NCBI RefSeq assembly: GCF_022045235.1
Contig: NW_027266267.1
Span: 17,422,001-17,486,000, forward strand
Direction of reading: 5' to 3'
Length of the DNA stretch: 64,000 bases
Origin: Haliotis cracherodii
Taxonomy: Eukaryota
Shown here: positions 1 to 64,000 of the stretch, one piece after another
How positions within the stretch are numbered: position 1 is the stretch's first letter
Layout: each line of letters begins with the position of its first letter
The notes under the pieces: generated by a model
Seen by the model: only the letters and a program-made list of their open reading frames with translations
The model's database searches: none
What the model was told of the DNA's origin: nothing
Translations under genes and position numbers: made by a program

Positions 1-782
1 TAACCTGTCCAACAGTGTGGAAGAAATAAATTCGAGCAGATGTTGATATGTTTGTAGATGCTGACAAGCATAGATTCTCTGAATTGAAATTATTCCTATA
101 AAAAGTTTAGTTGGCTTTTGATATTTGATCATAGAGAATAATATTTTGTGTGACGACACCTAGACTTGCTAAACAATTATAACTTGCATGGTCTGTTTTG
201 GATGGCTTTGCTTCACAGTTAGTCTAATGCATTAAAACTATATTATTTTGATGGAAACAAGCAATTACATTTAAGTTGAATAGGAGCTCCAGTGAGATGG
301 ACATTTTAACCTGGACCTGTGGAAAATCTAGGCTTGCTTCATTTAGGGCTATAATTTACAGTAAGGGCCAGGGAGGAGTGGAAACTAATATGGTTCGGGG
401 ACTGGGAGACAGTCTACTTCGCGGTCTGTGTGATAGACTAGCAAGCCGATTGATGCTTGTCGTCGTGAGGTTAGGTATAAGCGATCGAGCCATCTGAGAC
501 AACGACTCGACACCTGTTTGTACCCAGCAGATACCCACATTCTCCCTTCTATAGTCAGTTCCCATGCGATACAGCCCTCGGATTTAACCTGAATGAAGCT
601 ATTCATAGCTCGAATAAGAAAATCTAATTGTCGGTCTGATATCTCAATACATCAATGGCAAAGAAAGAATACCATAGATATCGCCGATGCCGCGCTACAC
701 TAGCCCCTATTCATTGTATTCCAAATGACTTGTATGTTCATTACTACAATGAATATATAAATGAACATGCACTTTGTATTAT

Positions 783-925
783 CGCCGCTTTTAGCAAAAT
801 TCCAGGAATACCACGGAGGGGAACATCAGAAACGGGCTTCACATATTGTATCCATGTCGGGAATCGAACCCGGGTCTTCGGCGTGACGAGCGAACGCTTT
901 AACCACTATGCTACGACTGCCCTAC
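783..925 (-). mobile_element. SINE family 1 copy
   Basis: Matches 2022-2190. Confidence 0.75.
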
Positions 926-2021
926 TAAATCATGCGGACTGAATGTATACATGTACATTTAAAAAAGTATCATTTTACTACTATCCAAAGAGAAGATGTA
1001 TATTTGCTATCATTTACTTGCTGGCTCGCGCTTTATTCCGCTGTTTGTTGTGATTCTCGGAGAAACATTCAGGACGAACAGAACAAGAAAACGAAAACCG
1101 CGAGTCAGTGCACCACAGCTCATATAACACAATGATAAGTCCAGTTTGGCCGTTCGGCCAGAGCTACCGCTTGTTATCGAAGCTGACTATTGGTAATATC
1201 ATCTTACATGGACAAAGGATTTCTTAACTTAACAAGATCCTAATTAGTAAGGGTTGCTTTATCCCCCTTATTCGACTGCTTGTAGAAAAGTGATAACGCA
1301 AAGCTTGTTCATATATGTTTTATGCTGAATATTCGAATGTAAGAGTGAGAGATTTGTATTCAAAACATATGCATATGGTCCGTGATTGAAATGGCTCCAT
1401 GGCTCCAGTTTGAACAAGAGGCTGCCTTCAGGAAATGAATCCAATACGTGGAGACGGACATTAAATGCAACTTGTGCACTTGTCAAAAAAGACATAACTC
1501 GTATTCGTTGTCTGTTTGTTTCAGGTTTAACGTCGCACACGGCAATATTCCAATTATATGACGGCGGCCTGTAAATAATCACGTCAAGACCAGACCTCAT
1601 GAACATCGATTTTGGATTATACATGTAATCATCAGTATGGTTTAATGCGCTAATTAATGCCACAGGTACCATACGCCAGGTAAAGTTACATGATGTACAT
1701 TGCTTACTCTAGTAATGTGTCTGGTGAACACTACACTGCAGATAAATGCTGCATGATAATTGTATGTTTAACAGGTGGGGAAGCTGCACTCAAACCATTG
1801 ACTACGCCGTTAACGCATAAACAATGTAATACAATGAATCAGTGGTTAAGCTTCATCGAACTGTCAACAAACCTCGCAGCTTTTGGCAATCTGAAATCAT
1901 GAAAACGTTGATGTATTTCATGTATAACGGTACAGCAATATATCATGATGTTGATCTGAGCCAGCATGTGTCACGTGGTCACTGCTGACATGGAACACCT
2001 GTGTGCCGCTTTTGTCCGATT

Positions 2022-2190
2022 TGAGTGAGTGATTTATTTTAATTTTACGCCGCTTTTAGCAATGTCCCAGCAATATCTCGGCGGGGGACACCAAAAATGG
2101 GCTTCACGCTTTGTACCCATGTCGGGAATCGAACCCGGGTCTTCGGCGTGACGAGCGAAGGCTTTAACCACTAGGCTATCCGACCGCCCC
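2022..2190 (-). mobile_element. tRNA-derived SINE, family 1
   Basis: Reverse complement has A box TAGCCTAGTGG, B box GGTTCGATTCC, a tRNA-Asp-like GTCACG and an (ACTC)n tail. Confidence 0.8.
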
Positions 2191-2365
2191 TGTCCGATTT
2201 GAGGGGCTGCATTGCATACATGTGTACATGCTTGAACAAACTTGTCATTACAAAAGTCCACACATAAAACTTTACGTACGTTTGCTTTTAAGTGCAACCA
2301 CTAATTGATAAGAGAACGTCTCGCGAGAAAATCATCAGCGTTATCATCAAGGGATATAGTGGCCT

Positions 2366-2625
2366 TGGCAGAAACGTACACGTGGTGGGTAAACGCAAAT
2401 ACACCTACATAAGACTAATATACCTGCGTAGTAGACTCATATAACTGCAGAAACTGGCAGAAACGTACACCTGGCAGTTAAAGGCAAATATACCTACATG
2501 AGACTAATATACCTGCGTAGTAGACTCATATAACTGCAGAAACTTGCAGAAACGTACGCCTGGCAGTTAAAGGCAAATATACCTACATGAGACTAATATA
2601 CCTGCGTAGTAGGCTCATATTACTG
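2366..2625. repeat. About 89-bp tandem repeat, 3 copies
   Basis: GCAGAAACGTAC recurs at about 2368, 2457 and 2546. Confidence 0.85.
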
Positions 2626-2879
2626 CATGGGACTAACGCTTCCAAGCAAAATGTGTGTGTGTTAGCAACATTGCAGCTATGTGACGGCAGTCTATTAATT
2701 ATCGAGTCCAGATCAAACAATTCAATGATTGATACTACGATCAACGATCCACACCGTCATGGTACGTTGACGCTCCATATCAATTCGACCCATTCAATTG
2801 CCTCGCACGACAAGCATAGCTTGCTAGGGACCAATACTTACCCGGATTCCACAGGGGTTCCAAAAGTAGTCACCTCTTA

Positions 2880-3426
2880 AAAAGTACTGGGTTGGAAAAT
2901 GAATTGGTCTGTGTTGTCAACACCTTGGTGGTTTGTTATGGGGCCTTTACACAGGATGGCGAGCTTTGTGCCTCCCGTGTGCGACCATAAAATTTGCAAG
3001 GTCGTCGCTGGAGGCTCAAAGGAGGCAGAATGGTTCATTCACCCGTCTTTGAATCTCGTCCAACAGGTGCTCAATGGGATTCAAATCGGAACTGAGGGCA
3101 GGCAACTGCATGGTTCCGATGCCATTCTGCTGGAGGAAGTCTATTGTTGCTCCCGCAGTGTGGGCACGGGCGTTATCATGCTTAAACTTGTGGTTTATGG
3201 GGGTATGAGGTATGGCGTGTGGTCTCAAGACTTGATCAATGTACCGAGCTGCTGTGACACCATTGCCTCTCCCTGGACCGATGTTCTGGAAGACTACAGG
3301 GCCGACCCTCTGTGCAAGACCAATTCCACCCCACACCATGGTTCTCGGACCACCCCACGAGTCTCTCTCATCAACACAAGCATCCGAATAACGTTCCGCA
3401 TGGCGTCGCCAGACTCTCTCTCTCTT

Positions 3427-3469
<43 letters not shown>

Positions 3470-3913
3470 GCCATCTGCTGTTGCGATACAGTAACGGCTG
3501 TCGTCTGAGAAGAGGAATCATCTCCACTGCTGGTGGCGCCAATGCTGGTGCTGTGTTGCCCACTGAAGAAGGTCCCGGCGATGACGTGGTGTCAGAATGG
3601 GTCCTCGCTGTGGCCCGTGACAGTGGAACGTTATCCGATCTGGGTGGATTTTTATAGGGCAAGAAATGGGGGAACGCATGTGCATTTCAATTTGCACGGA
3701 ACTCACGTGCATCGGGTTAAAATGGCCGTTGCCGTGATGCGTTTTGGCGAGCTGTTTTATTGTCATGTGCTTTGTTTTTTTTATCATCAAATTTCATTTT
3801 TCCGGACAAGGTAATGTTAAATTTTAGAAACTGTGACAAAAATTACCCCGATATTTAATGACAACTTTTCATGCAATGTAATTTGGGTTGACGTTTCTTT
3901 TGCGGTTCAGTAT
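2880..3913 (-). mobile_element. Degenerate Tc1-like transposon with an internal (CT)n microsatellite
   Basis: VWRR..ERY, MVWGGI, DNARAHTA and SSDLNPIEH motifs; terminus ...GGTTCAGTATA. Confidence 0.88.
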
Positions 3914-5019
3914 AGTAGCTATATTCAACATGTGTTCAAACATGACGATCAACTTATATCCACTGAAAGACTATAAAACTATAATTGACTGGTATGCCCT
4001 GTATAAAACCGTAAGTATTAAGGCCACTGTGTAACATCAATACACCATCACTTGAATATGAAGCTATATTATCTTGCTTACATGTAACTAAACAAATACG
4101 TAGCGCTATATTCGCTGTGTTCAAACAATGTCCACACAGGGATAGGAAATACGGTTTTCAAGAATGAGGGAACATATAGGGATTTTGACAAGAAATACTA
4201 TATTATTTTGATCAATATAGTGCATGTGTGTTTGCGTACGTTCTTGCGTTCGTGATGTTTAAAATACAAATTGTAAAGAAATATGTTACCTAAACAATAA
4301 ATCTTTCTCTGTATACCTATGCATGGTGGGAAAACGGTTTTGGAGTTAAGGGAATAAAATCTGCAGAGAAAAGAAAATGATCTAACAAAACATATCAAGG
4401 ATTAAACACACTTTGGGATTTATGGGAAGTCGAATGTTATTGCGTGAAGGACGGACGAACAGACGACAGACAATGAGACAAGACGTAAGCCTACTTGGAC
4501 AAAAGAAGATATTGTTGATAAAATGTGCTTATCAAAACACTGGCTCGTGTGATGCTTGACATGAATGTTTCTGCTTCTTTAACTACAGGCGGAATCATCA
4601 GAGGATAGAAACCATTCATCTAACACAAATCAGGCTCGGAACAATAAAAGTTTCAATAATCAACAAGACACAAATCGTACTCGGTAATTAATTGACAAAA
4701 GTGATTGTTTGTCGAACTTTTAGACATTAGAGGTTAATTGTCATACAACACATAAGATGTTACCTGTGTTGATGAAGTTCAGTTCAGAACAGCGGCGCTT
4801 CAGAAGCGAGATATGCGGCACACCAAGGTCTCCGAGCATCTGTGATACAATCGACAGTCCACCGCGCCTTGTCATACAAGCTGTCAATCGTCCAGACCTT
4901 GTTCATCATGGCATCATGTCTTCCTGACCGTAGCTCCTCCCATAAGAAAACGCCCGAGAAACCAATAGATCATAAGCCTGAGCATGAACTGATAACATAC
5001 ACGAAGAACCTTTATCGTC

Positions 5020-7400
5020 AACATTCACCATGTACCGACCATCTCCTCAGAATACAGTCAACACATACCATGCATCGTCCATCTCCTCACAATACAGTCA
5101 ACACATACCATGTACCGTCCATCTTCTCACAATACAGTCAACACATACCATGCATCGTCCATCTCTTCACAATACAGTCAACACATACCATGCATCGTCC
5201 ATTACCTTACAATAAAGTCAACACATACCATGTACCGTCTATCTCCTCACAATACAGTCAACACATACCATGCATCGTCCATCTCCTCACAATACAGTCA
5301 ACACATACCATGCATCGTCCATTACCTTACAATACAGTCAACACATACCATGTACCGTCCATCTCCTCACAATACAGTCAACACATACCATGCATCGTAC
5401 ATCTCCTCACAATACAGTCAACACATACCATGTATCGTCCATCTCCTCACAATACAGCCAACACATACCATGTACCGTCCATCTCCTCACAATACAGTCA
5501 AAACGTACCATGCATCGTCCATCTCTTCACAATACAGTCAACACATACCATGCATCGCCCATCTCCTCACAATACAGTCAACACATACCATGTAACGTCC
5601 ATCTCCTCACAATACAGTCAACATATACCATGTACCGACCATCTCCTCACAATACAGTCAACACATACCATGTATCGTCCATATCTTCACAATACAGTCA
5701 ACACATACCATGTATCGTCCATCTCCTAACAATACAGTCAACACATACCATGTATCGTCCATCTCCTCACAATACAGTCAACACATACCATGTATCGTCC
5801 ATCTCCTCACAATAATGTCAACACATACAATGTACCGTCCATCTCCTCACAATACAGTCAACACATACCATGTATCGTCCATCTCCTCAAAATAATGTCA
5901 ACACATACCATGCATCGTCCATCTCCTCACAATACAGTCAACACATACCATGTTTCGTCCATATCTTCACAATACAGTCAACACATACCATGTATCGTCC
6001 TTCTCCTCACAATACAATCAACACATACCATGTATCGTCCATCTCCTCACAATACAGTCAACACATACCATGCATCGTCCATCTCCTCACAATACAGTCA
6101 ACACATACCATGTATCGTCCATCTCCTCACAATACAGCCAACACATACCATGTACCGTCCATCTCCTCACAATACAGTCAAAACGTACCATGTATCGTCC
6201 ATCTCTTCACAATACAGTCAACACATACCATGCATCGCCCATCTCCTCACAATACAGTCAACACATACCATGTATCGTCCATCTCCTCACAATAATGTCA
6301 ACACATACCATGTATCGTCCATCTCCTCACAATACAATCAACACATACCATGTATCGTCCATATCTTCACAATACAGTCAACACATACCATGTATCGTCC
6401 TTCTCCTCACAATACAATCAACACATACCATGTATCGTCCATCTCCTCACAATACAGTCAACACATACAATGTATCGTCCTTCTCCTCACAATACAGTCA
6501 ACACATACCATGTATCGTCCATCTCGCAATACAGTCAACACATACCATGTGTCGTCCTTCTCCTCACAATACAGTCAACACATACCATGTATTGTCCATC
6601 TCCTCACAATACAGTCAACACATACCATGTGTCGTCCATCTCCTCACAATACAGTCAACACATACTATGTATCGTCCATCCCCTCACAATACAATCAACA
6701 CATACGATGCACCGTACTAACTCTCACAATACAGTCACAATATAGGATGTACCGTCCATCTCCGCACAATAAGTCAACACACATGTATATTATATACCGT
6801 ACGTATTCTAACTCCACTGTCAACATATACGATGTACCGTCGGTCCCCTACATGCATGATCAACATATATGATATACCGCCCATATTTTAGCTATACTGT
6901 CAACATATACGATGTATCGTCAGTCTTCTACACCCACGGTCAACATACATGTATATGATATTCCTTCCATATTCCATCTATACTGTCAACATATACGATG
7001 TACCGTCAGTCTTCTACAAGCAGGGTCAACATATATGATATTCCGTACATATTCTAACTGTACTGTCAATATATACGATGTACAGTCAGTATTCTCAAGC
7101 ACGATCCACATATATTATATAACGTCCTTCTTATAACTATACTGTCAACATATACGATATAACGTCAGTCTTTTACAAATACGGCCAACATATATGATAT
7201 TCCGTTTATATGCTAACTATACCTAACTATATATGTCGACATATACGATCTACCGTCAGTCTTCTACATGCACGGTCAATATTTATGATATTCCGTCTGT
7301 CTTCTACGTGCACGGTAAATATATATGATATTCCGCCTATATGCTTACTACACTGTCGACATATACGATGTATTGTCAGTCTTCTACATGCACGGTCAAC
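5020..7400. repeat. 40-bp minisatellite (AATACAGTCAACACATACCATGTATCGTCCATCTCCTCAC, about 43 copies to about 6780) decaying into a diverged related array
   Basis: Direct 40-nt periodicity; accounts for all the long repetitive ORFs at 4842-7558. Confidence 0.97.
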
Positions 7401-7403
7401 AGA

Positions 7404-7873
7404 CAGTCAAGTCCGTTAATCCGACATGGCTGGTTGCATATGATTATGTCAGATTAACGAGTATGTCGGATCAACGAAATTTAGAAGTATCGACGTTCGT
7501 GATCGAAAATCGGACAACTACACGATGGATAACGATACAAACACTAATTGTTCATTAATTGTTTATTGTTAAGCAAGTTTATCTCAGCAGCCGTTGTAAT
7601 ATGCAGCGACCAGCCGAGTCGTCTCGCATCCAAACACGGTCTGTGTACTCGCGGGCAGATGACCACAAAGGACGCTGATCAATGTGTCGGATCAACAAGA
7701 CTGATTTAATGAGTGATTTCGGTAATTCGTTGCAAATTATGTGTGTCGGAGTCGGAGTGCGAGACTTTCGGGATAACGGGTATAAATAGCACTGATTCAA
7801 TCGGTCGCCATCATTAGTGTCGGAAAGGGCTGATTCTCGGTTTAACGAGTGTCGGAATAACGAAACTTGACTG
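7404..7873. mobile_element. MITE (Tc1/pogo-like non-autonomous element)
   Basis: TIRs CAGTCAAGTCCGTTAATCCGACA / TGTCGGAATAACGAAACTTGACTG followed by TA; subterminal repeated TTAACGAG.TGTCGGA. Confidence 0.75.
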
Positions 7874-7892
7874 TAACTTAATCCGGGAAAAC

Positions 7893-8190
7893 ATATACTG
7901 TGTAAAGTGACTGTAATATATCAAGTCATTGTTGACCTATATACCACCGCCAGCTGCAGTACATTACATGTGTACAGTGACTGTAATAGTCTACCAGGTC
8001 CTTGTTGGCCTGTATACCACTGCCAGCTGTAGTACATTACATGTGTAAAGTGACTGCAATATACCACCAGGTCCTCGTTGGCCTGTATACCACTGCCAGC
8101 TGCAGTACATTACATGTGTACAGTGACTGCAATATACCACCAAGTCCTTGTGTGCCTGTATACCTCTGCCAGCTGCAGTACATGACATGT
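7893..8190. repeat. About 72-bp tandem repeat, about 4 copies
   Basis: GTGACTG.AATATACCACCAGGTCC..GCCAGCTGCAGTACATTACATG units. Confidence 0.88.
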
Positions 8191-8944
8191 GTCCATTTGC
8201 TGATTTCATGACTTTAATAGTTAACGTTACATTTCGAATATATTCTTGTCTATAATATCGAGCCTGATGTAGAGTTTGGCATAGTTTAATTTGCTCGCCA
8301 ATGTGCATCCAAATAACATTCAGGTTCCATTTTTAATTCGTTTGGTTTGGTTTAACGTCACCTTGAACAGTAGTTCAGTTATATTCCGGTGTGGAATGTG
8401 GGAGGAAAGACCTTTCACCTTTGGTGAAACCCAACAGCGCGAGTCTGGAAACATAATGATAGCGAATCTGGATTCGAACCTACGATCATAGTTTTGTTCA
8501 ACGCCTTTCTGTCTGAGTCGGCAATGAACAGAGAAACAAGAATACATAATATACATAAATATCGTGATGAGTGGATGACTGTAATTTCCTGTGACAATGT
8601 TAATGATACGGTAGAGAAATAGTCACCAACTAGATAAGACATTAATGGTTGAGGATATAAGAAGCGTGATTAGTTGGGTATGTTGTAACAGAATGATTGG
8701 CCCCTAAGATCCAAGACATGTTAGATATCAGTATTATTCATTGAAGAAATAACCGGCCCCAGTCCACTGAAAAGGCTTGAACTTCACGTGAAAAGGAATT
8801 TCATGTGTTACTTGTGTTGTCAGGTACTGGGTAATCTGTTCAACCCGGGGTAATCTGTTCTGCCCGGGGTCACCCGGAGAACACATAGAGGTAGTAGTGG
8901 TAGCAGTAGTAGCGATTGAGGGTAGGCTCTGTAGAAAGAGTGCG

Positions 8945-9175
8945 TTTGTTTGGTGGTAAACGCCATACTCAGCAATATTTCAGCTATAGGACTGCGGTCT
9001 GTAAACGATCAAATCTGGACCAGACAATCCAGTGATTGACTTCATGAGCATTGATCCAAGCAAATGGTATACGATTACAAGCATCAACCAGTCAACATGA
9101 CAACCCGATCCCGTTAGTCGCCTTTCACGGCAAGCATCGGTTGTTGAAAACCTATTCTACCCGGGATCTTTACGG
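8945..9175 (-). mobile_element. SINE-like family 2 copy
   Basis: Matches 45275-45546. Confidence 0.7.
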
Positions 9176-9979
9176 ACAGCTACTTGTGCAGATCATTATT
9201 GCATCCAATATCGGTGTGGCATGTACGTCATGCACTCAGGATCACACACACCAGTTGTCCTACCATCACGATAACTAATGATGTTGGACGTGGGCGAGGA
9301 TCGGGATAGGATGCCACCTAATTAGTCATGTTACACAATCACATCAATTAAGGCTTGGGCGGTTGCATTGTTCAGGCCGTAACGAGGGATGCTACCACAA
9401 AGGCAGGATGTGCTCACAGTTTCACGAACACCTGGTGTAATTTATGTAAGTTGATCTTACTCGTGAAATTTGACACAGGGAGACAATTATCTTATCAACA
9501 ACTGACCTGACAAGCCAGTGTTTCATAATGTCAGAGACCATACACCGAAGAGCGGGCCTGGAGGCGAATTGGAGACCGATCACTGCCGCTCGAGACCAAG
9601 CGGCACTTTCATTTGAGATTGTGCGAGATTCGAAGGTTTTTCGTGAATTGACTAATCAGTTGTTTAAGACAAAACATATTCCTTAATTCTTAATTTATCT
9701 ATTTTCCAGTACGAATTATTCAATTAGATATGAAACAAAGTCCTTAGTTACTGGCTTCAATCAGGGTTCAACATGCCTGTCGTTGGAAAGGTGGGATTGA
9801 TCTCCCTTTTCGTACAAAGGCATTACATCAGCTAGTTTCCACTTTGGCTGTAATGTGCTTTGTTCCAGAGATAAAATGAATAACAAGCGAGGAGGATTGG
9901 TAATGGACAGTGATATATATATTCTATTTGTGGTTTAAGTTGTTGGGACCGCTTACTTTGAATGTATATACTAGAAGGG

Positions 9980-10745
9980 TGCGGTGTTGTGTGTGTTGGG
10001 TATTTGGTGTATTGTGGTGTATTGTGGTGTGTATGTGTGGTGTGTGTGTGTGTGTGTGTGTGTGTCTGTCGGGTATGTGTTGTGTGGTGNNNNNNNNNNN
10101 NNNNNNNNNNNNNNNNNNNNNNNNNNNNNNNNNNNNNNNNNNNNNNNNNNNNNNNNNNNNNNNNNNNNNNNNNNNNNNNNNNNNNNNNNNNNNNNNNNNN
10201 NNNNNNNNNNNNNNNNNNNNNNNNNNNNNNNNNNNNNNNGTTGTGTGGTGTATTGTGGTGTGTATGTGTGGTGTGGTGTTTCTGGTGTGGTATGTGTGTA
10301 TGTGGTGGTGGTGTGTGTGTGTGTGTGTGTGTGTTTGTGTTGTGTGGTGTGTGTGTGTGTGTTAGATATGTGTTGTGTGGTGTATTGTAGTGTGTATGTG
10401 TGGTGTGGTGTGGTGTGGTGTATGTGTGTTTGTGTGTTGTGTTGTGTATGTGGTGTGCTGTGTATTGTGGTGTGTTTGTGTGTTTGTGTTCGTGTGGTGT
10501 GTATGTGCAGNNNNNNNNNNNNNNNNNNNNNNNNNNNNNNNNNNNNNNNNNNNNNNNNNNNNNNNNNNNNNNNNNNNNNNNNNNNNNNNNNNNNNNNNNN
10601 NNNNNNNNNNNNNNNNNNNNNNNNNNNNNNNNNNNNNNNNNNNNTGTATTGTGGTGTGTATGTGTGATGTGGTGTGTGTGTGCGTTGGGTATGTGTTGTG
10701 TGGTATGTATGCGTATTGTGGTGTGTATGTGTGTGTGGTGTATGT
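9980..10745. repeat. GT-rich low-complexity/microsatellite tract containing two gaps
   Basis: (GT)n and (GTGTG)n mosaic. Confidence 0.95.
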
Positions 10746-11299
10746 ACGTAGATAATATTATATACATAGATGCTATATTTTACACCGAGGCACGAATACG
10801 CTTCCATACTACAGCCCTGTATCAGTAGGCAAAAAATGATACCAAATAGTAGTATAGCTTTTTATCGATAGGGGCAAGGGTGCAATTATTTTCAGAAGTT
10901 CTCACTGAGCATTAAAATTTCTTCTTCATGCTAATTGTCTACGTCATTCCATTGTCACATTGTTTTCATTGTTTGCGAAGCGTACCACAGCAACGCCACG
11001 TCATATTAAGTCATCGCTTGCTTAAAATGAATAATGACGCATTGCTTGTTTATGACGTCAGTCTGTGTGTGACGTAGTCAATCCGTTATTGGAACTGACA
11101 TGATGTCTCCACTAGTGACAAGGCTCAGGACAAATTAATTCCCTCAGGACAGATAATCCGTCACTCCGAGCTGTCAGTAGGTTATTAAATCCTGCTCCAA
11201 TAGTATAGTAAATGTTTCGGTGTTGATAATAGAATGTATACATGCATGTTTAACCATCGTCCATCTGCGTTCATATAAAACGACTGTATCTCTCTCCTT

Positions 11300-11580
11300 C
11301 CAGCAGGCATTTCCTCCGAATACCAATGGACTAGTGTGGAGCAAGCTTCTTTCCTCCATGATGTATACGAACTCTCAAGATCTGGAGTGTCCCAACAGCC
11401 AGGCTGCTCCCATATCTGTGCTTGTAACACTGAAGACTACAACATGACAATCTGTATAATCCTAGTTACAAAGGATGCTGACTACATAGATATCCGTTGA
11501 TACAGTTAACTAAGTCATTCTTCAATTCAAACCCCTTATCATTGATCAGTTATAATTATCTTCCAAAGTCAGCTGTAGTT
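11300..11580 (+). mobile_element. Possible degraded DIRS-type retroelement fragment
   Basis: Frameshifted SGV-PNSQAAPISV..LK.TT* resembles, from memory, the region N-terminal to DIRS reverse transcriptase. Confidence 0.25.
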
Positions 11581-13662
11581 CTTACGTCTGTGTTCTGTCA
11601 CCACCTACTCGAACACCGCCATATGAAATGCATGTTGGTCTCTATCAGGAGGATGGATATATACAGGTGTAGTCGAGCCATGCTGCCCTGGATATATACA
11701 TCTGAATACAAATAAGCAGAGATCAAATGTTAATGTGTTGACACTCGGGTAATTCATAGGTTTATTGTTTATAGTTGAGGATACACATAGGTTTCCGCCA
11801 TGCTTCAAATTCTGTCTGCATTTGTCATATTATTTTTGAAACGTTCCCCGGCCTGTCATGAGGATGGATATATACATATGTGGTTGAGCCATGCTGCTCT
11901 GGATGTATTCATTTGATACCTTGTAAACAAGCATAGAGATTCTTCACAGTATGAGTACAAACAGGGATATCAAACCACATAAGTAAATTGTACAAACGAG
12001 TCCAAAGGTCAATCATAAAGTTGATCTGGGTCACATTTTACCCTTGTCATTCCAAATTCAAGTGACATAAATGAGGATAATTATTTCATATCTATAGCCA
12101 GACATTCAATAACTATAAACGTTTTACCTTGAGGTGACGGCCCGGCAAGTGTTTGCAGGGTAGGATCGATTGTTATGTCACAATGTCTGATTACCTCATG
12201 CTTGATATACTGCTGAATGTAGTCAAAATCCACAAACCCACGATAAGCATGCATACATTTCTACATATGTTTCATGCTCCTTTCATTGTCACATAATAAC
12301 ATCTTGTAAGAACACGCGGCTGTTTAAATGTGTGATGTGTTGATTTCCATCATGACACTTGCAAATGTGTTTTTAATGAAGTTTTACAATTAGCTATGTT
12401 GTCAAGTTGTTACCTGGTGGCGCCGCAATTTGCTGCCACGTCCCTTTGTCGTACCAGGATTCCTGATCGTGGGTTTGAATCCCAAATCCCAATTTGTAAA
12501 CACCACGCTCTTTCTGACTGGCTTTACCAGTGCTAAACGTTTCCGACCTGCATCATTTCAAGCTTTCCTCCCAAATCGAGCGGACACGCCGTGATATGAC
12601 TGGAACACAGCTCAACACTGCATTCACCTCCGAAATAGGGTCCCTGACTTCAGTGGAGACTGGTTTTCTAGTTTGTTGTTTAACGCCACATTCAGCAATA
12701 TTCCAGCTATATGATGGCGGTCTGTAATAATCCAGTTTGGACCAGACAATCCAGTGGTTGACATCATGAGCATGAATCCATGCAATTGGGATACGATAAC
12801 ATTTATCAACCATCTTGTAAGAACCACGCCCTTTCTGACCGGTTTCACCAGTATTAGACGTGTAGGACCTGCATCATTTCAGACTTTCCTCTCACATCAA
12901 GATGGCACGCCGTGATATGACTGAAATACTATTCAACACTGCATTAACTTCCGAAATAGAATGGAAAGTGTTTTTCTTGTTTGTTTGTTGTTTAACACCA
13001 CACTCAGCAATAGTCCAGCTGTATGGTGGCGGTCTGTAAACAATCCAGTCGATGAAATCATGAGCATCACTCCACGCAATATGGATACGATGACGTGTAT
13101 CAACCACACAATCAATATAGATGCCAAATTCCTTTCTTCCGAATTGGAACTAATAACATTATAGACAGAACGATGGACGACAACAGAAACACGAATATTG
13201 AAATGTGTTACATGATGTGTGACAGTTAACGCCAATGGAGGACACAATCGATGTTGAATGTCGTCTGACTTATTCGTGACAAACCTGTGCCATTCCAGCA
13301 CAAGCCAAATGGAGTCTGGTGACCTTCGGAGGGATGGAGTGGCATGAACACCAGATGCTGCTTCAAACAAAAATGATAAAAATTACAAGACGGTGATAGA
13401 ATAGGAGTTGAGTGACTATTGTAAAAAGAAAAACATGTATTTTGGTAAAGAGCACATTTATCAATTAACACACTTGTTCTAATGTGCTTTAAAATTTAGA
13501 TTGTAAAATTGGATGCGGAAGAGAATGGCAATAAGAAGGTGTTTTGGGGTTTTAGAATAATTTCCACAATGCAATATTCAAACACCGTGGGGATTCCGAG
13601 TTAGACTTGAGCTCCTGTAACCTATGCTGGTTGTGAGAGGTGATGAAGGAGCGGTTGTTTAT

Positions 13663-13807
13663 GCACGGTGACTTGGTTGATTGCGTGTCAGGCACGGTGA
13701 CTTGGTTGATTGCGCGTCAGGCACGGTGACTTGGTTGATTGCGTGTCAGGCACGGTGACATGGTTCATTGCGTGTCAGGCACGATGACTTGGTTGATTGC
13801 GTGTCAG
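13663..13807. repeat. 29-bp tandem repeat x5, amplified from a family-2 repeat segment
   Basis: GCACGGTGACTTGGTTGATTGCGTGTCAG units. Confidence 0.88.
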
Positions 13808-16800
13808 TGTACCACCCCAGAAAGTGGTGTGGCGACGTTGTTGTCTGATTATCTCATGCACTGAACAACTTCATTTCATTCTTGTTGCTTTACGCCAAGT
13901 ATTACTCAATTTGAAACAAGCGTTTTCCAAGTGTTTCAGTATGCACTCTCGAAATCTGTTCATGTATGTGCGCATATGATTTGTGGTATGCGATCCACCA
14001 TGTAGCTGTGACCGTTTTCGGAGGAATCTAAGTTTACAAACAACCTGTAACAAATATATCTAGTTCTCTTAATAATGAAATAAAGATATGTGATACGGAC
14101 CAGGCAGCAGAGATGGCATTCGTCACCGCTCGCCTCTTTCCGTAGCCTGCAAGAAGATCCGTCCCCCTATCGATGAATGTTATGTGCGAAAATACGACAA
14201 ACCAACCAGAATGCGTATATGACTTCAAGTACTTCGGTCAAAGAATCCCTCAGAAAAAAATTGATTTTACATATGTATTGCAAAAATATACCAAAGAAAC
14301 AGCTGACTCTGTTCAATCATACTGTATAAGACTGTAAGTCCCGATGTGATGTTCAACTGTATTTGGAATATATATGATATATGGGGAACATATTAGTGAA
14401 TCATTATGTAGTGAGTTGACAATTCTTTTACCTATGCCCGTTTGCGCTTAGACGGAACCCTGTCGCAAACATGGCCACGAGAGGGGCACGTGTCACTACT
14501 CGGCTTGTCCCGGAATAACACGAGTTGGTCACGAATGCAGAGAGAAGTCGGTTAGGGTTACACTGAGAACCAGAAAATCCGCCCAGTATATAGTACTGAT
14601 TAAATCCGTTGTAGATATTTACGTACTTGGTGTGGAGAGTTGCGTCCCTTATACCATTATAGTATGTTCGCGAAAAGGGTACGTGATCTGTCCAACTCAA
14701 CCGGTTGCACCCGCCACAGTTTTCATAAAAAAGATTAAATATGTTGTTTGACAAATAGAGAAAATTCACGATAGGAAAATCGAAAGCACCCCTCTTGGTG
14801 TAAATAATGGGACAGAGGTTACCATATTATTTAATTGTTAATACACGTATCCCGATCAGACACTAAATATGGTTTCTCAGGTGTTGTTTTATATTCCTAA
14901 CTCTGATGTACAGACAGACTGACAGACAGACACACGCATACATTTGTTGTTGTTTTTTCACATGGGTTAAGATATGCATGTTGTACCGAGACGAGCATGC
15001 AACTTGATCAAATGTATTTATTGTCTGAATATAACTTGCCCGTGTTGATGGCCCAGTATCAGCAAATATAGCCCTGATCAAGAATAAATTACTTTTTTCT
15101 ATCTATTTGTTTCTGTCTGCATCTCAAAAGCAAACAAATACAATACAAATCAAGTCGCAAATAGGTTTACATTTTATTTTGATGTTTGAGAATATTGATT
15201 GTGAGTTTTTTTTAACTTGTGTTCCGTTTCGGTTTGTGTCGAGACCACAAACGAGATCAGTGGAGACATGCAGATATTGTTAGAATTTACATCCGCAACG
15301 TTGTGAGTGTGTATATTTTATATAACCATGAACTAATACTTCCCTGTTAGAGTTACCTCCCCAATGCTAATCATGCTGTATGTTTAGTCCTGTAGTCCGA
15401 CACGTCAATTATTCACGGTGTCCTAAACGGAAATGGGCCAACGTTTCTCTCGTCTCTGTAACAGACCTTGTCTCCCTTCAAGCGTTGTCACAAACGTTTC
15501 TAGTGTAATAATTGTCAGTTATTGCTGTTTTTTAATCTCATAACTATTTGTATATTTCGTGTGTACACATATCTTTATACATGTGTGAGATAAAAGTAAA
15601 GTTTATTTTTAGATTTTCCAACGATTACTCATCCCTATACACTCGTGTAGTTTTCTCAAACTCACAACAAATAAGGCACGCCTTGCGCCAGTAATTATCA
15701 GATCGTACATTAGTCACCACACGTCACTTAGCTAAACTGAATACTCTCCACAATGCCATGTCTGTAGAAATCCTGTACAGCACATATGTAAATAACATTG
15801 GTTGTAATCCTATGCAGAACAGAAAACTACTGTAATAAAATTTAAGTATGCATGTTTTAGTTGCTGGTCTCCTAAATATTGAAAGAGGACCATCTGGTGC
15901 ATATTCGATTGCAACTCCTGGGGCAGTCAAGTGAACTTAATTGAACCCGTGAAAGACAGTATACATCCTTGTTGATATCTTTAGAATCAGGATGTAAATA
16001 ATTTGGTATTGTTCTTCTCCCCTTTCACTTCAGTAATGTTGTTCCCTGTCACCGACCTTGGTTTACAATAGGCACATACAGGCACACATAGGCGACTCTT
16101 TCGATTTCATCGATAACGACACGAGCAACAAAAGGTTCACTATAATAGTGGACATGATATTCAAACGTCTGATAAGATAAGGGGCCCGTTATTTGTTGCA
16201 ATGTTATGTCTCCTCTGAAATCCACCTACTGAACACTATTCACAACACGTATACATTAACCGATGGCTTGTAAACTATTTTAATGTGACCAGAACTTACT
16301 ATATGAATTTAGCAGTTCAATAACGAACATAATATAAATGATAAAACAAAGGATGGTTGGGTGGTCTGCACGTTAAGACGGTCACTCGATGAATACCCTT
16401 TCGTCCTGGGAACGCGATTCGGTATCATTCTTTGAAATCTTAAAGATACACTTTGATACCGATTGGGTTTGTGAGGCATTTCCAGTTGTTCATTTGACGT
16501 TGTGAACGAAATATTAAGCATAGTATTTCTAGATTGATACATATATGAAAGGACTTTCGCTGGATTTCGTTTGTGCTGCCTGTACAACACTCACACAGCG
16601 AGAAAGATGCCATATTTGAGTAAATACACTTATCATCACAATAAAGCGATGTAGCAGAAATTTATAAACATACACAAAAGTGTTATACATGAGACCAAAG
16701 TTAAGTAATTCCATCCAGGGGGCGTGCCAGCGCTGTAAATCCCCGATTGTTAATGCAGTAAATATGTTTACGTTTCAGCGAGCACGTGGCATCATCACTA

Positions 16801-17106
16801 TTTGACAGTGATTCATACACACATGCTGGTGGTAAAGTCGGAATCGTACAGTGGTCCTAGGCCTGGACTTCGATAGGAAGGGTTTTGTTGCTTTCATTTA
16901 CGGCAAAAGTGAACGGCAGTAGTGCTGCAACATTCTTTAAACACTGACATTGTAACCTTAATGTCTTATGTCATAGCACAGCCTTACCCCTGCGATAGAT
17001 TTCTGCTGCATCTGAGAAATTAAGACAAATATGTAAAAAAAATAATATTCTAAACATTAAATTATTTATCAAATATACATATTTCAGAAAAAAAGTTGGA
17101 TAATCT

Positions 17107-17277
17107 GAGTGAGTGAGTGTGTATGGTTTTAAGCCGCTTTTTAGCAATATTCCAACAATATCACTGCGGGGTACAGCAGGAAGGGGCTTCAACACAATGT
17201 GCCCATGTGGGGAATGGAAACCGGGCCTTCGGCGTGACGAGCAAACGCTTTAACCACAAGGCTACCCGACCGCCCCT
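17107..17277 (-). mobile_element. SINE family 1 copy
   Basis: Matches 2022-2190. Confidence 0.78.
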
Positions 17278-18034
17278 TAGTCTGAATATTGACCAGCAGT
17301 CATCCATCTAGCTTACTTGGTGACACTGCTGCAGTATATCTAAAGTGAATTTATTTCATTTTACACGAAGTAAACACAATATATTTGGTATGAATCGGTT
17401 TATTTCTAATGTGTGCCATACAAATCAGCGTCCAAATCAGAAACAAAAAACAATGAACATGAATCTTTATAGACTATAAGAAGTCAATCATTTTATCAAA
17501 ATGTGATTTCTTATCACTGAACTTGCAAGTGAGCCTTAAAAGTGGTCAGAAAGGTGAATAGTATATGTTATATGTTTCCCATTCAATATCGAGTTTATGT
17601 CTCAAATGGAATATTTGATCTGTCCTCAGCTTTGAAAAGATTATTTCTTTAACTTGAATTGGGATCGATTTTGATGTCCTTTTTTAAGAAAGAATAATTA
17701 ATTATCTTCTACATTAGCCCATGTCTGGGTGTCCTCACAACGAAAGCAAAGTAAGTATGGATACAGCATGCAAAATGTACACAAAGATGCCGAGCACTAC
17801 CAACATGAATACTAGAACAATCAATAGAGAGAAATATAGAGCAATTAATTATTTTGGAAATTGAAGATAATGTCAAACTATTGTAATTATATAATTGCCC
17901 TAAGTTTATTTTTGAGGTACATAAATATCCTAACTTGAGGAAACAATAGAATTTACGCTGAAATGACAGAAATAGGTTGATTTGCAGTCATGATTTAACA
18001 CAAGGCAGCTATCAGTCAAACTCATGAATGTGTT

Positions 18035-18282
18035 TGTTTGTGTTTGTTTGTTGTTTAATGCAGCAATAGCAAAACTTTCCAGATATATGACGGCGGTTTG
18101 TAAATAATCGAATTTGGAACAAACAATCCAGTGACTGACATCATGAGCATCGATCTACACAATTGGAATACGATGACAAGCATCAACCAAGTGAGCGAGC
18201 CTGACCACCTGACCACGTTAGTCGCCTCTTACGACAAGCATGAGTTGCTTAAGACAAGTTCTGTTCCGGAATCTTCACGGGA
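18035..18282 (-). mobile_element. SINE-like family 2 copy
   Basis: Matches 45275-45546. Confidence 0.72.
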
Positions 18283-18979
18283 CATAACTGTGTGTTCATA
18301 GAGCGCGCTGGTTTTCACTAACATAACAGACTAATAAACATGATCTATGAAAAAGAACAATGGAAGAACAAATCATGATTGTGCACGATTATCGCAGTTA
18401 TTAGTATTTATGACATGGCGAAGTTCATCCCTGTCCATACGCTAGTGGCGACGCTAGACACGCACAAATGGAAGGGTGTAGCCAATGAATGTGTGAGATT
18501 GAAATGTTCATTTGCGTAAGCTATCCCACCTATCTGACATGATTTCAAACACAATAGACAATGCATAATTCAGCTGACATTACAACCTCATCAGCACTCG
18601 TAAGTTAACTTAAGTTTGGTTACTTTTACAGATAGTTTAGATTCCAAAGAGATGCTGACTGATCATATAGATACCAGTCACAGTTACAAGTGCTCTTATT
18701 AAACCTTAAACAAACAAATAATAAACATAATGACATAATTAATGCATGAAATTTAGTACCAGAAAATTCGTATTCGTTAAATAAAGCCCATGTATGTGTT
18801 TTGAATATAACAGTTTGTTGTTATTATAACTCAACACAGATAGTATGTGAGATAACAAAGGTTACTACTACAGGATAAATGTGATATATTGACAATAAAA
18901 CTACCCTATATGAAAGGTCACAATTTTCAGTTCACACACCGCATTACTGTTCTGTGATGTCATCACATTTAGTACTTGT

Positions 18980-19894
18980 TTACTTGTTTCCACAGTCAGG
19001 ATCTGAAACCGCATCACATATATTGAAGGCCAGAAACGTAATTTCATATGTCACATTAGTATTTCAGAATGTGTCAAAAGAAACAATAATACATAGTAAA
19101 TGAATTATCAGGGCTGAGGAGGACAAACAGGCTACTGTTTGAAACTACTTCTGGTATACAATATGATATGCGAGCTATCATATTCTAAGTGGTGGTTACC
19201 TTTAGGTTGAGCGTCGCTGTTCTGGTAAGGAGATGAGCTGATGGACTCGTAAGATGCAGGAGCGGCTTCAGTCATGTCTTCGTAGGTACTTGTCTCTGCT
19301 TTGGGCTCGACTGAAAATATGACTCGTAACTCATTTCCAAAGAACAAATTGAAATGTTATAGACTCGTCTGAATGTAACACAACGTTAAATAGCATTCCT
19401 ATAAGCTGACAGTACTGAGTTTACGATAGACACCTGTTATGTATAGAGAGTGTCAAAGTATCCATCTACCATTTGTATTTTCATAAATCTTCAACTGTGT
19501 GTAATGTTGGTTTTTAGACGTCTCTGTATCCATGCTTGAGAAGTGTGCTGGACTGTTGATTTGATCTGTAACAAATCAATATGAACATGTAATAAAGGTA
19601 TCAGCGCGGAGTAGGCACAGGCATATTCGTGGCACAGGCACAATCTGTCTGACCGACAATGTTGACTTCAACCTACCCAAGGATGAATATCCTATGTTTT
19701 CCAATTCTTCAATTTCAGGATTTCTCGTGCTACAAAAGTAAGAAAAATCGTTTTTTGACAATCAATAAAGGAAAGGGCCACCTTCATATATGATTTTTGT
19801 TTCTGATTAAAAAGGACATTTACCTTATATCAAAGGACATTATTTCAAAACGTTTTATTCATTCATGAAGTGTACCTTTTTTGTGAAGTAGTTG
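18980..19894 (-). CDS. Gene D cytoplasmic exons (19, 53, 96, 111, 23 nt)
   Basis: ATTSQK-STRNPEIEELENIGYSSL-DQINSPAHFSSMDTETSKNQHYTQLKIYENTN-VEPKAETSTYEDMTEAAPASYESISSSPYQNSDAQPK-DPDCGNK*. Confidence 0.88.
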
Positions 19895-22800
19895 CTGAAA
19901 AATAGAGACTTCATATATAGTACACTGTAATGCACATATTACAAATGAGAATGTGAAATGTTAGACGTTAATGACTAAATAAAACAACATACTTCATAGA
20001 AGCAGTTACTGGTGCACTACAGTTTATGTTGTTATTGATTCTATATACATTCCCAAACTGGATGTGCTCATTCACTTTTACACACATCATTCATGTATAA
20101 TTATTGACGTCACTTTGAAAGGAAACATCCCGTCTGTAAATATCACCACACCACTTCTGATTCTACCTGTAATAATGTTACGAGGTAAAAAAGAGATTTG
20201 ACAATATACCTTTCAAAACGTTTCCAAACCTGAATCCATGCCTATAGAGGACCGTCAGAACTAGTCCCCCTATCAACAAGGTGAGAAGGAGGGTTCCTAT
20301 TATGCTTCCTGCTATTACACCTGCCATGTTATAATCGGCATTAAGCGGTTGTTGTTTTAGGGGACCTGTAGTATAAAATGAGAATCGCATGAAAGTATTG
20401 ATTATTTCATATTGTGAATATTATTTCATATATTGAAGATGTGAAGCCGCCGATCTACCGTCACTTTTTGGTGGCTGATTAGCGTTACATCATTTTTTTA
20501 AATTGTTTTGACGAATGAGTGAAACACAACAGATGTGGTGAACATTATTTTGGGGGGGATTCGTGGCAATGCTGTCAACTCGTGGCATGACCAAGGATCC
20601 CTGACTTTGGACAGACTCTATCCTCTATTCATATTTTGATGAGGGGGAATTAATCTCTCCAGAAACAGTAAAAGATACCCACAACTGACATTGAATGTCC
20701 TGACATCAGAGAGATTGTATGTCCCATACTGCCACGCCCCCAGACACTGACACTGCTGACTGTTCTGACTCCTGCTGACAGTGAAGGAGAGAGTAGATGT
20801 CCTGGTCTGACCACTGTCACTGACCAATGCTACTCCAGTCCCCGGACAGGACCACGTGATAGTAGCTAGAGGATTTCCTCCTGTCACCGAGCAGCTGATA
20901 GTCTCCCGGTCTCCTTCAAACATCAGAGTCTGAAAACTTGTGATAGAAGGAGGGACGGGTGGGGGGTCTGAAACAGGAACAACCTAGACGACTTCTATAA
21001 ATGACAATGCATGAAGTAAGAGATGCAACAGTGAGGACTGACTATATAAGACTGAACGTATCACAGTAAACCTTCTTAGTTTATCATCATATCGTAAACA
21101 GAGTCACAACATGATGTCCAGGCGTTGCAGGGAGGAAGAGTTGTGCATGAAGATTCAGTTTTGTAACTTCTAAAGGAACTGATAAGTTCCCGAATGTTCT
21201 GGATAATTGGAAAACATCTTTGAACACTCACATTTGACATCCAGTGACACAGAACCAGTGTGTGTTGCCGATGTTCTGGTGTTCCTGACCTGACATCTCA
21301 CGGCTGTCTTGTCTTTATTAGGCTTGAAGGTTAGAGTTTGGGACCACCTGGTAGAGGACCTTGACACAAACTGTGTGTTGCCACCTACAGGTGTTCCATC
21401 ACTGTAGTCCCAGATGAAGGTCGGGTTGGGATAAGCGGTGGTAGTACAGGTCAAAGTCAGGTTTCTGTTCTTGAAAACTAAACTGCTGTCTGGCATTGTG
21501 ACGTCAACCTGTTCTGGTCCGACTGGAAAACGGAATATTGAAATATATAACTACTGTGTTGCCTGATTACTGCGTAGCCCTGACAGACATATGTCAACGT
21601 CCACGGAAGCTATAGCATTGCTACATCAGACCGTATCTGAACACTAACTCATACATATCTACTACATTAAACATTCAGTGTGGCTGCCTACAGACACCAA
21701 TCTCCAATCTGGCTCTGTGAGATTTAACGTACTTTTACAAAGCCTCTCGCGTAGTTCTGATATATAGTCTACTGTCACAGATGCTCTACCATTGCTCTGA
21801 TGGACCATGTCTGATCCCCTAATAGATACATTTCTGCTAACGACGAACCTGTAGTGTAGCACTGTTAGACTTGGACTCCTTGCACCAAACCTGATAGATA
21901 CATGTTTACTTACACAAAACCTTCATTTCGGTTCTGTTAGACTGTGTACATTCGCCAAACCCCCAGTGTGTCTATGTTAGGCTATGTCTACTTACACCAA
22001 CCCTCCAGTGTGGCTCTGTTGGATTGGGTCTACTTACACAAAACCCCAAGTGTGACTTATTAGACTATGTCAACTTACACCAACCCTCCAGTGTTGCTCT
22101 GTTAGACTGTGGTGATGTCTGACCGTTGATGTTTTCAGCCTGACAGTGAATGCTCCTCCCCTGGTCACTCCTACTGACAGTGAATGTAATGGAGCTCGTT
22201 GTCTTCACCAGGACACCAGATGTCGTCTCTGTGCTGACAGTAGGAGTGGTTCCTGGTGGCAAGGTCACCCATGTCACAGAAGAAGTCGGGAAGCTGGCTG
22301 AAGTCACACAGGTCAAGGTCAGCGGTTGACCCGCCACTTGTCCTATCTCCTCATTATCAGCGTTGATGTTCGTCAGTGTCACAGAGTTTACTGGGACTGT
22401 AAGACGTGAATACATTGACATTTGGCATCAATTAGCTGTCCTTTATATATCTAAACATTGCCTATTGCCTATGATGTTTTTTTCTACCATGACATGTTGG
22501 AATCCTGAACTTGATTGGTCTGCCAGGTGTGTGGAATCTACATGCTTTTGCTGATGAGTGAATTGCCGCAAAAGGCACTATTTCTCAGAAAGCACTTCTT
22601 ACACAAAACCGACGAGTAGGAAATGTATATTTAGCACTAGTAGATTACAAACTGTGAGGTCGTGTTTGCCGGTTCACAGTGTTTTGGCATACGTGTCAGT
22701 AGAACAATATAAACTCATAAGAGTGGTGTATTTGTTTAGAACTAATTGCTACAAAGGTTGCCTCCCTCAGTTTCCCCAAATGAAACTGTATGGATAATGA

Positions 22801-25373
22801 ATACAGGGAATCTGCTAGAGGGTTGCGCTTTCCTATTTTCGAGAGAGTTAAATACAGGAAGGTATGGTTTGAATTACAAAAGCAGGATTACCATCAATGA
22901 ACTATATCAACATGGTGACAACTTCCATTCAACACAACTAAAACATTACACTTGACCAATGCAACGTAACTCATCACTTTACCTTTACATCTTTATTACG
23001 AAAAAAATAACACTGAAACTATAACAGGTTCATCTCCTAATTCTATAATTGTTATTTGTATTAAAATCGACCGTTTAATATATTGTGAATGCTAATACCG
23101 ACACAACTATGTGTGTCTCAAATCAAGGGATACTTACAAACATTGAATTCCACCCAAGTATGTGTATCATTTCCCATTTAGTATTCATTGACATGGTCAA
23201 CGTTTCCCTTGTTCAGGCATAAAAGTAAAATAGATCCCGCTTCGTAACTTCTTATTTCTGGCATCTATGTCATATTTTAAACGCACTGAATGAGAGAGAT
23301 TCAGTGCGACATACACAGATAACCATTTTGAAAAGTATTGTGAACATCCAAGAATTTTCCAAGAACTCTTTTTGCTTTCGGCGACGTCCAATTTTCTTTT
23401 TCTTACTGCTACAATACGGGCCTTGAGTCAACAACAGGTACACTTGGAGTTGATGTGCACTCACCAGGGAACTGTATTGTATTTGAAGTGACAGACTTAG
23501 TGTACGTGGGCGGGTCAAAGGAGTCGTGTTCCACACTGACAGTGAGAGACACCTGTCTGTTGTAGAGACTGGCTGTGTTTCCTGGTAGTAACAGTGAGTT
23601 GGTTGTCTGGACCTGGCCTGATGGACATGATCCCTGGGAGGAAGATGTACTGCTGGGGAGGACGCCCCTCACACTCTGTAAACATATAGGATGGNNNNNN
23701 NNNNNNNNNNNNNNNNNNNNNNNNNNNNNNNNNNNNNNNNNNNNNNNNNNNNNNNNNNNNNNNNNNNNNNNNNNNNNNNNNNNNNNNNNNNNNNNNNNNN
23801 NNNNNNNNNNNNNNNNNNNNNNNNNNNNNNNNNNNNNNNNTGTCCGTTTCACGAACGGACGGACCAATGACATGAGCTCATTTTGTCGATGCCGAGGTGT
23901 AAAGGACCATGCATCATACTAAATCATGTATGTTGATGAAATCAAATATACAAGATGGTCTACGACGTCAAGATGGACATACAGTTGCTACCTGATGGTA
24001 TCTCCATGTGATGACGGCGGCAGGGGGAGCACACGGGGTGGTCACTGTGACGGATATGTTGTTTTGTGGGGTCACGGAGGACCGGAGAGAAGTCAGTTGT
24101 GGAGAAAATGTCACAGAGCTCCAGTCCAAGACAGCTGGTAGGAAGGAATGATATAATGATAATCCTGATAGAGATCTTTCAACGTCATCAAAAGCCACAC
24201 AGCCCAACCACTCAAGAACAGATATCAATACAGGAACACACTATACGGCCTCTGTGAATAATTCACCGTAGACACCTTGCAATATAACTTTCTGAAGTTG
24301 TCAACAGTTCTGTCATCACGTGACAAACATGTCCATACTGATATTTTAATGGCGAATTATCAAATATTAACATTCTAAACTGTTTCACAACAATGTAAAT
24401 ATTTTTTAGATAGTTAACACTTGTACTATCTTCCCAGACACATGAAACTGAGCGTTCAACATGAAACTGAGCATTCAGCATAAAACTAAGAGTTAAACAT
24501 GAAATTTATGTGGGGAGGGGGAGGGGGGCAGCATCACATGCCTCGACGTTTGCCTGTATATTGACACGAACCATGAATAAGTTGAAATACTTTGGGGGTA
24601 AACAATGTAGCATTAATATTGTCTGATGTATGACCATGCAGAACATTTACTTATAATCTTGACACATATGAAAATAACACATGTATACTCTGGTTGTATT
24701 AGGGACCACAAAGCTTAGAATTATCAACCATTATGAATATGGACATGTTAGTTATCTTCAACCACTGAATTAATAGCGATTCATAAACACACTCTGCAAC
24801 CAAAATACATAAATTCATAGGGATTCATTAACACGTGCTTATGAAATAGTATGAATCATGCAATGAACTCTCTTTTCTTATGATTATGTAACAGTTTGTG
24901 TCAATTTTGTTTACATGCAAGAAATGTATTTTAATCAGTTTCTCTGTAAGTTTAGATGTGCTGTCTACTCTCGGATATAGTCGATTTACAAATACGTTTC
25001 TTTTCTTATCCACAGTTATCATGTTTTCATTTTTCAGCAAGTGATTAAAAAAAATAAAACCCGCCTCCAAACTGTGACAGCGTGATGGTATTTGACACTG
25101 TGGTACCAACAGTACATCTCCATATCCCGCTGTCTCTGGTGGAATCTGGTGATGCGATGTCAAGAGTCAGGATCCTGGATGTACTGTCCAGACTCACAGA
25201 GTATCCTGAGACAGGTGTCCGACAGGTGCCTGATGATGTGCAGGCTCCCTGGATAGAAGTATCCTTATAGAAGTAGACAATTCCACTGAGAGCCGCATCT
25301 AGTGTACAGGTGATGCTGAAACTGACACCCTCCACAGGAACACGTCTGTTGGTGGCAAGTACTGGAGCTGACT
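18980..25373 (-). CDS. Gene D: type I membrane IgSF receptor (5 Ig, TM, tyrosine-motif tail); leader exon not securely located
   Basis: Exons 25065-25373, 23992-24134, 23465-23675, 22079-22396, 21232-21522, 20683-20967, 20210-20365, 19876-19894, 19677-19729, 19470-19565, 19200-19310, 18980-19002 join in frame (about 671 aa plus leader). The Ig1 donor is non-canonical GC. Confidence 0.85.
20210..20365 (-). CDS. Gene D transmembrane exon
   Basis: CPLKQQPLNADYNMAGVIAGSIIGTLLLTLLIGGLVLTVLYRHGFRFGNVLK. Confidence 0.9.
20683..20967 (-). CDS. Gene D Ig5
   Basis: 285 nt; TISCSVTGGNPLATITWSC...QCQC. Confidence 0.9.
21232..21522 (-). CDS. Gene D Ig4
   Basis: 291 nt; LTLTCTTTAYPNPTFIW...VRCQVRN. Confidence 0.9.
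21680..22110. repeat. About 41-bp degenerate tandem repeat built from the gene D Ig3 exon 3' end and donor
   Basis: ACTTACAC at 21908, 21990, 22032 and 22073. Confidence 0.8.
22079..22396 (-). CDS. Gene D Ig3
   Basis: 318 nt; LTLTCVTSASFPTSSVTW...IHCQAEN; paralog of B Ig3. Confidence 0.9.
23465..24134 (-). CDS. Gene D Ig2-like domain, split across two exons (23992-24134, 23465-23675) by a phase-0 intron
   Basis: Phase 1-0 and phase 0-1 exons with canonical sites; ISVTVTTPCAPPAAVITW...GSCPSGQVQTTNSL...VSLTVSVEH. Confidence 0.72.
25065..25373 (-). CDS. Gene D Ig1 (V-like, extra Cys pair, WRC)
   Basis: FSITCTL...GACTSSGTC...LTLDI...DSGIWRCTV; donor AG|GCGGGT. Confidence 0.83.
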
Positions 25374-27299
25374 CTGAAACGGTATGACTTGGAAGTTGCA
25401 TGTTTCTTATGTTGTTAGTAAGTGAGTGAGTGGAGTACGGAGTAGTGCTGCTATGAACAGTGTTTAAATTATGTGTGTTTGTTTGATGTTGGAGGAAAGT
25501 GATGCATGTCTTATACGTTTACCACTTTTGTGAGGCCCACGAACACGGGTATTGTGCTTGCGAAGGGCGAATTTATAATTCGAACTAAAAATTATAGGTT
25601 AACGTCACGCCTGATATAACGGTCGCACTTCTACACAACACATTGTGACCACTGTGCCACACATGCCCGTCATATGTTGTTGTATAAATAACCAATGTTG
25701 ACTGCTTTAAATATATACCACAAGCGCTACCATGTCCATGTTCAGCACATTCATATTTCAGAAATTGATGTTCATTGTTTTAGATTTTAAAAAGATTACA
25801 TCAACGACTATGCCAAAGTATCTGTCTGCATCTTGTTTTCTTTTTTTGCATTAAATAATCAACTATTGTCAAAATAGGGCGTAATATACAGTTCTGAAGA
25901 TCAGGTTTTTATATCACACTATTTGAATATCAGGATGTGAGCATGAATCGGGTTTCATGCCGCTCTGAATATCATTTCAGTTACAAATCTGGGGGTCAGC
26001 CTACTTTAGAGCAGGTATTGAGCTGATCTGTGAATCCTAATCGGGGCAGGAAAGAGAGCAGGAAACTCCACACTTTTATGCTGATATTTGTGTGCCAAAG
26101 GCCAACATGTCTATGACTAGAAATGTGGTATGACAAGCCAAATCGGTCAATGTTACCTTGTCCGTATTCACCAGGCGACTTATTCACGAAGCTGCCCAGC
26201 TGAGACGGATTTTCAAGCTGTCTTAAACCTTACGCAACGTTATCTCACTTGTGACAACACTTTTATCTACGACAGTGAGCTCTTTTGTGACGGCGGTGAA
26301 ATAAGCTGGGCGTTCCAAATGACGACAAGATAATGCCGAAGGAAAACGAAAATGTGACAAAACATACATGCTTGATTACGTAGCAACAATCGCAAAATTG
26401 CGACGCGTCGCAACACCGTTGTTGTTGCAATATTGGGTCTCACAGTTTCCGACGTTCTTTTCATTCGGTTTAAATTCTTTTGCTACGGAAACTATCTTTA
26501 AACAATACACGTGCAATGCTTAACCTTAGAAAGAACAATTCCATTCAACAATTTTCAACTCAAATAACAGCTTGTCTCAATGCCACTCAGTAAAATTAGA
26601 CAACTGATATTGTTTACGATATTACTTCGGACTGCAGCTTGCAATAATAATGCTATCCCGGGGCTAGTAAACAATCACAAGGACAAGCCTTTGGACACTA
26701 TGACATTTGATACAATATTCGTATAGATACTGATTTTATTTAACGTTGAAAAAGGGTATTTGTGTATGTCTTTTGAGCATCTTAAAAAAAAAATATATCT
26801 TCAAGAAGGTTCGCGATTTGAAAATCGTTGATGCCTATTTCATCCTTGAAAGTTTCACAAACTAAATAAAAAAAGAACTTTGTAAATATCCTGTATTCAT
26901 GTATATTTCATTGTGATAGATTCAAGAGTCCTTGTGAATACCTTTAAGCTTAATCTCCTGTAAACTGTCACAATGTGGGATCTCACATTTAGCAGAAGGG
27001 AAACTATCTGCCAGGACAAGATATACGTGCATTATATATGTAGGGTCAAATGTCAAAAACTGATAGATTGCATGAAATATTATTGAACAGGCACCTATTT
27101 GCTCGATGTGAAAAGGAAGTCTTGAACATATACTGCCCAAAGTTTGCTAAGGATCATCACTTTAAAAGGTAATACGTACAGTGGTGTGCATTTGTTGTAA
27201 TAGCCATAAGTAATGTTGCGTGAAGACACGTTTAATGAACAAATGCCCCTTGCCATGGGCCACACAATGCCACAAAACAACATTTTGCCACAAAAGCAA

Positions 27300-28137
27300 A
27301 AAATTAAGTATCTCATTAAAACTGAAACGTTAAAAAATCACAAAAACAAATAATTCTATTGTCGAAAAAACAACACTCTCCGGAGGGCTTATGTGATTCA
27401 CGTGATGCGATCACAGCCTGGCACCGTCGTCTCATGCTCCCAATAAGTGTCTGGATGGTTGCCAAGGGAAGATTGACCCAGTAAACACGACGATCTGTGA
27501 AGTCTAGACAGTATCCAGAATTCATCCGTGAACAGTACTGGTTTGTCCAGTAAACGAGGTCTTGATCAGCCCAATACAAACGTGCCTGCTTGTGATTTCG
27601 GGCTAGTGGGGTGCGAATGCAGATGGTGTCTTGCTGCAATCGGGAGAAACCTGTCTTCCTGCTGTGTGGTGGAACGCTGTCGTCCACGTGCATGTCACTG
27701 GGTAGCTGATACAAACATGTGGTTTCGATTCCATGCCCTGCTGATCACACGTTGGCTGACACCAAAGACGTTTGCAACATGACGTTGCGTTGACCAAGTT
27801 TTAAGCATGCCAATGCATGTGCCTAATTCGTCGGTCGTCAAACGACGTCCTTGACATTGAGGGATACATGTGCATTCAGTTGTTGCATTCAGTCCTAGTA
27901 ACAAATGTTGTTGTGCTCTCTGGTAATGGTGTACAACGATTATGTCATTATACATCCAAACACAGGTGTTCAAGCACCTCGTGCACAGTGAATGCATGCC
28001 TCTGTCCTTTCCTCATGAAAGTGCAGTCCTATAGGGGTTACCCAATCATTGTGTACCAGAATATTTCAATCTGTATTTGTTGGATTTAATTTTGATATCA
28101 TTTAAACTTGATCCTATGCATACTTTGAGTAGTATAT
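27300..28137 (-). mobile_element. Highly degenerate, internally deleted Tc1-like transposon
   Basis: Fragments IGML..QRHVANVFGVSQ..ISR (HTH) and LIGSMRRRCQAVI; terminus ...GAGTAGTATA. Confidence 0.72.
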
Positions 28138-29866
28138 AACAATGAGACATACATACTTGAATCGTTTACTTTTGTCATTCGTAATGGAATATTCATTCAT
28201 GAACTAATGATTTCCATACAGCATGCTATCTAGTGACATGTTTACGTGTAATCAACGAGGTGCTCATTCCATTAGACGCTATATATGTCATACGTTGTAC
28301 TCGTAGTCAAAGGGAAACCACTCTCAATCTCCATATACATTAACTGCTCTTGACAAGACAAGGTCACGGTCATTGCGATAGTATGTACATATACTGCTAG
28401 TGTTTCAACCGAAATATACGAAACGGTAATATACTATGTTGCTTCACGTAACATTTGCATGGAATCATTGTGGAACTGTCATCTGCCATCGACTCACTGT
28501 TAGGCAGAAGTCATAATCTCAGCGGTGTTTGTTTAGATCTGTGGTTCGTGTTTTGAAAGTGCTAATAGAAAACACTCGATCTTGTGGTCAGAAATGATAC
28601 ATTAGACCCATACTGTCGAATCGTTTTCTTCAACATGCCCTCTTTGGGCCGTCATTGCACCAGTCGTAAGCTCCTACAATACGTCCGAAACTGTCTTAAT
28701 TTTTGCCATAAACGTAAGACAGCTTTGCGTTTTGTTTATAGGCCGCCAGAGAGAAAAGCATACTACAATGCAGATAATACCAAGCACAAGGTTAGGTAGA
28801 AGTTATGTATACTGTCAACACGACCAGAGGGTCAACGAGTGCATACAACGTAGAGTACATTTGTTATATAGAGAGATCATGTTATGTATAATCGTCTATG
28901 CGTAGCATAGGCATGTACTTACCACAATGTTGTATCCCGCCAGGATCCATCAGAATCAGTAGTGAAAACACCCATCGACTCATTTCAAAGACTAAAGCTT
29001 GCAGCCCACCAACATGCACAGGGAGAGGCGTTATCTGTATAGCTGATAATATCTTTACTTCCGGATTTACCACAGGTAGACTACATTGTATATATGGTGT
29101 ATGAATATTCCCAGTACACATATCAGATTTCGAGATCTCCAAATGTATGTGAATTACACTGGGTCGATATACACTATATGATGACAACGTAAATGCTTAA
29201 CAAGGCTGATTTAATTGAAGAGTGGCATGAAGTGAAGCACAACAGTTCAACAGATAATTTCTCTCCTCACTAATTTAAGTTTCATTGAATATCCCTTTTT
29301 ACTATAATAAACATCTTTGTATATACAAGGCAATTGATCAAAAATGGTTTAAAATCAGGTGCACAAATGTTCACAGATTTTATCGTTTGAAATATCACTG
29401 TTGGATTACACAAAATGAAAAAAAAGTATGACAGAAATTGCATCCGAAACAAGATAAACTGAATTGAAATTATGATAGATCTGCACGAGATCATTAACTA
29501 TAGCAGAAAAAGGGAAAAGAGTAAAGTACAAAACAGGTTATCCAGTAAAAAACCTAAAAACCGTCATTTAAAAACGTGAAAATATACATCTGTGTAATTT
29601 AACTGAATTATTATTTATGAAAGCATACCCGGTCTGGCATCAGCTGATTATGGTGGAGTGTTGAACGCTAAGACCGCACATGATAATCACATGATCTACA
29701 ACATAAAACTTATTCATGCTTAAATATTCATCGCGTAAATCATTCAAAATCCGTTTCAAAACTCTTGGTTCCTTGGTATTTACTTTAAATAGAACAATGG
29801 TTACTGTTCAACCTTAGGATGGTGACCACGAAATAGACTTCAGAGTGCAGTTTAGTTTAGACTTGC

Positions 29867-29954
29867 CCTGCGCCTCATACACTTTTAGACATATTATCCA
29901 AGAGCACCGTTTGGTGACCTCGGTTGGTAGAGCAAGGTGGATGACGGCAGACAT
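29867..29954 (-). CDS. Tentative leader exon of gene D (MSAVIHLALPTEVTKRCSWIICLKVYEAQ)
   Basis: Correct phase 1, GC-type donor G|GCAAGT, faint nucleotide likeness to the gene B leader; poor signal-peptide hydrophobicity. Confidence 0.2.
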
Positions 29955-31270
29955 CCTCAAGGGTGCAGCTTTAGACGACAGCAGCCATATCTATTGTTGC
30001 AGGTCAAGAAAGATCTAGATTGTAATGGTAATCACGCGACAGGACGCACGCGGGACCCGAATAGCCACTTACACTTATGCATATCCGCCAATTGTACACA
30101 TGCAGGAAGTCGGACGGCGATTTTTCATTGTCGACGAAGTCGTTGGTGATGTAGCAGCCGTAGTCAACGTCACGACAAGCCATGAAATCCGATCAGGGCC
30201 GATCTCTCTGTTTTGTAGGTGGAGAAATTACATAATCTGTATGTACGTTAAGAAGAGAATATCTCTATTCTTATCACAATATGCTGCGCGTGATTTCTAA
30301 ACTATACATGCTAATCCTGAACAAGAAATGTGGTGCATCTCGGGTCATGGATCTATGACGTCTATGTTCGTTTGTGCATCGAACCAAAGTAATATTTACT
30401 GCATATGCGTAATTCTTCATGTATATTATTCGCGTTTCTTTTGTTGGTGAGCATATATTGTCAGTCAATAATTCCAGAAACTCACATATTTGGGAATCGG
30501 AATGTTTCTGACTTACTTTCAGTTTCAAAACAAAAGAACACATCCATTAAAATTGTTGTAACATTAAATGTCTAAACTCTAGAAACTCATCGAACCAAAC
30601 AGCGTTCAATGATAAGTGTCGTCTCACTCTGGGCAAGGCACTTACTGCTCTCTTCACTATACCCAGTTATCCTACATCGTGTTCGTTAATGTCTTTCATA
30701 TTGCAGACACAGATTTGAATTTTCAAATGACGTTGACTTCAGCTGTTCAGCTATTAGATCTATGCAACAGACAATGTTAAGTACTTGGGTGATATATCAA
30801 ATCTGAATGGCATGGAATTTAACTCAGAGCTGAATAGACTTATTCAATCATATCATAGTTCAACGAGGAAAACTAGATATGATACATAATAATGGTCAGA
30901 TATCGGGCAACTCAAAACATTTACATAGAGGGACTGATGTTGATATTACCTATAAAGGAAAATGGTGTGGCCAATCAATTTAAGAGCACTGATGAGAAAT
31001 TCACCGTGAATTGCCAGTCTATACCCCTATCAAGATCAATGTTTGAAGCCTATTTGTATACTGAGTCAAATTAAAAACATATTTTATAAGTAATCCCATA
31101 TATGATATACAACAGACAAATGTATCAGAGAAGGTAATTTTTAATCATTAATGTCCAAAGAAGGATTTTAATTAACGGTGCTAACCATAATTTGTTCCTA
31201 GCACCTACGGTATTCGGTAATAACATCAACAGTTTAAATCCCAAGCACGAGAATCTGATGGCACATAAGT

Positions 31271-32422
31271 TCAGTAGCGTGTATGGCCACCATGTGCGTT
31301 GACAACTGCCACACAACGCCTCCGCATGGACCTTTTGATACTTGTGAACACATGACTGGGAAGACGACGCCATTGATGCTGCAAAATGATGCAAAGATCT
31401 TGCAAATTCTGTGGTTGGTTCTGGAGAGTACGCAGACTTCTGACAAGAGCATCCCAGTCGTGTTCGAAGGGATTGAGGTCGGGAGACCTTGACAGTCAGT
31501 CAGTGACGTTGACTCCCGCATTCTGAAGGAAATTCCTTGTCAAAATTGCTGTGTGGGGTCTTGCATTGTCGCGTTGGAAGATCAAACCTGGTCCATGTGC
31601 TGCCATAAAAGGCAGAAGTTCTGGCGCCAGTATCTGGTCGCGGTTAGCAGCAGCTTTGAGGTTGCCACAGATGACAAGAAGCCTGGAACGTGCATTGCCA
31701 CAGAAAGCACCCCACACGATGACACTTCCGCCTCGAAATCTGTCAACTTCCTGTACACAACACTAGGCGTAACGTTCATGACGGCGCCTCCACACCCTTG
31801 CCCTACCATCAGCAAATCGAAGATTAAATCGGGATTCATCACTGAAGACGACTTGATTTCCATTCCTCTGAGTCCATCGTAAGTGTCGATGTGCCCAATA
31901 TTGACGTTGACGTCTGTGTAATTGAGTCAGAATCGGCCCGCAGTATGGCCGTCGTGCTTGAAGGTGTGCAGTTCTCAGATGGTTTCGAACAGTTTGCGCA
32001 CTCAGTCTACCCCTAAACAGTTCAATTCTGGTTGATGTAGCCGTCAAAAATCGGTTACGGAGGTGACGTAAGACAATCTGACGATCCTCTGCATGTGACG
32101 TCACACGTGATCGACCAGGCCGAGGGCGATCAGCGGTTGTACCCGTTTGCTGTAGACGCGTCTGTAAATCATAAACAGTCCGTCGACTACAACCCATCGT
32201 CCTTGCGACTTCAGCTACGGACGTTCCCGCCTGCAACATGCCGATGGCACGTTCACGTTGCACATTTGAAAGGCGTGGCATGACCAATGGAAACACTTTT
32301 GCCACTATAGTGCTGTGCACATGATTTTGATCGATTCACCTGCACAAAAACGGGCCCACAATGATAACTGGTCAAAATATTAAAATTTAAGGATTGTGAA
32401 GTTTTTAATTTGGTTCAGTATA
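31271..32422 (-). mobile_element. Tc1 (DD34E) transposon with a full-length 337-codon transposase frame (31271-32281) carrying two nonsense codons
   Basis: MPRLS..RERAIGML, FSDESRF, DNARPH-34-E (SPDLNPFE), GGHTRY*; a single reading frame throughout. Confidence 0.93.
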
Positions 32423-32569
32423 TACACCAAAGAGTAGTGCCATTATGATTGGTAAATATAAGCAGTTGAGGGATGAGCGAGGGTGGTGAGATCTCTTGTC
32501 TGACATGATTCTTTGTGTGACTTTGTCAATAACCTGAATTTCTTCTTTCGTTCACCAGACAACACCAAA

Positions 32570-33110
32570 AGCAAATGAAAGGACAGATACAGCATAAGTG
32601 TTTGTAGTTTTAACTTTATTGCGATCGTTCAGCTTGATATTGGCATTCTCTTTGTCCCTAACCTGCTTCCCTAAGTACGTTTAGGCCTCACCTTCCACGA
32701 GATCGTCAATAACTCCTCCCCTGTAGATATATATCTTAACTAGAGGTAAGCGCCATACAGCTCATGCTGGGGTTACCTCCCATGCACAGCACATGGCCAA
32801 CCACCGGAAGCCGCACTCTTGCATGGAAACACATGGACCTAGGGAAGATGGTCTCTTAGAAGTTCACTCTTCTTGTTAATATACTTTAGAGTTGACACAG
32901 CAACTTACATCCCCCAAGAAAAGTGACTGATGCCCCCTCTTCTACCTTGCCACATTTCAGAGGAAGAATGTTGCATTTGTCGAGTCCAAAGAACGTGACG
33001 ATATCATTAGAAATGGATTCGACAAGGAGAATCTGTTTTTTGAGTGAAGATCCTCCGCTGGCAATAAATTCAAGGTCATCCATGTACAGGAGGCGAGTAA
33101 GGCGTGTTGG
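32570..33110 (-). mobile_element. Non-LTR retrotransposon reverse-transcriptase fragment (R4/Dong-like)
   Basis: LLYMDDL...FGLDKC, with a downstream degenerate YLG motif; adjacent to a (TAA)n tract. Confidence 0.7.
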
Positions 33111-33179
33111 GGATCTGTGCCGAGGAGGTGTAGGGAGATACCCTACCTCTTTGCTTATCAAATAGCTATTGTGGTTGTT

Positions 33180-33212
33180 GTATTATTATAATTATTATTA
33201 TAATTATTATTA

Positions 33213-33267
<55 letters not shown>
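33180..33267. repeat. (TAT)n microsatellite
   Basis: Seen directly in the sequence. Confidence 0.95.
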
Positions 33268-34747
33268 GCTGTTCCATTATTATTAAAATTGTCGTAGGGA
33301 AGGCATCCTATGAGAGCTTTAAAGCTCTGGGACACCCAAACCATTGCTGATGTGTTCCATTACATTTCTTGATAGCATTCCTAAGTTTGTTTTCAAATAC
33401 ATAAATAAGTCATTTGGCCAATCATTTTTTTAAACAAATAACTAGTTCATTTAACAAAATATGAATTGAAAAAAAACCCAGATTCTATCCAGGATTTTAT
33501 AGATTTTGTTCACCTCCTCTCTTATCAATATTGTACATCCTGTATATTTGTCGGTTTACGAAACTCTTGTTCCACCGTAAATAAAGGATTAGAAGTCGAC
33601 ATTCCTGGGACAGGTCGATATCCATTGCAACAACAGGTGTTGTTGGAGTGATTCCAAATCCTATTGCTGGACCATTAGGCGTGGTACTTGCAAGTCTCAC
33701 TAAAGTGAGGGAGCCTATTTTGATAGGTCAGATTGAGATGTTGTGACAGTTAACAATGCCATTTATTTTATAAATGTTTGACATTTTGTTAAGTGCAGGT
33801 ATCGTCTATCATGCTTCTCCCAACTCCTTTTCTGTACACCTTATTTCACTTCCTACTGCACTCACTCAATTGTCAGGTGATATTCATATTCAGAAAGTAA
33901 ATTTAAAACAAACATTACCAGTGTGCGTGTGTTTTGTATCATTAATCTTGACTGATAATATACATTTACATTCATCGATCTCGTGTTCATAACCACAATA
34001 GTCAACATTTTTCGTAATCCCTGGGAATGGGCAACCCACTGACCAATCACAGTGTTTACGCAATGAGTGTTGCTCAATCTCCTGGATTTGGCAATTAACT
34101 AATCTGTGTAATCCCGTGCAGTGGGCGAAAAAGCAGCCCCGCGATGGATGATAAAATACAACTTGAGAATCTGATCAACAACAGAACATAACTTTATTCA
34201 CTCAATGCTATAGCATAATCACATAGCATAATCTAGAGTTTAAAATGGCCTATTGTTTAATGTCATGTCGGACATGTTTCCATTGATTACAGTATTCACT
34301 AAATACATCTAACGTGATCTTTCTGCAGATCATCATTAGTAGAAGCTGAAAACGCTGTATCATCAACATACAGCAAAACGAATAACTTCAGGTAGATATT
34401 TATGTGGACTCCGTAGTCTATAATCCGATCGACAGTTTTATTGAGCCATTTTTATATCAAGTAGGACTTGTATTACATTATCCTGTAAACATGTACTTTT
34501 CACATAATCTGAATTTTACAATGAAAGAGGAATGCAGCATGTTAACAGACATGATCTAAAGCCAACATGCGTTGGGTATCCCTCTTTTACTTGGGTGAAC
34601 CAACAGCAACACAAATGTGAATGGTTTCTCTGTCCTGGATAAAGTCAACAAGTAAGATTGAGTGAATATATCCCAGCAAAGCAACACATCAAATGTTCCA
34701 TGATCCATTACTTGAAAGATGATGCCATAGCATGGATTGTTGCCTCT

Positions 34748-37700
34748 TCATATATTTCCATAGTCAGCATCTGGAAAAGAACAGAAAACATTGTATAACG
34801 CAGGTAGTTAATAAGGAGATACACATAATGTGTAACCATGACAATATTAAACGCTTTGTTTTTATATTGATATTGTGTGAAACGGCACTGGTTGCATGCA
34901 ATGGTTTGAGTGAGTTGTTGATCTGAATTATGGAAACCCCAATAATATCGCTTAAACAAAATATGGCGCTATATTTGCACAAACATATTCATTTCATATC
35001 GTAATACCTCACTCGCATGGTACACATGGTCCCTCTAAAGAAAACACTGCTCGTCACTAGTGTGAGTGAATAAGTGATTGAGTGAGTGAGTTGGGTTTAA
35101 CACCCCTTTATCAGTATCCCAGTTATATAAGGGCGTGTAAGCTTGATGTGGGAGGAAAGCCCGAGGCGATGCAGGTCTCAGACGTTTACCACTTTGGTGA
35201 AACATTTCTATATATAATAGCTTCCAGGGTCATGGTGCCGTCAAATCAGCTGTTTCAATTGAAAGGTGATTATAGTAATTTGTGGGGCGGTCTGGTAGCC
35301 TTGTTGTTAAAGTGTTCCCTCATCACGCCGAAGACCCGGGTTCAATTTCCAAAGCCCATTTCTGGTGTCCCCCGCCGTAATATTGCTGGAACATTGCTAA
35401 AATCGGCGTAAAACCATACTCACTCACTCACTGTAATAATTTGATACCGTGATTGACCGATCAGAATCGAGTATTTCACATTCATGGTAGAAATTATAAT
35501 TGTGTGCGTTTATGGAGGTGTAAGAACCGTTGTGCATGCCTTACACAAATGAAATACCTATACTGTGCATACATCCACTGACTCAATTTATACGTTGTGC
35601 TTATCAGCTTTTATATTATACCTTCATAAACGCAAACAAAATATTGAATAAAAAACAACAAAACCCCTTTCATATTCATGACACGTCTCTGCTATAATCC
35701 ATTCTACGATTCCGACTGTATCATGTGCAATTCTTATCAATAAATAAGTCAATAAAAATACATTCTCAGACTGCTAATCAATTTAAAAGCATAAACAACT
35801 GTAGACAACGATTAATAGCATAGTTCAGTGCAATATAACGATATAATATAACATTAATCACTATTTTTGATTGGAACAGGGAGGATATCAATTCAAATTA
35901 GTATACAATGAGTGAGTGAGTGAGTGAGTGAGTGAGTGAGTATGGTTTTACGCCACTATTAGCATTATTCAGCAATATCACCTTCAAGGGACTTCACACA
36001 TTATTACCATGTAGGGAATCGAACCCGAACCTTCGACGTGACGAGCGCACGTTTTAACCACTTGACAACACCACCGCCCCTTTGAATAGATTATACAACA
36101 TACAAGCACAGTTTGAGAATGATGTAAGATTAAAGTTAGTCACAGCGCTACGAGATTCAAAGATTAATTACCACGAGGTTGACCGCCACTGTCCTGGTAC
36201 GGAGATGCGTTGATGGATTCATAGGTCACAGGGGGAGTCTCTGCCATGCCTTCAAAGGTACTCGTATCTGCTGGAGCATCTTCTAGAAGATATATGATTG
36301 TTTATATCATATATATATATATTCTTTTAAAACGTAAGGGATAAGAAAATTCAAATCTTAATTGCAAGTTTTATAACAAAGATAGTTGTTGACAACAAGC
36401 ATCCTATGCAAGACCGTTCATGTCTTTAAAACATTGTTCCCAAACACATCAGGTGCCGCACGCAGTGGTCCCACACCCGTGCGTAGCGTGCCATTCCTGA
36501 TTATGACACTTTCAGAGAAGGTGGAATAATCTCTGTTCACCATTATGTCTGTCAATCTGATTGATTTTGCTTATCTTACAGTTGTGATTTACTTGATTTC
36601 TTTCATTGTTTGTGTATGATATAGCGACGAGGCATCTGCAACACACGGTGCGGCCACGGGCTATTGGCATGCTGGAAACTGGCAGAAAAGATCGACCCCA
36701 TTCAGGGAGTCCCTGGTCAACGACAAGAGTACAGGATCGACTGTTCCGCTACCAGGCTCTACAAAATCGACCTCAAACGGGAAATTAGATTGGTGCAAAC
36801 TTTCACCAGGCAACTAGGGACGAGTTACGGGTCAGACGAATAGATGCTCGTCTAGATGCTCCATGCTCCATGCTCGGCGGCCACGTGTGGTGCCGCCCCT
36901 TACAAATCGTCATATTGCCAACAGTTGTCAATGGTGTACACAATGTCGAAACTGGGGTAATCATCGCTGGTCATGTGGCATGTTTTCGTCAAGTTCATGT
37001 CAACATGAGACCTCATGGGGAATTTGGCGGTGGATCGGTTCTGGTGTGGGGGGTGGAATCACTTTTACTGACCGAACCCCACCACACATTGTGCAAGGAA
37101 GGGTCACTGCACAGTACTATCTGGACACCATACTGACACCCTTTGTTGTCCCGTTTGCAAGGCGTGTGGGTCGACGATTTGTCTTTCAGGATGACAACTC
37201 CCGTGTTCGACGCGCACGAATCGTCAGTGTTCACCTTCAGCAGCACAACATCTAGCAAAGAGTCCAGACCTTTCCCCCATTGAAAACATCTAGGACATTA
37301 TAGGGACATGTGCGCGTCAACATTATAGGCCGCCAACCACGTTGGCTGAACTTGGTCAGGTCCTGCATGAGGAGTGGGACAGACTCCCCAAAATCGCCAT
37401 AAGGACATTTATACGCAGTATGCCTCGTCGAGTGAATGAGTGTTTGACAAATCGTGGCCGTATTACGCACTACTGATCCAAAACCGCAACTTTGAAATTT
37501 CCCATCTCACCCCTATCGTTTTTCTAGATTGTTGGTTAGCAGTCATAGCATCGACTGTCATACATCAATGTAATATGTTCACAATTCCCTCATTGTAATG
37601 ATACAACTAATACTAGAAACTGATACCTCTTACAACTTTGGAATCTGCAGGTTGTTTCCGAGTATTCTTTACTTTCTTCTCTACTTCTCTTCTGAAGAGT

Positions 37701-38535
37701 ATGTGTGTACATACTTACTCTTCAGAAAGTAATATTTTCATTTTCATGTTTGGTTGTAGTACGATGTGTACAATGCTGTCAATACTAATCTGACAGTAAC
37801 ATACTGCAATACTGGACATTCAATACTATTATAACCGTTAACGGCTCAATTACCTTTCGTGTTCTCATAAATCTTCAGCTGTGAGTAATTTTGTTTATCT
37901 GGTGCCTTTTCCTCCAAACTTGTGTACTGAGCCGGACTGTTGACTGCATCTAAAAAAATACAGATTCTATCAGTTCTGAGAGACTGTGGTATAAGTGTGA
38001 GATCATTAGCAGTAATATTACCGACCACGTACCCAAGGAAGAATAGCCAATGTTGTCAATTTCTGTATCTTCAGCTCGACTGGTGCTGCAAACGTTGACA
38101 GGTCAGTTCATTAAAGTACATGTACATGTAGGACACGAGTTGTCCACATCATTTCAGTTAGGTTTAGATTTTAAAAGATCATCATTAACATTATTCCATC
38201 AATTTATATTTATCTATTTGTAGTTTTATCGCTGCTATATTGTGATTACTTCATAAGCATGGACTACTTCAGTTATTACTGTCGTCAGTTATGTCAAAAG
38301 GTGAACATTTTTGGCGACTCTGTCATGTTTTTGGAAGCAAAGTTTATTGATCCTCGCACGTACATAATCAAAAATTAATTTAGAATAACATATGGGGGTG
38401 AAACAGATATCTGCATTGTGTCTCTTAAACAGATCAGCACTAATCGAAACTGATATCAGAAGACACGCAGGAGAGAATCCCTATAAATCCATACAATATG
38501 AATTCATTTGGAATACCTTTTTTGTGATGCAGTTC
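34748..38535 (-). CDS. Gene C cytoplasmic exons (19, 53, 96, 111, 23 nt)
   Basis: GTASQK-STSRAEDTEIDNIGYSSL-DAVNSPAQYTSLEEKAPDKQNYSQLKIYENTK-EDAPADTSTFEGMAETPPVTYESINASPYQDSGGQPR-DADYGNI*. Confidence 0.86.
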
Positions 38536-38681
38536 CTGCAAAAGATGAAGAATGTCTACATTGTATTTAATAGTAAACACATGACGAATATATCGTATGT
38601 ATAGTGAACATGCTGCACAGGGAGATTATGAAAAGTAAAATGACAAAAGAGGAGTCAGAAGCAACCGTTTCTTTTACAAGT

Positions 38682-38716
<35 letters not shown>

Positions 38717-41700
38717 ATATATTTAACATCTCAGGACTGACGTATAGATGCATATATTTTGTTATTTATGATATTATATTGAAGTTAAGGTCAACTGACG
38801 TATCAGTTAGACCACACTAGGTATGCTGAGTAAGTAACATTATTCCACTTCAATACATAACACTGTTATTCGTCATTATATGCAGTGTCAATATAAAATG
38901 TTATTCTGACTGCAAACATGTTCTTAATACTGCGTCAATTTACTTACAGTTATACGGATAGTTTGTAACATACCTTTCATGGCATGTCCGAACCTGAAAC
39001 CCTTTCTGTAGAGGACCATCACAACAATTCCTTCAATGAACAAGGCAAGAAGCAGAGTTCCAACAGTTGATCCCACGATGTCCTCTGTACAAGTAGCATC
39101 GAGTTGCTGATGGTCTGTAGGATCTGCGTTATAAAAGTATAACGAGTGGTTGTCGTGTATTTACTGGTTTGCAGTAAATCGGTAAACATTACCACATTCA
39201 TTTTCCAACCCAAGTAAGCACATGTTGAACTTATTGATAATTGTTTATGCACTGCAGCTTTAAACTTTTTATATTCTACGATGAACCCGCAACGACAACA
39301 TATCACATAGCAAGGAAATGTTGACGCACCACAATACTTACTATAACTCATATATAAAACACTCAGTTTCTGAACCAGAGTCGATTATTTACAGGTTGCA
39401 GCCATATAAGTGAAATATTGTTGAGGGCAGTGCTATGCAACAAACAACAAATAGATAAACATGCTAATAAACACACAGACAAATATATATGTTGTTTAAA
39501 TAACATTGCCTGTGGCATTGTTTAGTGTGCCGTTAAAAAAAAAACCCAAACAGGCATGCTAAAAATAGGTATGTGTTGCTACAATACATATTTTTCTTCA
39601 TGTAATGTTGTTGATTATGAGAAATTGAGATCCCACGTCAGTGATAATTACCCCCAGGAGTCACAGTTTCCACAATGGCGAAAGATGAACTTTTAGACAA
39701 GGCATTTCTACTATGCAGACGGAAAAGGTGAATATCTCCTGACGTTAGGCCCGTCACTTCCACCACTTTCACCTTGCCAGTGTCATCATACGTGTTGTAC
39801 GCGGTCCACGTTCTTGTAACAAACTGAAGATATTCAAGCATGAAAGACTGGGGATGTCCACCATTGAACCCAGGTTGCCATGACAACCACACCGAAGACG
39901 TTGTTACATTTTCTAGAGATTTGAACTGTGTAGGTGTCCCCGGAGGCCCTATTAAAACAACGTAATACCATATGTTTGTTCTGAGAAACTCTGTATCAAG
40001 ATACTCACAGTGAACATCATGAAGTGAAAAGTCATACTTTCAGAACACACATAAAATGGTATATTGATAAAATAGGCTATAGTAGTAGTAATTATTAATA
40101 ATTGATTATATGAAAACTGAATGGACGAATAAGAATTGGATGTTCACCTTCGACCTTGAGACTGACAGTATATGCCACCGACCGGCCTACACGAGTGTCC
40201 ACTGTAAGACTGTAGTCCCCGAAGTCCTGCTGTTGGAGGTTAGTAAGGTGTAGTCTGGCAGTGACTGAGATGTCTGAGACAGGGCTGGAGGAACCAGTGA
40301 GGTCCTGGCTGGTGCTGGTGGTTCTACTCCAGGTGAATGTAGGAAGGGGGTAGGCCAGGACTGATACAGACACAGTGACGTTACCACCCAGTCTAGCGGC
40401 GTATTTGAGTTGCTGGGGAACTGATTCATCAAGTCGAGGGGGAACTGGTTAAATGTACAAGACAGACGGCAATTAATACACTTGCTTAAACTTATGTATA
40501 GATTCGAGAACAAATAATAAACTGTCCGCACGTGTACGAGTGAAAGAACATACTTAGATGATATCCCTATCGTCCTATCTAACACGAAACAAAACGAAAA
40601 GGTAGGCATTTCCTGTATATACGAGGACTGGTAAAAAAGTTCTAACAAACAAAACGAACAATTGTGAAAGTGTTTTTAATTGTATTTTTCAACTTTATCT
40701 CCCTGGCTTCAATACACTTCTCATATCGATAGTGAAGCTTTTCAATTCCAGTCAGGAAGCAGTTTTCTGAAGCCAACCTGACAAAAACATTCACGGCAGC
40801 TTTGAGGTCATCGTTGTCATCATAGCGCTTCCAACGAAGGTGTTCTAGTTGTTTATGAAACATGTGGCATTAACTGGTGCAAGGTCTGGTGAGCATGGAA
40901 ACTCTTCCAATCCACATTGTCACACAGCAGCCTTTGCAAGTCAAGAGGTGTGAGAAGAGGCATTGTCATGAAATAGTAGAACTCCAGCAGTCAGCCTTCC
41001 TCACTACTTTTCTTTGATTGAGTCTTTCAGGCCATGAAACAAGTCAGCATAGTAGTAATCGGTAATCGTCTTTTGACCGGTAATCAACAAGGATCACAAC
41101 ATTTGCATCCCAGAATACTGTGGCCATAACTTTCTTCACTGATTTTGAATTTCTTGGGTGCTGGAGAAGTGGAATGGGGCCATTTTGTGGATTGACGTTT
41201 TGAATTTGGATCAAAGTAGTAGACCCATGTCTCATCACCCGTGACTAATCTCTTTTTTAATGTGACGAAATCTTAAATTGTCTTAAGATCTGAATTAAGA
41301 AACGTTGGCACCCAATGGGCAAATATCTTATTCATCTGTATATGTTTATGAATAATAGTTTCAATGGATCCATAATAGTTTCAATGGATCCATGTCTGCC
41401 TCAAGTTCAGCAATGGAAACACGTCTAACTGACAGTATACGTTTTTCTATCTCCTTGATTGAATCTTCATTGATGGAGGTTAAGGGATGTCCAGATGTAG
41501 GGTCATCATCACGGCTTGTTCTCCCAGCCTTAAACATAGCTGCCCAACGTTTGACAGTGGAATATCTAGGGCACTTATCCCCATACACTTGTGACTTGCG
41601 GTCATGCATTTGAAGGAAAAACTTGATGACTGCTCGGTTATTTCCATTTGTGTGTCCATTTGGACACCTATCACGTTCAACAGACTGTCACTAACATACA

Positions 41701-44700
41701 CACGTCCTCAACAGACCAAATACACTTCCAAGAACTACCAAAACAATTTACTACAATGACTAGTTCATGTTGTTATGGTCAGGCTCAGAACCTTTTGACC
41801 AGCCATCGTAGTCATAGTTGCAATACGTTGTGAATATCACGTTTAGACAATGACGATGTGTCAGTGCCATGTGTCAAATAGATCGATTGTATACTTATGG
41901 TAACAATAATTGCTAGATTTGTATGCATTATAAACTATCAGTAGGAAGACAAGAAACGTTGGGACTTATGAATGACCTGAATCAGACTTTCTTAGCTCGG
42001 CAATGGTGCGGAACATAATCACGTAGTTCCAAGATTATCATCCCCAGCACTTTTGTGAGGTGCCCAGCTACCTAATTTTGGTATCCTTTTAAACGAGAGT
42101 TTGACATTTAAGTTGTGTATGCAGGAAACTTGATACCTGTTTTATTTATGCACTGCAGGATCAACAGTGGACAAAGAGCAACACAAATATACAAATATAT
42201 AATGTTTTCGTTTTAAAGCCTGACAAATTTAGTTAATGGCAATAATTACAACACTACCACACGTATCGGTGCGAACATCGGGTCGGCTGAGTGATTACTC
42301 ACAAATGACCAGCAACTCCACCCTCTGACTGACAGGTGCTCCGATGTTGTTAGTGGCAGTACAGGAGTAGTTCCCTCTTTGTCTACAGTCTGCTGACTCC
42401 AGTCTATATTCTGCTGTCAGGGAGTTATCTGCCCTTGTCAACTCCTCAGTTCCATTCAGTAACCTAATGATTGACCTTGGGTAACTATCAATCTGGCATC
42501 TCAAGGTCACTGTATCAGATTCGTTAACTGTCAATGTGCCGCTGAGTGAATTGGCGGTGAACATACTTATACTGGCCTGATCTGAAATTATAACTCATTA
42601 TTATATTACAGGGAGGGTATTGTCTGTATATTGGAGTTAACATGTGTGTGGATTAGTAAGAAAAGAAACATGAGTTCCATAACTGAATTCATCGCATGCA
42701 CTTCCACATGCTTTTAGTGTATTACATATTTCTAACATGTTGATCTATCTATATCTAGGATAATGAAACGAACTTTCCGGACGGACTTTTAAATTACAGT
42801 ACTAGCACTTGTTTAGATTTGTATATGACTAGTTTATACCTCGAGGGATCAATTTCATTTAATACTTGTGACTTCATGTTTACACTGACAGCCATACACC
42901 AACCACATGTAACGCAGAATAAAAAAGTTCATCAAAAGGATATGTTACATGAGCATATGTATGGTCAAATTGCAATACAGGAACAACTTTTGTACTTGAC
43001 ATCAAAATGTGTGGTGCCAATGGAAACGTCAACTCAGGATCAAAACAGCAATAAACAAAATGTGAAGTCTGACCCTCTGACACATTTCCATCACACTATG
43101 TCATTCATACATAAACATCCCTATTTTGCCTTTTACCCCCAGTGGAATCTGTTTCGGCATATAATCGAGAATGATCATCCTCTGGCGTTGCAGTATTGCA
43201 TTTATGAATCACTATTAAAAGCAATACATTCAGGAAAATAAGTAAACAATCTATTATTAAATCTTTCCTCTGCAATACATCGACATTGCGTTACGGTTGA
43301 GTGCAGTAAATGTATTATTGGAGGTTATCAAAGAAAAATAAACAGTGCATGTGGTAGCAAAAAACAGAAACTTTTGTTATCCTAGAGAAGTCAAACTAAG
43401 TTGTCTTTGAAGCACAATTTGAAAGTGCTTGACAGTTTGTTAGATATTATTTGATGTAGCATAAAGCCTGTCTCCATACATGGTTGGGAGCTTGTGCCAC
43501 TCGTCACGAGGCTTGTGAGCAATGTGGATTGCGTGCGAGTGAATTGTCTTTTGCTCTGCTTTAAACATTGATTCAGCTGTACCATGCTGTGACAAACACA
43601 CTGGTTTAAATAAAACTGACAGAAGCCGAATATGTCTGCATAGTAAATACGATTTATATATGTGTGTTATACATACTACTTGCCAACTAGCAAACTATGG
43701 AACTCTTCAGACCAGCTGTCCACACTATACCCAGCACTTGTAATTTAGCATGACAAACTGCTGGGTATGATAGATAATGCTTTCGGTAGCAATGATAACC
43801 TAGATAGTGGTGACACTTTAATTTACACGTAGAAGCATCTCGGAACTACAAATAGTGTTTCCTCAGCTTCTTATTTAAACAGACATACTGCCGCACACGC
43901 GTCATAATCCATTGTAAAGAAATGTGGCTTTGGAACCCTATGGCATCAATGGTTACTTGCTACTCACACTGCACATCCACATTGATCTGTGCTGTTGCTG
44001 TCCCCAGTTGTTGGGATCCCCCACTGGGTGTGAGCGTGTTGCTGGCAGTACAGGTGTAGTTTCCTCCCTGACTCCTGCTGATGCTGATTCGATCAAGTAC
44101 AGCCCCAGTACTGACAGTAGAACCACTATAGGTCCAGGTGTAGCTTGTTAATGGAGGGTTGCCTGGTGTGGTGTAGGTACTACAGTCTATCCTGAGGCTA
44201 GAGAACTCTGAGATATTCTGCACTGTTGGTAGTCCAAATATAGAAGGAGCATCTGAAAAATAGGAAAATTACAAATCCATAAGCGAAATTGAATAAACAT
44301 GTACATTTACTGGTTATTATCCAGTAAAACATGCATGACTCCTGACACTCTCCTATGTAAACTGTTATGGCATGATTTGTTCAACATACAATATATATAA
44401 TAATAACAAAAATAATAATTGTATTCATATATTTTGTACAATAATAACAACATATAACTTTTCTTTCAGAAGAAGGTGTCGCAATTACTCACACTGTACA
44501 TCCACATTGACTGAGGCCGAATCTAATCCCTGAGTGTTGCTGGCAGTACAGGTGTAGTTTCCTCCCTGACTCCTGCTGATGCTGATTCGATCAAGTACAG
44601 CCCCAGTACTGACAGTAGAACCACCATAGGTCCAGGTGTAGCTTGTTGTTGGAGGGTTGCCGGGTGTGGTGTAGGTACTACAGTCTATCCTGAGACGGGA

Positions 44701-45926
44701 TGACTTGACCACTGTGTAGGTGGAAGGCAGGCCAGATATTGATGGAACAGCTGAAAGAACATGGTGCAGGTACTACAGTCTATCCTGAGACGGGATGACT
44801 CGATCACTCGGTAGATGGACGGCAGGCCAGATATTGAGTGGACATCTGTTTGTTGGAATATTCATTTCATATGTTGTGTCTCATATGAATACAGTTCGAT
44901 CAGTTCCCACAACAATTTAACGGATCTTTCACTTGATGTTATACAATAATAACTGTTTACACATCACATGATACTTAAAGACATAAATTGGAGCCTTTGT
45001 TTTGCGATAAATGTCAAAAGAATGCTGAAGTAAACACCCCATATACATTTTAGAATTAATGAACGAATCAATTAATCAATAATCAATTAATGTGAGAAAT
45101 AGTAACAGAATGAGGGGTTTTATACCATATCAACTATTTAGAGCGATATTTACATACTCATATATGTCATTTGACGGAATCACCATGTGTATTATCGGAC
45201 ATGTTCGTTATAGGTGTTATAGGTGGAATACTGCTAAACCGTTTAGGTCGTTTATGATGTACATAGCGTATTTGGTTTGTTGGTTGGTTGGTTTGGTTTT
45301 AACGCCGCACTCAGCAATAATCCAGCTATATGACGGCGGTCTGTAAATAATCGAGTCTAGACCAGACAATCCAGTGATTGATATCATAAGCATGGATCCA
45401 CGCAATTGGGATCGATGACATGCATAAACCAAGTCAGCGAGCCTGACCACCTGATCCCCTTAGTCGGCTTTTACGACAAGCAAAGTCACCGTTTACGGCA
45501 AGCATGGGTTGCTGAAGACCTATTCTACCCCGGAATCTTTACGGGTCTTTGGTATTACATCATCCCCAATATATTGTTTTAAATGATGCATTTTACACGA
45601 CCATACTTAAAGCAGCATAAGACCATACTCACTCTCACTCGCCTTGGAAATATTCATGTGTTCACCATTCATGCAAATTTGTGAAACAGTGTGAACATTT
45701 GAAATTCGGAAGGCAGGCCTTCTCGAAATTATTGACATTTTAATTTGTCTTATTGGAAACATAGACACCAACAATTCCCCTTTCATTCAAGCATTTGATT
45801 TAGTAAAGCTGTGACTAATGGGATCGGGTGACCAGGGTCACTGACTTGTCATCGTATCAAGTATCGATGTTCATGATGTCAGTCACAGGATTGTCCGTTC
45901 CAGACTCGATCCTTGAATGCGACAGT

Positions 45927-45994
<68 letters not shown>

Positions 45995-47729
45995 ACGTAC
46001 ATTCATAATAACAAACTTGTCACCACAACAAAGGCAATGACATCCATGTGTCTGGTATCTAACACATGGTATTCCTGGCATAACTGGAGGTGACCCATTG
46101 ACTCTTCTATCCATAATAATGTCCATCATATACTTACACAACACAGAGGCAGTGACACTCACTTGTCCAGTACCTGACAACCCATTCACTTCACACCTGT
46201 ATGTCCCTGCATAGCTTGATGTCACGTGACTGGCAGGCAGCTGGATGTCCAGGGAGGAGGTGTAGTCACCAACAAACACGCCCTTGTTCTGCCAGGAGTC
46301 CAAGAACACAGCTGTCTGAGCAGGCACTGATCCACTGGCTATCAGCACTGCAGAGATGCCCTCCCCCTTCCTCCAGGTGTACCCGGTAACAACATCCCCC
46401 GGTGTCACAGTGTAGCTGCATCTCAGTCTCAGAGCCTGCTGGTTGGGTATCCCTGCACCTCCTGACCCGGATACTGTCACTGCTCCCTCAACACCTGGAA
46501 ATAAACGCGCAAAACAGGGACCATTCTAAAATATGACTTTTCCCGATGTTACTCTAGAGAGGATGCAAAATGCAAGTTGGGCTCCTCGCTGCCTTAAGCA
46601 GTATTTTAGTTATTTCAAGGCTACAAAGATCTGTGTGTGACAAGTCTCTGACGAGCACGGGTATGATGTTGACAAATCAAGATTCATAGTAAGAGCTTAT
46701 CCGGTTTATCTTCATTTTTTAACATTGTCCTTATAACAGCTNNNNNNNNNNNNNNNNNNNNNNNNNNNNNNNNNNNNNNNNNNNNNNNNNNNNNNNNNNN
46801 NNNNNNNNNNNNNNNNNNNNNNNNNNNNNNNNNNNNNNNNNNNNNNNNNNNNNNNNNNNNNNNNNNNNNNNNNNNNNNNGTTTGGGGATGGTAAATATCC
46901 TGCATTAGGAATAAACATTGCATTTAGCGAGCCTTGGCGACTAATAAAGTAAGCTACTCTAACCCTAGTCTATGAGACGTCTCGGCCACGGTCAGACGTT
47001 GTTGACAGTCGGCCTAACCTGTCATAACGTTAAGAAGTGTAGTCAGATGTACAAACAGCCTTAAAGCGAAACAGGGTAACAATTCAAACATATTTCGGCC
47101 AAATCCAAATATTTTAATTTGTGGAGCAAGCCGCAGAGGTCTACAAGCACAGATATGGCTACTGATCCCGCTTGGCTAGGCCTCATGCCCTCGCAAAATT
47201 GTGTCGAAATTTATATCTCCAAGTTACCAAAACATGCCTTAGCTACGTCACAGTAAGACACTGATTTTCAGTATATTGGACTGTTCTTTTGATAATGAAA
47301 GCAATTATCTCTGTAGTTTATCAAGATTCACGATTGTTAAATCTGACTCGATCGCCGAAAGACGAATGCGACAGTGAAAGTAGTCCCTACTTGACCTTTG
47401 ATATTTGCATCTCTATCCGCATATGACCCCAACGGATATCGTTTTTATCCCTTGGCTTTATCCTGCCGATAAACCTACCCATTATATGATAAATATATAT
47501 GTATATATATATACTACTTTACTGTAATATATACTCATATATATTCTGTGATAAATGGAATTAGCACATCACAGCTGCAATCTTTCCTTGATAATAGTAT
47601 GTAGTATATACAGAAAGAAATGCTAATTGCTGATACTTGTGCAGTGTTTCTTTTAATCTTAAAACCTGACATACCTTTCACGAGGCTAACTGCAAGCACA
47701 ATCGTTGCTGCTCTAGGAAGGGACGCCAT
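34748..47729 (-). CDS. Gene C: type I membrane IgSF receptor (signal, 5 Ig, FN3, TM, ITAM/ITIM tail), about 759 aa
   Basis: Exons 47675-47729, 46138-46494, 44493-44750, 43968-44252, 42303-42581, 40148-40444, 39652-39948, 38974-39123, 38517-38535, 38033-38085, 37854-37949, 36172-36282, 34748-34770 sum to 2280 nt, an open frame with all junctions GT-AG. Confidence 0.9.
35283..35431 (+). mobile_element. SINE family 1 copy
   Basis: Same family on the plus strand, with ACTC tail. Confidence 0.75.
35910..36080 (-). mobile_element. SINE family 1 copy with an expanded (GAGT)n tail
   Basis: Same family. Confidence 0.75.
36320..37702 (+). mobile_element. Degenerate Tc1-like transposon in a gene C intron
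   Basis: RAIGMLETG, GGGSVLVWG, FQDDNSR, GRITHY*; imperfect TIRs near 36320 and 37680-37702. Confidence 0.85.
38974..39123 (-). CDS. Gene C transmembrane exon (not in the ORF track)
   Basis: DPTDHQQLDATCTEDIVGSTVGTLLLALFIEGIVVMVLYRKGFRFGHAMK; homologous to the B and D TM exons. Confidence 0.88.
39652..39948 (-). CDS. Gene C fibronectin type III domain
   Basis: 297 nt; GPPGTP...VWLSWQPGFNGGHPQSFMLEY...VTGLTSG...FRLHSRNA. Confidence 0.9.
40148..40444 (-). CDS. Gene C Ig5 (cysteine-less I-set-like)
   Basis: 297 nt; VTVSVSVLAYPLPTFTW...DFGDYSLTV. Confidence 0.85.
40620..41810 (-). mobile_element. Degenerate mariner element in a gene C intron
   Basis: TIRs TACGAGGACTGGTAAAAAAGTTCT / AGAACCTTTTGACCAGCCATCGTA with TA ends; WVP, GDETWV, KVMATVFWD, HDNA and SPDLAP motifs. 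Confidence 0.92.
42303..42581 (-). CDS. Gene C Ig4
   Basis: 279 nt; VTLRCQIDSYP...GNYSCTATN. Confidence 0.88.
43968..44252 (-). CDS. Gene C Ig3 (near-duplicate of Ig2)
   Basis: 285 nt; core essentially identical to Ig2. Confidence 0.88.
44493..44750 (-). CDS. Gene C Ig2
   Basis: 258 nt; IDCSTYTTPGNPP..YTW...GGNYTCTASN. Confidence 0.88.
45275..45546 (-). mobile_element. SINE-like interspersed repeat, family 2
   Basis: TTTAACGCCGCACTCAGCAATA..CCAGCTATATGACGGCGGTCTGTAAATAATCG..GTCGCCT.TTACGACAAGC. Other copies at about 1510-1625, 2655-2856, 8945-9175, 12670-12815, 12980-13105, 18035-18282 and 62995-63231. Confidence 0.75.
45929..45996. repeat. (AC)n microsatellite
   Basis: Seen directly in the sequence. 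Confidence 0.95.
46138..46494 (-). CDS. Gene C Ig1 (V-set-like)
   Basis: 357 nt; LRLRCSY...YTWRK...YAGTYRCEV. Confidence 0.9.
47675..47729 (-). CDS. Gene C signal-peptide exon MASLPRAATIVLAVSLVK
   Basis: Phase-1 donor AG|GTATGT. A TTTTCAG acceptor about 13 nt upstream of the ATG implies a non-coding first exon. Confidence 0.78.
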
Positions 47730-48965
47730 TGACAGCAGTTTTCTGAAAAGGTAATACATTTTTTGCTAGAGAACACTACACATTCCCACGTAGAGACTTA
47801 CGTATTTTATTATGATCAGATACGTTCTAACCTGTGGCTTGCAAGAACTGAGACTATGCATGTGTATATTAATGAGTTATCTTCATAACTTCTTTAAGTG
47901 GCAGTTACATGTATCTCCAGGGTGTGACAGTGTAAAATAAGCGGATTCATCATTCTAATCATGTTTTTGTTTTCTCAGAACCATGCCTGTGCTCGTGTTG
48001 CTTATGTGGTACATTGTGACATATACATCAGCCAGAGTGGCTAGTTTCTTCTACTTGATGAAATATTTGCATATATAGTTTTTCAATCTGGTGTCCTGTG
48101 TGTAAGATGAACGTTCCTTATGATATCCATGCATCTAAGTATTGCTGAACGGATCAAGTGTATGAGTAGCTGATGATGAAGTCATGTTGGCTTCGGACGG
48201 GTATATACGAGAGGGAAATCCATTTGATGTATTTGTCATAGTGGACACCATAGGTTTCTTTAATATTTCATTTATCCAAAATACCTGATTGCTTCAATAT
48301 TTATTGCCAAAGTGCAATGACATTTGATCTCGCTTGCCTATTTAATGTATACAGCATACATTGTGCATATCGCCTCCGAACATAAGTCTCCTCCGTGCAG
48401 GACCCTTCATTCCCAGAGCTATTATAACTGTCAATTAACACCTCCTTAGGTCTCCGGATCTTACATATCTAAATGTACATGGGTCACACAGTTGCGGACA
48501 GATTGCACGGCTAGTCGCCGCATCACCACCAACAACGTCAACGATAATAAAAATCGCCGTTCAACTTGTAGTTAGGACAGAGCGGGTCTCCGCACCTAGA
48601 GCATTGTTCACTCGGGCCCGTGTGATTTCTGTCACGTGATTACTATAACTTTGTACCATTTCGACCTATTTCAAACTACAACAAAAGATTTGACTGTTGT
48701 TATCTCAAACATAACCCCTGAGTATTGTGTTACAACGTCCTTACTGATCTATCAAAGGAGTTATTGACTCAAATGACAGATCAATATTAGTTATTTATAG
48801 TACCTTCTTGTATGTGCTGTGTGGCGTGTTGAATATATATGTAAGCAGTTGCCAATGGGAAGCTAAGCAAATGTACACAAGTACATAAGTCTAGATTTTG
48901 TTAAACGTTGGTTAAACTATCAGAAATTATGTCTGTTTGGAGCATGACCAAACACATTGTCTCAC

Positions 48966-49095
48966 CTTTGTGTCAGGGCTGCTTTGTGTCAGGGCTGCTT
49001 TGTGTCAGGGCTGTCCGGCGTCGAATAACTTAACATGGGTTGTCAGGTCAGATATCATAATGTGTAGTTTCCTTCCTTGTTTATAAATACACCCG
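48966..49095 (-). promoter_or_regulatory. Candidate promoter and 5'UTR exon of gene C, containing a 3x16-bp repeat
   Basis: CGGGTGTATTTATA at 49082-49095; donor AAG|GTGAGA at 48965; CAGCCCTGACACAAAG x3 at 48966-49013. Confidence 0.5.
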
Positions 49096-49466
49096 AGTAA
49101 ACATTGAGGCCACAATCGCGTTGCAGTTTGAGTGATAGTATAATTTGTCGACAAAGGGACTGCAGATGAGGATCCAGTCTGTTATTGATGACGGGTTTAT
49201 TCCTGTTGTGTATGTATCAGTCAATCAATCAGTTTATTGTTTTTCAAGGCCATAGGACCCATATAACATACATATATATCACACAGTTATATTACATTGC
49301 ACATACATCTTGGTATTGGATAACATTAAATTTCCCTTCTAATTTTAAATACGATATACATATATATTGACAGATGAAATATATTCTCAAGTATTTTAGA
49401 ATCAATTATTAGCATCATACAGTGGGCTCGGTTGTTTGTTAAGACTTTGCAATGAGTATGTGCATC

Positions 49467-49579
49467 CCGGGTTCGACTCCCGACATGGGTACAATGTGTG
49501 AAGCCCATTTCTGGTGTCCCCCTGCCGTGGTATTGCTGGAATATTGCTAAAAGCGGCGTAAAACCATTCTCACTCACTC
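49467..49579 (+). mobile_element. 5'-truncated SINE family 1 copy
   Basis: B box GGTTCGACTCC plus body and tail. Confidence 0.75.
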
Positions 49580-52500
49580 AATATGCAAATACTACATCTT
49601 TGTCATCTCTGTATACGAACTTTCGAATGATTTGGGCAGAAGAATGTCGTGAACATAGCCTGTGTGTTCTATCAAAATGTATATTCAACTTGATGTTCAG
49701 TCGTGATGTCTTGTACCATATGTTCCTATTTTGTTCAGGTGAACAGTTGATTTTCGTTGCATGTGTTTGTGATCAGTGCCACCGGTTGTGCAGGATACGC
49801 TCACCTTTTAGCGAACACCTGATATCATACTATTTGATAGTGATTCATAAACACATGCCCATGATATAGACGGAAATGTGCAATCGACTGTGCTTGATTC
49901 AGAGATTTGTATTGTATGTGGAAAGGGTTTTGTTGCTTTAATTCATAAATGATTCTGTGTGCCAGAAACCTGTGGTCGTTGGTCATGACACCAGGTAACA
50001 CACGCCACTCACACAATGTTCTTGAAAAATAAGTGTTTGCTTGTTGCAATACAACTGCACGAGATGGCAATATTCAGCCACCATACTTTACACAGGAGGA
50101 GGCAGCCCAACGAATGCCATGCAAACTCTCAGATTTCACAACCCTGTGTTATTGTATCGTGCCCCAACCTTCAGGCGTCCGGTCCCTGTGCTGACTTGAA
50201 TACTCTCCAGATTGCCTTTTCTGTGCATATACAAAGACCAATACAAAACGCGATTAATCTGGTTCCTTGTCACCGACCTTAGCTTACAATATGCCCATAC
50301 AGGTGACTCGTTCGTGTTCAGAGCAACCACACGAGCATCAATGGCTTCACTCTCACAGTCAACATGGCATTCAAAAGACTGAATAGATAAGGGGCCAATT
50401 ATTAGTTGCAATATTCTGTCTCCTGCGATAGCCATTCGTTAAACATTATTCACAACATGTATGCATTAACAAATGGCTTGAAACTAGTTTACTATGACTA
50501 GACCTTTGTTATGCGAGGTAGGCAGTTCAATGAAGATATACAACATGACAAAACCATAAGATCCCTAAACGTGGTTGGTTGCCTGGACATTATTTTAAGC
50601 GTTTCTTGCTGAACCGGGGTTAAAAAATCATTTTGGAAACCCTAATGCCCACAAGTATGGGATGATCACACTGTCATTTTGAAACCTTGTAGATTCAGTA
50701 GTTTATTTGCGGTTGTGAACGAATATTCAGCATGGTGTTTCTAGATTGTTTCACATATCAAAGGGTGTCCACTGGAGAGTATAACAGCGCAACAGACTGA
50801 CGACATATTTTAGATAAATCTATCATCACAATGAAGCGGTGCAGCAGAAATTGATACATTCAACATGAAATAAAGTGTATATACATGAAATTAAAAGTGA
50901 ATTAATTCCTTTCACTGCCACCAGCGTGGAAGGATAGACCTACCTTTTGTTGAGCACCTGGTATTATCACTATTTGATAGTGATTTCTTTACATATGCTT
51001 ATGAGATACTCGTATACGTACAAGGATATTTTATGAAAAGTAACGTATTACTTTAATTCACTACAAAAGTGAATGGCAAACATCAATTAAACACTATTTA
51101 TTTATTGTGAATCATTGTTTATTTCCTGTAAGTATTGGATCCAAAACAAACAAGGCAATGAAGGTGCCTCTTTATAACCTATAGTAAGCAAAATATATAT
51201 TAAAATGCGATACTGAAGCATATACAACGTTAAGCCATGTCTATATGTCCTTATAAGTAAGGCTCAACGAGAATGAATACAACATGTATAAAATGTCAAC
51301 AGACAGCCGTTTCACTTTAGACCTGCACACCAAAACACCGAACTATCATATAGACCACTATATTATTTTGGAAAATCAAAGCTAATGGCAAACTTTGTCA
51401 TTCATTATGTAATTGCCTTTACTTCACATTTTGTGACATTTAAATATGTTATATCGACGAAACAACACGTTTTACGCTCAAATGATTGAACTATGTAAAT
51501 TTACAGTCGCGACAACACACTTGGCTGCTATTGCCGTAATGATCAGTCAGGTGTGTGTGTTTATGGAGCCCACAGGGTGTTAAATAGCATAACCTGGGCT
51601 CACAGACATGTTTGTATAACAAGCAATCTGATCAATAGCTCAAGATCGGGGACGATTATCGCCGGTATCAGTCTTGATAACTTTAGGAAGTTGATCCCTG
51701 TAGATCAGCCAGTGGCCACGCTGGACAAGCACAAATGGAGTATGATGTAGTGTGGTCATATGAAAGTATGACATTGAAATGTTAATTTTGGTAGGCTAGC
51801 TCTTCTTGCAGGATCTCATTACAGGCTATAAGTGAAATCTTACAATGTTTTAAGCACTAAATAGGACCGCTATAAACGGTGAAAAATTTGGCTTTTGGAG
51901 ATCATTCATAGTCAATCTCCTCGCATGTGTTCATCTGCTAAACAGGTAATGACTCAACTTTTTGTAAACAAAGTTATGAAAAGGGGACACAGAAATTTAG
52001 TACTATAAAGTTTGTGTCAGTCACGTAATCCCATGCAAGTGTTGGGGATATAACAATATGTTGTGCTATTTAAGAAATAAACGACGAGAGTGAGTGCAGT
52101 GCAGGGAGAAGAAACCATGATGGGTGCAGTGTTTTATCTTATGATAAACAACGACCACGAATTATTATCGTTTATTTCGTAAATTTGATATCGATATTAT
52201 GCACAGCCTCTCGAAGAGTGATGATAAAATTGTGCAACTTTAAAATATGTTTACACGTATTTTAATAATGATGACTCCAACAATAAAATCCGACCACGGC
52301 CATGTCGCTCATGTCCATGTTATGCACAGGTCGGTAGTTCTCGTATATTCTTGCAATCGTAAAATTGATTATCTTTACCTTTTTCCAAAAAACGATTGTC
52401 ACGCTTTTGGGTGCCATCGTTGGGCGATCGGGTTTTTCTGCATTGCCAATCTTCATCCATGGGGCACAAATCACTAGACACTCCCCTCCCATCAAGTGGT

Positions 52501-52763
52501 GAGCGCATGCTCGAATGTCCAGAAATGACGTCATATTATAACAATGTGTTTATCATGTAATACACTACTCTTTGTTCTTCATTGTCGTTTTTTTTTTTTT
52601 GGCGTAGCTATCTTATATATGTCAATATAATGCAAAGCAATAATATATTGAATGATAAAGGCAACAGTCATATGTTACTATATACTATATGAAAGGTAAA
52701 CATAATTTTCAGTTCACGCTCTGTGTTTTTCCCTCCAGTGATATCTTCACATCTACTTCTTGT

Positions 52764-53655
52764 TTACTTGTTCCCATAGTCAGGATCTGAAACTGCATCT
52801 CATGGAATGAAGACCCGGAAACTAATTTCAAAGTTGTCAAACGATGACAGGGTAAACGTGTTGTACACCAGGACACAAGAGGGTGGGATTTTGAAACTTA
52901 AATTACTTCTGGTATACAATATATAATGCAAGATTTTAATTCTTTTCAGGGGTATAAATATTCTGAATAATGGTTACCTCGAGATTGACCGCCGCTATTC
53001 TGATATGGAGATGCGTTGATAGACTCTGGAGGAGCTTCTGTCATGTCTTCGTAGGTACTGGGCTCGACTGAAAATGTGATTCGTAACACATTTGCAAAGA
53101 ACAAATTCAAATGTTACACATCCTTTTAAACGTAACACAAAGATGAATAGCACACCGATGATCTTTCAGTACCTTCACTGAGTTTATCGATTGAGAACTG
53201 CTATAGTATATAGAACATCAAAGTATCCATCTACCGTTTGTATTTTCATAAATCTTCAACTGTGTGTAATGTTGTTTTTCCGATGCCTCTTTATCGCCTG
53301 GGTACTCAGCTGGACTGTTGACGTGATCTGGAACGAATCCATATGAACATACAATAACGGTGTTAGGGCGAAGTAGAAACAGTCATATTTGTGAACAAAA
53401 CAATCTATCTGACGAACATTGCTGACTTCAACTTACCCAAGGATGAATATCCTATGTTTTCCATTTCTTCTATTTCGGTATTCCTTGTGCTACAAATGTA
53501 AAGTAAGGTCCGTGTATGGCATTTTATAATGGATAGGAACATCTTCAATGTATGATTTGTTTTGTGATTTTAGAGGACATCTACCTTATTACAAAATAAA
53601 TTATTTTAAAACGTATTATTCATACATTTAGTCTACCTTTTTTGTGAAGCAGTTC
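52764..53655 (-). CDS. Gene B cytoplasmic exons (19, 53, 93, 90, 23 nt)
   Basis: GTASQK-STRNTEIEEMENIGYSSL-DHVNSPAEYPGDKEASEKQHYTQLKIYENTN-VEPSTYEDMTEAPPESINASPYQNSGGQSR-DPDYGNK*. Confidence 0.88.
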
Positions 53656-56600
53656 CTGCAAAGAAGAGAATGCATTACATAGTACCCTGTAATACACACA
53701 TTAAACATGTTGCAAAGGGATAATATGATATGTGAAACCTTAATGACTTAATACAAGAAACATCGACAATTTGTGCTATTATTAATTCCATATACATTCC
53801 CGAACTGTATGTTCTCATTCTGGGTCAGTGATGATTTTGATTCGTACGTAACTTTGACGCATATTATTCATGTATCTACTGAAGGCACACTGAAATGAAA
53901 TATCGCCACATCATGTTTTCACTCAACTTGCAATACTGTTGAAAGGTAAACATGAGATTTAACAACATACCTTTCATGATGTTTCCAAACCTGAACCCCT
54001 TCCTATAGAGGACAATAAGAACTAGTCCTTCAATCAGCAAGGTAAGAAGAAGGGTTCCTATCGTACTTCCTGCTATTACACCTGTGATGTTATATTCGGC
54101 ATTGAGTGGTTGCTGTTTCTTTGGACCTGCAGTATAAAATGAGTATTTTATGAAATTAGTATTGACTTCTCTTTTACTGAACACAGATTTTTGTATTTTG
54201 ATCATGTGATGAGCTTGATAAAGGTGTCATTTACATCAAACAGGCTTTATACTTCAAACTTTCTGAATGAGGGGGAGTTACCAATTGTACCTATCAATCC
54301 CTCCAGAAACAGATAAAGGTACTCACAGCTGACATTGAATGCCCTGACATCAGAGAGGTTGTATCCTCCATACAGCCATGCCCCCTGACACTGACACTGC
54401 TGACTGTTCTGACTCCTGCTGACAATGAAGGAGAGAGTAGATGTCCTGGTCTGACCACTGTCACTGACCGATGCTGATCCAGTGCCGGGACAGGACCACG
54501 TGATAGTAGCTAGAGGATTTCCTCCTGTCACCGTGCAGCTGATTGTCTCTGGGTCTCCTTCAAACATTAGAGTCTGAAATTTTGTGATGGAAGGAGGGGC
54601 CGGCGGTGGGTCTGAAAAAGGAACAGCCATGATAGTAACTATACACAGAAATGCATAAAGCAGTGGAGAACATGACACTATCTGGAACATTTTACAAACT
54701 GGCTTAGTTAGTGTTATCCACAACAAAAAGAAGTTATTTCATCAAACAGTGTCCACTATACATGAAAGAGTCGGTGGTTATATTATCTTTATATATCACT
54801 TTGCTCGCTCCCTATGTTTACAATGATATACAACCTTCACATGTGCTTCAAATGAAAATCTGAACTGCTCTTAACAAACTGGGCACACTAATGAACTCTC
54901 ACACTTGACATCCAGTGATGCAGAACCAGTCTCGGTTGCTTTGGTGTTTCTGACTCTACACCTCACAGCGGTCTTGTCTTTATTTGGCCTGAAGGTGAGG
55001 GTCTGTGACCACCATGTAGAAGATCCTGTCACAGACCCCGTGGTGCCCCCTACAGGTGTTCCATCAATGTAGTCCCAGGTGAAGGTCAGGTTGGGATAAG
55101 CGGTGACAGTACAGGTCAAGGTCAGGTTTCTGTTCTCTAAGGCTACAGTGTTGTCTGGCTTTGTCACATCCACCTGCTCTGGTCCGATTGTAATACAGAA
55201 CAGTTACCTTTGACATCAATGTTATCTTAACCTCTCACTGCATTTGTAGTACTGCTTTGACAACATGTCATATCCGATATAGTATGATTTGAACCTACAT
55301 GAACACCTACGTCAATTACTATTCATCGTAGTTCAGTCTCATGAAGGAGTTGATCTCGCTGTCTAACTGACGAAAATACTCACTTTTCACCTATGATATT
55401 TTGTCTTGAGTGCCATATTACTGGATTGACTAAATGACTCCCTGACTGCAAACAACTGTATCCTCCCAGTGCGACAATAAGGCAATGGCATGTATAGAAC
55501 AGTAGTTATTGACTGATTGACTGATATCACATGAATGACATACGAATGTGTGACAACAGAGAGTTACTCACACCACACTCCCACCCGGGCACTGTCAGAC
55601 TGTACTGGGGAGGGGGTGTGGATGTTGGTGGCTCTACAGTAGACTTTGTGGCCCAGGTCACTCCTGACAGGGATAATGGTCACGGTACTTGTTGTCTGGA
55701 CAACACCTGATTGGGATGTGTGACCATTGGATATCCCACTTGCCAACGGAACACTGTTCTTGAACCACGTGACAGTAGCAGCAGGGTAACTGGAAGAGGT
55801 CACACAGGTCAAGGTCAAGGGTTGACCCTCAGCAGCTCCTACTTCCTGGTTGGCGGATGTGATGTTTGTGAGAGACACGCTGCTGACAGCAACTGCATAG
55901 AAATTGATTTAATCACAACTAGTGTATATATCTGTCATATTCAATAACGTAATGTCGAAGGCATAAAGGTAACTATCTACAATATTTATGATGTGGAGGG
56001 AACATTGCTATTATATTACTTACTGTCAGGATAGGAATACGTGGAGTTGACACTTGTCTGTGTGTTGGATGCCTGGCAGTAGTACAGGGAGTTCCTACTG
56101 GTGCCTGTCAGCTGGTAGTTGATGGTGGCTGTCCAGCCAGTGTCTCCCTCCACTGCTACTGGGCTGGTGGCCACACTCATCCCGTCTCTGTACAGCGTCA
56201 TGGACGGCGGTGGATTGGAGACAGCAGCACAGGATATAGACATTGTAGTTCTTGTTATGGTAACATTGCTCAGAGGAACTGAAATAATAACATAGTTTTA
56301 TAAAGTGTTGGTATCTATTTAAGACGACGGTGGGTTGGAGACTAGTGCATGTGAGACTGATTTCGGGAACTGAAATATCAACATAGTTTTATGAAGTATT
56401 GTAATGAGTTGGAGAAACAGGTGATATATGTTGTAGGTCTAGTCATGGTAACAATGTTCCGGGAACTGACATAATAACATTATCTTTGGTGTATCTATGT
56501 AGGATGGTGGGGCAAAACTGCAATATCAGTGGTTAATATTGGGAAAGGGAGGTCAGTCTAATTTCAAACGGGAGCTATCTCCGTTGTTTTCGTATTTGCG

Positions 56601-59600
56601 AGCAATGGCGTCACCGACGCTGTACTTTGTTGGTCCAGCTATTAAATGCCCAGCTTATCCCTACGGTAAAACGTATTCTTAATTAAATGTTTAAATGCAT
56701 TATATTTATGTTTCCATCCGTACACCTTCTGAGATTGGTTTAGTGCTGATAACCATTTTCCAAAATGTGGGCCCACATCTTTTCCGTCATCTTTGGTGAT
56801 CGAAACAAGTGGGCCCACATTTGTATTTCGCCTAGCTTCGTTAGGTTGTTTCGTTAGTTCTGATAATCAATCCCTAAATGTGGGCAGACGTTCTTTCGTC
56901 ATATTGCTTGCAACAGGAGGGACCACATTTATTAATCGCGAAATTCTACTTAAATATTGATAATCATGGGCCTACATTGTTCCCGTCATATATGGTGATC
57001 GAAACAAGTGGGCCAATATTTGAATATCGCCTAGTGGGTAGACGTTCTTCCGTCATAGTGCAACAGGAGGGACAACATTTAAAAATCGCTCAGCTTTATT
57101 AGCTTGGCTTACTTATAACCATTTTTAAAAAATGTGGGCCCACATTGTTCCCGTCTTATAGTGATCGAAACAGGTGGGCCCACATTTGTAAATCGCTGGG
57201 TTTCATTGGGTTGACAAAGTCATTTCAACTAGTGGGCTCACATTTGTCATTACTTTTCATGGGTATGTGACATTTTTTATTATTCATATTTTGTAGTGGA
57301 AAATGAAGGAAAGAGTAGATGTCCTGGTCTAACCTGGGACGAAATTATTTCCCCTAACGTCGGAAGGCACAACAAAGGGAGGTAACCTGGTTTCGTAATG
57401 GGTATATAAGTACAAGCGGAAAGTTGAAACTTCATTCTCAGGTGCGGTGCAGTCGAGGCTGGCTATATCAAACATGTTCGGTTATCTATGCTGCCGATTG
57501 AAGTACACATCGGTTGAATCTAAATTTGTTATTATTTGTGTGTGAAGTAGATGCAGCTGTCCATATGATGATCAGGATGTTATGCGTTGCTTGCAAGTTG
57601 TGCTGGCGAGCCATGATAATACGTTGTGAGATGGATCAGTGTCCATAGTTAAAATCTGGAACAGTTGGTTGCGAGAGTATGGATTTGGGATATACTCTGA
57701 TGAGTATTCGCTGACGAGCCATAAGAATACGTGATAAGGCGTCGATGCCTGTGTATATGTATACGTTGCAAATATGAAGCATAGAATATATTCATGTAAA
57801 TTACAGTTGGTTGGTTGATGGTCATGATGCTGGTGATGCAGCCGATGTTCATGATAATGTGAATACTTGTTGAAGAATAAACTGCGGTCAGTCAGTGCAT
57901 CGTACAGTATCCCAAAATGTTGTAGTTGTGTATTTTGTTGTGTTAAGGGGGAGAAGGAGGAGAAGTTCGTAATGCGGGTTCGTTTACATAGACATATTCT
58001 CAACAACAAGTGCGTTTAGTTTCCAATATGGGCCCACCTATGATTTTTCGATTAGGCAAACGGAGTTAGCTCCCTTCTCGAACCACCGATAATGCGGTTT
58101 CACCGATGGTGGTGATGGTCACCTGACATACTAACCTGATACATCCATTTGTAAATGGTTACTCCCTGCATACTGATAGTCATACTGTGGTTTAAGCAAA
58201 CGTCCACAAAACATAGCTACCTGATACATGCATTTGTATCGGGTTACTCTAAACATAATGAAAGACATACTGTGGTTTAAGCAAACATGAACCCACTTAA
58301 CTGATACATCCATTTGTATCAGGTTACTCTCTGCATATTGAAAGTCATACTGTAGTTTAAGCAAACATCCACAGAACATACTTACCTAATACATTCATTT
58401 GTATCGGGTTACTCTATACATTCTGAAATTCATACTGTGGTTTAAGCAAACATCCACAGAACATAGCTACCTGATACATCCATTTGTATCGCGTTACTCT
58501 ATACATACGGAAAGTCATACTGTGCTTTAAGCAAACATTCACAGAACATAGCTACCTGATACATCCATTTGTATCGCGTTACTCTGTACATACGGAAAGT
58601 CATACTGTGGTTTAAGCAAACATCCGCAGAACATACTTACCTAATACTTCCATTTGTATCGGGTTACTCTATGCATACTGAAAGTCATACTGTGGTTTAA
58701 GCCAACATCCACAGAACACGGTTACTGATACATCCATTTGTATCGGGTGACTCTATACATACTGAAAGTCATACTGTGGTTTAAGCAAACATCCGCAGAA
58801 CATAGCTACCTGATACATCCATTTGTATAAGGTTACTCTATACATACTGAAAGTCATACTGTGGTTTAAGCCAACATCCACAGAACACGGTTACTGATAC
58901 ATCCATTTGTATCGGGTGACTCTATACATACTGAAAGTCATACTGTGGTTTAAGCAAACATCCGCAGAACATAGCTACCTGATACATCCATTTGTATAAG
59001 GTTACTCTATACATACGGAAAGTCATACTGTGGTTTAAGCAAACATCCCCAGAAGACGGTTACTGATACATCCGTTTGTATCGGGTTACTCTATACATAC
59101 TGAAAGTCATACTGTGGTTTAAGCAAACATACACAGAACATACTTACATAATACATCCATGTGTATCGGGTTACTCACTGCATATTGATAGTCATACTGT
59201 GGTTAAAGCAAACATCCACAGAACATACTTACCTAATGCATCCATTTGTATCGGGTTACTCTATACATACTGAAAGTCATACCGAAGTTTAAACAAACAT
59301 CAATAGAACATAGTTACCTAGCACACTTATGTTTAGTTGGTTGCTTTGTCTGCCACCAAACTGATAATCACATCTCCAGCTGAGTGTGTCTCTGCCGTAT
59401 ACGGCGTTGTTGATGGTGAGGGTGTAGTTGGTGGAGCTGGGGCAGGAGGTGGTGTAATCAGTTTGGACAGATGGGGAGGTGGAGCTGCAGCTACCCTGGC
59501 TATTTCTGTAGAATGTAGTTCCATTCTGCCACTGTATAGCTGTATGTGAAGCTTCTCCTGTGTAACACATCAGAGTACAGCTTCCCCCTTCCAGCACAGA

Positions 59601-60448
59601 ACCTCCACATGATGACGTCAGCTGATAGTTCTGGGCAGTAACTGAAACCGTAGTAAATATGTTGTGAGATGTTACATTGAGGTTCACAGAACGATGTCTA
59701 ACCCGATGTTCCGAGATATTGACACAAGCATTATGCTTGTAAGCTACTGGAAAAGAACAACTTGCGAACAAAATCAGAATGGACTATTATAGGCAAAAAT
59801 ATCTGCACTTTTATCTCTTACTACACGTCTGATGTCTCATTCATACACGGTTTGGGGCAACATGCGGTTCAGCTGTCTCTGACACCCCAATTTGCTTTGT
59901 AGAGTTGCATCCCTTTGCCGTGCCAGAAACATACGATCGTGGGTTCGAATTCCAGTTCACCCTCATTATGTCTCTCACACCTGCGCTCGTGGCTTTCACC
60001 AAAATGAATGCGTAAGACATACATTCTGGCTTACCTCCTTCATCAAGCTGACACGCTGATCTGTAAGTGAAATACTGTTATTAAACGTCTGAGACCTGCA
60101 TCACTTCAGGCTTTCCTCCCACATTAAGGTGACACGCCGTGATATGACTGGAACACTGTTAAAAGCGGCGTTAAACCCAACCCACTCACTCACTCACTTT
60201 ATTATCGACATGCAGAGGTAGATGTACATAACCACTGACATATACGTGCAATCTACTTCCTGGTTCTATTTTCAACCACTGTATGTGTGGGAACTGAGTG
60301 TGAGATTCATTTCGTTACCCCTGATGCAATAATATTAACACACATAAACCACAAGCAGTCAGATAGTGTACTTACCCACGTGTTTGTGACATATGTCCAC
60401 CAAGAGAGCTCCAACTGTGAGGATGAGACGGGTGTACAGCATGGCCAT
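52764..60448 (-). CDS. Gene B: type I membrane IgSF receptor (signal, 5 Ig, TM, tyrosine-motif tail), about 658 aa; exon 5 acceptor mutated
   Basis: Exons 60376-60448, 59318-59641, 56024-56278, 55572-55892, 54903-55187, 54327-54611, 53971-54126, 53637-53655, 53437-53489, 53235-53327, 52978-53067, 52764-52786 sum to 1977 nt, an open frame ending in TAA. All junctions are GT-AG except the exon 5 acceptor (AA). Confidence 0.88.
53971..54126 (-). CDS. Gene B transmembrane exon
   Basis: CPKKQQPLNAEYNITGVIAGSTIGTLLLTLLIEGLVLIVLYRKGFRFGNIMK; hydrophobic helix followed by a basic stop-transfer segment. Confidence 0.9.
54327..54611 (-). CDS. Gene B Ig5 (membrane-proximal)
   Basis: 285 nt; TISCTVTGGNPLATITWSC...QCQC; nearly identical to gene D Ig5. 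Confidence 0.9.
54903..55187 (-). CDS. Gene B Ig4 (open frame, but the acceptor reads TTACAA rather than ..CAG)
   Basis: 285 nt; LTLTCTVTAYPN...FTW...VRCRVRN. The paralogous exon in gene D (21232-21522) has the canonical acceptor. Confidence 0.75.
55572..55892 (-). CDS. Gene B Ig3 (C2/CD80-like)
   Basis: 321 nt phase 1-1; LTLTCVTSSSYPAATVTWFK...VYCRATN. Confidence 0.9.
56024..56278 (-). CDS. Gene B Ig2 (short C2-like)
   Basis: 255 nt phase 1-1 exon; SISCAAVSNPPP...LYYCQASN. Confidence 0.85.
56570..58074. mobile_element. Probable non-autonomous DNA element with 16-bp TIRs and internal GTGGGCCCAC palindrome repeats (gene B intron 2)
   Basis: GGGAGCTATCTCCGTT ... AACGGAGTTAGCTCCC (15/16 inverted match); no clear TSD. 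Confidence 0.55.
58130..59320. repeat. 84-85-bp tandem repeat, about 14 copies, abutting the gene B Ig1 donor
   Basis: CATCCATTTGTATCGGGTTACTCTATACATACTGAAAGTCATACTGTGGTTTAAGCAAACATCCACAGAACATAGCTACCTGATA units; includes a 169-bp higher-order duplication. Confidence 0.95.
59318..59641 (-). CDS. Gene B Ig1 (V-like, 6 Cys, WRC F-strand)
   Basis: TTTCAG acceptor, GTAAC donor, 324 nt; CTLMC...IQW...YTLTI...DTLSWRC. Confidence 0.88.
60376..60448 (-). CDS. Gene B exon 1, signal peptide MAMLYTRLILTVGALLVDICHKHV
   Basis: ATG, hydrophobic core, phase-1 donor G|GTAAGT. Confidence 0.8.
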
Positions 60449-60509
60449 GTCGGCAGTGTGTGAAACTAGGTCGTGTGTAGGAAATAGATACTGGCGTTGA
60501 ACTACAGTC

Positions 60510-60524
60510 TATAAATACACCCGG
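60510..60524 (-). promoter_or_regulatory. Candidate TATA-like core promoter of gene B (CGGGTGTATTTATA)
   Basis: About 60 nt upstream of the ATG, with CCAGT (Inr-like) about 25 nt downstream. The same 14-mer occurs upstream of gene C at 49082-49095. Confidence 0.5.
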
Positions 60525-62994
60525 CTTGCATGAACGGGCTTATGTAGACATAATATTTCTTAGTGTGTATTAATTCAGAATATCTATATATTCACGGAAT
60601 GATTTATGTCCCTCCGTGTCCTCTGTTACACAAAGCAGATATTGTCACTTGGTAATAATGTGAACTGACTGATTTTATGGGTCTGTGTAGACATGAAATA
60701 AGTCTCAGTTTGTATTCATTCAGAATTTCTGGATATTCATTTCATGGTGACTCAAACGACTTGAACGACCACGCAACAAAAGGCAGATATTAGTGCTGGG
60801 GCATGGTGTATACGTATTGATTGTATGTGTCTGTGTTGACGTGTTACAGACGAGTACCCATTAATGTTATAACCAAGAAGGTGGGGGAAGTTATACTGCT
60901 GTGCGGCGTCTTTGTTCCTGCTACCGGTAGGTCAAGACATGAGTACCCTTTCGACGCACACCTAGTGCCATCACTGATTTTCAGTAATCCATTCAAACAA
61001 TTTTCCACTGCTATTTTGCCTTTTACGTCTCGTTTAATTTGTGTCTGCGGATAATCGAGACTGGTTATGCTCTGGCGTTGAAGTTTTATATTATGCTATT
61101 CTCCATTACTCATCTCCAAAGAGACATCAGCCCGGAATGTTGTTGCAGGAAGGAGAGCAAACTGTGTCAGTTACACATGCTCATGTAAATGAATAAATAA
61201 ACAAATAAACAAACACACAAACAAGCAAACATATAAATACAGTTTAGCCTATGTATTCATACACTTGTTATTGAACAAGTGAAATGTGTATTCTTGAGAA
61301 TCTGGCCACTGACATCATTTTCAGAATGACACTGGATAAATGTTATGAAACAACATAGCATTGCCGACCTTAAGAGGTTACTCGAGTATATGGAGTTACC
61401 CAACACGTGGACCCACTGAACACATTACAAACTATATTACATAGCTTTCTTCAAAGTCATGGCTAGCATAGGTAACGAATCGGAATGATTGACTTCTATA
61501 ACCTGACATGAAGCGTGTGCGTTAGAACTATCGCATGGGTTTGTGGCAAATATTGTAAATTTACAGAATATTGTTCACATGTGATCTTAATTCAAAATAG
61601 TCATTCAGTATTCATAATCTCGGAAAAGCATGAAAAGAGCACTTGTTTATTTCATAATCAATATTATATTTCTGAAGTTATATTCGTTTTTTCCCTCCTC
61701 GGTTGTTTCAGCTGAAGATAATTGGAAAACAGGTCTGTCATCACAAACACAAAACTACAGCCACGATTATTTGGCAATGGGGCAACCAATATTAAGTCTC
61801 CTTTAGAATCCTCCAAATCATCGTCCTCATCCTTATATTCACAAAGCGAATGGCCCCACTGTGCATGTAACTGTTGTGAAATGTGTCATTCGTCTGACTT
61901 AGGAACAATTCTATCCAAATGTTATATCCCACCTACAGATTATAACATCCAAACACTGAAGAAGAAATCAATGTTTCCAACACAAACCACAGTTTTAGTA
62001 ATGTGCCCTGTAACCACATTGACTGATAAAGAGGCAGTTTACAGCAATGTAAACATCACAGTGAGAGTTGTGGTATACATTGTCACGTGTGTGATATTCG
62101 TGTTTGTTTGTACTGCCTCTGTGATCTAGTGATCAGAAGGTTTGCCCAGAAAGTGGAAGATCTGTGGTTCGATCCCTTGTTGCATCATACCAAAAACCTT
62201 AAAAAAAATGGAACTTGTTGTTACCCTGCTTGGTGCTCGGCCTTTAAAGATAAAACAAGTCCTTGTCGGTGGTTCAGAGGCAGGATACGGTTTCTGAGTG
62301 GGGAATCCATGTTAACACGAGGCAGTGTATCTCAGTGGGCTGTCAATAGCGGTTTGCAGTTATGACTTGTCCAAACAAGTATACACATACACACTCTTTA
62401 CGCACAAACGCACATACTTAAACACGCACACACGCTCACACACGCACACACAGGCGCTCGAATGCACGTCGCTTAATAACGGCAATACTATTGCGACGTT
62501 AAACACCAGTTCACATCACCTCACCTCCTCAATTGAGGTGAAGTGTTTATCATAATATTGCAGTCCAGGCATCTGGTTAAGTGATGACAATACCTGACTT
62601 TATACGACTGTATGTTAAAACAAAACAAAAAAAACTGGCTGATCAGGTTTCCTCATTTAGGTTCAACAACAAATGCTGCTTCGCACCATATAATAGAAAC
62701 AGGTTGAGGTCCTAGAAATCTGACACAGATAACAATATTTCAACTGCAATGTTTCCATTATGTTAATGTGATGATCAAAGCGTTTTGTTAAATAATTTGG
62801 AAATATATTTATTTGCTATGTGACATATTCAATGAAAAAGGCGGTACATAAATAGACATGAGCATAACCAAGATAATTTGACTGAGCTCCTTTAACTTTC
62901 TCGCCATGGTGAACGTTTGGTTTCTGTAACTGTACTTTTATCGAGCAAACATAAAACAATGTAATGAAAACGTGAAGTCAGTAATAGCGATGTT

Positions 62995-63231
62995 TTGTTG
63001 TTGGATTGTTGTTTAACGCCGCACTCAGCAATATTCAAGTTATATACCGACGGTCTGTAAATAATCTAGACTGGACTAGACAATCCAGTGATGAAATCAT
63101 GAGCACCGATCTAACCAACTCAGCGAGCATGACCACCCGATCCCGTTAGACGCTTCTTATGACAAACGTAGTCGCCTTTTACAGCAGGCACGGGTTGCTG
63201 AAGACTTAATCTACCCCGGATATTCACGGGT
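62995..63231 (-). mobile_element. SINE-like family 2 copy
   Basis: Matches 45275-45546. Confidence 0.72.
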
Positions 63232-63327
63232 CTAACTATGTTTTGACTCAAAGGAAATGAATGTCATATGTTGCACGTGTTCCTTGGTCTGTTACTGCAT
63301 CTGATATCATGAATTCTTCCTTCTTCG

Positions 63328-64000
63328 TTACTTATTGTCATGGTCAGTACCTGAAAAGTATAGAACTACATGTAAGTAAACACAGATTATATGACAGGTT
63401 TTATATCACTCACAATAACATGACATGCTAAACGTGTCACATTAGGATTGAAAAGAAGACATATGCTTCGGTTTAATGCTTCTGTACATGCCCACAGTTT
63501 GCCCATGGCAATGACATACGATTCCAACCAGCAAGAGTGTTTCATGTTTTGGTTACCTTGAAAATGTGCTCCAGTGTTCTGGTATGGAGATGGTTTGATG
63601 GACTCATAGGTCACAGGGGGAGTCTCTGTGATGCCTTCATAGGTGCTTGCAACAGCTGCAGCATCCGCTGAAGATATAATTCATTACGTATTACAACAAC
63701 AAATCCGAATCACAACTCCCTTCTTCTAACTAGCACTTCAATATTACCTACACTGGAATGCTTAAACTTAAACAGTATTGGGGAAAAATGCAAAATCTAT
63801 ATCAACCTTTTGTATTCTCATAAATCTTCAACTGTGAATACGGTTGTTTTTCTGATTCCTCCAAATTTGAATACTGGACTGGTCCATTTATTTGATCTGA
63901 AACAAAACAATGTGAAAATATTGTATTGATTTTAGTGCAAAACAGTTCCATATATAATGGTAATTTCAACAAAAGGGAAACACCCAGTACCTTGTACATA
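63328..64000 (-). CDS. Gene A (partial): 3' cytoplasmic-tail exons of an IgSF receptor paralog with two ITAM-spaced tyrosine pairs
   Basis: Exons 63807-63896 (DQINGPVQYSNLEESEKQPYSQLKIYENTK), 63557-63667 (ADAAAVASTYEGITETPPVTYESIKPSPYQNTGAHFQ) and 63328-63350 (GTDHDNK*), all AG/GT bounded with phase-1 junctions and homologous to the tails of B-D. A possible end of the preceding exon lies at 63984-64000 (YKVL, positionally equivalent to YSSL). The rest of the gene is beyond the window. Confidence 0.88.

Follow-up and report, generated by a model that had tools for sequence, protein, structure and literature searches.

A recurring four-gene cassette and a labile tyrosine motif in an abalone array of Ig-domain receptor genes

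Four genes for single-pass Ig-domain receptors, here called A, B, C and D, follow one another on the minus strand of a contig of Haliotis cracherodii, and their cytoplasmic tails alternate between two types, of which the first carries an intact ITAM and the second a broken one. The locus raises the question of whether this order records the duplication of a two-gene unit, and whether the two members of such a unit were kept as an activating and inhibitory-like pair. The window, meaning the whole stretch analysed, covers 64,000 nucleotides (assembly GCF_022045235.1, contig NW_027266267.1, 17,422,001 to 17,486,000), and its features are collected in Table 1.

Table 1. Features of the four genes and their flanks, in window coordinates; positions beyond 64,000 are window-equivalent
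Feature	Position	Strand	Remark
Gene A (type 1), part in window	63328..64000	-	matches database model P0052 in tail and architecture
A, tail exons	T1 63896-63807, T2 63667-63557, last exon 63350-63328	-	
A, tail motifs	YSQL..ENTK 63840, ETPPVTYESI 63626	-	
A, beyond window	53-nt exon 64054-64002, 19-nt exon 64237-64219, TM 64728-64567	-	
A, beyond window	FN3 65457-65161, then Ig5, Ig4, Ig3, Ig2, V 71966-71628	-	
Gene B (type 2)	52764..60448	-	same protein as P0023
B, ectodomain exons	leader 60448-60376, V 59641-59318, Ig2 56278-56024, Ig3 55892-55572, Ig4 about 55187-54903, Ig5 54611-54327	-	FN3 absent
B, TM and tail exons	TM 54126-53971, 19-nt exon 53655-53637, 53489-53437, T1 53327-53235	-	
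B, tail end	T2 53067-52978, last exon 52792-52764	-	
B, tail motifs	HYTQL 53271, STYEDM 53059, DPDYGNK 52787	-	
B-C spacer element	50061..50985		non-coding, cluster-linked
Gene C (type 1)	36172..47729	-	matching model P0040
C, first exons	leader from 47729, V 46494-46138, Ig2 44750-44493, Ig3 44252-43968	-	
C, further exons	Ig4 42581-42303, Ig5 40444-40148, FN3 39948-39652, TM 39123-38974	-	
C, tail exons	38535-38517, 38085-38033, T1 37949-37854, T2 about 36280-36172	-	last exon uncertain
C, tail motifs	YSQL..ENTK 37887, ETPPVTYESI 36241	-	
Gene D (type 2)	18980..28983	-	public model P0066 covers TM and tail only
D, first exons	leader from 28983, V 25373-25065, Ig2 in two exons 24134-23992 and about 23675-23465	-	
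D, further exons	Ig3 22396-22079, Ig4 21522-21232, Ig5 20967-20683, TM 20365-20210	-	
D, tail exons	19894-19876, 19729-19677, T1 19565-19470, T2 19310-19200, last exon 19002-18980	-	
D, tail motifs	HYTQL 19506, STYEDM 19290, DPDxGNK 19003	-	
3' flank of D	16034..18821		patches align to B-C spacer, 69-74%

Four genes and their tails

All four genes end in a common exon series: TM is followed by exons of 19 and 53 nt, the second of which ends in YSSL, and then by T1, T2 and a short final exon. The tail motifs on which the initial annotation had distinguished A and C from B and D are present at the positions in Table 1, and the order type 1, type 2, type 1, type 2 holds within the window. A homologue of the DPDxGNK-like last exon of B and D is present in A too. 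The tail introns of B and D do align, as had been noted (52685-54165 against 18906-20401, 70.6% over 1584 columns), and these genes have Ig3 to Ig5 in common, with amino acid identities of 45, 76 and 89% for Ig3, Ig4 and Ig5. For the tails of A and C, alignment is confined to the exons, and C is absent from any tail-intron tree because its introns do not align to those of A. The prediction that A would prove to have an Ig and FN3 ectodomain like that of C was borne out past position 64,000, where A continues as V-Ig-Ig-Ig-Ig-FN3-TM, with identities to C of 88% in Ig4, 84% in Ig5 and 64% in FN3.

A tree of 45 TM and tail sequences, drawn from 49 TM loci, likewise separates (A,C) from (B,D) as expected, with a type-2 clade (100/99) and with A and C in another clade (99/92), within which the tail of C is the most divergent of the type-1 clade (25 rows). 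Four loci with missing exons were dropped from the tail counts (C38 414k, C4 15788k, 16710k and 17178k), and more distant tails, such as that of P0033, lie outside the set. A, B and C form open exon chains that agree with database models. The V-exon donor of D is GC in place of the GT found in 7/7 paralogues, and D is therefore possibly damaged. Contigs of four runs on A and of four on B contain the predicted joints, including the one within the first ITAM (3/4 for A, 4/4 for B); since these runs hold 7-10% of the words, are RNA by guess and stem mostly from paralogues or relatives, they back the exon structure of the family rather than expression of the A and B copies. An AlphaFold model of B was set aside on account of its mean pLDDT of 53.7.

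An array built from four-gene cassettes

A, B, C and D are members of an array of about 50 abalone genes for cell-surface Ig-domain receptors. Matches to the TM exon number at least 49 in the genome, and almost all of them lie on this contig, from 12.4 to 17.9 Mb; the A tail has 45 matches. Gene orders rest on long stretches within about 1.4 Mb of examined genome, part of it as 10-kb pieces. Along the minus strand from 17.81 to 17.44 Mb there are 20 consecutive genes or remnants, after which the 89 kb to the left of D contain no more family exons. Type-2 tails occupy positions 5 (a remnant), 14, 18 and 20 of this run, which limits the alternation to its last four genes. Nor is the alternation of four genes beyond chance by itself, as a random order of two and two alternates in two of six cases.

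The unit that recurs is a four-gene cassette, A/X-B-C-D, and not two genes. A complete copy lies 3.2 Mb away at 14.18-14.26 Mb and is collinear through the spacers at 75-93% identity: across the B-C spacer, window positions 50095-55198 match 14236163-14241229 at 86.7%, and the collinearity extends to the A-B spacer and to D. Partial cassettes take the forms A'-B' (17.53-17.56 Mb), A''-B remnant-C', A-B-C' (on the plus strand) and X-B-D. Every one of the seven B-type genes or remnants comes after an A/X-type gene, and four are then followed by a C-type gene. Several copies carry stops or frameshifts, among them B' with a stop in Ig5 and A' with one in T2. The block A-B itself was recently duplicated, its counterpart being A'-B', over which 21053 of 22001 bases (96%) align at 94-98% identity; so near-identical a copy could be an uncollapsed haplotype.

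A recent copying of A-B into C-D can be rejected, as only 3718 of the 22001 bases (17%) align, A and C in exons only, and between the A-B and C-D spacers there is no alignment at all. A and C, and B and D, were also rejected as sister pairs (AU test, p 3e-5 and 1e-44). An older event fares better: a duplication of a type-1/type-2 pair before the abalone radiation is the simplest source of the 1-2-1-2 order of the cassette, and we put its chances slightly above even. It is favoured by the two same-type pairs A-C and B-D having diverged in step: their TM and tail dS values of 0.61 +/- 0.12 and 0.45 +/- 0.09 do not differ, against about 1.0 across types, and their amino acid identities run at 28 and 35% in V, 31 and 29% in Ig2, and 41-49 and 45% in Ig3. 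It is favoured also by the spacer element of the B-C interval, of which copies at about 70% precede A and follow D, although this support is weakened by the fact that copies adjoin many other genes of the family as well. The similarity of the B and D tails is unable to date a duplication, because these tails appear to have been homogenised within lineages by gene conversion and unequal crossover. The suggestion of a duplicated two-gene unit thus survives as a plausible ancient event, while as a description of the array it gives way to the cassette.

The V domains are old. Synonymous sites are saturated between those of A and C and between those of B and D, and all four V types are present at 72-80% identity in H. 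rubra and H. asinina, which figure as distant species in a study of abalone genomes (PMC12627906). The domains nearer the membrane tell another history, with A-C dS of 0.28 in Ig4 and 0.29 in Ig5 against 1.16 +/- 0.29 in the adjacent FN3, and B-D dS of 0.17 in Ig5 against 1.9 in Ig3; overall, Ig4 and Ig5 range from 0.17 to 0.48. In cross-species trees the sequences cluster by type for Ig3 (100/100) but by lineage for Ig5 (98/98) and for tails (98/98). AU tests rejected a cross-species clade of B tails weakly (p 0.047) and did not reject one of D tails (p 0.12, with one distant row). Within each type dN/dS is highest in V, at 0.50-0.81 compared with 0.25-0.46 elsewhere. The C' genes are mosaics that join the 5' half of C to an A-like 3' half, and at 12.4-12.6 Mb a lone V domain also comes with a type-2 tail; we infer that such mosaics reflect gene conversion and unequal crossover.

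The middle YxxL motif

The tail contains three YxxL motifs in a row, and it is the middle one that varies. With the ITAM consensus taken as Yxx[IL]x6-9Yxx[LI] (bioRxiv 10.1101/2022.03.04.482883), the spliced cytoplasmic tails of A and C contain ITAMs, in three and two registers respectively, those of C running through YTSL; an exon junction falls within the first ITAM, whose first half in A lies at 64002-64054, just past the end of the window. The second motif of C is broken too (FEGM). B and D have no ITAM, the middle motif being YPGD in B, where the tyrosine of YESI is also deleted, and FSSM in D. The proposed pairing of ITAM-intact with ITAM-broken genes holds for A to D, but its conservation across cassettes finds no support: the C slot is ITAM-null in three of the four cassettes that have a C-type after a B-type gene, and one of five complete B tails has an ITAM. 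An inhibitory-like character peculiar to B and D finds no support in the ITIM consensus, [ILVS]xYxx[ILV], which matches three times in A, twice in C and once each in B and D (IGYSSL); the form IGYSS[LV] occurs in 11/11 tails of the B/D clade.

Across the 45 tails the middle motif reads YxxL/I in 20 and has changed at least eight times on a tree built without its codons, while the outer motifs are kept in 43 and 44 tails, with two changes and one. The middle tyrosine gives way to C, H, D, N, F or T, or is missing altogether, and it is among the three most changeable of 90 tail columns. An ITAM of any register occurs in 2/16 type-2 and 21/29 other tails, counts that are not independent because kin share states. 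In other species the middle YxxL/I is found in 0/13 type-2 and 7/15 type-1 tails; the tyrosine itself is retained in 12/15 of the latter, many H. rubra and H. asinina type-1 tails reading YSNV, which is not a canonical ITAM. Changes of the middle tyrosine number 10 against a neutral expectation of 7.8, and 4 against 4.7 outside type 2, so that this residue may simply be unconstrained. Positive selection for its loss was considered but is not shown: in type 2 there are 6 changes where 2.0 are expected, which is a weak hint only, and over all tails the rate resembles the neutral one.

Between the outer motifs the distance is 22-25 residues in 44/45 tails (16 in one deletion), a spacing that resembles that of Y223 and Y248 in PD-1. 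Spacing alone proves little, since SHP-2 is argued to bridge two receptors through one motif (PMC7078208). The genome contains an SHP2-like gene (SH2-SH2-PTP, at G000:C15:9.89-9.91 Mb), so that both the ITIM consensus and an SHP are found; no Syk or Shark was recognised among the 11 SH2 loci inspected, of 47 matches. YxN sites, for their part, bind Grb2.

Paired receptors combine similar ectodomains with different tails, and this is what C and C' display: in its paralogues 14223 and 17715 the V domain is 90 and 87% identical to that of C, with no ITAM registers against two. Adjacent A-B and C-D lack one feature of paired receptors, closely similar ectodomains, V of A finding no match to V of B and other A/B domain pairs reaching E 0.001 at best. 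As the closest ectodomain paralogues of C are without the middle motif, the better candidates for paired receptors lie across cassettes rather than between neighbours.

We regard it as probable, from the sequences compared, that A, B, C and D represent four old subfamilies of five-Ig receptors, with or without FN3, which together make up the recurring cassette of a large tandem array, and that they signal through tyrosine motifs of the tail, among which the middle YxxL would be an on/off switch for an ITAM. Unequal crossover would multiply and delete cassettes, and gene conversion would keep the Ig domains next to the membrane, and the tails, alike within a type, probably overwriting the record of the ancient pair duplication, while the N-terminal V domains would stay distinct and evolve fastest, as expected of ligand-binding ends. 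Every tail, with its two YxxL motifs and YEN/YQN sites, would probably serve as a scaffold of SHP2/Grb2 type; in A and C the middle YxxL would give ITAM spacing for a Syk/Shark-type kinase, and tails that have lost it (B, D, C', X, Y) would be left with a phosphatase-type output.

The same evidence can be read otherwise. That an ITAM-intact and an ITAM-broken gene were copied together in one block and have been retained as a working activating/inhibitory pair appears quite improbable, even though this reading correctly predicted the ectodomain of A and is in keeping with the matching divergence of the two same-type pairs (V, Ig2, Ig3, TM and tail dS), the placing of the spacer element and the recent duplication of A-B as a two-gene block. 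It has to contend with alternation in only four of the 20 consecutive genes between 17.44 and 17.81 Mb, the mostly ITAM-null C slot, A and B ectodomains alike only at a generic Ig level, unalignable A-B and C-D spacers, an element that adjoins many other genes, and the possible damage to D. A second alternative derives the order from gene birth and death, takes the middle motif for a neutral remnant and sees in every gene an adhesion or guidance receptor of SHP2/Grb2 type. The nephrin-like, turtle-like and NCAM-like names given automatically, the neutral-like rate at the middle tyrosine, the stops and frameshifts, the invariance of the outer YxxL pair and YxN, and best solved-structure matches to the adhesion proteins MDGA1, SYG-2 and CADM4 all speak for it; yet those matches are weak and generic to Ig (best E 3e-12), the V domains are the fastest-evolving part, the middle tyrosine is largely kept in type-1 and YxxL/I absent from type-2 tails of other species, and the HSHV loss is common to H. 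rufescens P0048. We hold this alternative to be rather unlikely. Bolder than our preferred reading of cassettes and a switchable motif, and in our view unlikely, is an abalone-own KIR/LILR-like paired-receptor complex on a haplotype-variable chromosome, in which one tyrosine codon, flipped at least eight times, would switch between an ITAM and a phosphatase-docking outer pair, and conversion would shuffle tails under fixed ancient V domains, so that one receptor would come in both activating and inhibitory forms.

Family identity and known systems

Named homologues of these genes all come from Haliotis (21/21, 18/18 and 31/31, the last for the tail region, with no bivalve protein among the 31); other library matches are generic Ig at 22-40%. 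Nephrin has eight Ig domains and FN3, and turtle (IgSF9) has five Ig and two FN3. An identity with nephrin, turtle or hemicentin was rejected, given the five Ig and 0-1 FN3 of the family and its exclusively Haliotis tail matches. About 50 genes labelled nephrin-, turtle-, hemicentin- or CD22-like are one family with a common signalling tail. The labile middle motif in this undescribed array is of more interest than the two-gene duplication, which matters less as an ordinary step in the evolution of a tandem array. If the motif is a switch, it would offer a one-codon test of the interconversion of activating and inhibitory receptors in an invertebrate, and candidate disease-resistance loci in farmed and wild abalone.

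Ig-rich, non-syntenic chromosome regions with duplicated clusters of Ig(+FN3+TM) genes have been reported from abalone (PMC12627906) and pearl oyster (PMC9646362) and proposed to widen the immune repertoire. They resemble the present array as clusters of such genes but are given there as Pfam enrichment or NCAM-like genes; the term ITAM occurs 0 times in the main text of the abalone paper. The literature searched gave no description of this tail family, which the supplements of both papers may list, nor of a gastropod ITAM/ITIM receptor complex.

In how it would work, the abalone family resembles the Alr genes of Hydractinia, FcoR of Botryllus, CgIgR of the oyster and the paired receptors of vertebrates. 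Alr ectodomains consist of one to three unusual Ig domains, and the likeness is one of kind, with homology not claimed. Alr tails are described as too diverse to align (bioRxiv 10.1101/2022.03.04.482883), whereas those of abalone are homologous and homogenised, and it is the N-terminal domains that differ. The oyster CgIgR is molluscan and has five Ig domains, TM and an ITAM that recruits CgSyk in haemocytes (PMC6994640), but it is described there as one receptor with one ITAM, and the ITAM printed in that paper is unlike the abalone tails. In Botryllus, FF/FcoR are IgSF receptors with ITIM or hemITAM motifs whose copy number varies as neighbouring pairs, co-expressed and with a signalling tail in one partner (PMC12065747); in abalone both neighbours have homologous signalling tails and the unit is four genes. 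Vertebrate CD300A and CD300C are likewise clustered Ig receptors with gene conversion and pseudogenes, and unite one ectodomain with differing tail motifs, as do C and C' (PMC12447643). Conversion keeps the CD300 ectodomains alike while the tails differ (PMC12447643), whereas in abalone it is the tails and proximal domains that are homogenised, and the ligand-binding ends of neighbours are unrelated.

Transmembrane residue, tails and ectodomains

The transmembrane exons of genes B and C each encode a glutamate in mid-membrane, whereas this position is glycine in A and D. Within the receptor family, the glutamate or glycine state cuts across the tail types. Elsewhere on the contig carrying the window (C4), five genes place a single, different V domain above a type-2 tail, and one library protein of this kind possesses a Thr/Ser-rich stalk. 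Genes in two further regions combine D-type N-terminal domains and a longer ectodomain with a distant FN3; their tails, which are more divergent, form a third type and resemble that of P0033, a database model protein. Many more Ig4 matches, from relatives outside the modelled gene set, lie at 15.5-17.2 Mb.

Features in the window and elsewhere in the H. cracherodii genome (G000)
Feature	Position	Details
TM exon, gene B	window 54126-53971	
TM exon, gene C	window 39123-38974	
Minisatellite	window 5027-7400	40-bp unit, at least 44 copies
Repeat, gene B V-Ig2 intron	window 58126-59319	85 bp, 14 copies
Repeat, beginning of gene C Ig2 exon	window 44667-44848	95 bp
Tc1/mariner-like transposase remnant	window 31055-32335 (-)	C-D spacer
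Smaller, similar remnants	window 27300-28000; 40645-41700	
Single-V genes	C4:12.41-12.56 Mb	L091-L097
Third-tail genes	C4:17.636-17.667 Mb; 17.187-17.210 Mb	
Kinase gene	C1:59.019-59.029 Mb	L111-L112

Repeats and transposase remnants

The intron repeat of gene B is also present in the paralogue at 14.24 Mb, where its period differs. Paralogues at 14.231 and 14.460 Mb contain an expanded, many-copy version of the repeat in the gene C Ig2 exon. Copies of the C-D spacer transposase remnant (89%) are found at C4:17.811 Mb and 14.432 Mb.

A tandem-SH2 kinase gene

On another contig, C1, a kinase gene contains two tandem SH2 exons, an unusual arrangement; its motifs are what we take to be Csk-like.

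What the first reader, a model, noticed from the sequence alone, without database searches (positions are those of the whole stretch)
18980..64000. Tandem cluster of four invertebrate IgSF receptors with ITAM/ITIM-type tails: a candidate paired immune or allorecognition receptor system
Seen: four head-to-tail minus-strand genes share a cytoplasmic cassette of small exons (19/53/90-96/90-111/23 nt), and the three whose TM exon is in the window share that too, but their N-terminal Ig domains are very different. Established: clustered, rapidly diversifying Ig receptors with ITAM/ITIM signalling are the hallmark of vertebrate paired receptors (KIR/LILR, SIRP, CD300) and of the Hydractinia Alr family (Ig plus FN3-like folds, some members with ITAM or ITIM tails). 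Inference: this is an analogous, probably uncharacterised, system in a likely mollusc. Most of the tail and TM exons are too small to appear in the ORF track.
Basis: partly seen in the sequence, partly recalled or inferred. Interest (0 to 1): 0.92.

Follow-up and report, generated by a model that had tools for sequence, protein, structure and literature searches.

The report
Abalone Ig-receptor family with tyrosine tails
The four genes are real, spliced members of a roughly 55-gene cluster, found only in abalones, of cell-surface immunoglobulin-type receptors that all carry the same tyrosine-rich signalling tail; the layout recalls vertebrate immune-receptor clusters, but an immune role is not yet shown.

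Summary
Four head-to-tail minus-strand genes of black abalone (Haliotis cracherodii) share a tail cassette of 19, 53, 90-96, 90-111 and 23 coding bases. Every tail exon has AG/GT borders. Spliced contigs in public RNA-type runs and NCBI's own models confirm the exons of gene C. Both assembly gaps lie in introns.

The four genes are a sample of about 55 copies of this tail, nearly all within 5.5 Mb of one chromosome. The tail was found only in Haliotis (four species). NCBI names the members inconsistently (turtle-like, nephrin-like, CD22-like and others), and I found no paper on the family.

Tyrosines are the best-conserved tail residues. There are two tail flavours. One has a membrane-proximal ITIM and no ITAM. 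The other has an ITAM-spaced pair and a distal ITIM.

Not supported:
- Classic paired receptors: no short-tailed, basic-TM partners were seen.
- Allorecognition.
- Strong Ig1 hypervariability: Ig1 omega is 0.34-0.66 against 0.29-0.46 for the other domains.

An immune role is inferred only by analogy with oyster CgIgR, CgIgIT and CgNCAM1. The scan had already noted this same stretch (s1-834507, s1-834548).

The parts
25065..25373 (-). Gene A, Ig1 exon (no Pfam hit; Ig-like B and F strand cysteines); donor is GC, not GT
23992..24134 (-). Gene A, first half of Ig2; ends in phase 0
23695..23840 (.). Assembly gap, inside the intron that splits Ig2 of gene A; not filled
23465..23675 (-). Gene A, second half of Ig2; acceptor 19 bases past the gap
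22079..22396 (-). Gene A, Ig3 exon (C2-set); borders approximate
21232..21522 (-). Gene A, Ig4 exon; borders approximate
20683..20967 (-). Gene A, Ig5 exon (membrane-proximal)
20210..20365 (-). Gene A, TM exon (156 nt, phase 1 to 1)
18980..19894 (-). Gene A, tail cassette: 19894-19876, 19729-19677, 19565-19470, 19310-19200, 19002-18980
47664..47729 (-). Gene B, signal-peptide exon (approximate)
46742..46879 (.). Assembly gap, inside intron 1 of gene B; not filled
39652..46494 (-). Gene B ectodomain exons (approximate): Ig1 46494-46138, Ig2 44750-44493, Ig3 44252-43968, Ig4 42593-42303, Ig5 44444-range 40444-40148, FN3 39948-39652
38974..39123 (-). Gene B, TM exon (start approximate; Glu in mid-helix)
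34748..38535 (-). Gene B, tail cassette: 38535-38517, 38085-38033, 37949-37854, 36282-36172, 34770-34748; a Tc1-like insert lengthens one intron
60377..60448 (-). Gene C, signal-peptide exon (NCBI model P0016)
54327..59642 (-). Gene C ectodomain exons: Ig1 about 59642-59319, Ig2 about 56291-56024, Ig3 55892-55572, Ig4 55187-54903, Ig5 54611-54327
   Evidence: (spliced joints)
53971..54126 (-). Gene C, TM exon (156 nt; Glu in mid-helix)
52764..53655 (-). Gene C, tail cassette: 53655-53637, 53489-53437, 53327-53235, 53067-52978, and 52792 (RNA and NCBI) or 52786 (reader) to 52764
63328..63896 (-). Gene D (NCBI model P0035), last three coding exons: 63896-63807, 63667-63557, 63350-63328; the rest lies beyond the window

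Best explanation
SHOWN. The window holds four members of a multigene family that was found only in abalones. The family has about 55 loci, nearly all between 12.4 and 17.9 Mb of one chromosome of Haliotis cracherodii. Members are type I membrane proteins with a signal peptide, a variable N-terminal module, conserved membrane-proximal Ig domains, one TM helix and a disordered tail of about 125 residues. The tail is encoded by five small exons. The N-terminal module comes in three types: A, C and B/D. The B/D type has a V-set domain, further Ig domains and usually one FN3 domain.

The tail is shared across unrelated N-terminal modules, and its tyrosines are its most conserved positions. There are two tail flavours. 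The A/C flavour has an ITIM-consensus site in the 53-nt exon, YxxM, and no ITAM. The B/D flavour has Arg at the -2 position of that site, a YxxL-x7-YxxL pair, and a distal ITIM-consensus site. Every tail seen has at least one YxN site. The genes are transcribed and spliced as modelled.

The family evolves by tandem duplication, domain mosaicism and probably gene conversion, under purifying to relaxed selection.

INFERRED. Ligand binding clusters the receptor. Src-type kinases phosphorylate the tail. SH2 proteins then dock: a Syk-type kinase on the ITAM-spaced pair, SHP or SHIP phosphatases on the ITIM sites, and Grb2/Drk on YxN. A cell could therefore receive mixed activating and damping signals, much as with FCRL, CD22 or PECAM-1 in vertebrates and CgIgR, CgIgIT and CgNCAM1 in oysters. 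The likeliest setting is haemocyte recognition of microbes or altered self. That last step rests on analogy only.
For: - Exon anatomy.
- Spliced joints with GT..AG ends at 53327|53437, 53489|53637 (four runs, three studies), 54126|54327, 54611|54903 and 55892|56024. The joint 55187|55572 (three runs) was reported with TT..AC ends. One 629-base contig joins three exons.
- NCBI models P0016 (gene C) and P0035 (gene D) show the same tail.
- Family size and clustering: 55 distinct tail-exon matches at E<1e-3, all on contig C4 or on the small scaffold C38.
- Restriction to Haliotis: a tail profile searched against 1.84 billion representatives found 10 significant hits, all Haliotis. The TM plus tail of P0002 found 42 hits, all Haliotis, including H. 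asinina.
- Tyrosine conservation: 100% at three sites and 89-97% at three more in 38 proteins of four species.
- Tail flavours: proximal ITIM in 11/12 A/C-like against 1/15 B/D-like loci; ITAM with x6-8 spacing in 0/12 against 12/17; distal ITIM in 8/8 B/D-like loci.
- A second, deeply diverged tail class on 7-Ig genes keeps the same order of tyrosine motifs.
- Selection: omega 0.2-0.9 per exon.
- Structure model: TM helix at 551-570 and a tail with pLDDT below 30.
- Mollusc precedent: CgIgR-Syk-ERK (PMC6994640), CgNCAM1-SHIP2 (PMC11841013), and CgIgIT as cited in PMC11999971.
Against: - No phosphorylation, SH2 binding, ligand or tissue data exist for any member.
- The runs that gave the spliced contigs are labelled RNA only as a guess, and their tissue is unknown.
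- Single ITIM matches are expected by chance at roughly 0.07 per tyrosine (my estimate). The argument therefore rests on conservation, not on motif presence.
- YxxL-type sites also serve as endocytic signals.
- The haemocyte transcript named 'turtle homolog B-like' that rose after Vibrio challenge in H. discus hannai (PMC11250055) could not be tied to this family.
- I did not verify Syk, SHP or SHIP genes in this genome.
- Gene A has a GC donor after Ig1, and NCBI gives it only a chimeric model.
- About a fifth of the loci I could inspect show frame breaks.
Confidence: 0.6

Rival explanations
1. The genes encode cell-adhesion or cell-identity molecules of nerve, epithelium or gonad, in the manner of IrreC/nephrin, Turtle/IgSF9, NCAM or DIP/Dpr. 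The tail tyrosines would serve adhesion signalling or endocytosis, with no immune role.
For: The best solved-structure matches are generic adhesion molecules: MDGA1, CEA, contactin, Robo and SYG-2, at E 1e-11 to 1e-17. NCBI names point the same way. YxxL-type sites double as AP-2 sorting signals (general knowledge). Clustered recognition families are also known from nervous systems.
Against: No orthologue with this tail was found outside Haliotis. The nearest non-abalone ectodomain is 27% identical. About 55 young tandem copies with birth-and-death dynamics are unusual for conserved adhesion genes. Domain counts do not fit nephrin or Turtle.
Confidence: 0.25
2. A true paired activating/inhibitory or allorecognition system. 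Near-identical ectodomains would be wired to opposite tails, or highly polymorphic self-markers would be involved.
For: Two tail flavours alternate along the array. Type A ectodomains also occur on a second TM/tail class: P0052 is 93-94% identical to P0002 in Ig2 and Ig3 and 27% identical in the tail. In these pairs Ig1 is the most diverged domain, at 70-76%.
Against: The two flavours sit on unrelated N-terminal modules, so they do not share ligand-binding domains. No short-tailed form was seen, and the mid-TM position is Glu, Gly or Val rather than Lys or Arg in 38 tails. P0051 may be a chimeric gene model. Abalones do not fuse or form colonies. Polymorphism was not measured.
Confidence: 0.08
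3. A largely decaying duplicate array without present function.
For: Some loci carry stops or frame breaks. Gene A has a GC donor and no full NCBI model. Transposons are frequent in the region.
Against: Frames are open in all exons of A, B and C. Transcripts are spliced. Omega is below 1. The tail is conserved across four species, including the distant H. asinina.
Confidence: 0.04

Closest known systems
Oyster haemocyte IgSF receptors CgIgR (ITAM, Syk), CgIgIT/CgIgIT2 (ITIM) and CgNCAM1 (two ITIMs, SHIP2)
   Same: They are mollusc type I proteins with three to five Ig domains (plus FN3 in CgNCAM1), one TM helix and a tail with ITAM or ITIM. Signalling through Syk-ERK or SHIP2 has been shown (PMC6994640, PMC11841013).
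   Different: They were described as single genes. The abalone tail cassette has no detectable relative in oysters. The nearest oyster ectodomain hit is 27% identical and its model lacks a tail.
Vertebrate FCRL, CD22/Siglec, PECAM-1 and CEACAM1 receptors, and teleost LITRs
   Same: They have several Ig domains and a long tail that combines ITIM, ITAM-like and YxN (Grb2) sites. They form tandem clusters with birth-and-death evolution. In CEACAM1 and PECAM-1, tail exon skipping changes the motif content. This comparison rests on my own knowledge of these families; FCRL5 and CD22 also appear among the weak structure hits.
   Different: There is only generic Ig similarity and no tail homology. A sialic-acid-binding V-set signature was not tested. 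This is convergence, not orthology.
Hydractinia Alr family in the allorecognition complex
   Same: It comprises 41 clustered IgSF genes over at least 11.8 Mb, with exon shuffling, alternative splicing, an Fn3-like fold, and ITAM or ITIM in some tails (bioRxiv 10.1101/2022.03.04.482883).
   Different: Alr tails are too diverse to align and only some carry motifs. Here one tail cassette is conserved in about 55 genes. Alr Ig domains escape Pfam, whereas most domains here are ordinary Ig_3, I-set or C2-set. Alr proteins mediate colony fusion, which abalones lack.
Nephrin/IrreC, Turtle/IgSF9, hemicentin, NCAM1, VSIG10 (the names given by NCBI)
   Same: They share Ig and FN3 domains and a single TM helix.
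   Different: Domain number and length do not fit. The proteins here have 5 Ig domains, or several Ig domains plus 1 FN3, in 650-900 residues. The tail is unrelated. There is no one-to-one orthology. The names come from best generic Ig hits.

Membership tests
Immunoglobulin superfamily, type I membrane receptor | Ig-fold ectodomain repeats, signal peptide, single TM helix | tested here: met
   Pfam Ig_3, Ig_2, I-set, C2-set_2, V-set and fn3 on exons and on P0016, P0035 and P0033. AF2 gives confident beta-sandwiches for Ig3-5 and a TM helix. Ig1 and Ig2 of type A have no Pfam hit and only moderate or low model confidence.
ITIM-bearing inhibitory receptors | Cytoplasmic [S/I/V/L]xYxx[I/V/L], conserved | tested here: met
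   The proximal site fits the consensus in 11/12 A/C-like loci. The distal site fits in 8/8 B/D-like loci. The tyrosines are 89-100% conserved in four species.
ITIM-bearing inhibitory receptors | Phosphorylation-dependent recruitment of SHP or SHIP phosphatases | not testable with these tools
   Needs biochemistry. Shown only for oyster analogues (PMC11841013).
ITAM-bearing activating receptors | Yxx[L/I]-x6-8-Yxx[L/I] in the tail | tested here: met
   Met in 12/17 B/D-like loci in the 96-nt exon and 4/8 in the 111-nt exon, and in 0/12 A/C-like loci. Gene D has both. Gene B has x9 spacing.
Vertebrate-type paired receptors (KIR, LILR, SIRP, CD300) | Activating partner with a short tail and a basic TM residue that pairs with an ITAM adaptor, and an ectodomain close to that of an inhibitory partner | tested here: not met
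   All 38 tails are long. The mid-TM position is Glu (14), Gly (23) or Val (1), not Lys or Arg. The two tail flavours sit on unrelated N-terminal modules.
Hydractinia Alr / allorecognition determinants | Sequence relatedness to Alr; extreme allelic polymorphism; role in colony fusion | not tested
   The library searches returned only Haliotis for the tail and no cnidarian protein for the whole protein. No direct comparison with Alr sequences was made and polymorphism was not measured.
Nephrin / Turtle / NCAM orthologues | Conserved domain count and one-to-one orthologues across phyla | tested here: not met
   The best non-Haliotis hit is 27% identical over 62% of the query. PDB hits are generic. 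The family is a genus-restricted expansion.
Siglec / CD22 | N-terminal V-set domain with the sialic-acid-binding arginine | not tested
   Only a weak hit to CD22 domains 2-3 (E 1.5e-5). The name comes from NCBI's automatic annotation.

The most novel reading that the evidence does not exclude
Abalones evolved their own counterpart of a leukocyte-receptor or FCRL-type complex. It would be a 5.5-Mb array of about 55 IgSF receptors whose interleaved ITIM-biased and ITAM-biased tails together set haemocyte activation thresholds. The variable N-terminal modules would track pathogens such as the withering-syndrome agent or abalone herpesvirus.
Probability: 0.3. Interest if true: 0.75.

Novelty: new variant of a known kind. 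Interest (0 to 1): 0.55.

Why it matters
ITIM- or ITAM-tailed Ig receptors in molluscs have been studied one gene at a time in oysters. This finding shows a whole clustered, fast-duplicating family with one shared multi-tyrosine tail and two systematic motif flavours, in a genus of conservation and aquaculture concern. Black abalone is critically endangered, and disease is one cause.

The family gives a concrete gene set for asking whether invertebrates balance activating and inhibitory Ig receptors as vertebrate innate lymphocytes do. It offers candidate resistance loci. It also corrects a patchwork of misleading automatic gene names.

Tried and rejected
- I tried to fetch all 52 non-window loci. 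Ectodomain typing therefore covers 20 loci plus the window.
A whole-genome search gave only 94-98% matches spread over 160 kb. I therefore treat P0051 as a possibly chimeric model and do not rest the 'paired' idea on it.
- Haemocyte link. The Vibrio-induced 'turtle homolog B-like' unigene of PMC11250055 maps to XP_046336404.1. That accession is not among the retrieved family members. No family accession prefix occurs in that paper's supplements. I rejected it as evidence.
- The AF2 model of P0002 gave low confidence for Ig2 and only moderate confidence for Ig1. I ran no fold search on it.
- No search was made with a spliced model joined by me. Exons were searched by reference, and the database's own models (P0016, P0035, P0002) stood in for full-length proteins.
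- Syk, SHP, SHIP and Grb2 were not looked for in this genome.
- Complex prediction was not used, because phosphotyrosine-dependent binding cannot be posed to it.
- Literature searches found no paper on this family.
Full report
ORGANISM AND PLACE. Earlier notes of the scan call this genome an abalone. Database proteins that match the window exactly are from Haliotis cracherodii, on a 45.3-Mb contig. The window is contig C4, 17,422,001-17,486,000.

CHECK OF THE OBSERVATION. A six-frame motif scan found the tail motifs four times on the minus strand. Reading the DNA gave small exons of 19, 53, 90-96 and 90-111 bases in genes A, B and C, and the last two of these in D. All have AG/GT borders. A loose end in a spliced contig led me to the last coding exon. 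All four genes have it, 23 bases long including the stop. In gene C a second acceptor six bases upstream is the one used in the contig and in NCBI's model. Both acceptors are in frame. Intron phases are 1 after the TM exon, 2 after the 19-nt exon, and 1 after each of the next three. The 96-nt and 111-nt exons can therefore be skipped without a frame shift. NCBI isoforms lacking the 96-nt exon exist (P0044, P0049).

THE ASSEMBLY GAPS. Gap 23695-23840 lies in the intron that splits Ig2 of gene A. The upstream half-exon ends in phase 0 with a GT donor. The downstream half starts 19 bases past the gap, after a good acceptor. The join is colinear with paralogue P0002 with no residue missing. Gap 46742-46879 lies between the signal-peptide exon and the Ig1 exon of gene B. 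I did not fill or look up either gap.

TRANSCRIPTION. Contigs from four public runs (three studies, three organism labels) were laid on 52850-58849. They show joints with GT..AG ends that match the model of gene C exactly for tail exons 93|53 and 53|19, for TM|Ig5, Ig5|Ig4 and Ig3|Ig2. The Ig4|Ig3 joint was reported with TT..AC ends. One contig joins three exons. The runs are RNA only by the tool's guess, but genomic DNA does not carry such joints. Many contigs are 95-99% identical to the window, so some come from alleles, close paralogues or sister species. The tissue is unknown. NCBI model P0016 (660 aa) is gene C and P0035 (751 aa) is gene D. Gene A has only a chimeric model, P0001, which starts at the TM exon and runs into a Tc1-like transposase 16 kb away. 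Gene A also has a GC donor after Ig1, where paralogue L035 has GT. All its exons are open. I found no exact model for gene B, and its exons are also open.

THE FOUR GENES ARE A SAMPLE OF A LARGE FAMILY. A profile of the 96-nt exon found 55 distinct matches at E<1e-3 in the genome. All are on C4 between 12.4 and 17.9 Mb, in blocks of alternating orientation, or on the 1.28-Mb scaffold C38. A few carry stop codons. In the 20 further loci I could fetch, three ectodomain types recur:
- Type A: five Ig domains, the second split over two exons.
- Type C: five Ig domains.
- Type B/D: a V-set domain, further Ig domains and usually FN3.
Neighbouring window genes share membrane-proximal domains (A against C 74-87%; B against D 84-88%) but not the N-terminal ones. 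A tree of 41 full-length proteins (rows under 560 aa and the chimeric P0042 left out) has two deep clades, A+C and B+D. H. asinina falls in four subclades, and there are species-specific bursts. This is birth-and-death evolution (quick tree, not the finished careful search). Gene C against its copy L037 has dS of zero in Ig1 and Ig3 but 0.19 in Ig4, which suggests gene conversion.

IS IG1 DIVERSIFYING? Among five type C paralogues, Ig1 omega is 0.34-0.66 and Ig2-5 omega is 0.29-0.46. In the best cross-species pair, Ig1 is the least conserved domain (84% against 91-96%). In type A, Ig1 is 70-76% identical where Ig2 and Ig3 are 93-97%. Ig1 is thus the loosest domain, but this is not hypervariability and omega never exceeds 1.

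THE TAIL. In 38 proteins of four Haliotis species, three tyrosines are invariant and three more are 89-97% conserved. That is more than the surrounding residues. Over 29 loci the tails fall into two flavours.
- A/C-like tails have the ITIM consensus in the 53-nt exon (11/12), a YxxM site (8/8) and no ITAM.
- B/D-like tails have Arg at -2 of the 53-nt-exon site (ITIM in 1/15, that one being gene B), a YxxL-x7-YxxL pair (12/17), a distal ITIM-consensus site (8/8) and sometimes a second ITAM-spaced pair (4/8).
Every tail seen has YxN sites of the Grb2 type. A second, much diverged TM and tail class on seven-Ig genes (P0051, P0052) keeps the same order of tyrosine motifs. This argues for constraint on the motifs themselves. 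The AF2 model of P0002 shows the tail as disordered beyond a TM helix.

RANGE. The tail profile searched against 1.84 billion representative proteins found only Haliotis. The TM plus tail of P0002 found 42 proteins, all Haliotis (cracherodii, rufescens, rubra, asinina). They carry a dozen different automatic names. The nearest non-abalone relative of the whole protein is an oyster model at 27% identity without a tail. Solved structures give only generic Ig matches.

COMPARISON WITH WHAT IS KNOWN. Oyster CgIgR (five Ig, ITAM) binds bacteria and recruits Syk (PMC6994640). CgNCAM1 (three Ig, FN3, two ITIMs) recruits SHIP2 and damps inflammation (PMC11841013). CgIgIT is listed as an inhibitory receptor (PMC11999971). 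The signalling logic I infer therefore has mollusc precedent, but for single genes that are unrelated in tail sequence. The Hydractinia Alr complex is similar in scale but has divergent tails and serves colony fusion (bioRxiv 10.1101/2022.03.04.482883). The combination of ITIM, ITAM-like and YxN sites in one long tail is most like FCRL and CD22 (my own knowledge). Strict paired-receptor features were tested and not met. I found no paper on this family.

LIMITS.
- No tissue, phosphorylation, ligand or polymorphism data.
- No search used a spliced model joined by me.
- The same stretch had already been noted by the scan (s1-834507, s1-834548).

VERDICT.

Noticed in passing
window 3019-3273 and 20181-20390: NCBI model XP_071094649.1 (P0001) for gene A is chimeric. 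It starts in the TM-exon open frame, misses the 19-nt exon and ends in a Tc1/mariner-type transposase fragment 16 kb downstream.
   Followed up: partly
window 25063-25064: The donor after the Ig1 exon of gene A is GC, where paralogue L035 has GT. It is either a functional GC-AG intron or a first step towards decay.
   Followed up: partly
window 58126-59319: An 85-bp minisatellite (about 14 copies) fills the intron right after the Ig1 exon of gene C and ends at the exon border. Each unit carries a donor-like GGTAA on the gene strand.
   Followed up: no
window 5027-7222: A 40-bp minisatellite (44 copies, 90% matches) with strong negative GC skew and long spurious open frames.
   Followed up: no
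window 31763-32320, 36863-37255, 27316-27997, 41361-41609: Tc1/mariner-like transposase open frames lie between and inside the receptor genes. The one at 36.9-37.3 kb sits in the long intron between the 96-nt and 111-nt exons of gene B.
   Followed up: no
TM exons: window 53971-54126, 38974-39123, 20210-20365: The mid-helix residue is Glu in genes B and C and Gly in A and D. Across 38 family proteins it is Glu in 14, Gly in 23 and Val in 1. B/D-type proteins have one or two cysteines just outside the membrane, which could form covalent dimers.
   Followed up: partly
window 52787-52792: Gene C has tandem acceptors six bases apart at its last exon. RNA contigs and NCBI use the upstream one, which adds Val-Ser. 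Gene A lacks the upstream AG.
   Followed up: partly
L037 (C4:17533421-17543420) against gene C: Divergence is mosaic: no synonymous change in Ig1 and Ig3 but dS 0.19 in Ig4. Seven of 160 residues differ in the Ig1 reading frame, which extends beyond the exon, and all these changes are non-synonymous. This points to recent gene conversion, perhaps with selection.
   Followed up: partly
C4 near 14.02-14.04 Mb and 17.64-17.65 Mb; scaffold C38: A sister group of seven-Ig genes (P0051, P0052) has a different TM helix and a diverged tail that keeps the same tyrosine motif order. P0053-P0055 share the extra Ig domains, but their models end before any TM helix or tail.
   Followed up: partly
window 56450-57250: Deep contig coverage in all four runs over an intronic stretch of gene C with unusual GC skew. 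It is probably an expressed repeat from elsewhere in the genome.
   Followed up: no

Follow-up and report, generated by a model that had tools for sequence, protein, structure and literature searches.

The window, a 64,000-nucleotide stretch of Haliotis cracherodii DNA, carries on its minus strand all or part of four genes, here termed A to D, which encode type I membrane receptors of the immunoglobulin superfamily (IgSF). The Pfam families Ig_3, C2-set_2, ig and I-set match the ectodomain exons of B and D, and one exon of C matches fn3. The transmembrane (TM) exon encodes a hydrophobic stretch followed by YRKGF, and full-length RefSeq models agree with an architecture of Ig ectodomain, single TM helix and tail. 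Each exon of gene B is identical to its counterpart in P0018, a RefSeq model from H. cracherodii (Table 1). Both assembly gaps of the window lie more than 3 kb from every tail exon. Around the gap in gene D, residues 109-166 of the paralogous protein P0008 map to 24147-23974 and residues 160-230 to 23678-23466, the two halves overlapping by about 7 residues.

The exons were rebuilt on the minus strand with canonical AG/GT sites. Every tail exon of A to D is bounded by such sites and has an open frame. The limits obtained in this way agree with those of the initial annotation, 18980 being the stop of the last exon of D and 63896 the first base of the second tail exon (e2) of A. The genes share a six-exon cassette, composed of the TM exon, a micro-exon (e0) of 19 bases and four short cytoplasmic exons (e1 to e4), three in phase 1-1. 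As the TM exon ends in phase 1 and the 53-base exon with the IGYSSL motif (e1) is entered in phase 2, the micro-exon bridges the two and restores the frame. It is conserved among 14 diverse paralogs and also present in RefSeq models, which show an identical exon chain in four Haliotis species. The RefSeq acceptor of the last exon lies 6 bases upstream of the rebuilt one, which adds Val-Ser to the protein. The corresponding e1 of A reads RGYSSL and begins 2 bases past the window.

Table 1. Tail exons of genes A to D and associated features (window positions unless a contig is given)
Feature	Position	Strand	Remark
Gene A TM exon	64567-64728		outside the window, window-equivalent
Gene A micro-exon e0	64219-64237		outside the window, window-equivalent
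Gene A e1	64002-64054		RGYSSL; outside the window, window-equivalent
Gene A e2	63807..63896	-	pair 1 YSNL-x7-YSQL; YENT; phase 1 to 1
Gene A e3	63557..63667	-	pair 2 YEGI-x7-YESI; SPYQN
Gene A e4, terminal	63328..63350	-	..DHDNK, stop
Gene B, whole gene	leader 60377-60448 down to 52764		100% identical to RefSeq-derived P0018
Gene B TM exon	53971..54126	-	helix with Glu; end ..YRKGFRFGNIMK; phase 1 to 1
Gene B micro-exon e0	53637..53655	-	19 bases, phase 1 to 2; GTASQKS in P0018
Gene B e1	53437..53489	-	..ENIGYSSL; 53 bases, phase 2 to 1
Gene B e2	53235..53327	-	pair 1 YPGD..YTQL; YENT
Gene B e3	52978..53067	-	pair 2 YEDM, second Tyr deleted; SPYQN
Gene B e4, terminal	52764..52786	-	DPDYGNK, stop; RefSeq acceptor 6 bases upstream (52792)
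Gene C TM exon	38974..39123	-	
Gene C micro-exon e0	38517..38535	-	
Gene C e1	38033..38085	-	..DNIGYSSL; IGYSSL codons differ from D only at third positions, silently
Gene C e2	37854..37949	-	pair 1 YTSL-x9-YSQL; YENT
Gene C e3	36172..36282	-	pair 2 FEGM..YESI (VTYESI); SPYQD
Gene C e4, terminal	34748..34770	-	DADYGNI, stop
Gene D TM exon	20210..20365	-	Gly in place of the Glu of B and C
Gene D micro-exon e0	19876..19894	-	
Gene D e1	19677..19729	-	..ENIGYSSL
Gene D e2	19470..19565	-	pair 1 FSSM..YTQL; YENT
Gene D e3	19200..19310	-	pair 2 YEDM-x7-YESI; SPYQN
Gene D e4, terminal	18980..19002	-	DPDCGNK, stop
Assembly gap	23695..23840		within second ectodomain exon of D; outside all tails
Assembly gap	46742..46879		upstream of first Ig (V-like) exon of C (46139-46504); outside all tails
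SH2 exons, contig C15	C15:9905875-9906051, C15:9908176-9908301	-	
Y_phosphatase exon, contig C15	C15:9894498-9894632	-	

Tyrosine motifs in the four genes and in the family

The motifs quoted in the initial annotation were all recovered in place on the minus strand, including pair 1 in e2, pair 2 in e3, the terminal-exon motifs HDNK, YGNK, YGNI and CGNK of A, B, C and D, respectively, YENT in all four genes and IGYSSL in B, C and D. It had overlooked one further invariant tyrosine, that of SPYQN in e3. The tail carries 8 tyrosines in approximately 105 residues. Motif classes were assigned by the consensuses Yxx(L/I)-x6-12-Yxx(L/I) for ITAM, (I/V/L/S)xYxx(L/V/I) for ITIM, YxN for Grb2/Drk and YxxM for PI3K p85, and are matches to vertebrate SH2 preferences. 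By these definitions the assignments of the initial annotation stand: the ITAM consensus fits both pairs of A and pair 1 of C and is found in neither B nor D, every gene has YxN, B and D have YxxM, and all but A have IxYxxL. The ITIM consensus also fits V(T/S)YESI in A and C. The YxxL, YxxI and YxxM motifs equally fit the YxxPhi sorting signal.

The differences among the four tails had been read as a signalling code, in which changes of Tyr to Phe, Cys or His and small deletions were selected paralog by paralog to balance ITAM-Syk, ITIM-SHP and PI3K/Grb2 output; the cluster would then be one of paired receptors. Several observations agree with this proposal. Canonical ITAM spacing is found in A and C and, among 44 family members, in pair 1 of 19, while pair 2 fits the ITAM consensus in 6. 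A, with its two ITAM-like pairs, carries RGYSSL and hence has no ITIM consensus at that site. IGYSSL (IxYxxL) is present in 15/44 members, merely 3 of which also have the pair 1 ITAM; 12 have the ITIM at this site without that ITAM, and 16 the ITAM only. In B, the second tyrosine of pair 2 was removed by a 3-codon deletion that is shared by one paralog (L010) and the H. rufescens protein P0016, all in open frames.

At the level of the family, the pattern is simpler than in the four genes. That each paralog keeps a different subset of tyrosines is true of A to D and fails for the family, in which 18/44 members retain all seven tyrosines and 14/44 lack only the first tyrosine of pair 1, so that two patterns cover 32/44. 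Similarly, YEDM is confined to B and D among the four genes but cannot be taken as a distinguishing trait in the family, with YE(D/G)M in 29/44. RGYSSL is found in A and 24 other members, and a V(T/S)YESI-type ITIM consensus in 31/44. YEN or YQN at the end of e2 occurs in 43/44, and SPYQN in 42/44, the residues in C being YQD. Two subfamilies can be distinguished, one with IGYSSL and YEDM and an often broken pair 1, and the other with RGYSSL and YSNL-x7-YSQL. This split is the part of the pattern that fits the proposed code, but the ITIM/ITAM contrast tracks two clades and thus represents one or two evolutionary events rather than gene-by-gene tuning.

Genome searches with profiles of e2 and e3 yielded 61 and 56 places, respectively, and the family comprises at least 55 loci, nearly all within 10.0-17.9 Mb of contig C4, with a few on contig C38. 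Against 1.84 billion representative proteins, the e3 profile gave 13 matches only; the 9 of them that were looked up were all from Haliotis. Likewise, all 30 listed homologues of the P0008 tail come from H. cracherodii, H. rufescens, H. rubra or H. asinina. The precomputed Pfam lists of those homologues contain Ig and fn3 families only, the tail itself matching no Pfam family, and a search of the ESM Atlas returned nothing at 0.9 or above. The tail thus appears to be known so far from Haliotis alone, in four species. Some members have received the Gnomon names 'B-cell receptor CD22-like', 'CEACAM5-like', 'nephrin-like', 'protein turtle-like' and 'syg-2-like'. Homology of the tail to CD22/Siglec, nephrin, turtle, NCAM or CEACAM, as such automatic names might imply, was rejected on the basis of the e3 profile matches looked up and the listed P0008 tail homologues; the names reflect Ig-domain similarity only. 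A literature search turned up no publication that treats these abalone genes.

Constraint on the tail tyrosines

Constraint was assessed by parsimony counts on a maximum-likelihood tree of the 44 paralogs, a set that contains a few probable pseudogenes (L015, L021), the tree being built on approximately 435 bases in which gene conversion is possible. Five tyrosines are near-invariant and strongly constrained, with 1 amino-acid change at GYSSL, 1 at YxQL, 0 at YENT, 2 at YESI and 0 at SPYQN. Pooled, these columns show 4 replacement and 12 silent changes, both TAT and TAC being used, versus 282 replacement and 183 silent changes in the non-tyrosine columns of the tail. The 4:12 ratio argues for ongoing purifying selection on most copies. 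As this core is kept in nearly every paralog, no member can be considered purely 'activating' or 'inhibitory'.

The three tyrosines that vary are the first of pair 1, that of YE(G/D)(M/I) and that of the terminal exon. The first of pair 1, where the losses concentrate, is the most variable column of the tail, with Tyr in 26/44 members, 10 replacements (to F, C, H, N, D or T) as well as deletions, and 2 silent changes. This 10:2 ratio is that of an unconstrained Tyr codon and thus about neutral, although it rests on only 12 events and repeated selected loss would look alike. At the FSSM site of D the closest paralogs (L005 and L011) carry Cys, and in this subclade the site went on changing after the loss of the tyrosine, from Cys to Phe. 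Selection does not appear to preserve both tyrosines of pair 1, the second being near-invariant and the first highly variable. The terminal-exon tyrosine varies likewise (Y, H, N, C or F), at about the neutral rate. An excess of tyrosine loss over the background was not observed, with means of 2.57 changes in tyrosine columns and 3.76 in the other tail columns (Mann-Whitney p = 0.12). Tyrosines as a class are thus lost no more often than other residues, the very outcome that the initial annotation had named as speaking against its code, and by this criterion of its own the general claim is refuted at the level of the family.

A proposed multi-phosphotyrosine docking tail and its alternatives

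We favor the view, to which we assign a probability of roughly 0.55, that the tail serves as a multi-phosphotyrosine docking strip with a fixed core, on which the differences among A to D would be mostly those of subfamily and drift. Upon receptor clustering, a Src-type kinase would phosphorylate the tail, and SH2-domain proteins would then bind to it. The core, made up of GYSSL, Y(S/T)QL, YENT, (V/A)xYESI and SPYQN, is held by selection in nearly all paralogs and in four species. By consensus, its two YxN sites might recruit a Grb2/Drk-type adaptor, and its (I/V)xYxx(L/I) sites an SHP-type phosphatase or a Src/Csk-type SH2 domain. The tyrosines that differ among A to D would mostly reflect subfamily membership and drift at weakly constrained sites atop this constant core, rather than a code set gene by gene. 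As to possible partners, two SH2 exons and a tyrosine-phosphatase exon lie on one strand within 14 kb (C15:9.894-9.908 Mb), an arrangement that fits an SHP/Csw-type gene, judged by exon positions alone. Candidate parts of a Syk/ZAP-70-type kinase gene are several tandem pairs of SH2 exons, e.g., at C1:59.019/59.023 Mb and C2:35.90 Mb, with no adjoining kinase exon scored.

The paralog-by-paralog balance proposed in the initial annotation appears unlikely. In addition to the ITAM spacings, the infrequent overlap of IGYSSL and pair 1 ITAM, and the shared deletion described above, it can draw on molluscan ITAM-Syk signalling as known from oyster. Against it stand the tyrosine core common to the members, the two patterns that account for most of the family, the origin of the ITIM/ITAM contrast in one or two events, and a main variable site that looks unconstrained. 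Since the varying tyrosines evolve near the neutral rate and five are almost fixed, the differences among A to D may be called a possible 'signalling code' only.

Still less probable is that the protein is an adhesion or uptake receptor whose tail mainly directs its endocytosis or its delivery to lysosomes, rather than SH2 signalling. YxxPhi is the consensus bound by clathrin adaptors, and it is matched by GYSSL, YSNL, Y(S/T)QL, YE(G/D)(M/I) and YESI; moreover, the hydrophobic residue at +3 of the first site of pair 1 survives the loss of its tyrosine (HCSSM, QHSHV, QNSRL). However, YENT and SPYQN, among the most strictly conserved sites, have Thr or Ser at +3 and fit YxN, at least five such signals per tail would be unusual, and most tail tyrosines are preceded by acidic residues, as in tyrosine-kinase substrates. 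Least probable of all, by a small step, is that the differences among A to D have no function and represent ordinary divergence in a fast-duplicating cluster with many copies, perhaps D among them, decaying or unexpressed: stops or truncations in e3 (L001, L015, L030, L034, L036, L038, L041, L042, L043, L045), a locus with three e3 copies and a GHSSF site (L021), the second ectodomain exon of D, broken at the gap and flanked by an open frame with a stop, the lack of a match to A, C and D among the 30 listed P0008 tail homologues, and a search of sequencing runs in which only DNA contigs contained the stretch all point that way, but A to D have tail exons with open frames and undamaged splice sites, B corresponds to a full RefSeq model, and the same core is under purifying selection in most copies and retained in four species.

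Relation to known receptors and significance

Among vertebrate receptors, CD22 and the Siglecs, PECAM-1, FCRL and CEACAM1 have an Ig ectodomain and one TM helix, and several short phase-1 exons encode their tails. Co-receptors of the CD22 type bring together, within a single chain, tyrosines of ITIM, ITAM-like and Grb2 type (the last as YENV in CD22), and they occur in tandem gene clusters. The abalone family shares all these features but no tail homology, and the resemblance is at best convergent. Nephrin, Kirre, SYG-2 and Turtle combine Ig repeats and one fn3 domain with a TM helix and a tyrosine-rich tail that is phosphorylated by Src-family kinases and docks SH2 adaptors. The Ig domains, the fn3 exon of gene C, the tyrosine-rich tail and the Gnomon names of the abalone genes recall this group, whose members, in contrast, are single-copy, widely conserved and have longer ectodomains, whereas the abalone genes form a lineage-specific tandem expansion in which the same tail cassette is joined to at least two ectodomain designs.

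The vertebrate leukocyte receptor complex with KIR/LILR, the teleost LITR genes and the Alr complex of Hydractinia likewise consist of tandem IgSF genes by the dozen, with a variable membrane-distal domain and tails that differ in ITIM or ITAM content. In classical paired receptors, the activating partner has a short tail and recruits an ITAM adaptor through a basic residue in its TM segment. No abalone member of this type is present, which also speaks against the paired-receptor proposal; every member is long-tailed, and the variation in the TM segment is between Glu and Gly. The teleost NILT receptors are innate receptors of the same paired or clustered type (PMC3022915). With all these systems the abalone family shares a tandem IgSF cluster on one chromosome segment, a variable membrane-distal domain and a varying ITIM/ITAM content.

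In molluscs, CgIgR of Crassostrea gigas belongs to the type I IgSF receptors and has several Ig domains, a single TM helix and an ITAM in its tail (PMC6994640; reviewed in PMC11999971); it recruits Syk and activates ERK in haemocytes (PMC6994640). The abalone genes likewise encode mollusc type I IgSF receptors with Ig domains, a TM helix and tails that in A and C fit the ITAM consensus. However, the oyster receptor is encoded by a single gene and has one ITAM, unrelated in motif sequence, while the abalone tail has up to 8 tyrosines in another, exon-modular layout, and its family comprises at least 55 loci, with no homologue of the tail detected outside Haliotis.

A hallmark of innate recognition in vertebrates is the clustering of Ig receptors whose tails carry tyrosine motifs. 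In molluscs, to our knowledge, only single examples such as oyster CgIgR have been studied. One might speculate, at rather long odds, that the approximately 55 tandem IgSF genes form a lineage-specific abalone complex comparable to that of vertebrate leukocytes, with exon-modular tails of ITIM/PI3K and ITAM types, in which tyrosine loss, skipping of symmetric tail exons and e3 duplication would diversify a combinatorial signalling repertoire for the recognition of non-self or pathogens. The differences among A to D should not be read as a code before functional data are at hand. The family is apparently a large, genus-restricted and undescribed set, with a conserved tyrosine core and two tail subfamilies. 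As such, it offers a testable entry into the coupling of surface recognition to SH2 signalling in gastropods, with a bearing on the biology of abalone disease.

Architecture of the four tail cassettes

In the 1.18-Gb assembly, the window corresponds to C4:17422001-17486000 (contig C4 being NW_027266267.1). Comparison of its open frames against one another revealed four paralogous units, genes A-D, whose larger exons match Ig families in Pfam, with an additional fn3 match for one exon of C. The tail exons were delimited with canonical AG/GT sites, and their limits, from the stop codon of D to the start of e2 in A, coincide with those of the feature under study. All motifs listed in the initial annotation are found on the minus strand, and the exon-by-exon tails reproduce every string that it had reported, together with the differences among the four genes. 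Exon by exon, gene B shows no difference from the RefSeq model P0018 ("V-set and immunoglobulin domain-containing protein 10-like"). The tail cassette comprises a transmembrane (TM) exon, a micro-exon (e0), e1 (IGYSSL or RGYSSL), e2 (pair 1, for example YSNL-x7-YSQL in A, and YENT), e3 (pair 2, YE(G/D)(M/I)..YESI, and SPYQN) and the terminal e4. In gene A, e1 reads RGYSSL and starts 2 bases past the window edge. The TM helix carries Glu in B and C (LLIEGL / LFIEGI), whereas D and A have Gly (LLIGGL), and the family is divided between both forms. A search of sequencing runs for this stretch listed no RNA run, and the four best matches are short DNA contigs that cover introns as well as exons, without splice joints.

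The reading frame of the tail depends on e0. The 53-base e1 requires two bases from the preceding exon, of which the strong, family-wide donor of the TM exon (AAAG|GTAT) supplies only one, and joining the two exons directly creates a stop in B and D. A 19-base exon with good, canonical splice sites is conserved in the intervening intron (consensus GAACTGCWTCACRAAAAAG, 14/14 diverse paralogs aligned) and moves the phase from 1 to 2. Use of a weaker donor (CAG|GTTYGG) 20 bases upstream in the TM exon, present in B, C and D, was rejected because its GT is missing in A-like paralogs and because the micro-exon accounts for the phase. RefSeq models of four species contain the micro-exon, reading for example GTASQKS or ATTSQKS. 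The IGYSSL codons of C and D differ at third positions only and all these differences are silent, which supports the frame.

Neither of the two assembly gaps touches the tail exons, and gap sequence was left as is, with nothing filled in. One gap lies upstream of the first Ig exon of C; the other interrupts the second ectodomain exon of D, where the upstream-side open frame stops just before it. The flanks of the latter overlap, since residues 109-166 and 160-230 of the paralogous protein P0008 map on either side, and D may be mis-assembled or broken at this point. The V-like membrane-distal exons of D and B have an Ig-like Cys...Trp...Cys appearance and gave no Pfam match at E <= 0.001. Two adjacent Ig exons of C share approximately 70% protein identity, with a 37-residue stretch at 97-100%, a pattern that resembles a recent duplication of an exon within the gene. 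Remnants of Tc1/mariner-type transposases are also present, and the ab initio database protein P0007 erroneously joins the tail of D to transposase-like sequence. The unit spacing of two long tandem repeat arrays is about 80-85 bases, with 80-88% identity.

Positions of exons, gaps and repeats in the window
Feature	Gene	Position	Strand
Stop codon	D	18980	minus
Micro-exon e0	D	19876-19894	minus
TM exon	D	20210-20365	minus
Second ectodomain exon	D	23466-24240	minus
Match to P0008 residues 160-230	D	23678-23466	
Assembly gap	D	23695-23840	
Match to P0008 residues 109-166	D	24147-23974	
V-like exon	D	25048-25518	minus
Micro-exon e0	C	38517-38535	minus
TM exon	C	38974-39123	minus
Ig exon	C	43963-44268	minus
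Ig exon	C	44488-44772	minus
Assembly gap	upstream of C first Ig exon	46742-46879	
Micro-exon e0	B	53637-53655	minus
TM exon	B	53971-54126	minus
V-like exon	B	59292-59783	minus
Start of e2	A	63896	minus
Tandem repeat array		5017-7400	
Tandem repeat array	B intron	58126-59320	
Transposase remnant		27319-28012	
Transposase remnant (HTH_Tnp_Tc3_2, other HTH matches)	between D and C	31274-32335	minus
Transposase remnant		40645-41707	

Family size and taxonomic range

Searches were run exon by exon (alignments A1, A2 and A3) or with the database proteins P0008 and P0018. The e2 and e3 profiles matched the genome at 61 and 56 places, respectively, nearly all of them within the 10.0-17.9 Mb interval of C4 and a few on contig C38. 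The 65 loci retrieved were annotated for the TM exon and e0 to e4. Against 1.84 billion representative proteins the e3 profile yielded 13 matches, and all nine that were looked up are from Haliotis. Similarly, 30/30 homologues of the P0008 tail come from H. cracherodii, H. rufescens, H. rubra or H. asinina; their automatic names are scattered (turtle-like, hemicentin-2-like, CD22-like, nephrin-like, NCAM1-like, CEACAM-like). No Pfam family covers the tail, the ESM Atlas returned only scores under 0.9 with the B tail as query, and a literature search found no paper on this abalone family.

Conservation of the tail tyrosines

The 44 paralogs with e1, e2 and e3 were aligned by codon, and changes per column were counted by parsimony on a maximum-likelihood (ML) tree. 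Loss of tyrosines above background, as expected of the signalling code proposed in the initial annotation, is not borne out by this alignment: tyrosines as a class are lost no more often than other residues, with 2.57 replacements per column as against 3.76 (Mann-Whitney p = 0.12).

Parsimony changes in the tail columns of 44 paralogs
Column	Replacement	Silent
75 non-Tyr columns	282 (mean 3.76)	183
7 Tyr columns	18 (mean 2.57)	15
GYSSL	1	0
Y(S/T)QL	1	3
YENT	0	3
YESI	2	3
SPYQN	0	3
Five core Tyr together (GYSSL, Y(S/T)QL, YENT, YESI, SPYQN)	4	12
First Tyr of pair 1	10	2
YE(G/D)(M/I)	4	1

Purifying selection on the five core tyrosines is clear, because both TAT and TAC are in use at these positions. 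No column varies more than the first tyrosine of pair 1 (tied for the top of 82); this tyrosine is retained in 26/44 members and otherwise replaced by F, C, H, N, D or T, or deleted. Its 10:2 ratio is close to that of an unconstrained Tyr codon, which we estimate at 4-6 to 1, and this main variable site looks neutral. The tyrosine position of the terminal exon is H, N, Y, C or F, with Tyr restricted to B/C/D-type genes. RefSeq proteins of the other three Haliotis species give the same picture of conservation.

Subfamily contrasts and proposed signalling

Presence or absence of tyrosine at the seven sites defines 11 patterns among the 44 members, 18 of which have all seven and 14 of which are missing only the first tyrosine of pair 1. 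The ITIM consensus at GYSSL is found in 15/44 members, and the ITAM consensus in 19/44 for pair 1 and in 6/44 for pair 2. YxxM is present in 29/44, (V/L/I/S)xYE(S/A)(I/L/V) in 31/44, and YxN in 43/44 at the end of e2 and in 42/44 at SPYQN. The motif contrasts follow the ML tree, with a B/D-like clade (IGYSSL, YEDM, NTN, and pair 1 of YxxM type or lost) and an A-like clade (RGYSSL, YSNL-x7-YSQL, NTK, YEG(M/I)). The skewed ITIM/ITAM two-by-two table (3, 12, 16, 13) was discounted as independent evidence of anticorrelation, because these two clades underlie the skew. The contrast between ITIM-type and ITAM-type tails is real, but it is a subfamily feature, and every member keeps the same core.

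Tail tyrosine content can also change by splicing and exon duplication, as shown by cases of tail-exon skipping and tandem e3 duplication among RefSeq models and loci L021, L024 and L064. Both e2 and e3 are symmetric exons (phase 1-1). For one H. rubra gene, the RefSeq isoforms P0039 and P0011 differ by skipping of e2, and in the H. rufescens model P0006 the TM exon is spliced directly onto e3. The H. cracherodii model P0029 has two e3 exons, and L021 has three e3-like copies. The terminal exon is lost through in-frame stops situated at the end of e3 or close to it in L001, L015, L030, L034, L036, L038, L041, L042, L043 and L045, the stop in L015 preceding SPYQN.

Partners were assigned to the tail motifs by consensus matching only. 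On this basis, the two YxN sites would recruit a Grb2/Drk-type adaptor, (I/V)xYxx(L/I) an SHP-type or Src/Csk-type SH2 domain, YxxM p85 and, where the pair exists, the ITAM-like pair a candidate Syk-type kinase. The oyster receptor CgIgR provides a mollusc precedent for ITAM-Syk-ERK signalling (PMC6994640). An SHP-like locus at C15:9.894-9.908 Mb groups two SH2 exons with one for a phosphatase, all on the same strand and within 14 kb. The genome search for SH2 partners also came across a run of near-identical tyrosine-phosphatase exon matches (C34:66.05-66.36 Mb) and six intact kinase-domain open frames in tandem, spaced by about 1.6 kb (C12:28406371-28415054).

Overall, the interpretation of the differing tyrosine subsets as a signalling code is partly supported, and tuning of activating versus inhibitory output by the tail tyrosines is put forward as a hypothesis. 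The best-supported reading is that the tail of these receptors would serve for phosphotyrosine docking, with five tyrosines as a fixed core and weak constraint at the periphery.

What the first reader, a model, noticed from the sequence alone, without database searches (positions are those of the whole stretch)
38974..54126. Acidic residue in the TM helix, GxxxG motifs and a free juxtamembrane cysteine
Seen: B (LLIEGLV) and C (LFIEGIV) have Glu in mid-TM, while D has Gly at the same position (LLIGGLV). All three have GSxxG, and B and D have tandem GxxxGxxxG. Each has an apparently unpaired stalk Cys: a junction codon giving CPxK in B and D, and DATC in C. Established: ITAM subunits such as CD3, DAP12 and FcR-gamma use an acidic TM residue to pair with a basic-TM partner, and several are disulfide-linked dimers. 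Inference: these proteins may be signalling subunits of multi-chain receptors, with D uncoupled from the partner.
Basis: partly seen in the sequence, partly recalled or inferred. Interest (0 to 1): 0.72.

Follow-up and report, generated by a model that had tools for sequence, protein, structure and literature searches.

The report
Abalone receptors toggle a membrane charge
Abalone carry a cluster of dozens of antibody-fold receptor genes whose membrane anchor has switched again and again between a charged glutamate and an uncharged residue, which likely tunes how the receptors cluster rather than making them CD3-like signalling subunits.

Summary
Genes B and C have Glu inside the transmembrane helix, D has Gly there, and the GxxxG motifs and odd stalk cysteines are real. 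B, C and D belong to an abalone family of at least 49 multi-Ig receptor genes sharing one TM-plus-tail module. They have large ectodomains and their own tyrosine tails. The Glu is not conserved (E 20, G 22, V 5, S 2 of 49) and does not track ITAMs (7 of 18 Glu, 16 of 25 non-Glu). B has Glu and no ITAM; gene A has Gly and three. The Glu lies two turns below the DAP12 Asp and lacks the DxxxT Thr. No family member has a TM Lys or Arg; five have His. What is unusual is the toggling: at least five Glu/non-Glu switches between invariant neighbours, and Glu/Gly twins with near-identical tails in sister species. Most likely the Glu is an optional polar contact that tunes assembly of disulfide/GxxxG dimers. 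That mechanism is inferred, not shown.

The parts
52764..60448 (-). Gene B: signal, V-like Ig, 4 Ig, TM (Glu), tyrosine tail without canonical ITAM; equals RefSeq model P0002 (660 aa)
53971..54126 (-). Gene B stalk+TM exon; Gly at 54082-54080, 54070-54068, 54058-54056 (GxxxGxxxG)
54029..54031 (-). Gene B TM Glu codon GAA
54125..54327 (-). Gene B split Cys codon (T at 54327 + GT at 54126-54125) across a 200-nt intron
   Evidence: spliced joint in 4 of 4 runs laid
54327..54611 (-). Gene B Ig5 exon, four Cys (the junction Cys is the fifth)
52978..53655 (-). Gene B tail exons 53655-53637, 53489-53437, 53327-53235, 53067 to about 52978; YSSL, YTQL, YEN, YEDM; a last small exon lies near 52793-52764
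36164..47729 (-). Gene C: signal, V-like Ig, 4 Ig, FN3, TM (Glu), tail with one canonical ITAM (two if spacing 9 is allowed); matches RefSeq model P0043
38974..39123 (-). Gene C stalk+TM exon; Cys 39091-39089, GxxxG at 39073-39071 and 39061-39059
   Evidence: spliced joints in 3 probable RNA runs
39032..39034 (-). Gene C TM Glu codon GAA; read as Gly in C-like spliced contigs of X1, X2, X4 and in two C-like H. rufescens models
39652..39948 (-). Gene C FN3 exon (no Cys)
42385..42387 (-). Gene C Ig4 extra Cys whose usual junction partner is Phe: second apparently free Cys
37854..38085 (-). Gene C tail exons carrying the ITAM YSSL-x8-YTSL, split by an intron
18980..25373 (-). Gene D: V-like Ig, split Ig2, 3 Ig, TM (Gly), tail without ITAM; signal exon not found
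20210..20365 (-). Gene D stalk+TM exon; Gly codon GGG 20270-20268; junction Cys with T at 20683
63550..63896 (-). Last tail exons of gene A; its TM exon lies just beyond the window and has Gly at the site; tail has three canonical ITAMs

Best explanation
These genes encode multi-Ig receptors with their own tyrosine tails, in an abalone family whose transmembrane Glu has switched to and from Gly, Val or Ser many times, and the Glu likely acts as an optional polar contact that tunes how predicted disulfide- and GxxxG-linked dimers assemble with each other.

Shown: gene structure, family size, the residue states, the repeated switches, and no link between Glu and ITAM.

Inferred:
(1) The invariant GxxxG and the stalk Cys make constitutive dimers.
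(2) The Glu ends an i+4 stripe of small polar residues (Ser/Thr -12, Thr/Gly -8, Thr -4) and hydrogen-bonds to a neighbouring helix of the same family.
(3) Duplication followed by a one-base change (GAA/GAG to GGA/GGG) yields twin receptors with similar ectodomain and tail but different clustering, signalling threshold or surface export.
(4) Tails signal through Src/Syk-type kinases, as reported for oyster CgIgR.
For: - 49 TM exons in the genome; E 20, G 22, V 5, S 2.
- Gly -13, Leu -3, Gly +1 and Arg +9 are invariant in 48 of 48; Gly -9 in 47; Thr -4 in 46 (broken L044 left out).
- On a 47-row DNA tree built without the site codon: 5 Glu/non-Glu changes (4-6 in 300 bootstrap trees); a single Glu clade is rejected, p-AU 1e-63.
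- The codon's second base changes 8 times, against 0-3 at every other second base from -17 to +10, and against mean 3.6, maximum 7 at 36 mostly fourfold sites (Poisson P about 0.03).
- Glu/Gly twins: P0021/P0031, 88% identical; H. rufescens C-like P0022 (Glu) beside P0045 and P0046 (Gly), P0046 being 92% identical to P0022; mucin-type P0049 (Glu) versus P0015 (Gly).
- Both states occur in the Ig5 class (6 Glu, 6 Gly of 12) and the FN3 class (8 Glu, 13 other of 21), and in all four Haliotis species seen.
- 39 of 47 have a stalk Cys.
Against: - No dimer, oligomer or partner is shown.
- The rate excess is modest: 8 of 111 third positions also reach 8 changes. Parsimony counts can be inflated by gene conversion, which the exon shuffling in this cluster makes likely.
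- Glu members lack the stalk Cys more often (6 of 19 versus 2 of 28), so the two features do not act as one unit.
- Only 4 independent Glu/non-Glu pairs exist on well-supported branches, too few to test any correlation.
- Function, ligand and tissue are unknown.
Confidence: 0.45

Rival explanations
1. The Glu forms recruit an unrelated membrane partner, and the Gly forms are partner-independent. The partner could be a basic-TM chain as with CD3/DAP12, or an adaptor bound through a polar face as with CD16A or CD300C.
For: The Glu is inside the helix. [quoted passage not shown] The lower-half position matches CD16A's. The family TM aligns weakly with DAP12's (E 0.048), with DAP12's Thr on the conserved Thr -4.
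Against: Large ectodomains and own tyrosine tails. ITAMs in 7 of 18 Glu and 16 of 25 non-Glu members. No i+4 Thr/Ser in 47 (motif from PMC13107469 section 2.1.2). The Glu aligns to DAP12 Ala, 8 residues below its Asp, and integrin alpha-X scores better. No Lys/Arg TM among 47 family members. Twins keep the same tail, unlike CD300A/C.
Confidence: 0.25
2. The site is merely tolerant: Glu, Gly, Val and Ser are all workable, and the mosaic comes from drift plus gene conversion among tandem copies.
For: All changes but one are single-base changes at codon position 2. No correlation with ITAM. The rate excess is only P about 0.03. The cluster shows exon shuffling and broken copies (L013, L044).
Against: The neighbours from -5 to +1 barely change. 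Burying a Glu is costly (established knowledge), yet it is kept in 20 of 49 genes and in four species. Glu is coded GAG in the four copies nested among GGG genes and GAA elsewhere, which fits separate origins or losses.
Confidence: 0.22
3. Glu members pair inside the membrane with the family's own His members, giving heterodimers with two different ectodomains.
For: Five paralogues (L032, L037, L038, L042, L046) have His at +4, one turn from the Glu and on a similar face; none of the five has Glu. His can replace Arg in CD89 assembly (PMC13107469, passage) and counts as the basic residue in some CHIR-AB (PMC10764270, passages).
Against: The His arose once, in one clade, while Glu is widespread. 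No His form was among the other species' proteins examined. His lies only 5 residues from the cytoplasmic Arg.
Confidence: 0.07
4. The Gly seen in C-like transcripts comes from A-to-I RNA editing of the Glu codon.
For: Spliced contigs in X1, X2 and X4 read GGA or GGG where the window and the DNA-like run X18 (same organism code as X1) read GAA.
Against: Genome-derived H. rufescens models P0045 and P0046 encode Gly in C-like copies. No partner helix stands out near the site (duplex -21 kcal/mol, among the weakest of 13 windows). The changed A has a 5' G, disfavoured by ADAR (recalled).
Confidence: 0.01

Closest known systems
Oyster CgIgR (PMC6994640, passages read)
   Same: Mollusc type I receptor with five Ig domains, one TM and its own ITAM; reported to dimerise and recruit Syk.
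   Different: Described as a single gene. No sequence link to this TM/tail module was found. The passages read say nothing of a TM charge.
Hydractinia Alr family (bioRxiv 2022.03.04.482883, passages read)
   Same: Clustered invertebrate IgSF family (41 loci) with V- and I-set domains, an Fn3-like fold, exon shuffling, and ITAM or ITIM tails in some members.
   Different: 1-3 Ig domains. No homology in the TM/tail detected here. No charged TM residue appeared in the passages read.
Botryllus fester co-receptors, FcoR (PMC12582321, passages read)
   Same: Diverse clustered type I Ig receptors with tyrosine motifs and intergenic recombination.
   Different: They have a Sushi domain and are gene-paired with tailless Fester proteins; 'charged' occurs 0 times in the main text. 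No such gene-paired partner was seen here.
CD300C/CD300A and CD16A (PMC12447643, PMC13107469, passages read)
   Same: Ligand-binding Ig chains with an acidic TM residue; CD300C has a neutral-TM twin; CD16A's Asp is in the lower half.
   Different: CD300C has a short tail without ITAMs and relies on FcR-gamma, and CD16A assembles with gamma or zeta dimers. The abalone twins keep full, near-identical tyrosine tails, and the switch recurs many times.
CD3, DAP12, FcR-gamma signalling modules (PMC1440944, PMC13107469, passages read)
   Same: Acidic TM residue, stalk Cys, tyrosine motifs; weak TM likeness to DAP12 (E 0.048).
   Different: There the acidic pair is required, central or in the upper third, mostly with Thr one turn below, and the ectodomain is small (recalled). 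Here it is dispensable across the family, two turns deeper, without that Thr, on large ectodomains.

Membership tests
CD3/DAP12/FcR-gamma-type ITAM signalling subunit | Acidic residue inside the TM helix | tested here: met
   B and C: Glu in predicted helix; D: Gly
CD3/DAP12/FcR-gamma-type ITAM signalling subunit | Acidic residue conserved across the family | tested here: not met
   Glu in 20 of 49; at least 5 switches
CD3/DAP12/FcR-gamma-type ITAM signalling subunit | Acidic residue central or in the upper third, with Thr/Ser one turn below (DxxxT; zeta is an exception) | tested here: not met
   0 of 47 with Thr/Ser at +4; 8 residues below the DAP12 Asp; motif
CD3/DAP12/FcR-gamma-type ITAM signalling subunit | Canonical ITAM in the tail | tested here: inconclusive
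   C yes; B and D no; A three; 7 of 18 Glu members; no PF02189 hit in P0002, P0043, P0029
CD3/DAP12/FcR-gamma-type ITAM signalling subunit | Small ectodomain (none or one Ig; recalled) | tested here: not met
   5 Ig or 5 Ig + FN3 in B, C, D; the mucin subgroup has 1-2 Ig-like domains
CD3/DAP12/FcR-gamma-type ITAM signalling subunit | Disulfide-linked or stable dimer | not testable with these tools
   Odd Cys by count only; 39 of 47 have a stalk Cys
CD3/DAP12/FcR-gamma-type ITAM signalling subunit | A ligand-binding partner with TM Lys/Arg | tested here: inconclusive
   0 of 47 family members; unrelated genes could not be screened
Vertebrate-style paired receptors (CD300, CHIR) | Near-identical ectodomains with charged versus neutral TM | tested here: met
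   P0021/P0031 88%, P0022/P0046 92%, P0018/P0029 82% identical
Vertebrate-style paired receptors (CD300, CHIR) | Charged form has short tail, neutral form has ITIM tail | tested here: not met
   Twins keep full, similar tails
Invertebrate clustered IgSF receptors with tyrosine motifs (Alr, FcoR, CgIgR kind) | Type I protein with tandem Ig, optional FN3, single TM | tested here: met
Invertebrate clustered IgSF receptors with tyrosine motifs (Alr, FcoR, CgIgR kind) | Tandem multigene cluster with shuffling and pseudogenes | tested here: met
   46 TM exons on C4 12.4-17.9 Mb and 3 on C38; shuffled ectodomains
Invertebrate clustered IgSF receptors with tyrosine motifs (Alr, FcoR, CgIgR kind) | ITAM/ITIM-type motifs in some tails | tested here: met
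   23 of 43 scored tails have a canonical ITAM
Invertebrate clustered IgSF receptors with tyrosine motifs (Alr, FcoR, CgIgR kind) | Immune or allorecognition function, Syk recruitment | not testable with these tools
   No tissue or functional data; analogy to PMC6994640 only

The most novel reading that the evidence does not exclude
Abalone have independently evolved intramembrane charge-controlled receptor assembly. A one-base Glu/Gly switch, re-made repeatedly and kept under diversifying selection, turns each duplicated Ig receptor into a partner-coupled or a free form, possibly with the family's His paralogues as the counter-charge. This would be a paired-receptor system outside chordates built on an acidic rather than a basic residue.
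Probability: 0.2. Interest if true: 0.82.

Novelty: new variant of a known kind. Interest (0 to 1): 0.55.

Why it matters
Assembly of immune receptors through charged residues in the membrane is described from vertebrates in the papers read here. A mollusc family that repeatedly gains and loses such a residue, leaving natural Glu/Gly twins with matched ectodomains and tails, gives ready-made test pairs for whether this control arose separately in invertebrates. The cluster is also a large, loosely annotated candidate immune or allorecognition locus in a farmed genus: RefSeq names its members hemicentin-, nephrin-, turtle- or CD22-like. If the toggle is neutral, the value drops to an undescribed receptor cluster.

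Tried and rejected
- Complex prediction of two copies of B residues 508-566: no verdict (score 0.02); not used for or against binding.
- Full-length fold of B: mean pLDDT 52.8, TM region under 50, no use for disulfides.
- Sequencing-run search: no RNA holder listed; only joints and letters of laid contigs are used.
- ESM Atlas on the TM+tail: best score 0.81, a lead at most.
- PF11628 and PF02189 searches of the genome found nothing, but their controls rang nowhere, so they say nothing.
- Searches with the tail exon and with the two most divergent TM exons gave no new locus with a basic TM.
- RNA editing rejected.
- A helix ending before the Glu rejected: it scores lower (2.01 versus 2.42 in B, 1.53 versus 2.40 in C) and leaves eight apolar residues outside.
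- Fisher tests (ITAM p 0.13, Cys p 0.047) ignore kinship and are descriptive only; independent pairs are too few.
- One search checked that ITAM hits lie in true exons; its cut was too early for L010 and gave 6 of 18, so 7 of 18 is used.
- D's signal exon was sought and not found.
- Four look-ups of earlier findings returned nothing.
- No fold search was run.
Full report
What the window holds. It lies at G000:C4:17,422,001-17,486,000. Gene B's TM and tail are 100% identical to a RefSeq protein labelled Haliotis cracherodii on a contig of the same length. Four related genes lie in tandem on the minus strand. B (60448-52764) has a signal peptide, a V-like Ig, four more Ig domains, TM and tail. 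C (47729-36164) has five Ig and an FN3. D (25373 to about 18980) resembles B in its membrane-proximal part. Only the tail of A is in the window. Spliced contigs from related organisms join B's and C's TM exons to their neighbours at the predicted points (the runs' RNA status is the tool's guess).

The observation. Glu codons lie at 54031-54029 (B) and 39034-39032 (C), and Gly at 20270-20268 (D). GSxxG is in all three and GxxxGxxxG in B and D. The CPxK cysteine is a split TGT codon, supported by joints in 4 of 4 runs laid on B. It is the fifth Cys of Ig5, so one is free by count; which one is inferred. C has the DATC Cys and a second odd Cys in Ig4. The Glu is inside the predicted helix and 9 residues before the invariant Arg, so it lies in the cytoplasmic half.

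The family. The TM exon finds 49 places: 46 on C4 between 12.4 and 17.9 Mb, and 3 on C38 (a lower bound; C38 copies could be haplotypes). All 49 were read. The site is Glu in 20, Gly in 22, Val in 5 and Ser in 2. Around it the helix is nearly fixed: Gly -13, Leu -3, Gly +1 and Arg +9 in 48 of 48, Gly -9 in 47, Thr -4 in 46 (broken L044 left out). The same TM-plus-tail module sits under Ig5-type, FN3-type, mucin-stalk and FN3-less ectodomains. Three protein searches gave only Haliotis hits. A profile search of 1.84 billion representatives gave 15 hits; the 11 strongest are family members, labelled Haliotis. The other four are weak or repetitive, and the two with a TM (P0038, P0040) have no charged residue at the site. 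So the module is not detected outside the genus, within the limits of a 51-residue query.

Tails. A has three canonical ITAMs, C one, B and D none. Of 43 scorable tails (L013, L037, L041, L044, L045, L047 left out as broken or unparsed), 7 of 18 Glu and 16 of 25 non-Glu members have an ITAM. A stalk Cys is in 13 of 19 Glu and 26 of 28 non-Glu members. So Glu, ITAM and Cys do not travel together.

Toggling. On a DNA tree of 47 members built without the site codon (L044 and L045 left out), Glu/non-Glu changes 5 times (4-6 in 300 bootstrap trees; shuffled labels 15). A single Glu clade is rejected. The codon's second base changes 8 times, more than any of 36 mostly fourfold sites (mean 3.6, maximum 7; P about 0.03), though 8 of 111 third positions reach 8. 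With 19 TM segments from three other species the count is 10 on a weaker protein tree. Gene C's own lineage switches too. H. rufescens has C-like models with Glu (P0022) and Gly (P0045, P0046) on a contig of the same length. C-like spliced contigs in X1, X2 and X4 read Gly, while the DNA-like run X18 reads Glu. Editing is not needed to explain this. The root is not known, so gain and loss cannot be told apart.

How it most likely works. The fixed GxxxG and the usual stalk Cys suggest constitutive dimers (inferred; GxxxG is common in TM helices, PMC1440944). The Glu ends an i+4 stripe of Ser/Thr, Thr/Gly and Thr beside the glycines. A buried carboxylate can hydrogen-bond to a neighbouring helix (established knowledge, recalled). 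I therefore think the Glu is an optional assembly contact among family chains that changes clustering, signalling threshold or export, and that duplication plus a one-base change keeps producing Glu/Gly twins (0.45).

Comparison. These are not CD3/DAP12/FcR-gamma-type subunits: conservation, DxxxT, depth and ectodomain size fail. They may still work like CD16A or CD300C, ligand-binding chains with an acidic TM residue. In kind they belong with clustered invertebrate IgSF receptors bearing tyrosine motifs: Hydractinia Alr, Botryllus FcoR and oyster CgIgR.

Literature seen. Passages only of PMC12447643, PMC12582321, PMC6994640, PMC1440944, PMC10764270 and bioRxiv 2022.03.04.482883; passages plus section 2.1.2 of PMC13107469. 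No supplements were read; the CgIgR, Alr and FcoR TM sequences may be in supplements and could bear on whether a charged TM is already known in invertebrates. Four searches aimed at an abalone or invertebrate family of this kind listed no paper on it, judged from the listings of a partial library.

Verdict. Observation confirmed; interpretation partly supported. The real feature is an apparently undescribed abalone Ig-receptor cluster with a recurrently switched intramembrane Glu. It is a new variant of a known kind, with an untested mechanism. Interest 0.55.

Noticed in passing
window 55189-55188: The acceptor of B's Ig4 exon reads AA, not AG, in the window. Contigs of related organisms splice at exactly this point in 4 of 4 runs, and RefSeq includes the exon. 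It may be a private mutation, an assembly error or a GT-AA intron.
   Followed up: partly
window 25065-25064 and 24134-23465: D's V exon ends at a GC donor, its Ig2 is split by a phase-0 intron, and no signal exon was found; RefSeq models only D's TM and tail, fused to a transposase piece (P0032).
   Followed up: partly
L032, L037, L038, L042, L046: One clade has His at +4 of the TM, lacks Glu, and lacks the FN3 exon; L046 carries a gene-A-type V domain.
   Followed up: partly
L010, L011, L012, L014, L016 (C4 12.41-12.56 Mb): Subgroup with a mucin-like stalk and one or two unusual Ig-like domains on the same TM/tail; all five have Glu and a Cys just before the helix.
   Followed up: partly
stalk position -19 in all TM exons: The juxtamembrane position toggles too (Cys, Met, Thr, Tyr, Ile; 10 changes at codon position 2); 13 of 47 members have two stalk Cys, many as CxC.
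   Followed up: partly
window 40444-40148: C's fifth Ig domain has no cysteine at all.
   Followed up: no
window 44845-44770; also upstream of L046 and L040, L042: Partial tandem copies of the 5' end of an Ig exon precede the real exon (one in C, five near L046), giving possible decoy acceptors.
   Followed up: no
L013, L044, L033: Broken family copies: stop codons in L013's tail and L044's TM exon; a stop in an Ig exon of L033. L013 also has a second Glu in place of Gly -9.
   Followed up: no
tail exon c3 in nearly all members: The motif Y-x-x-L-K-I-Y-E-N is almost invariant, with two tyrosines six apart; YEN fits a Grb2-type site (recalled).
   Followed up: no
window 31100-32340, 36700-37480, 40640-41700, 27300-28000: Tc1/mariner-like transposase remnants between and inside the genes (judged from ORF translations).
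   Followed up: no
window 58100-59330 and 4900-7100: Tandem repeat arrays, one in B's second intron and one near the window's start.
   Followed up: no
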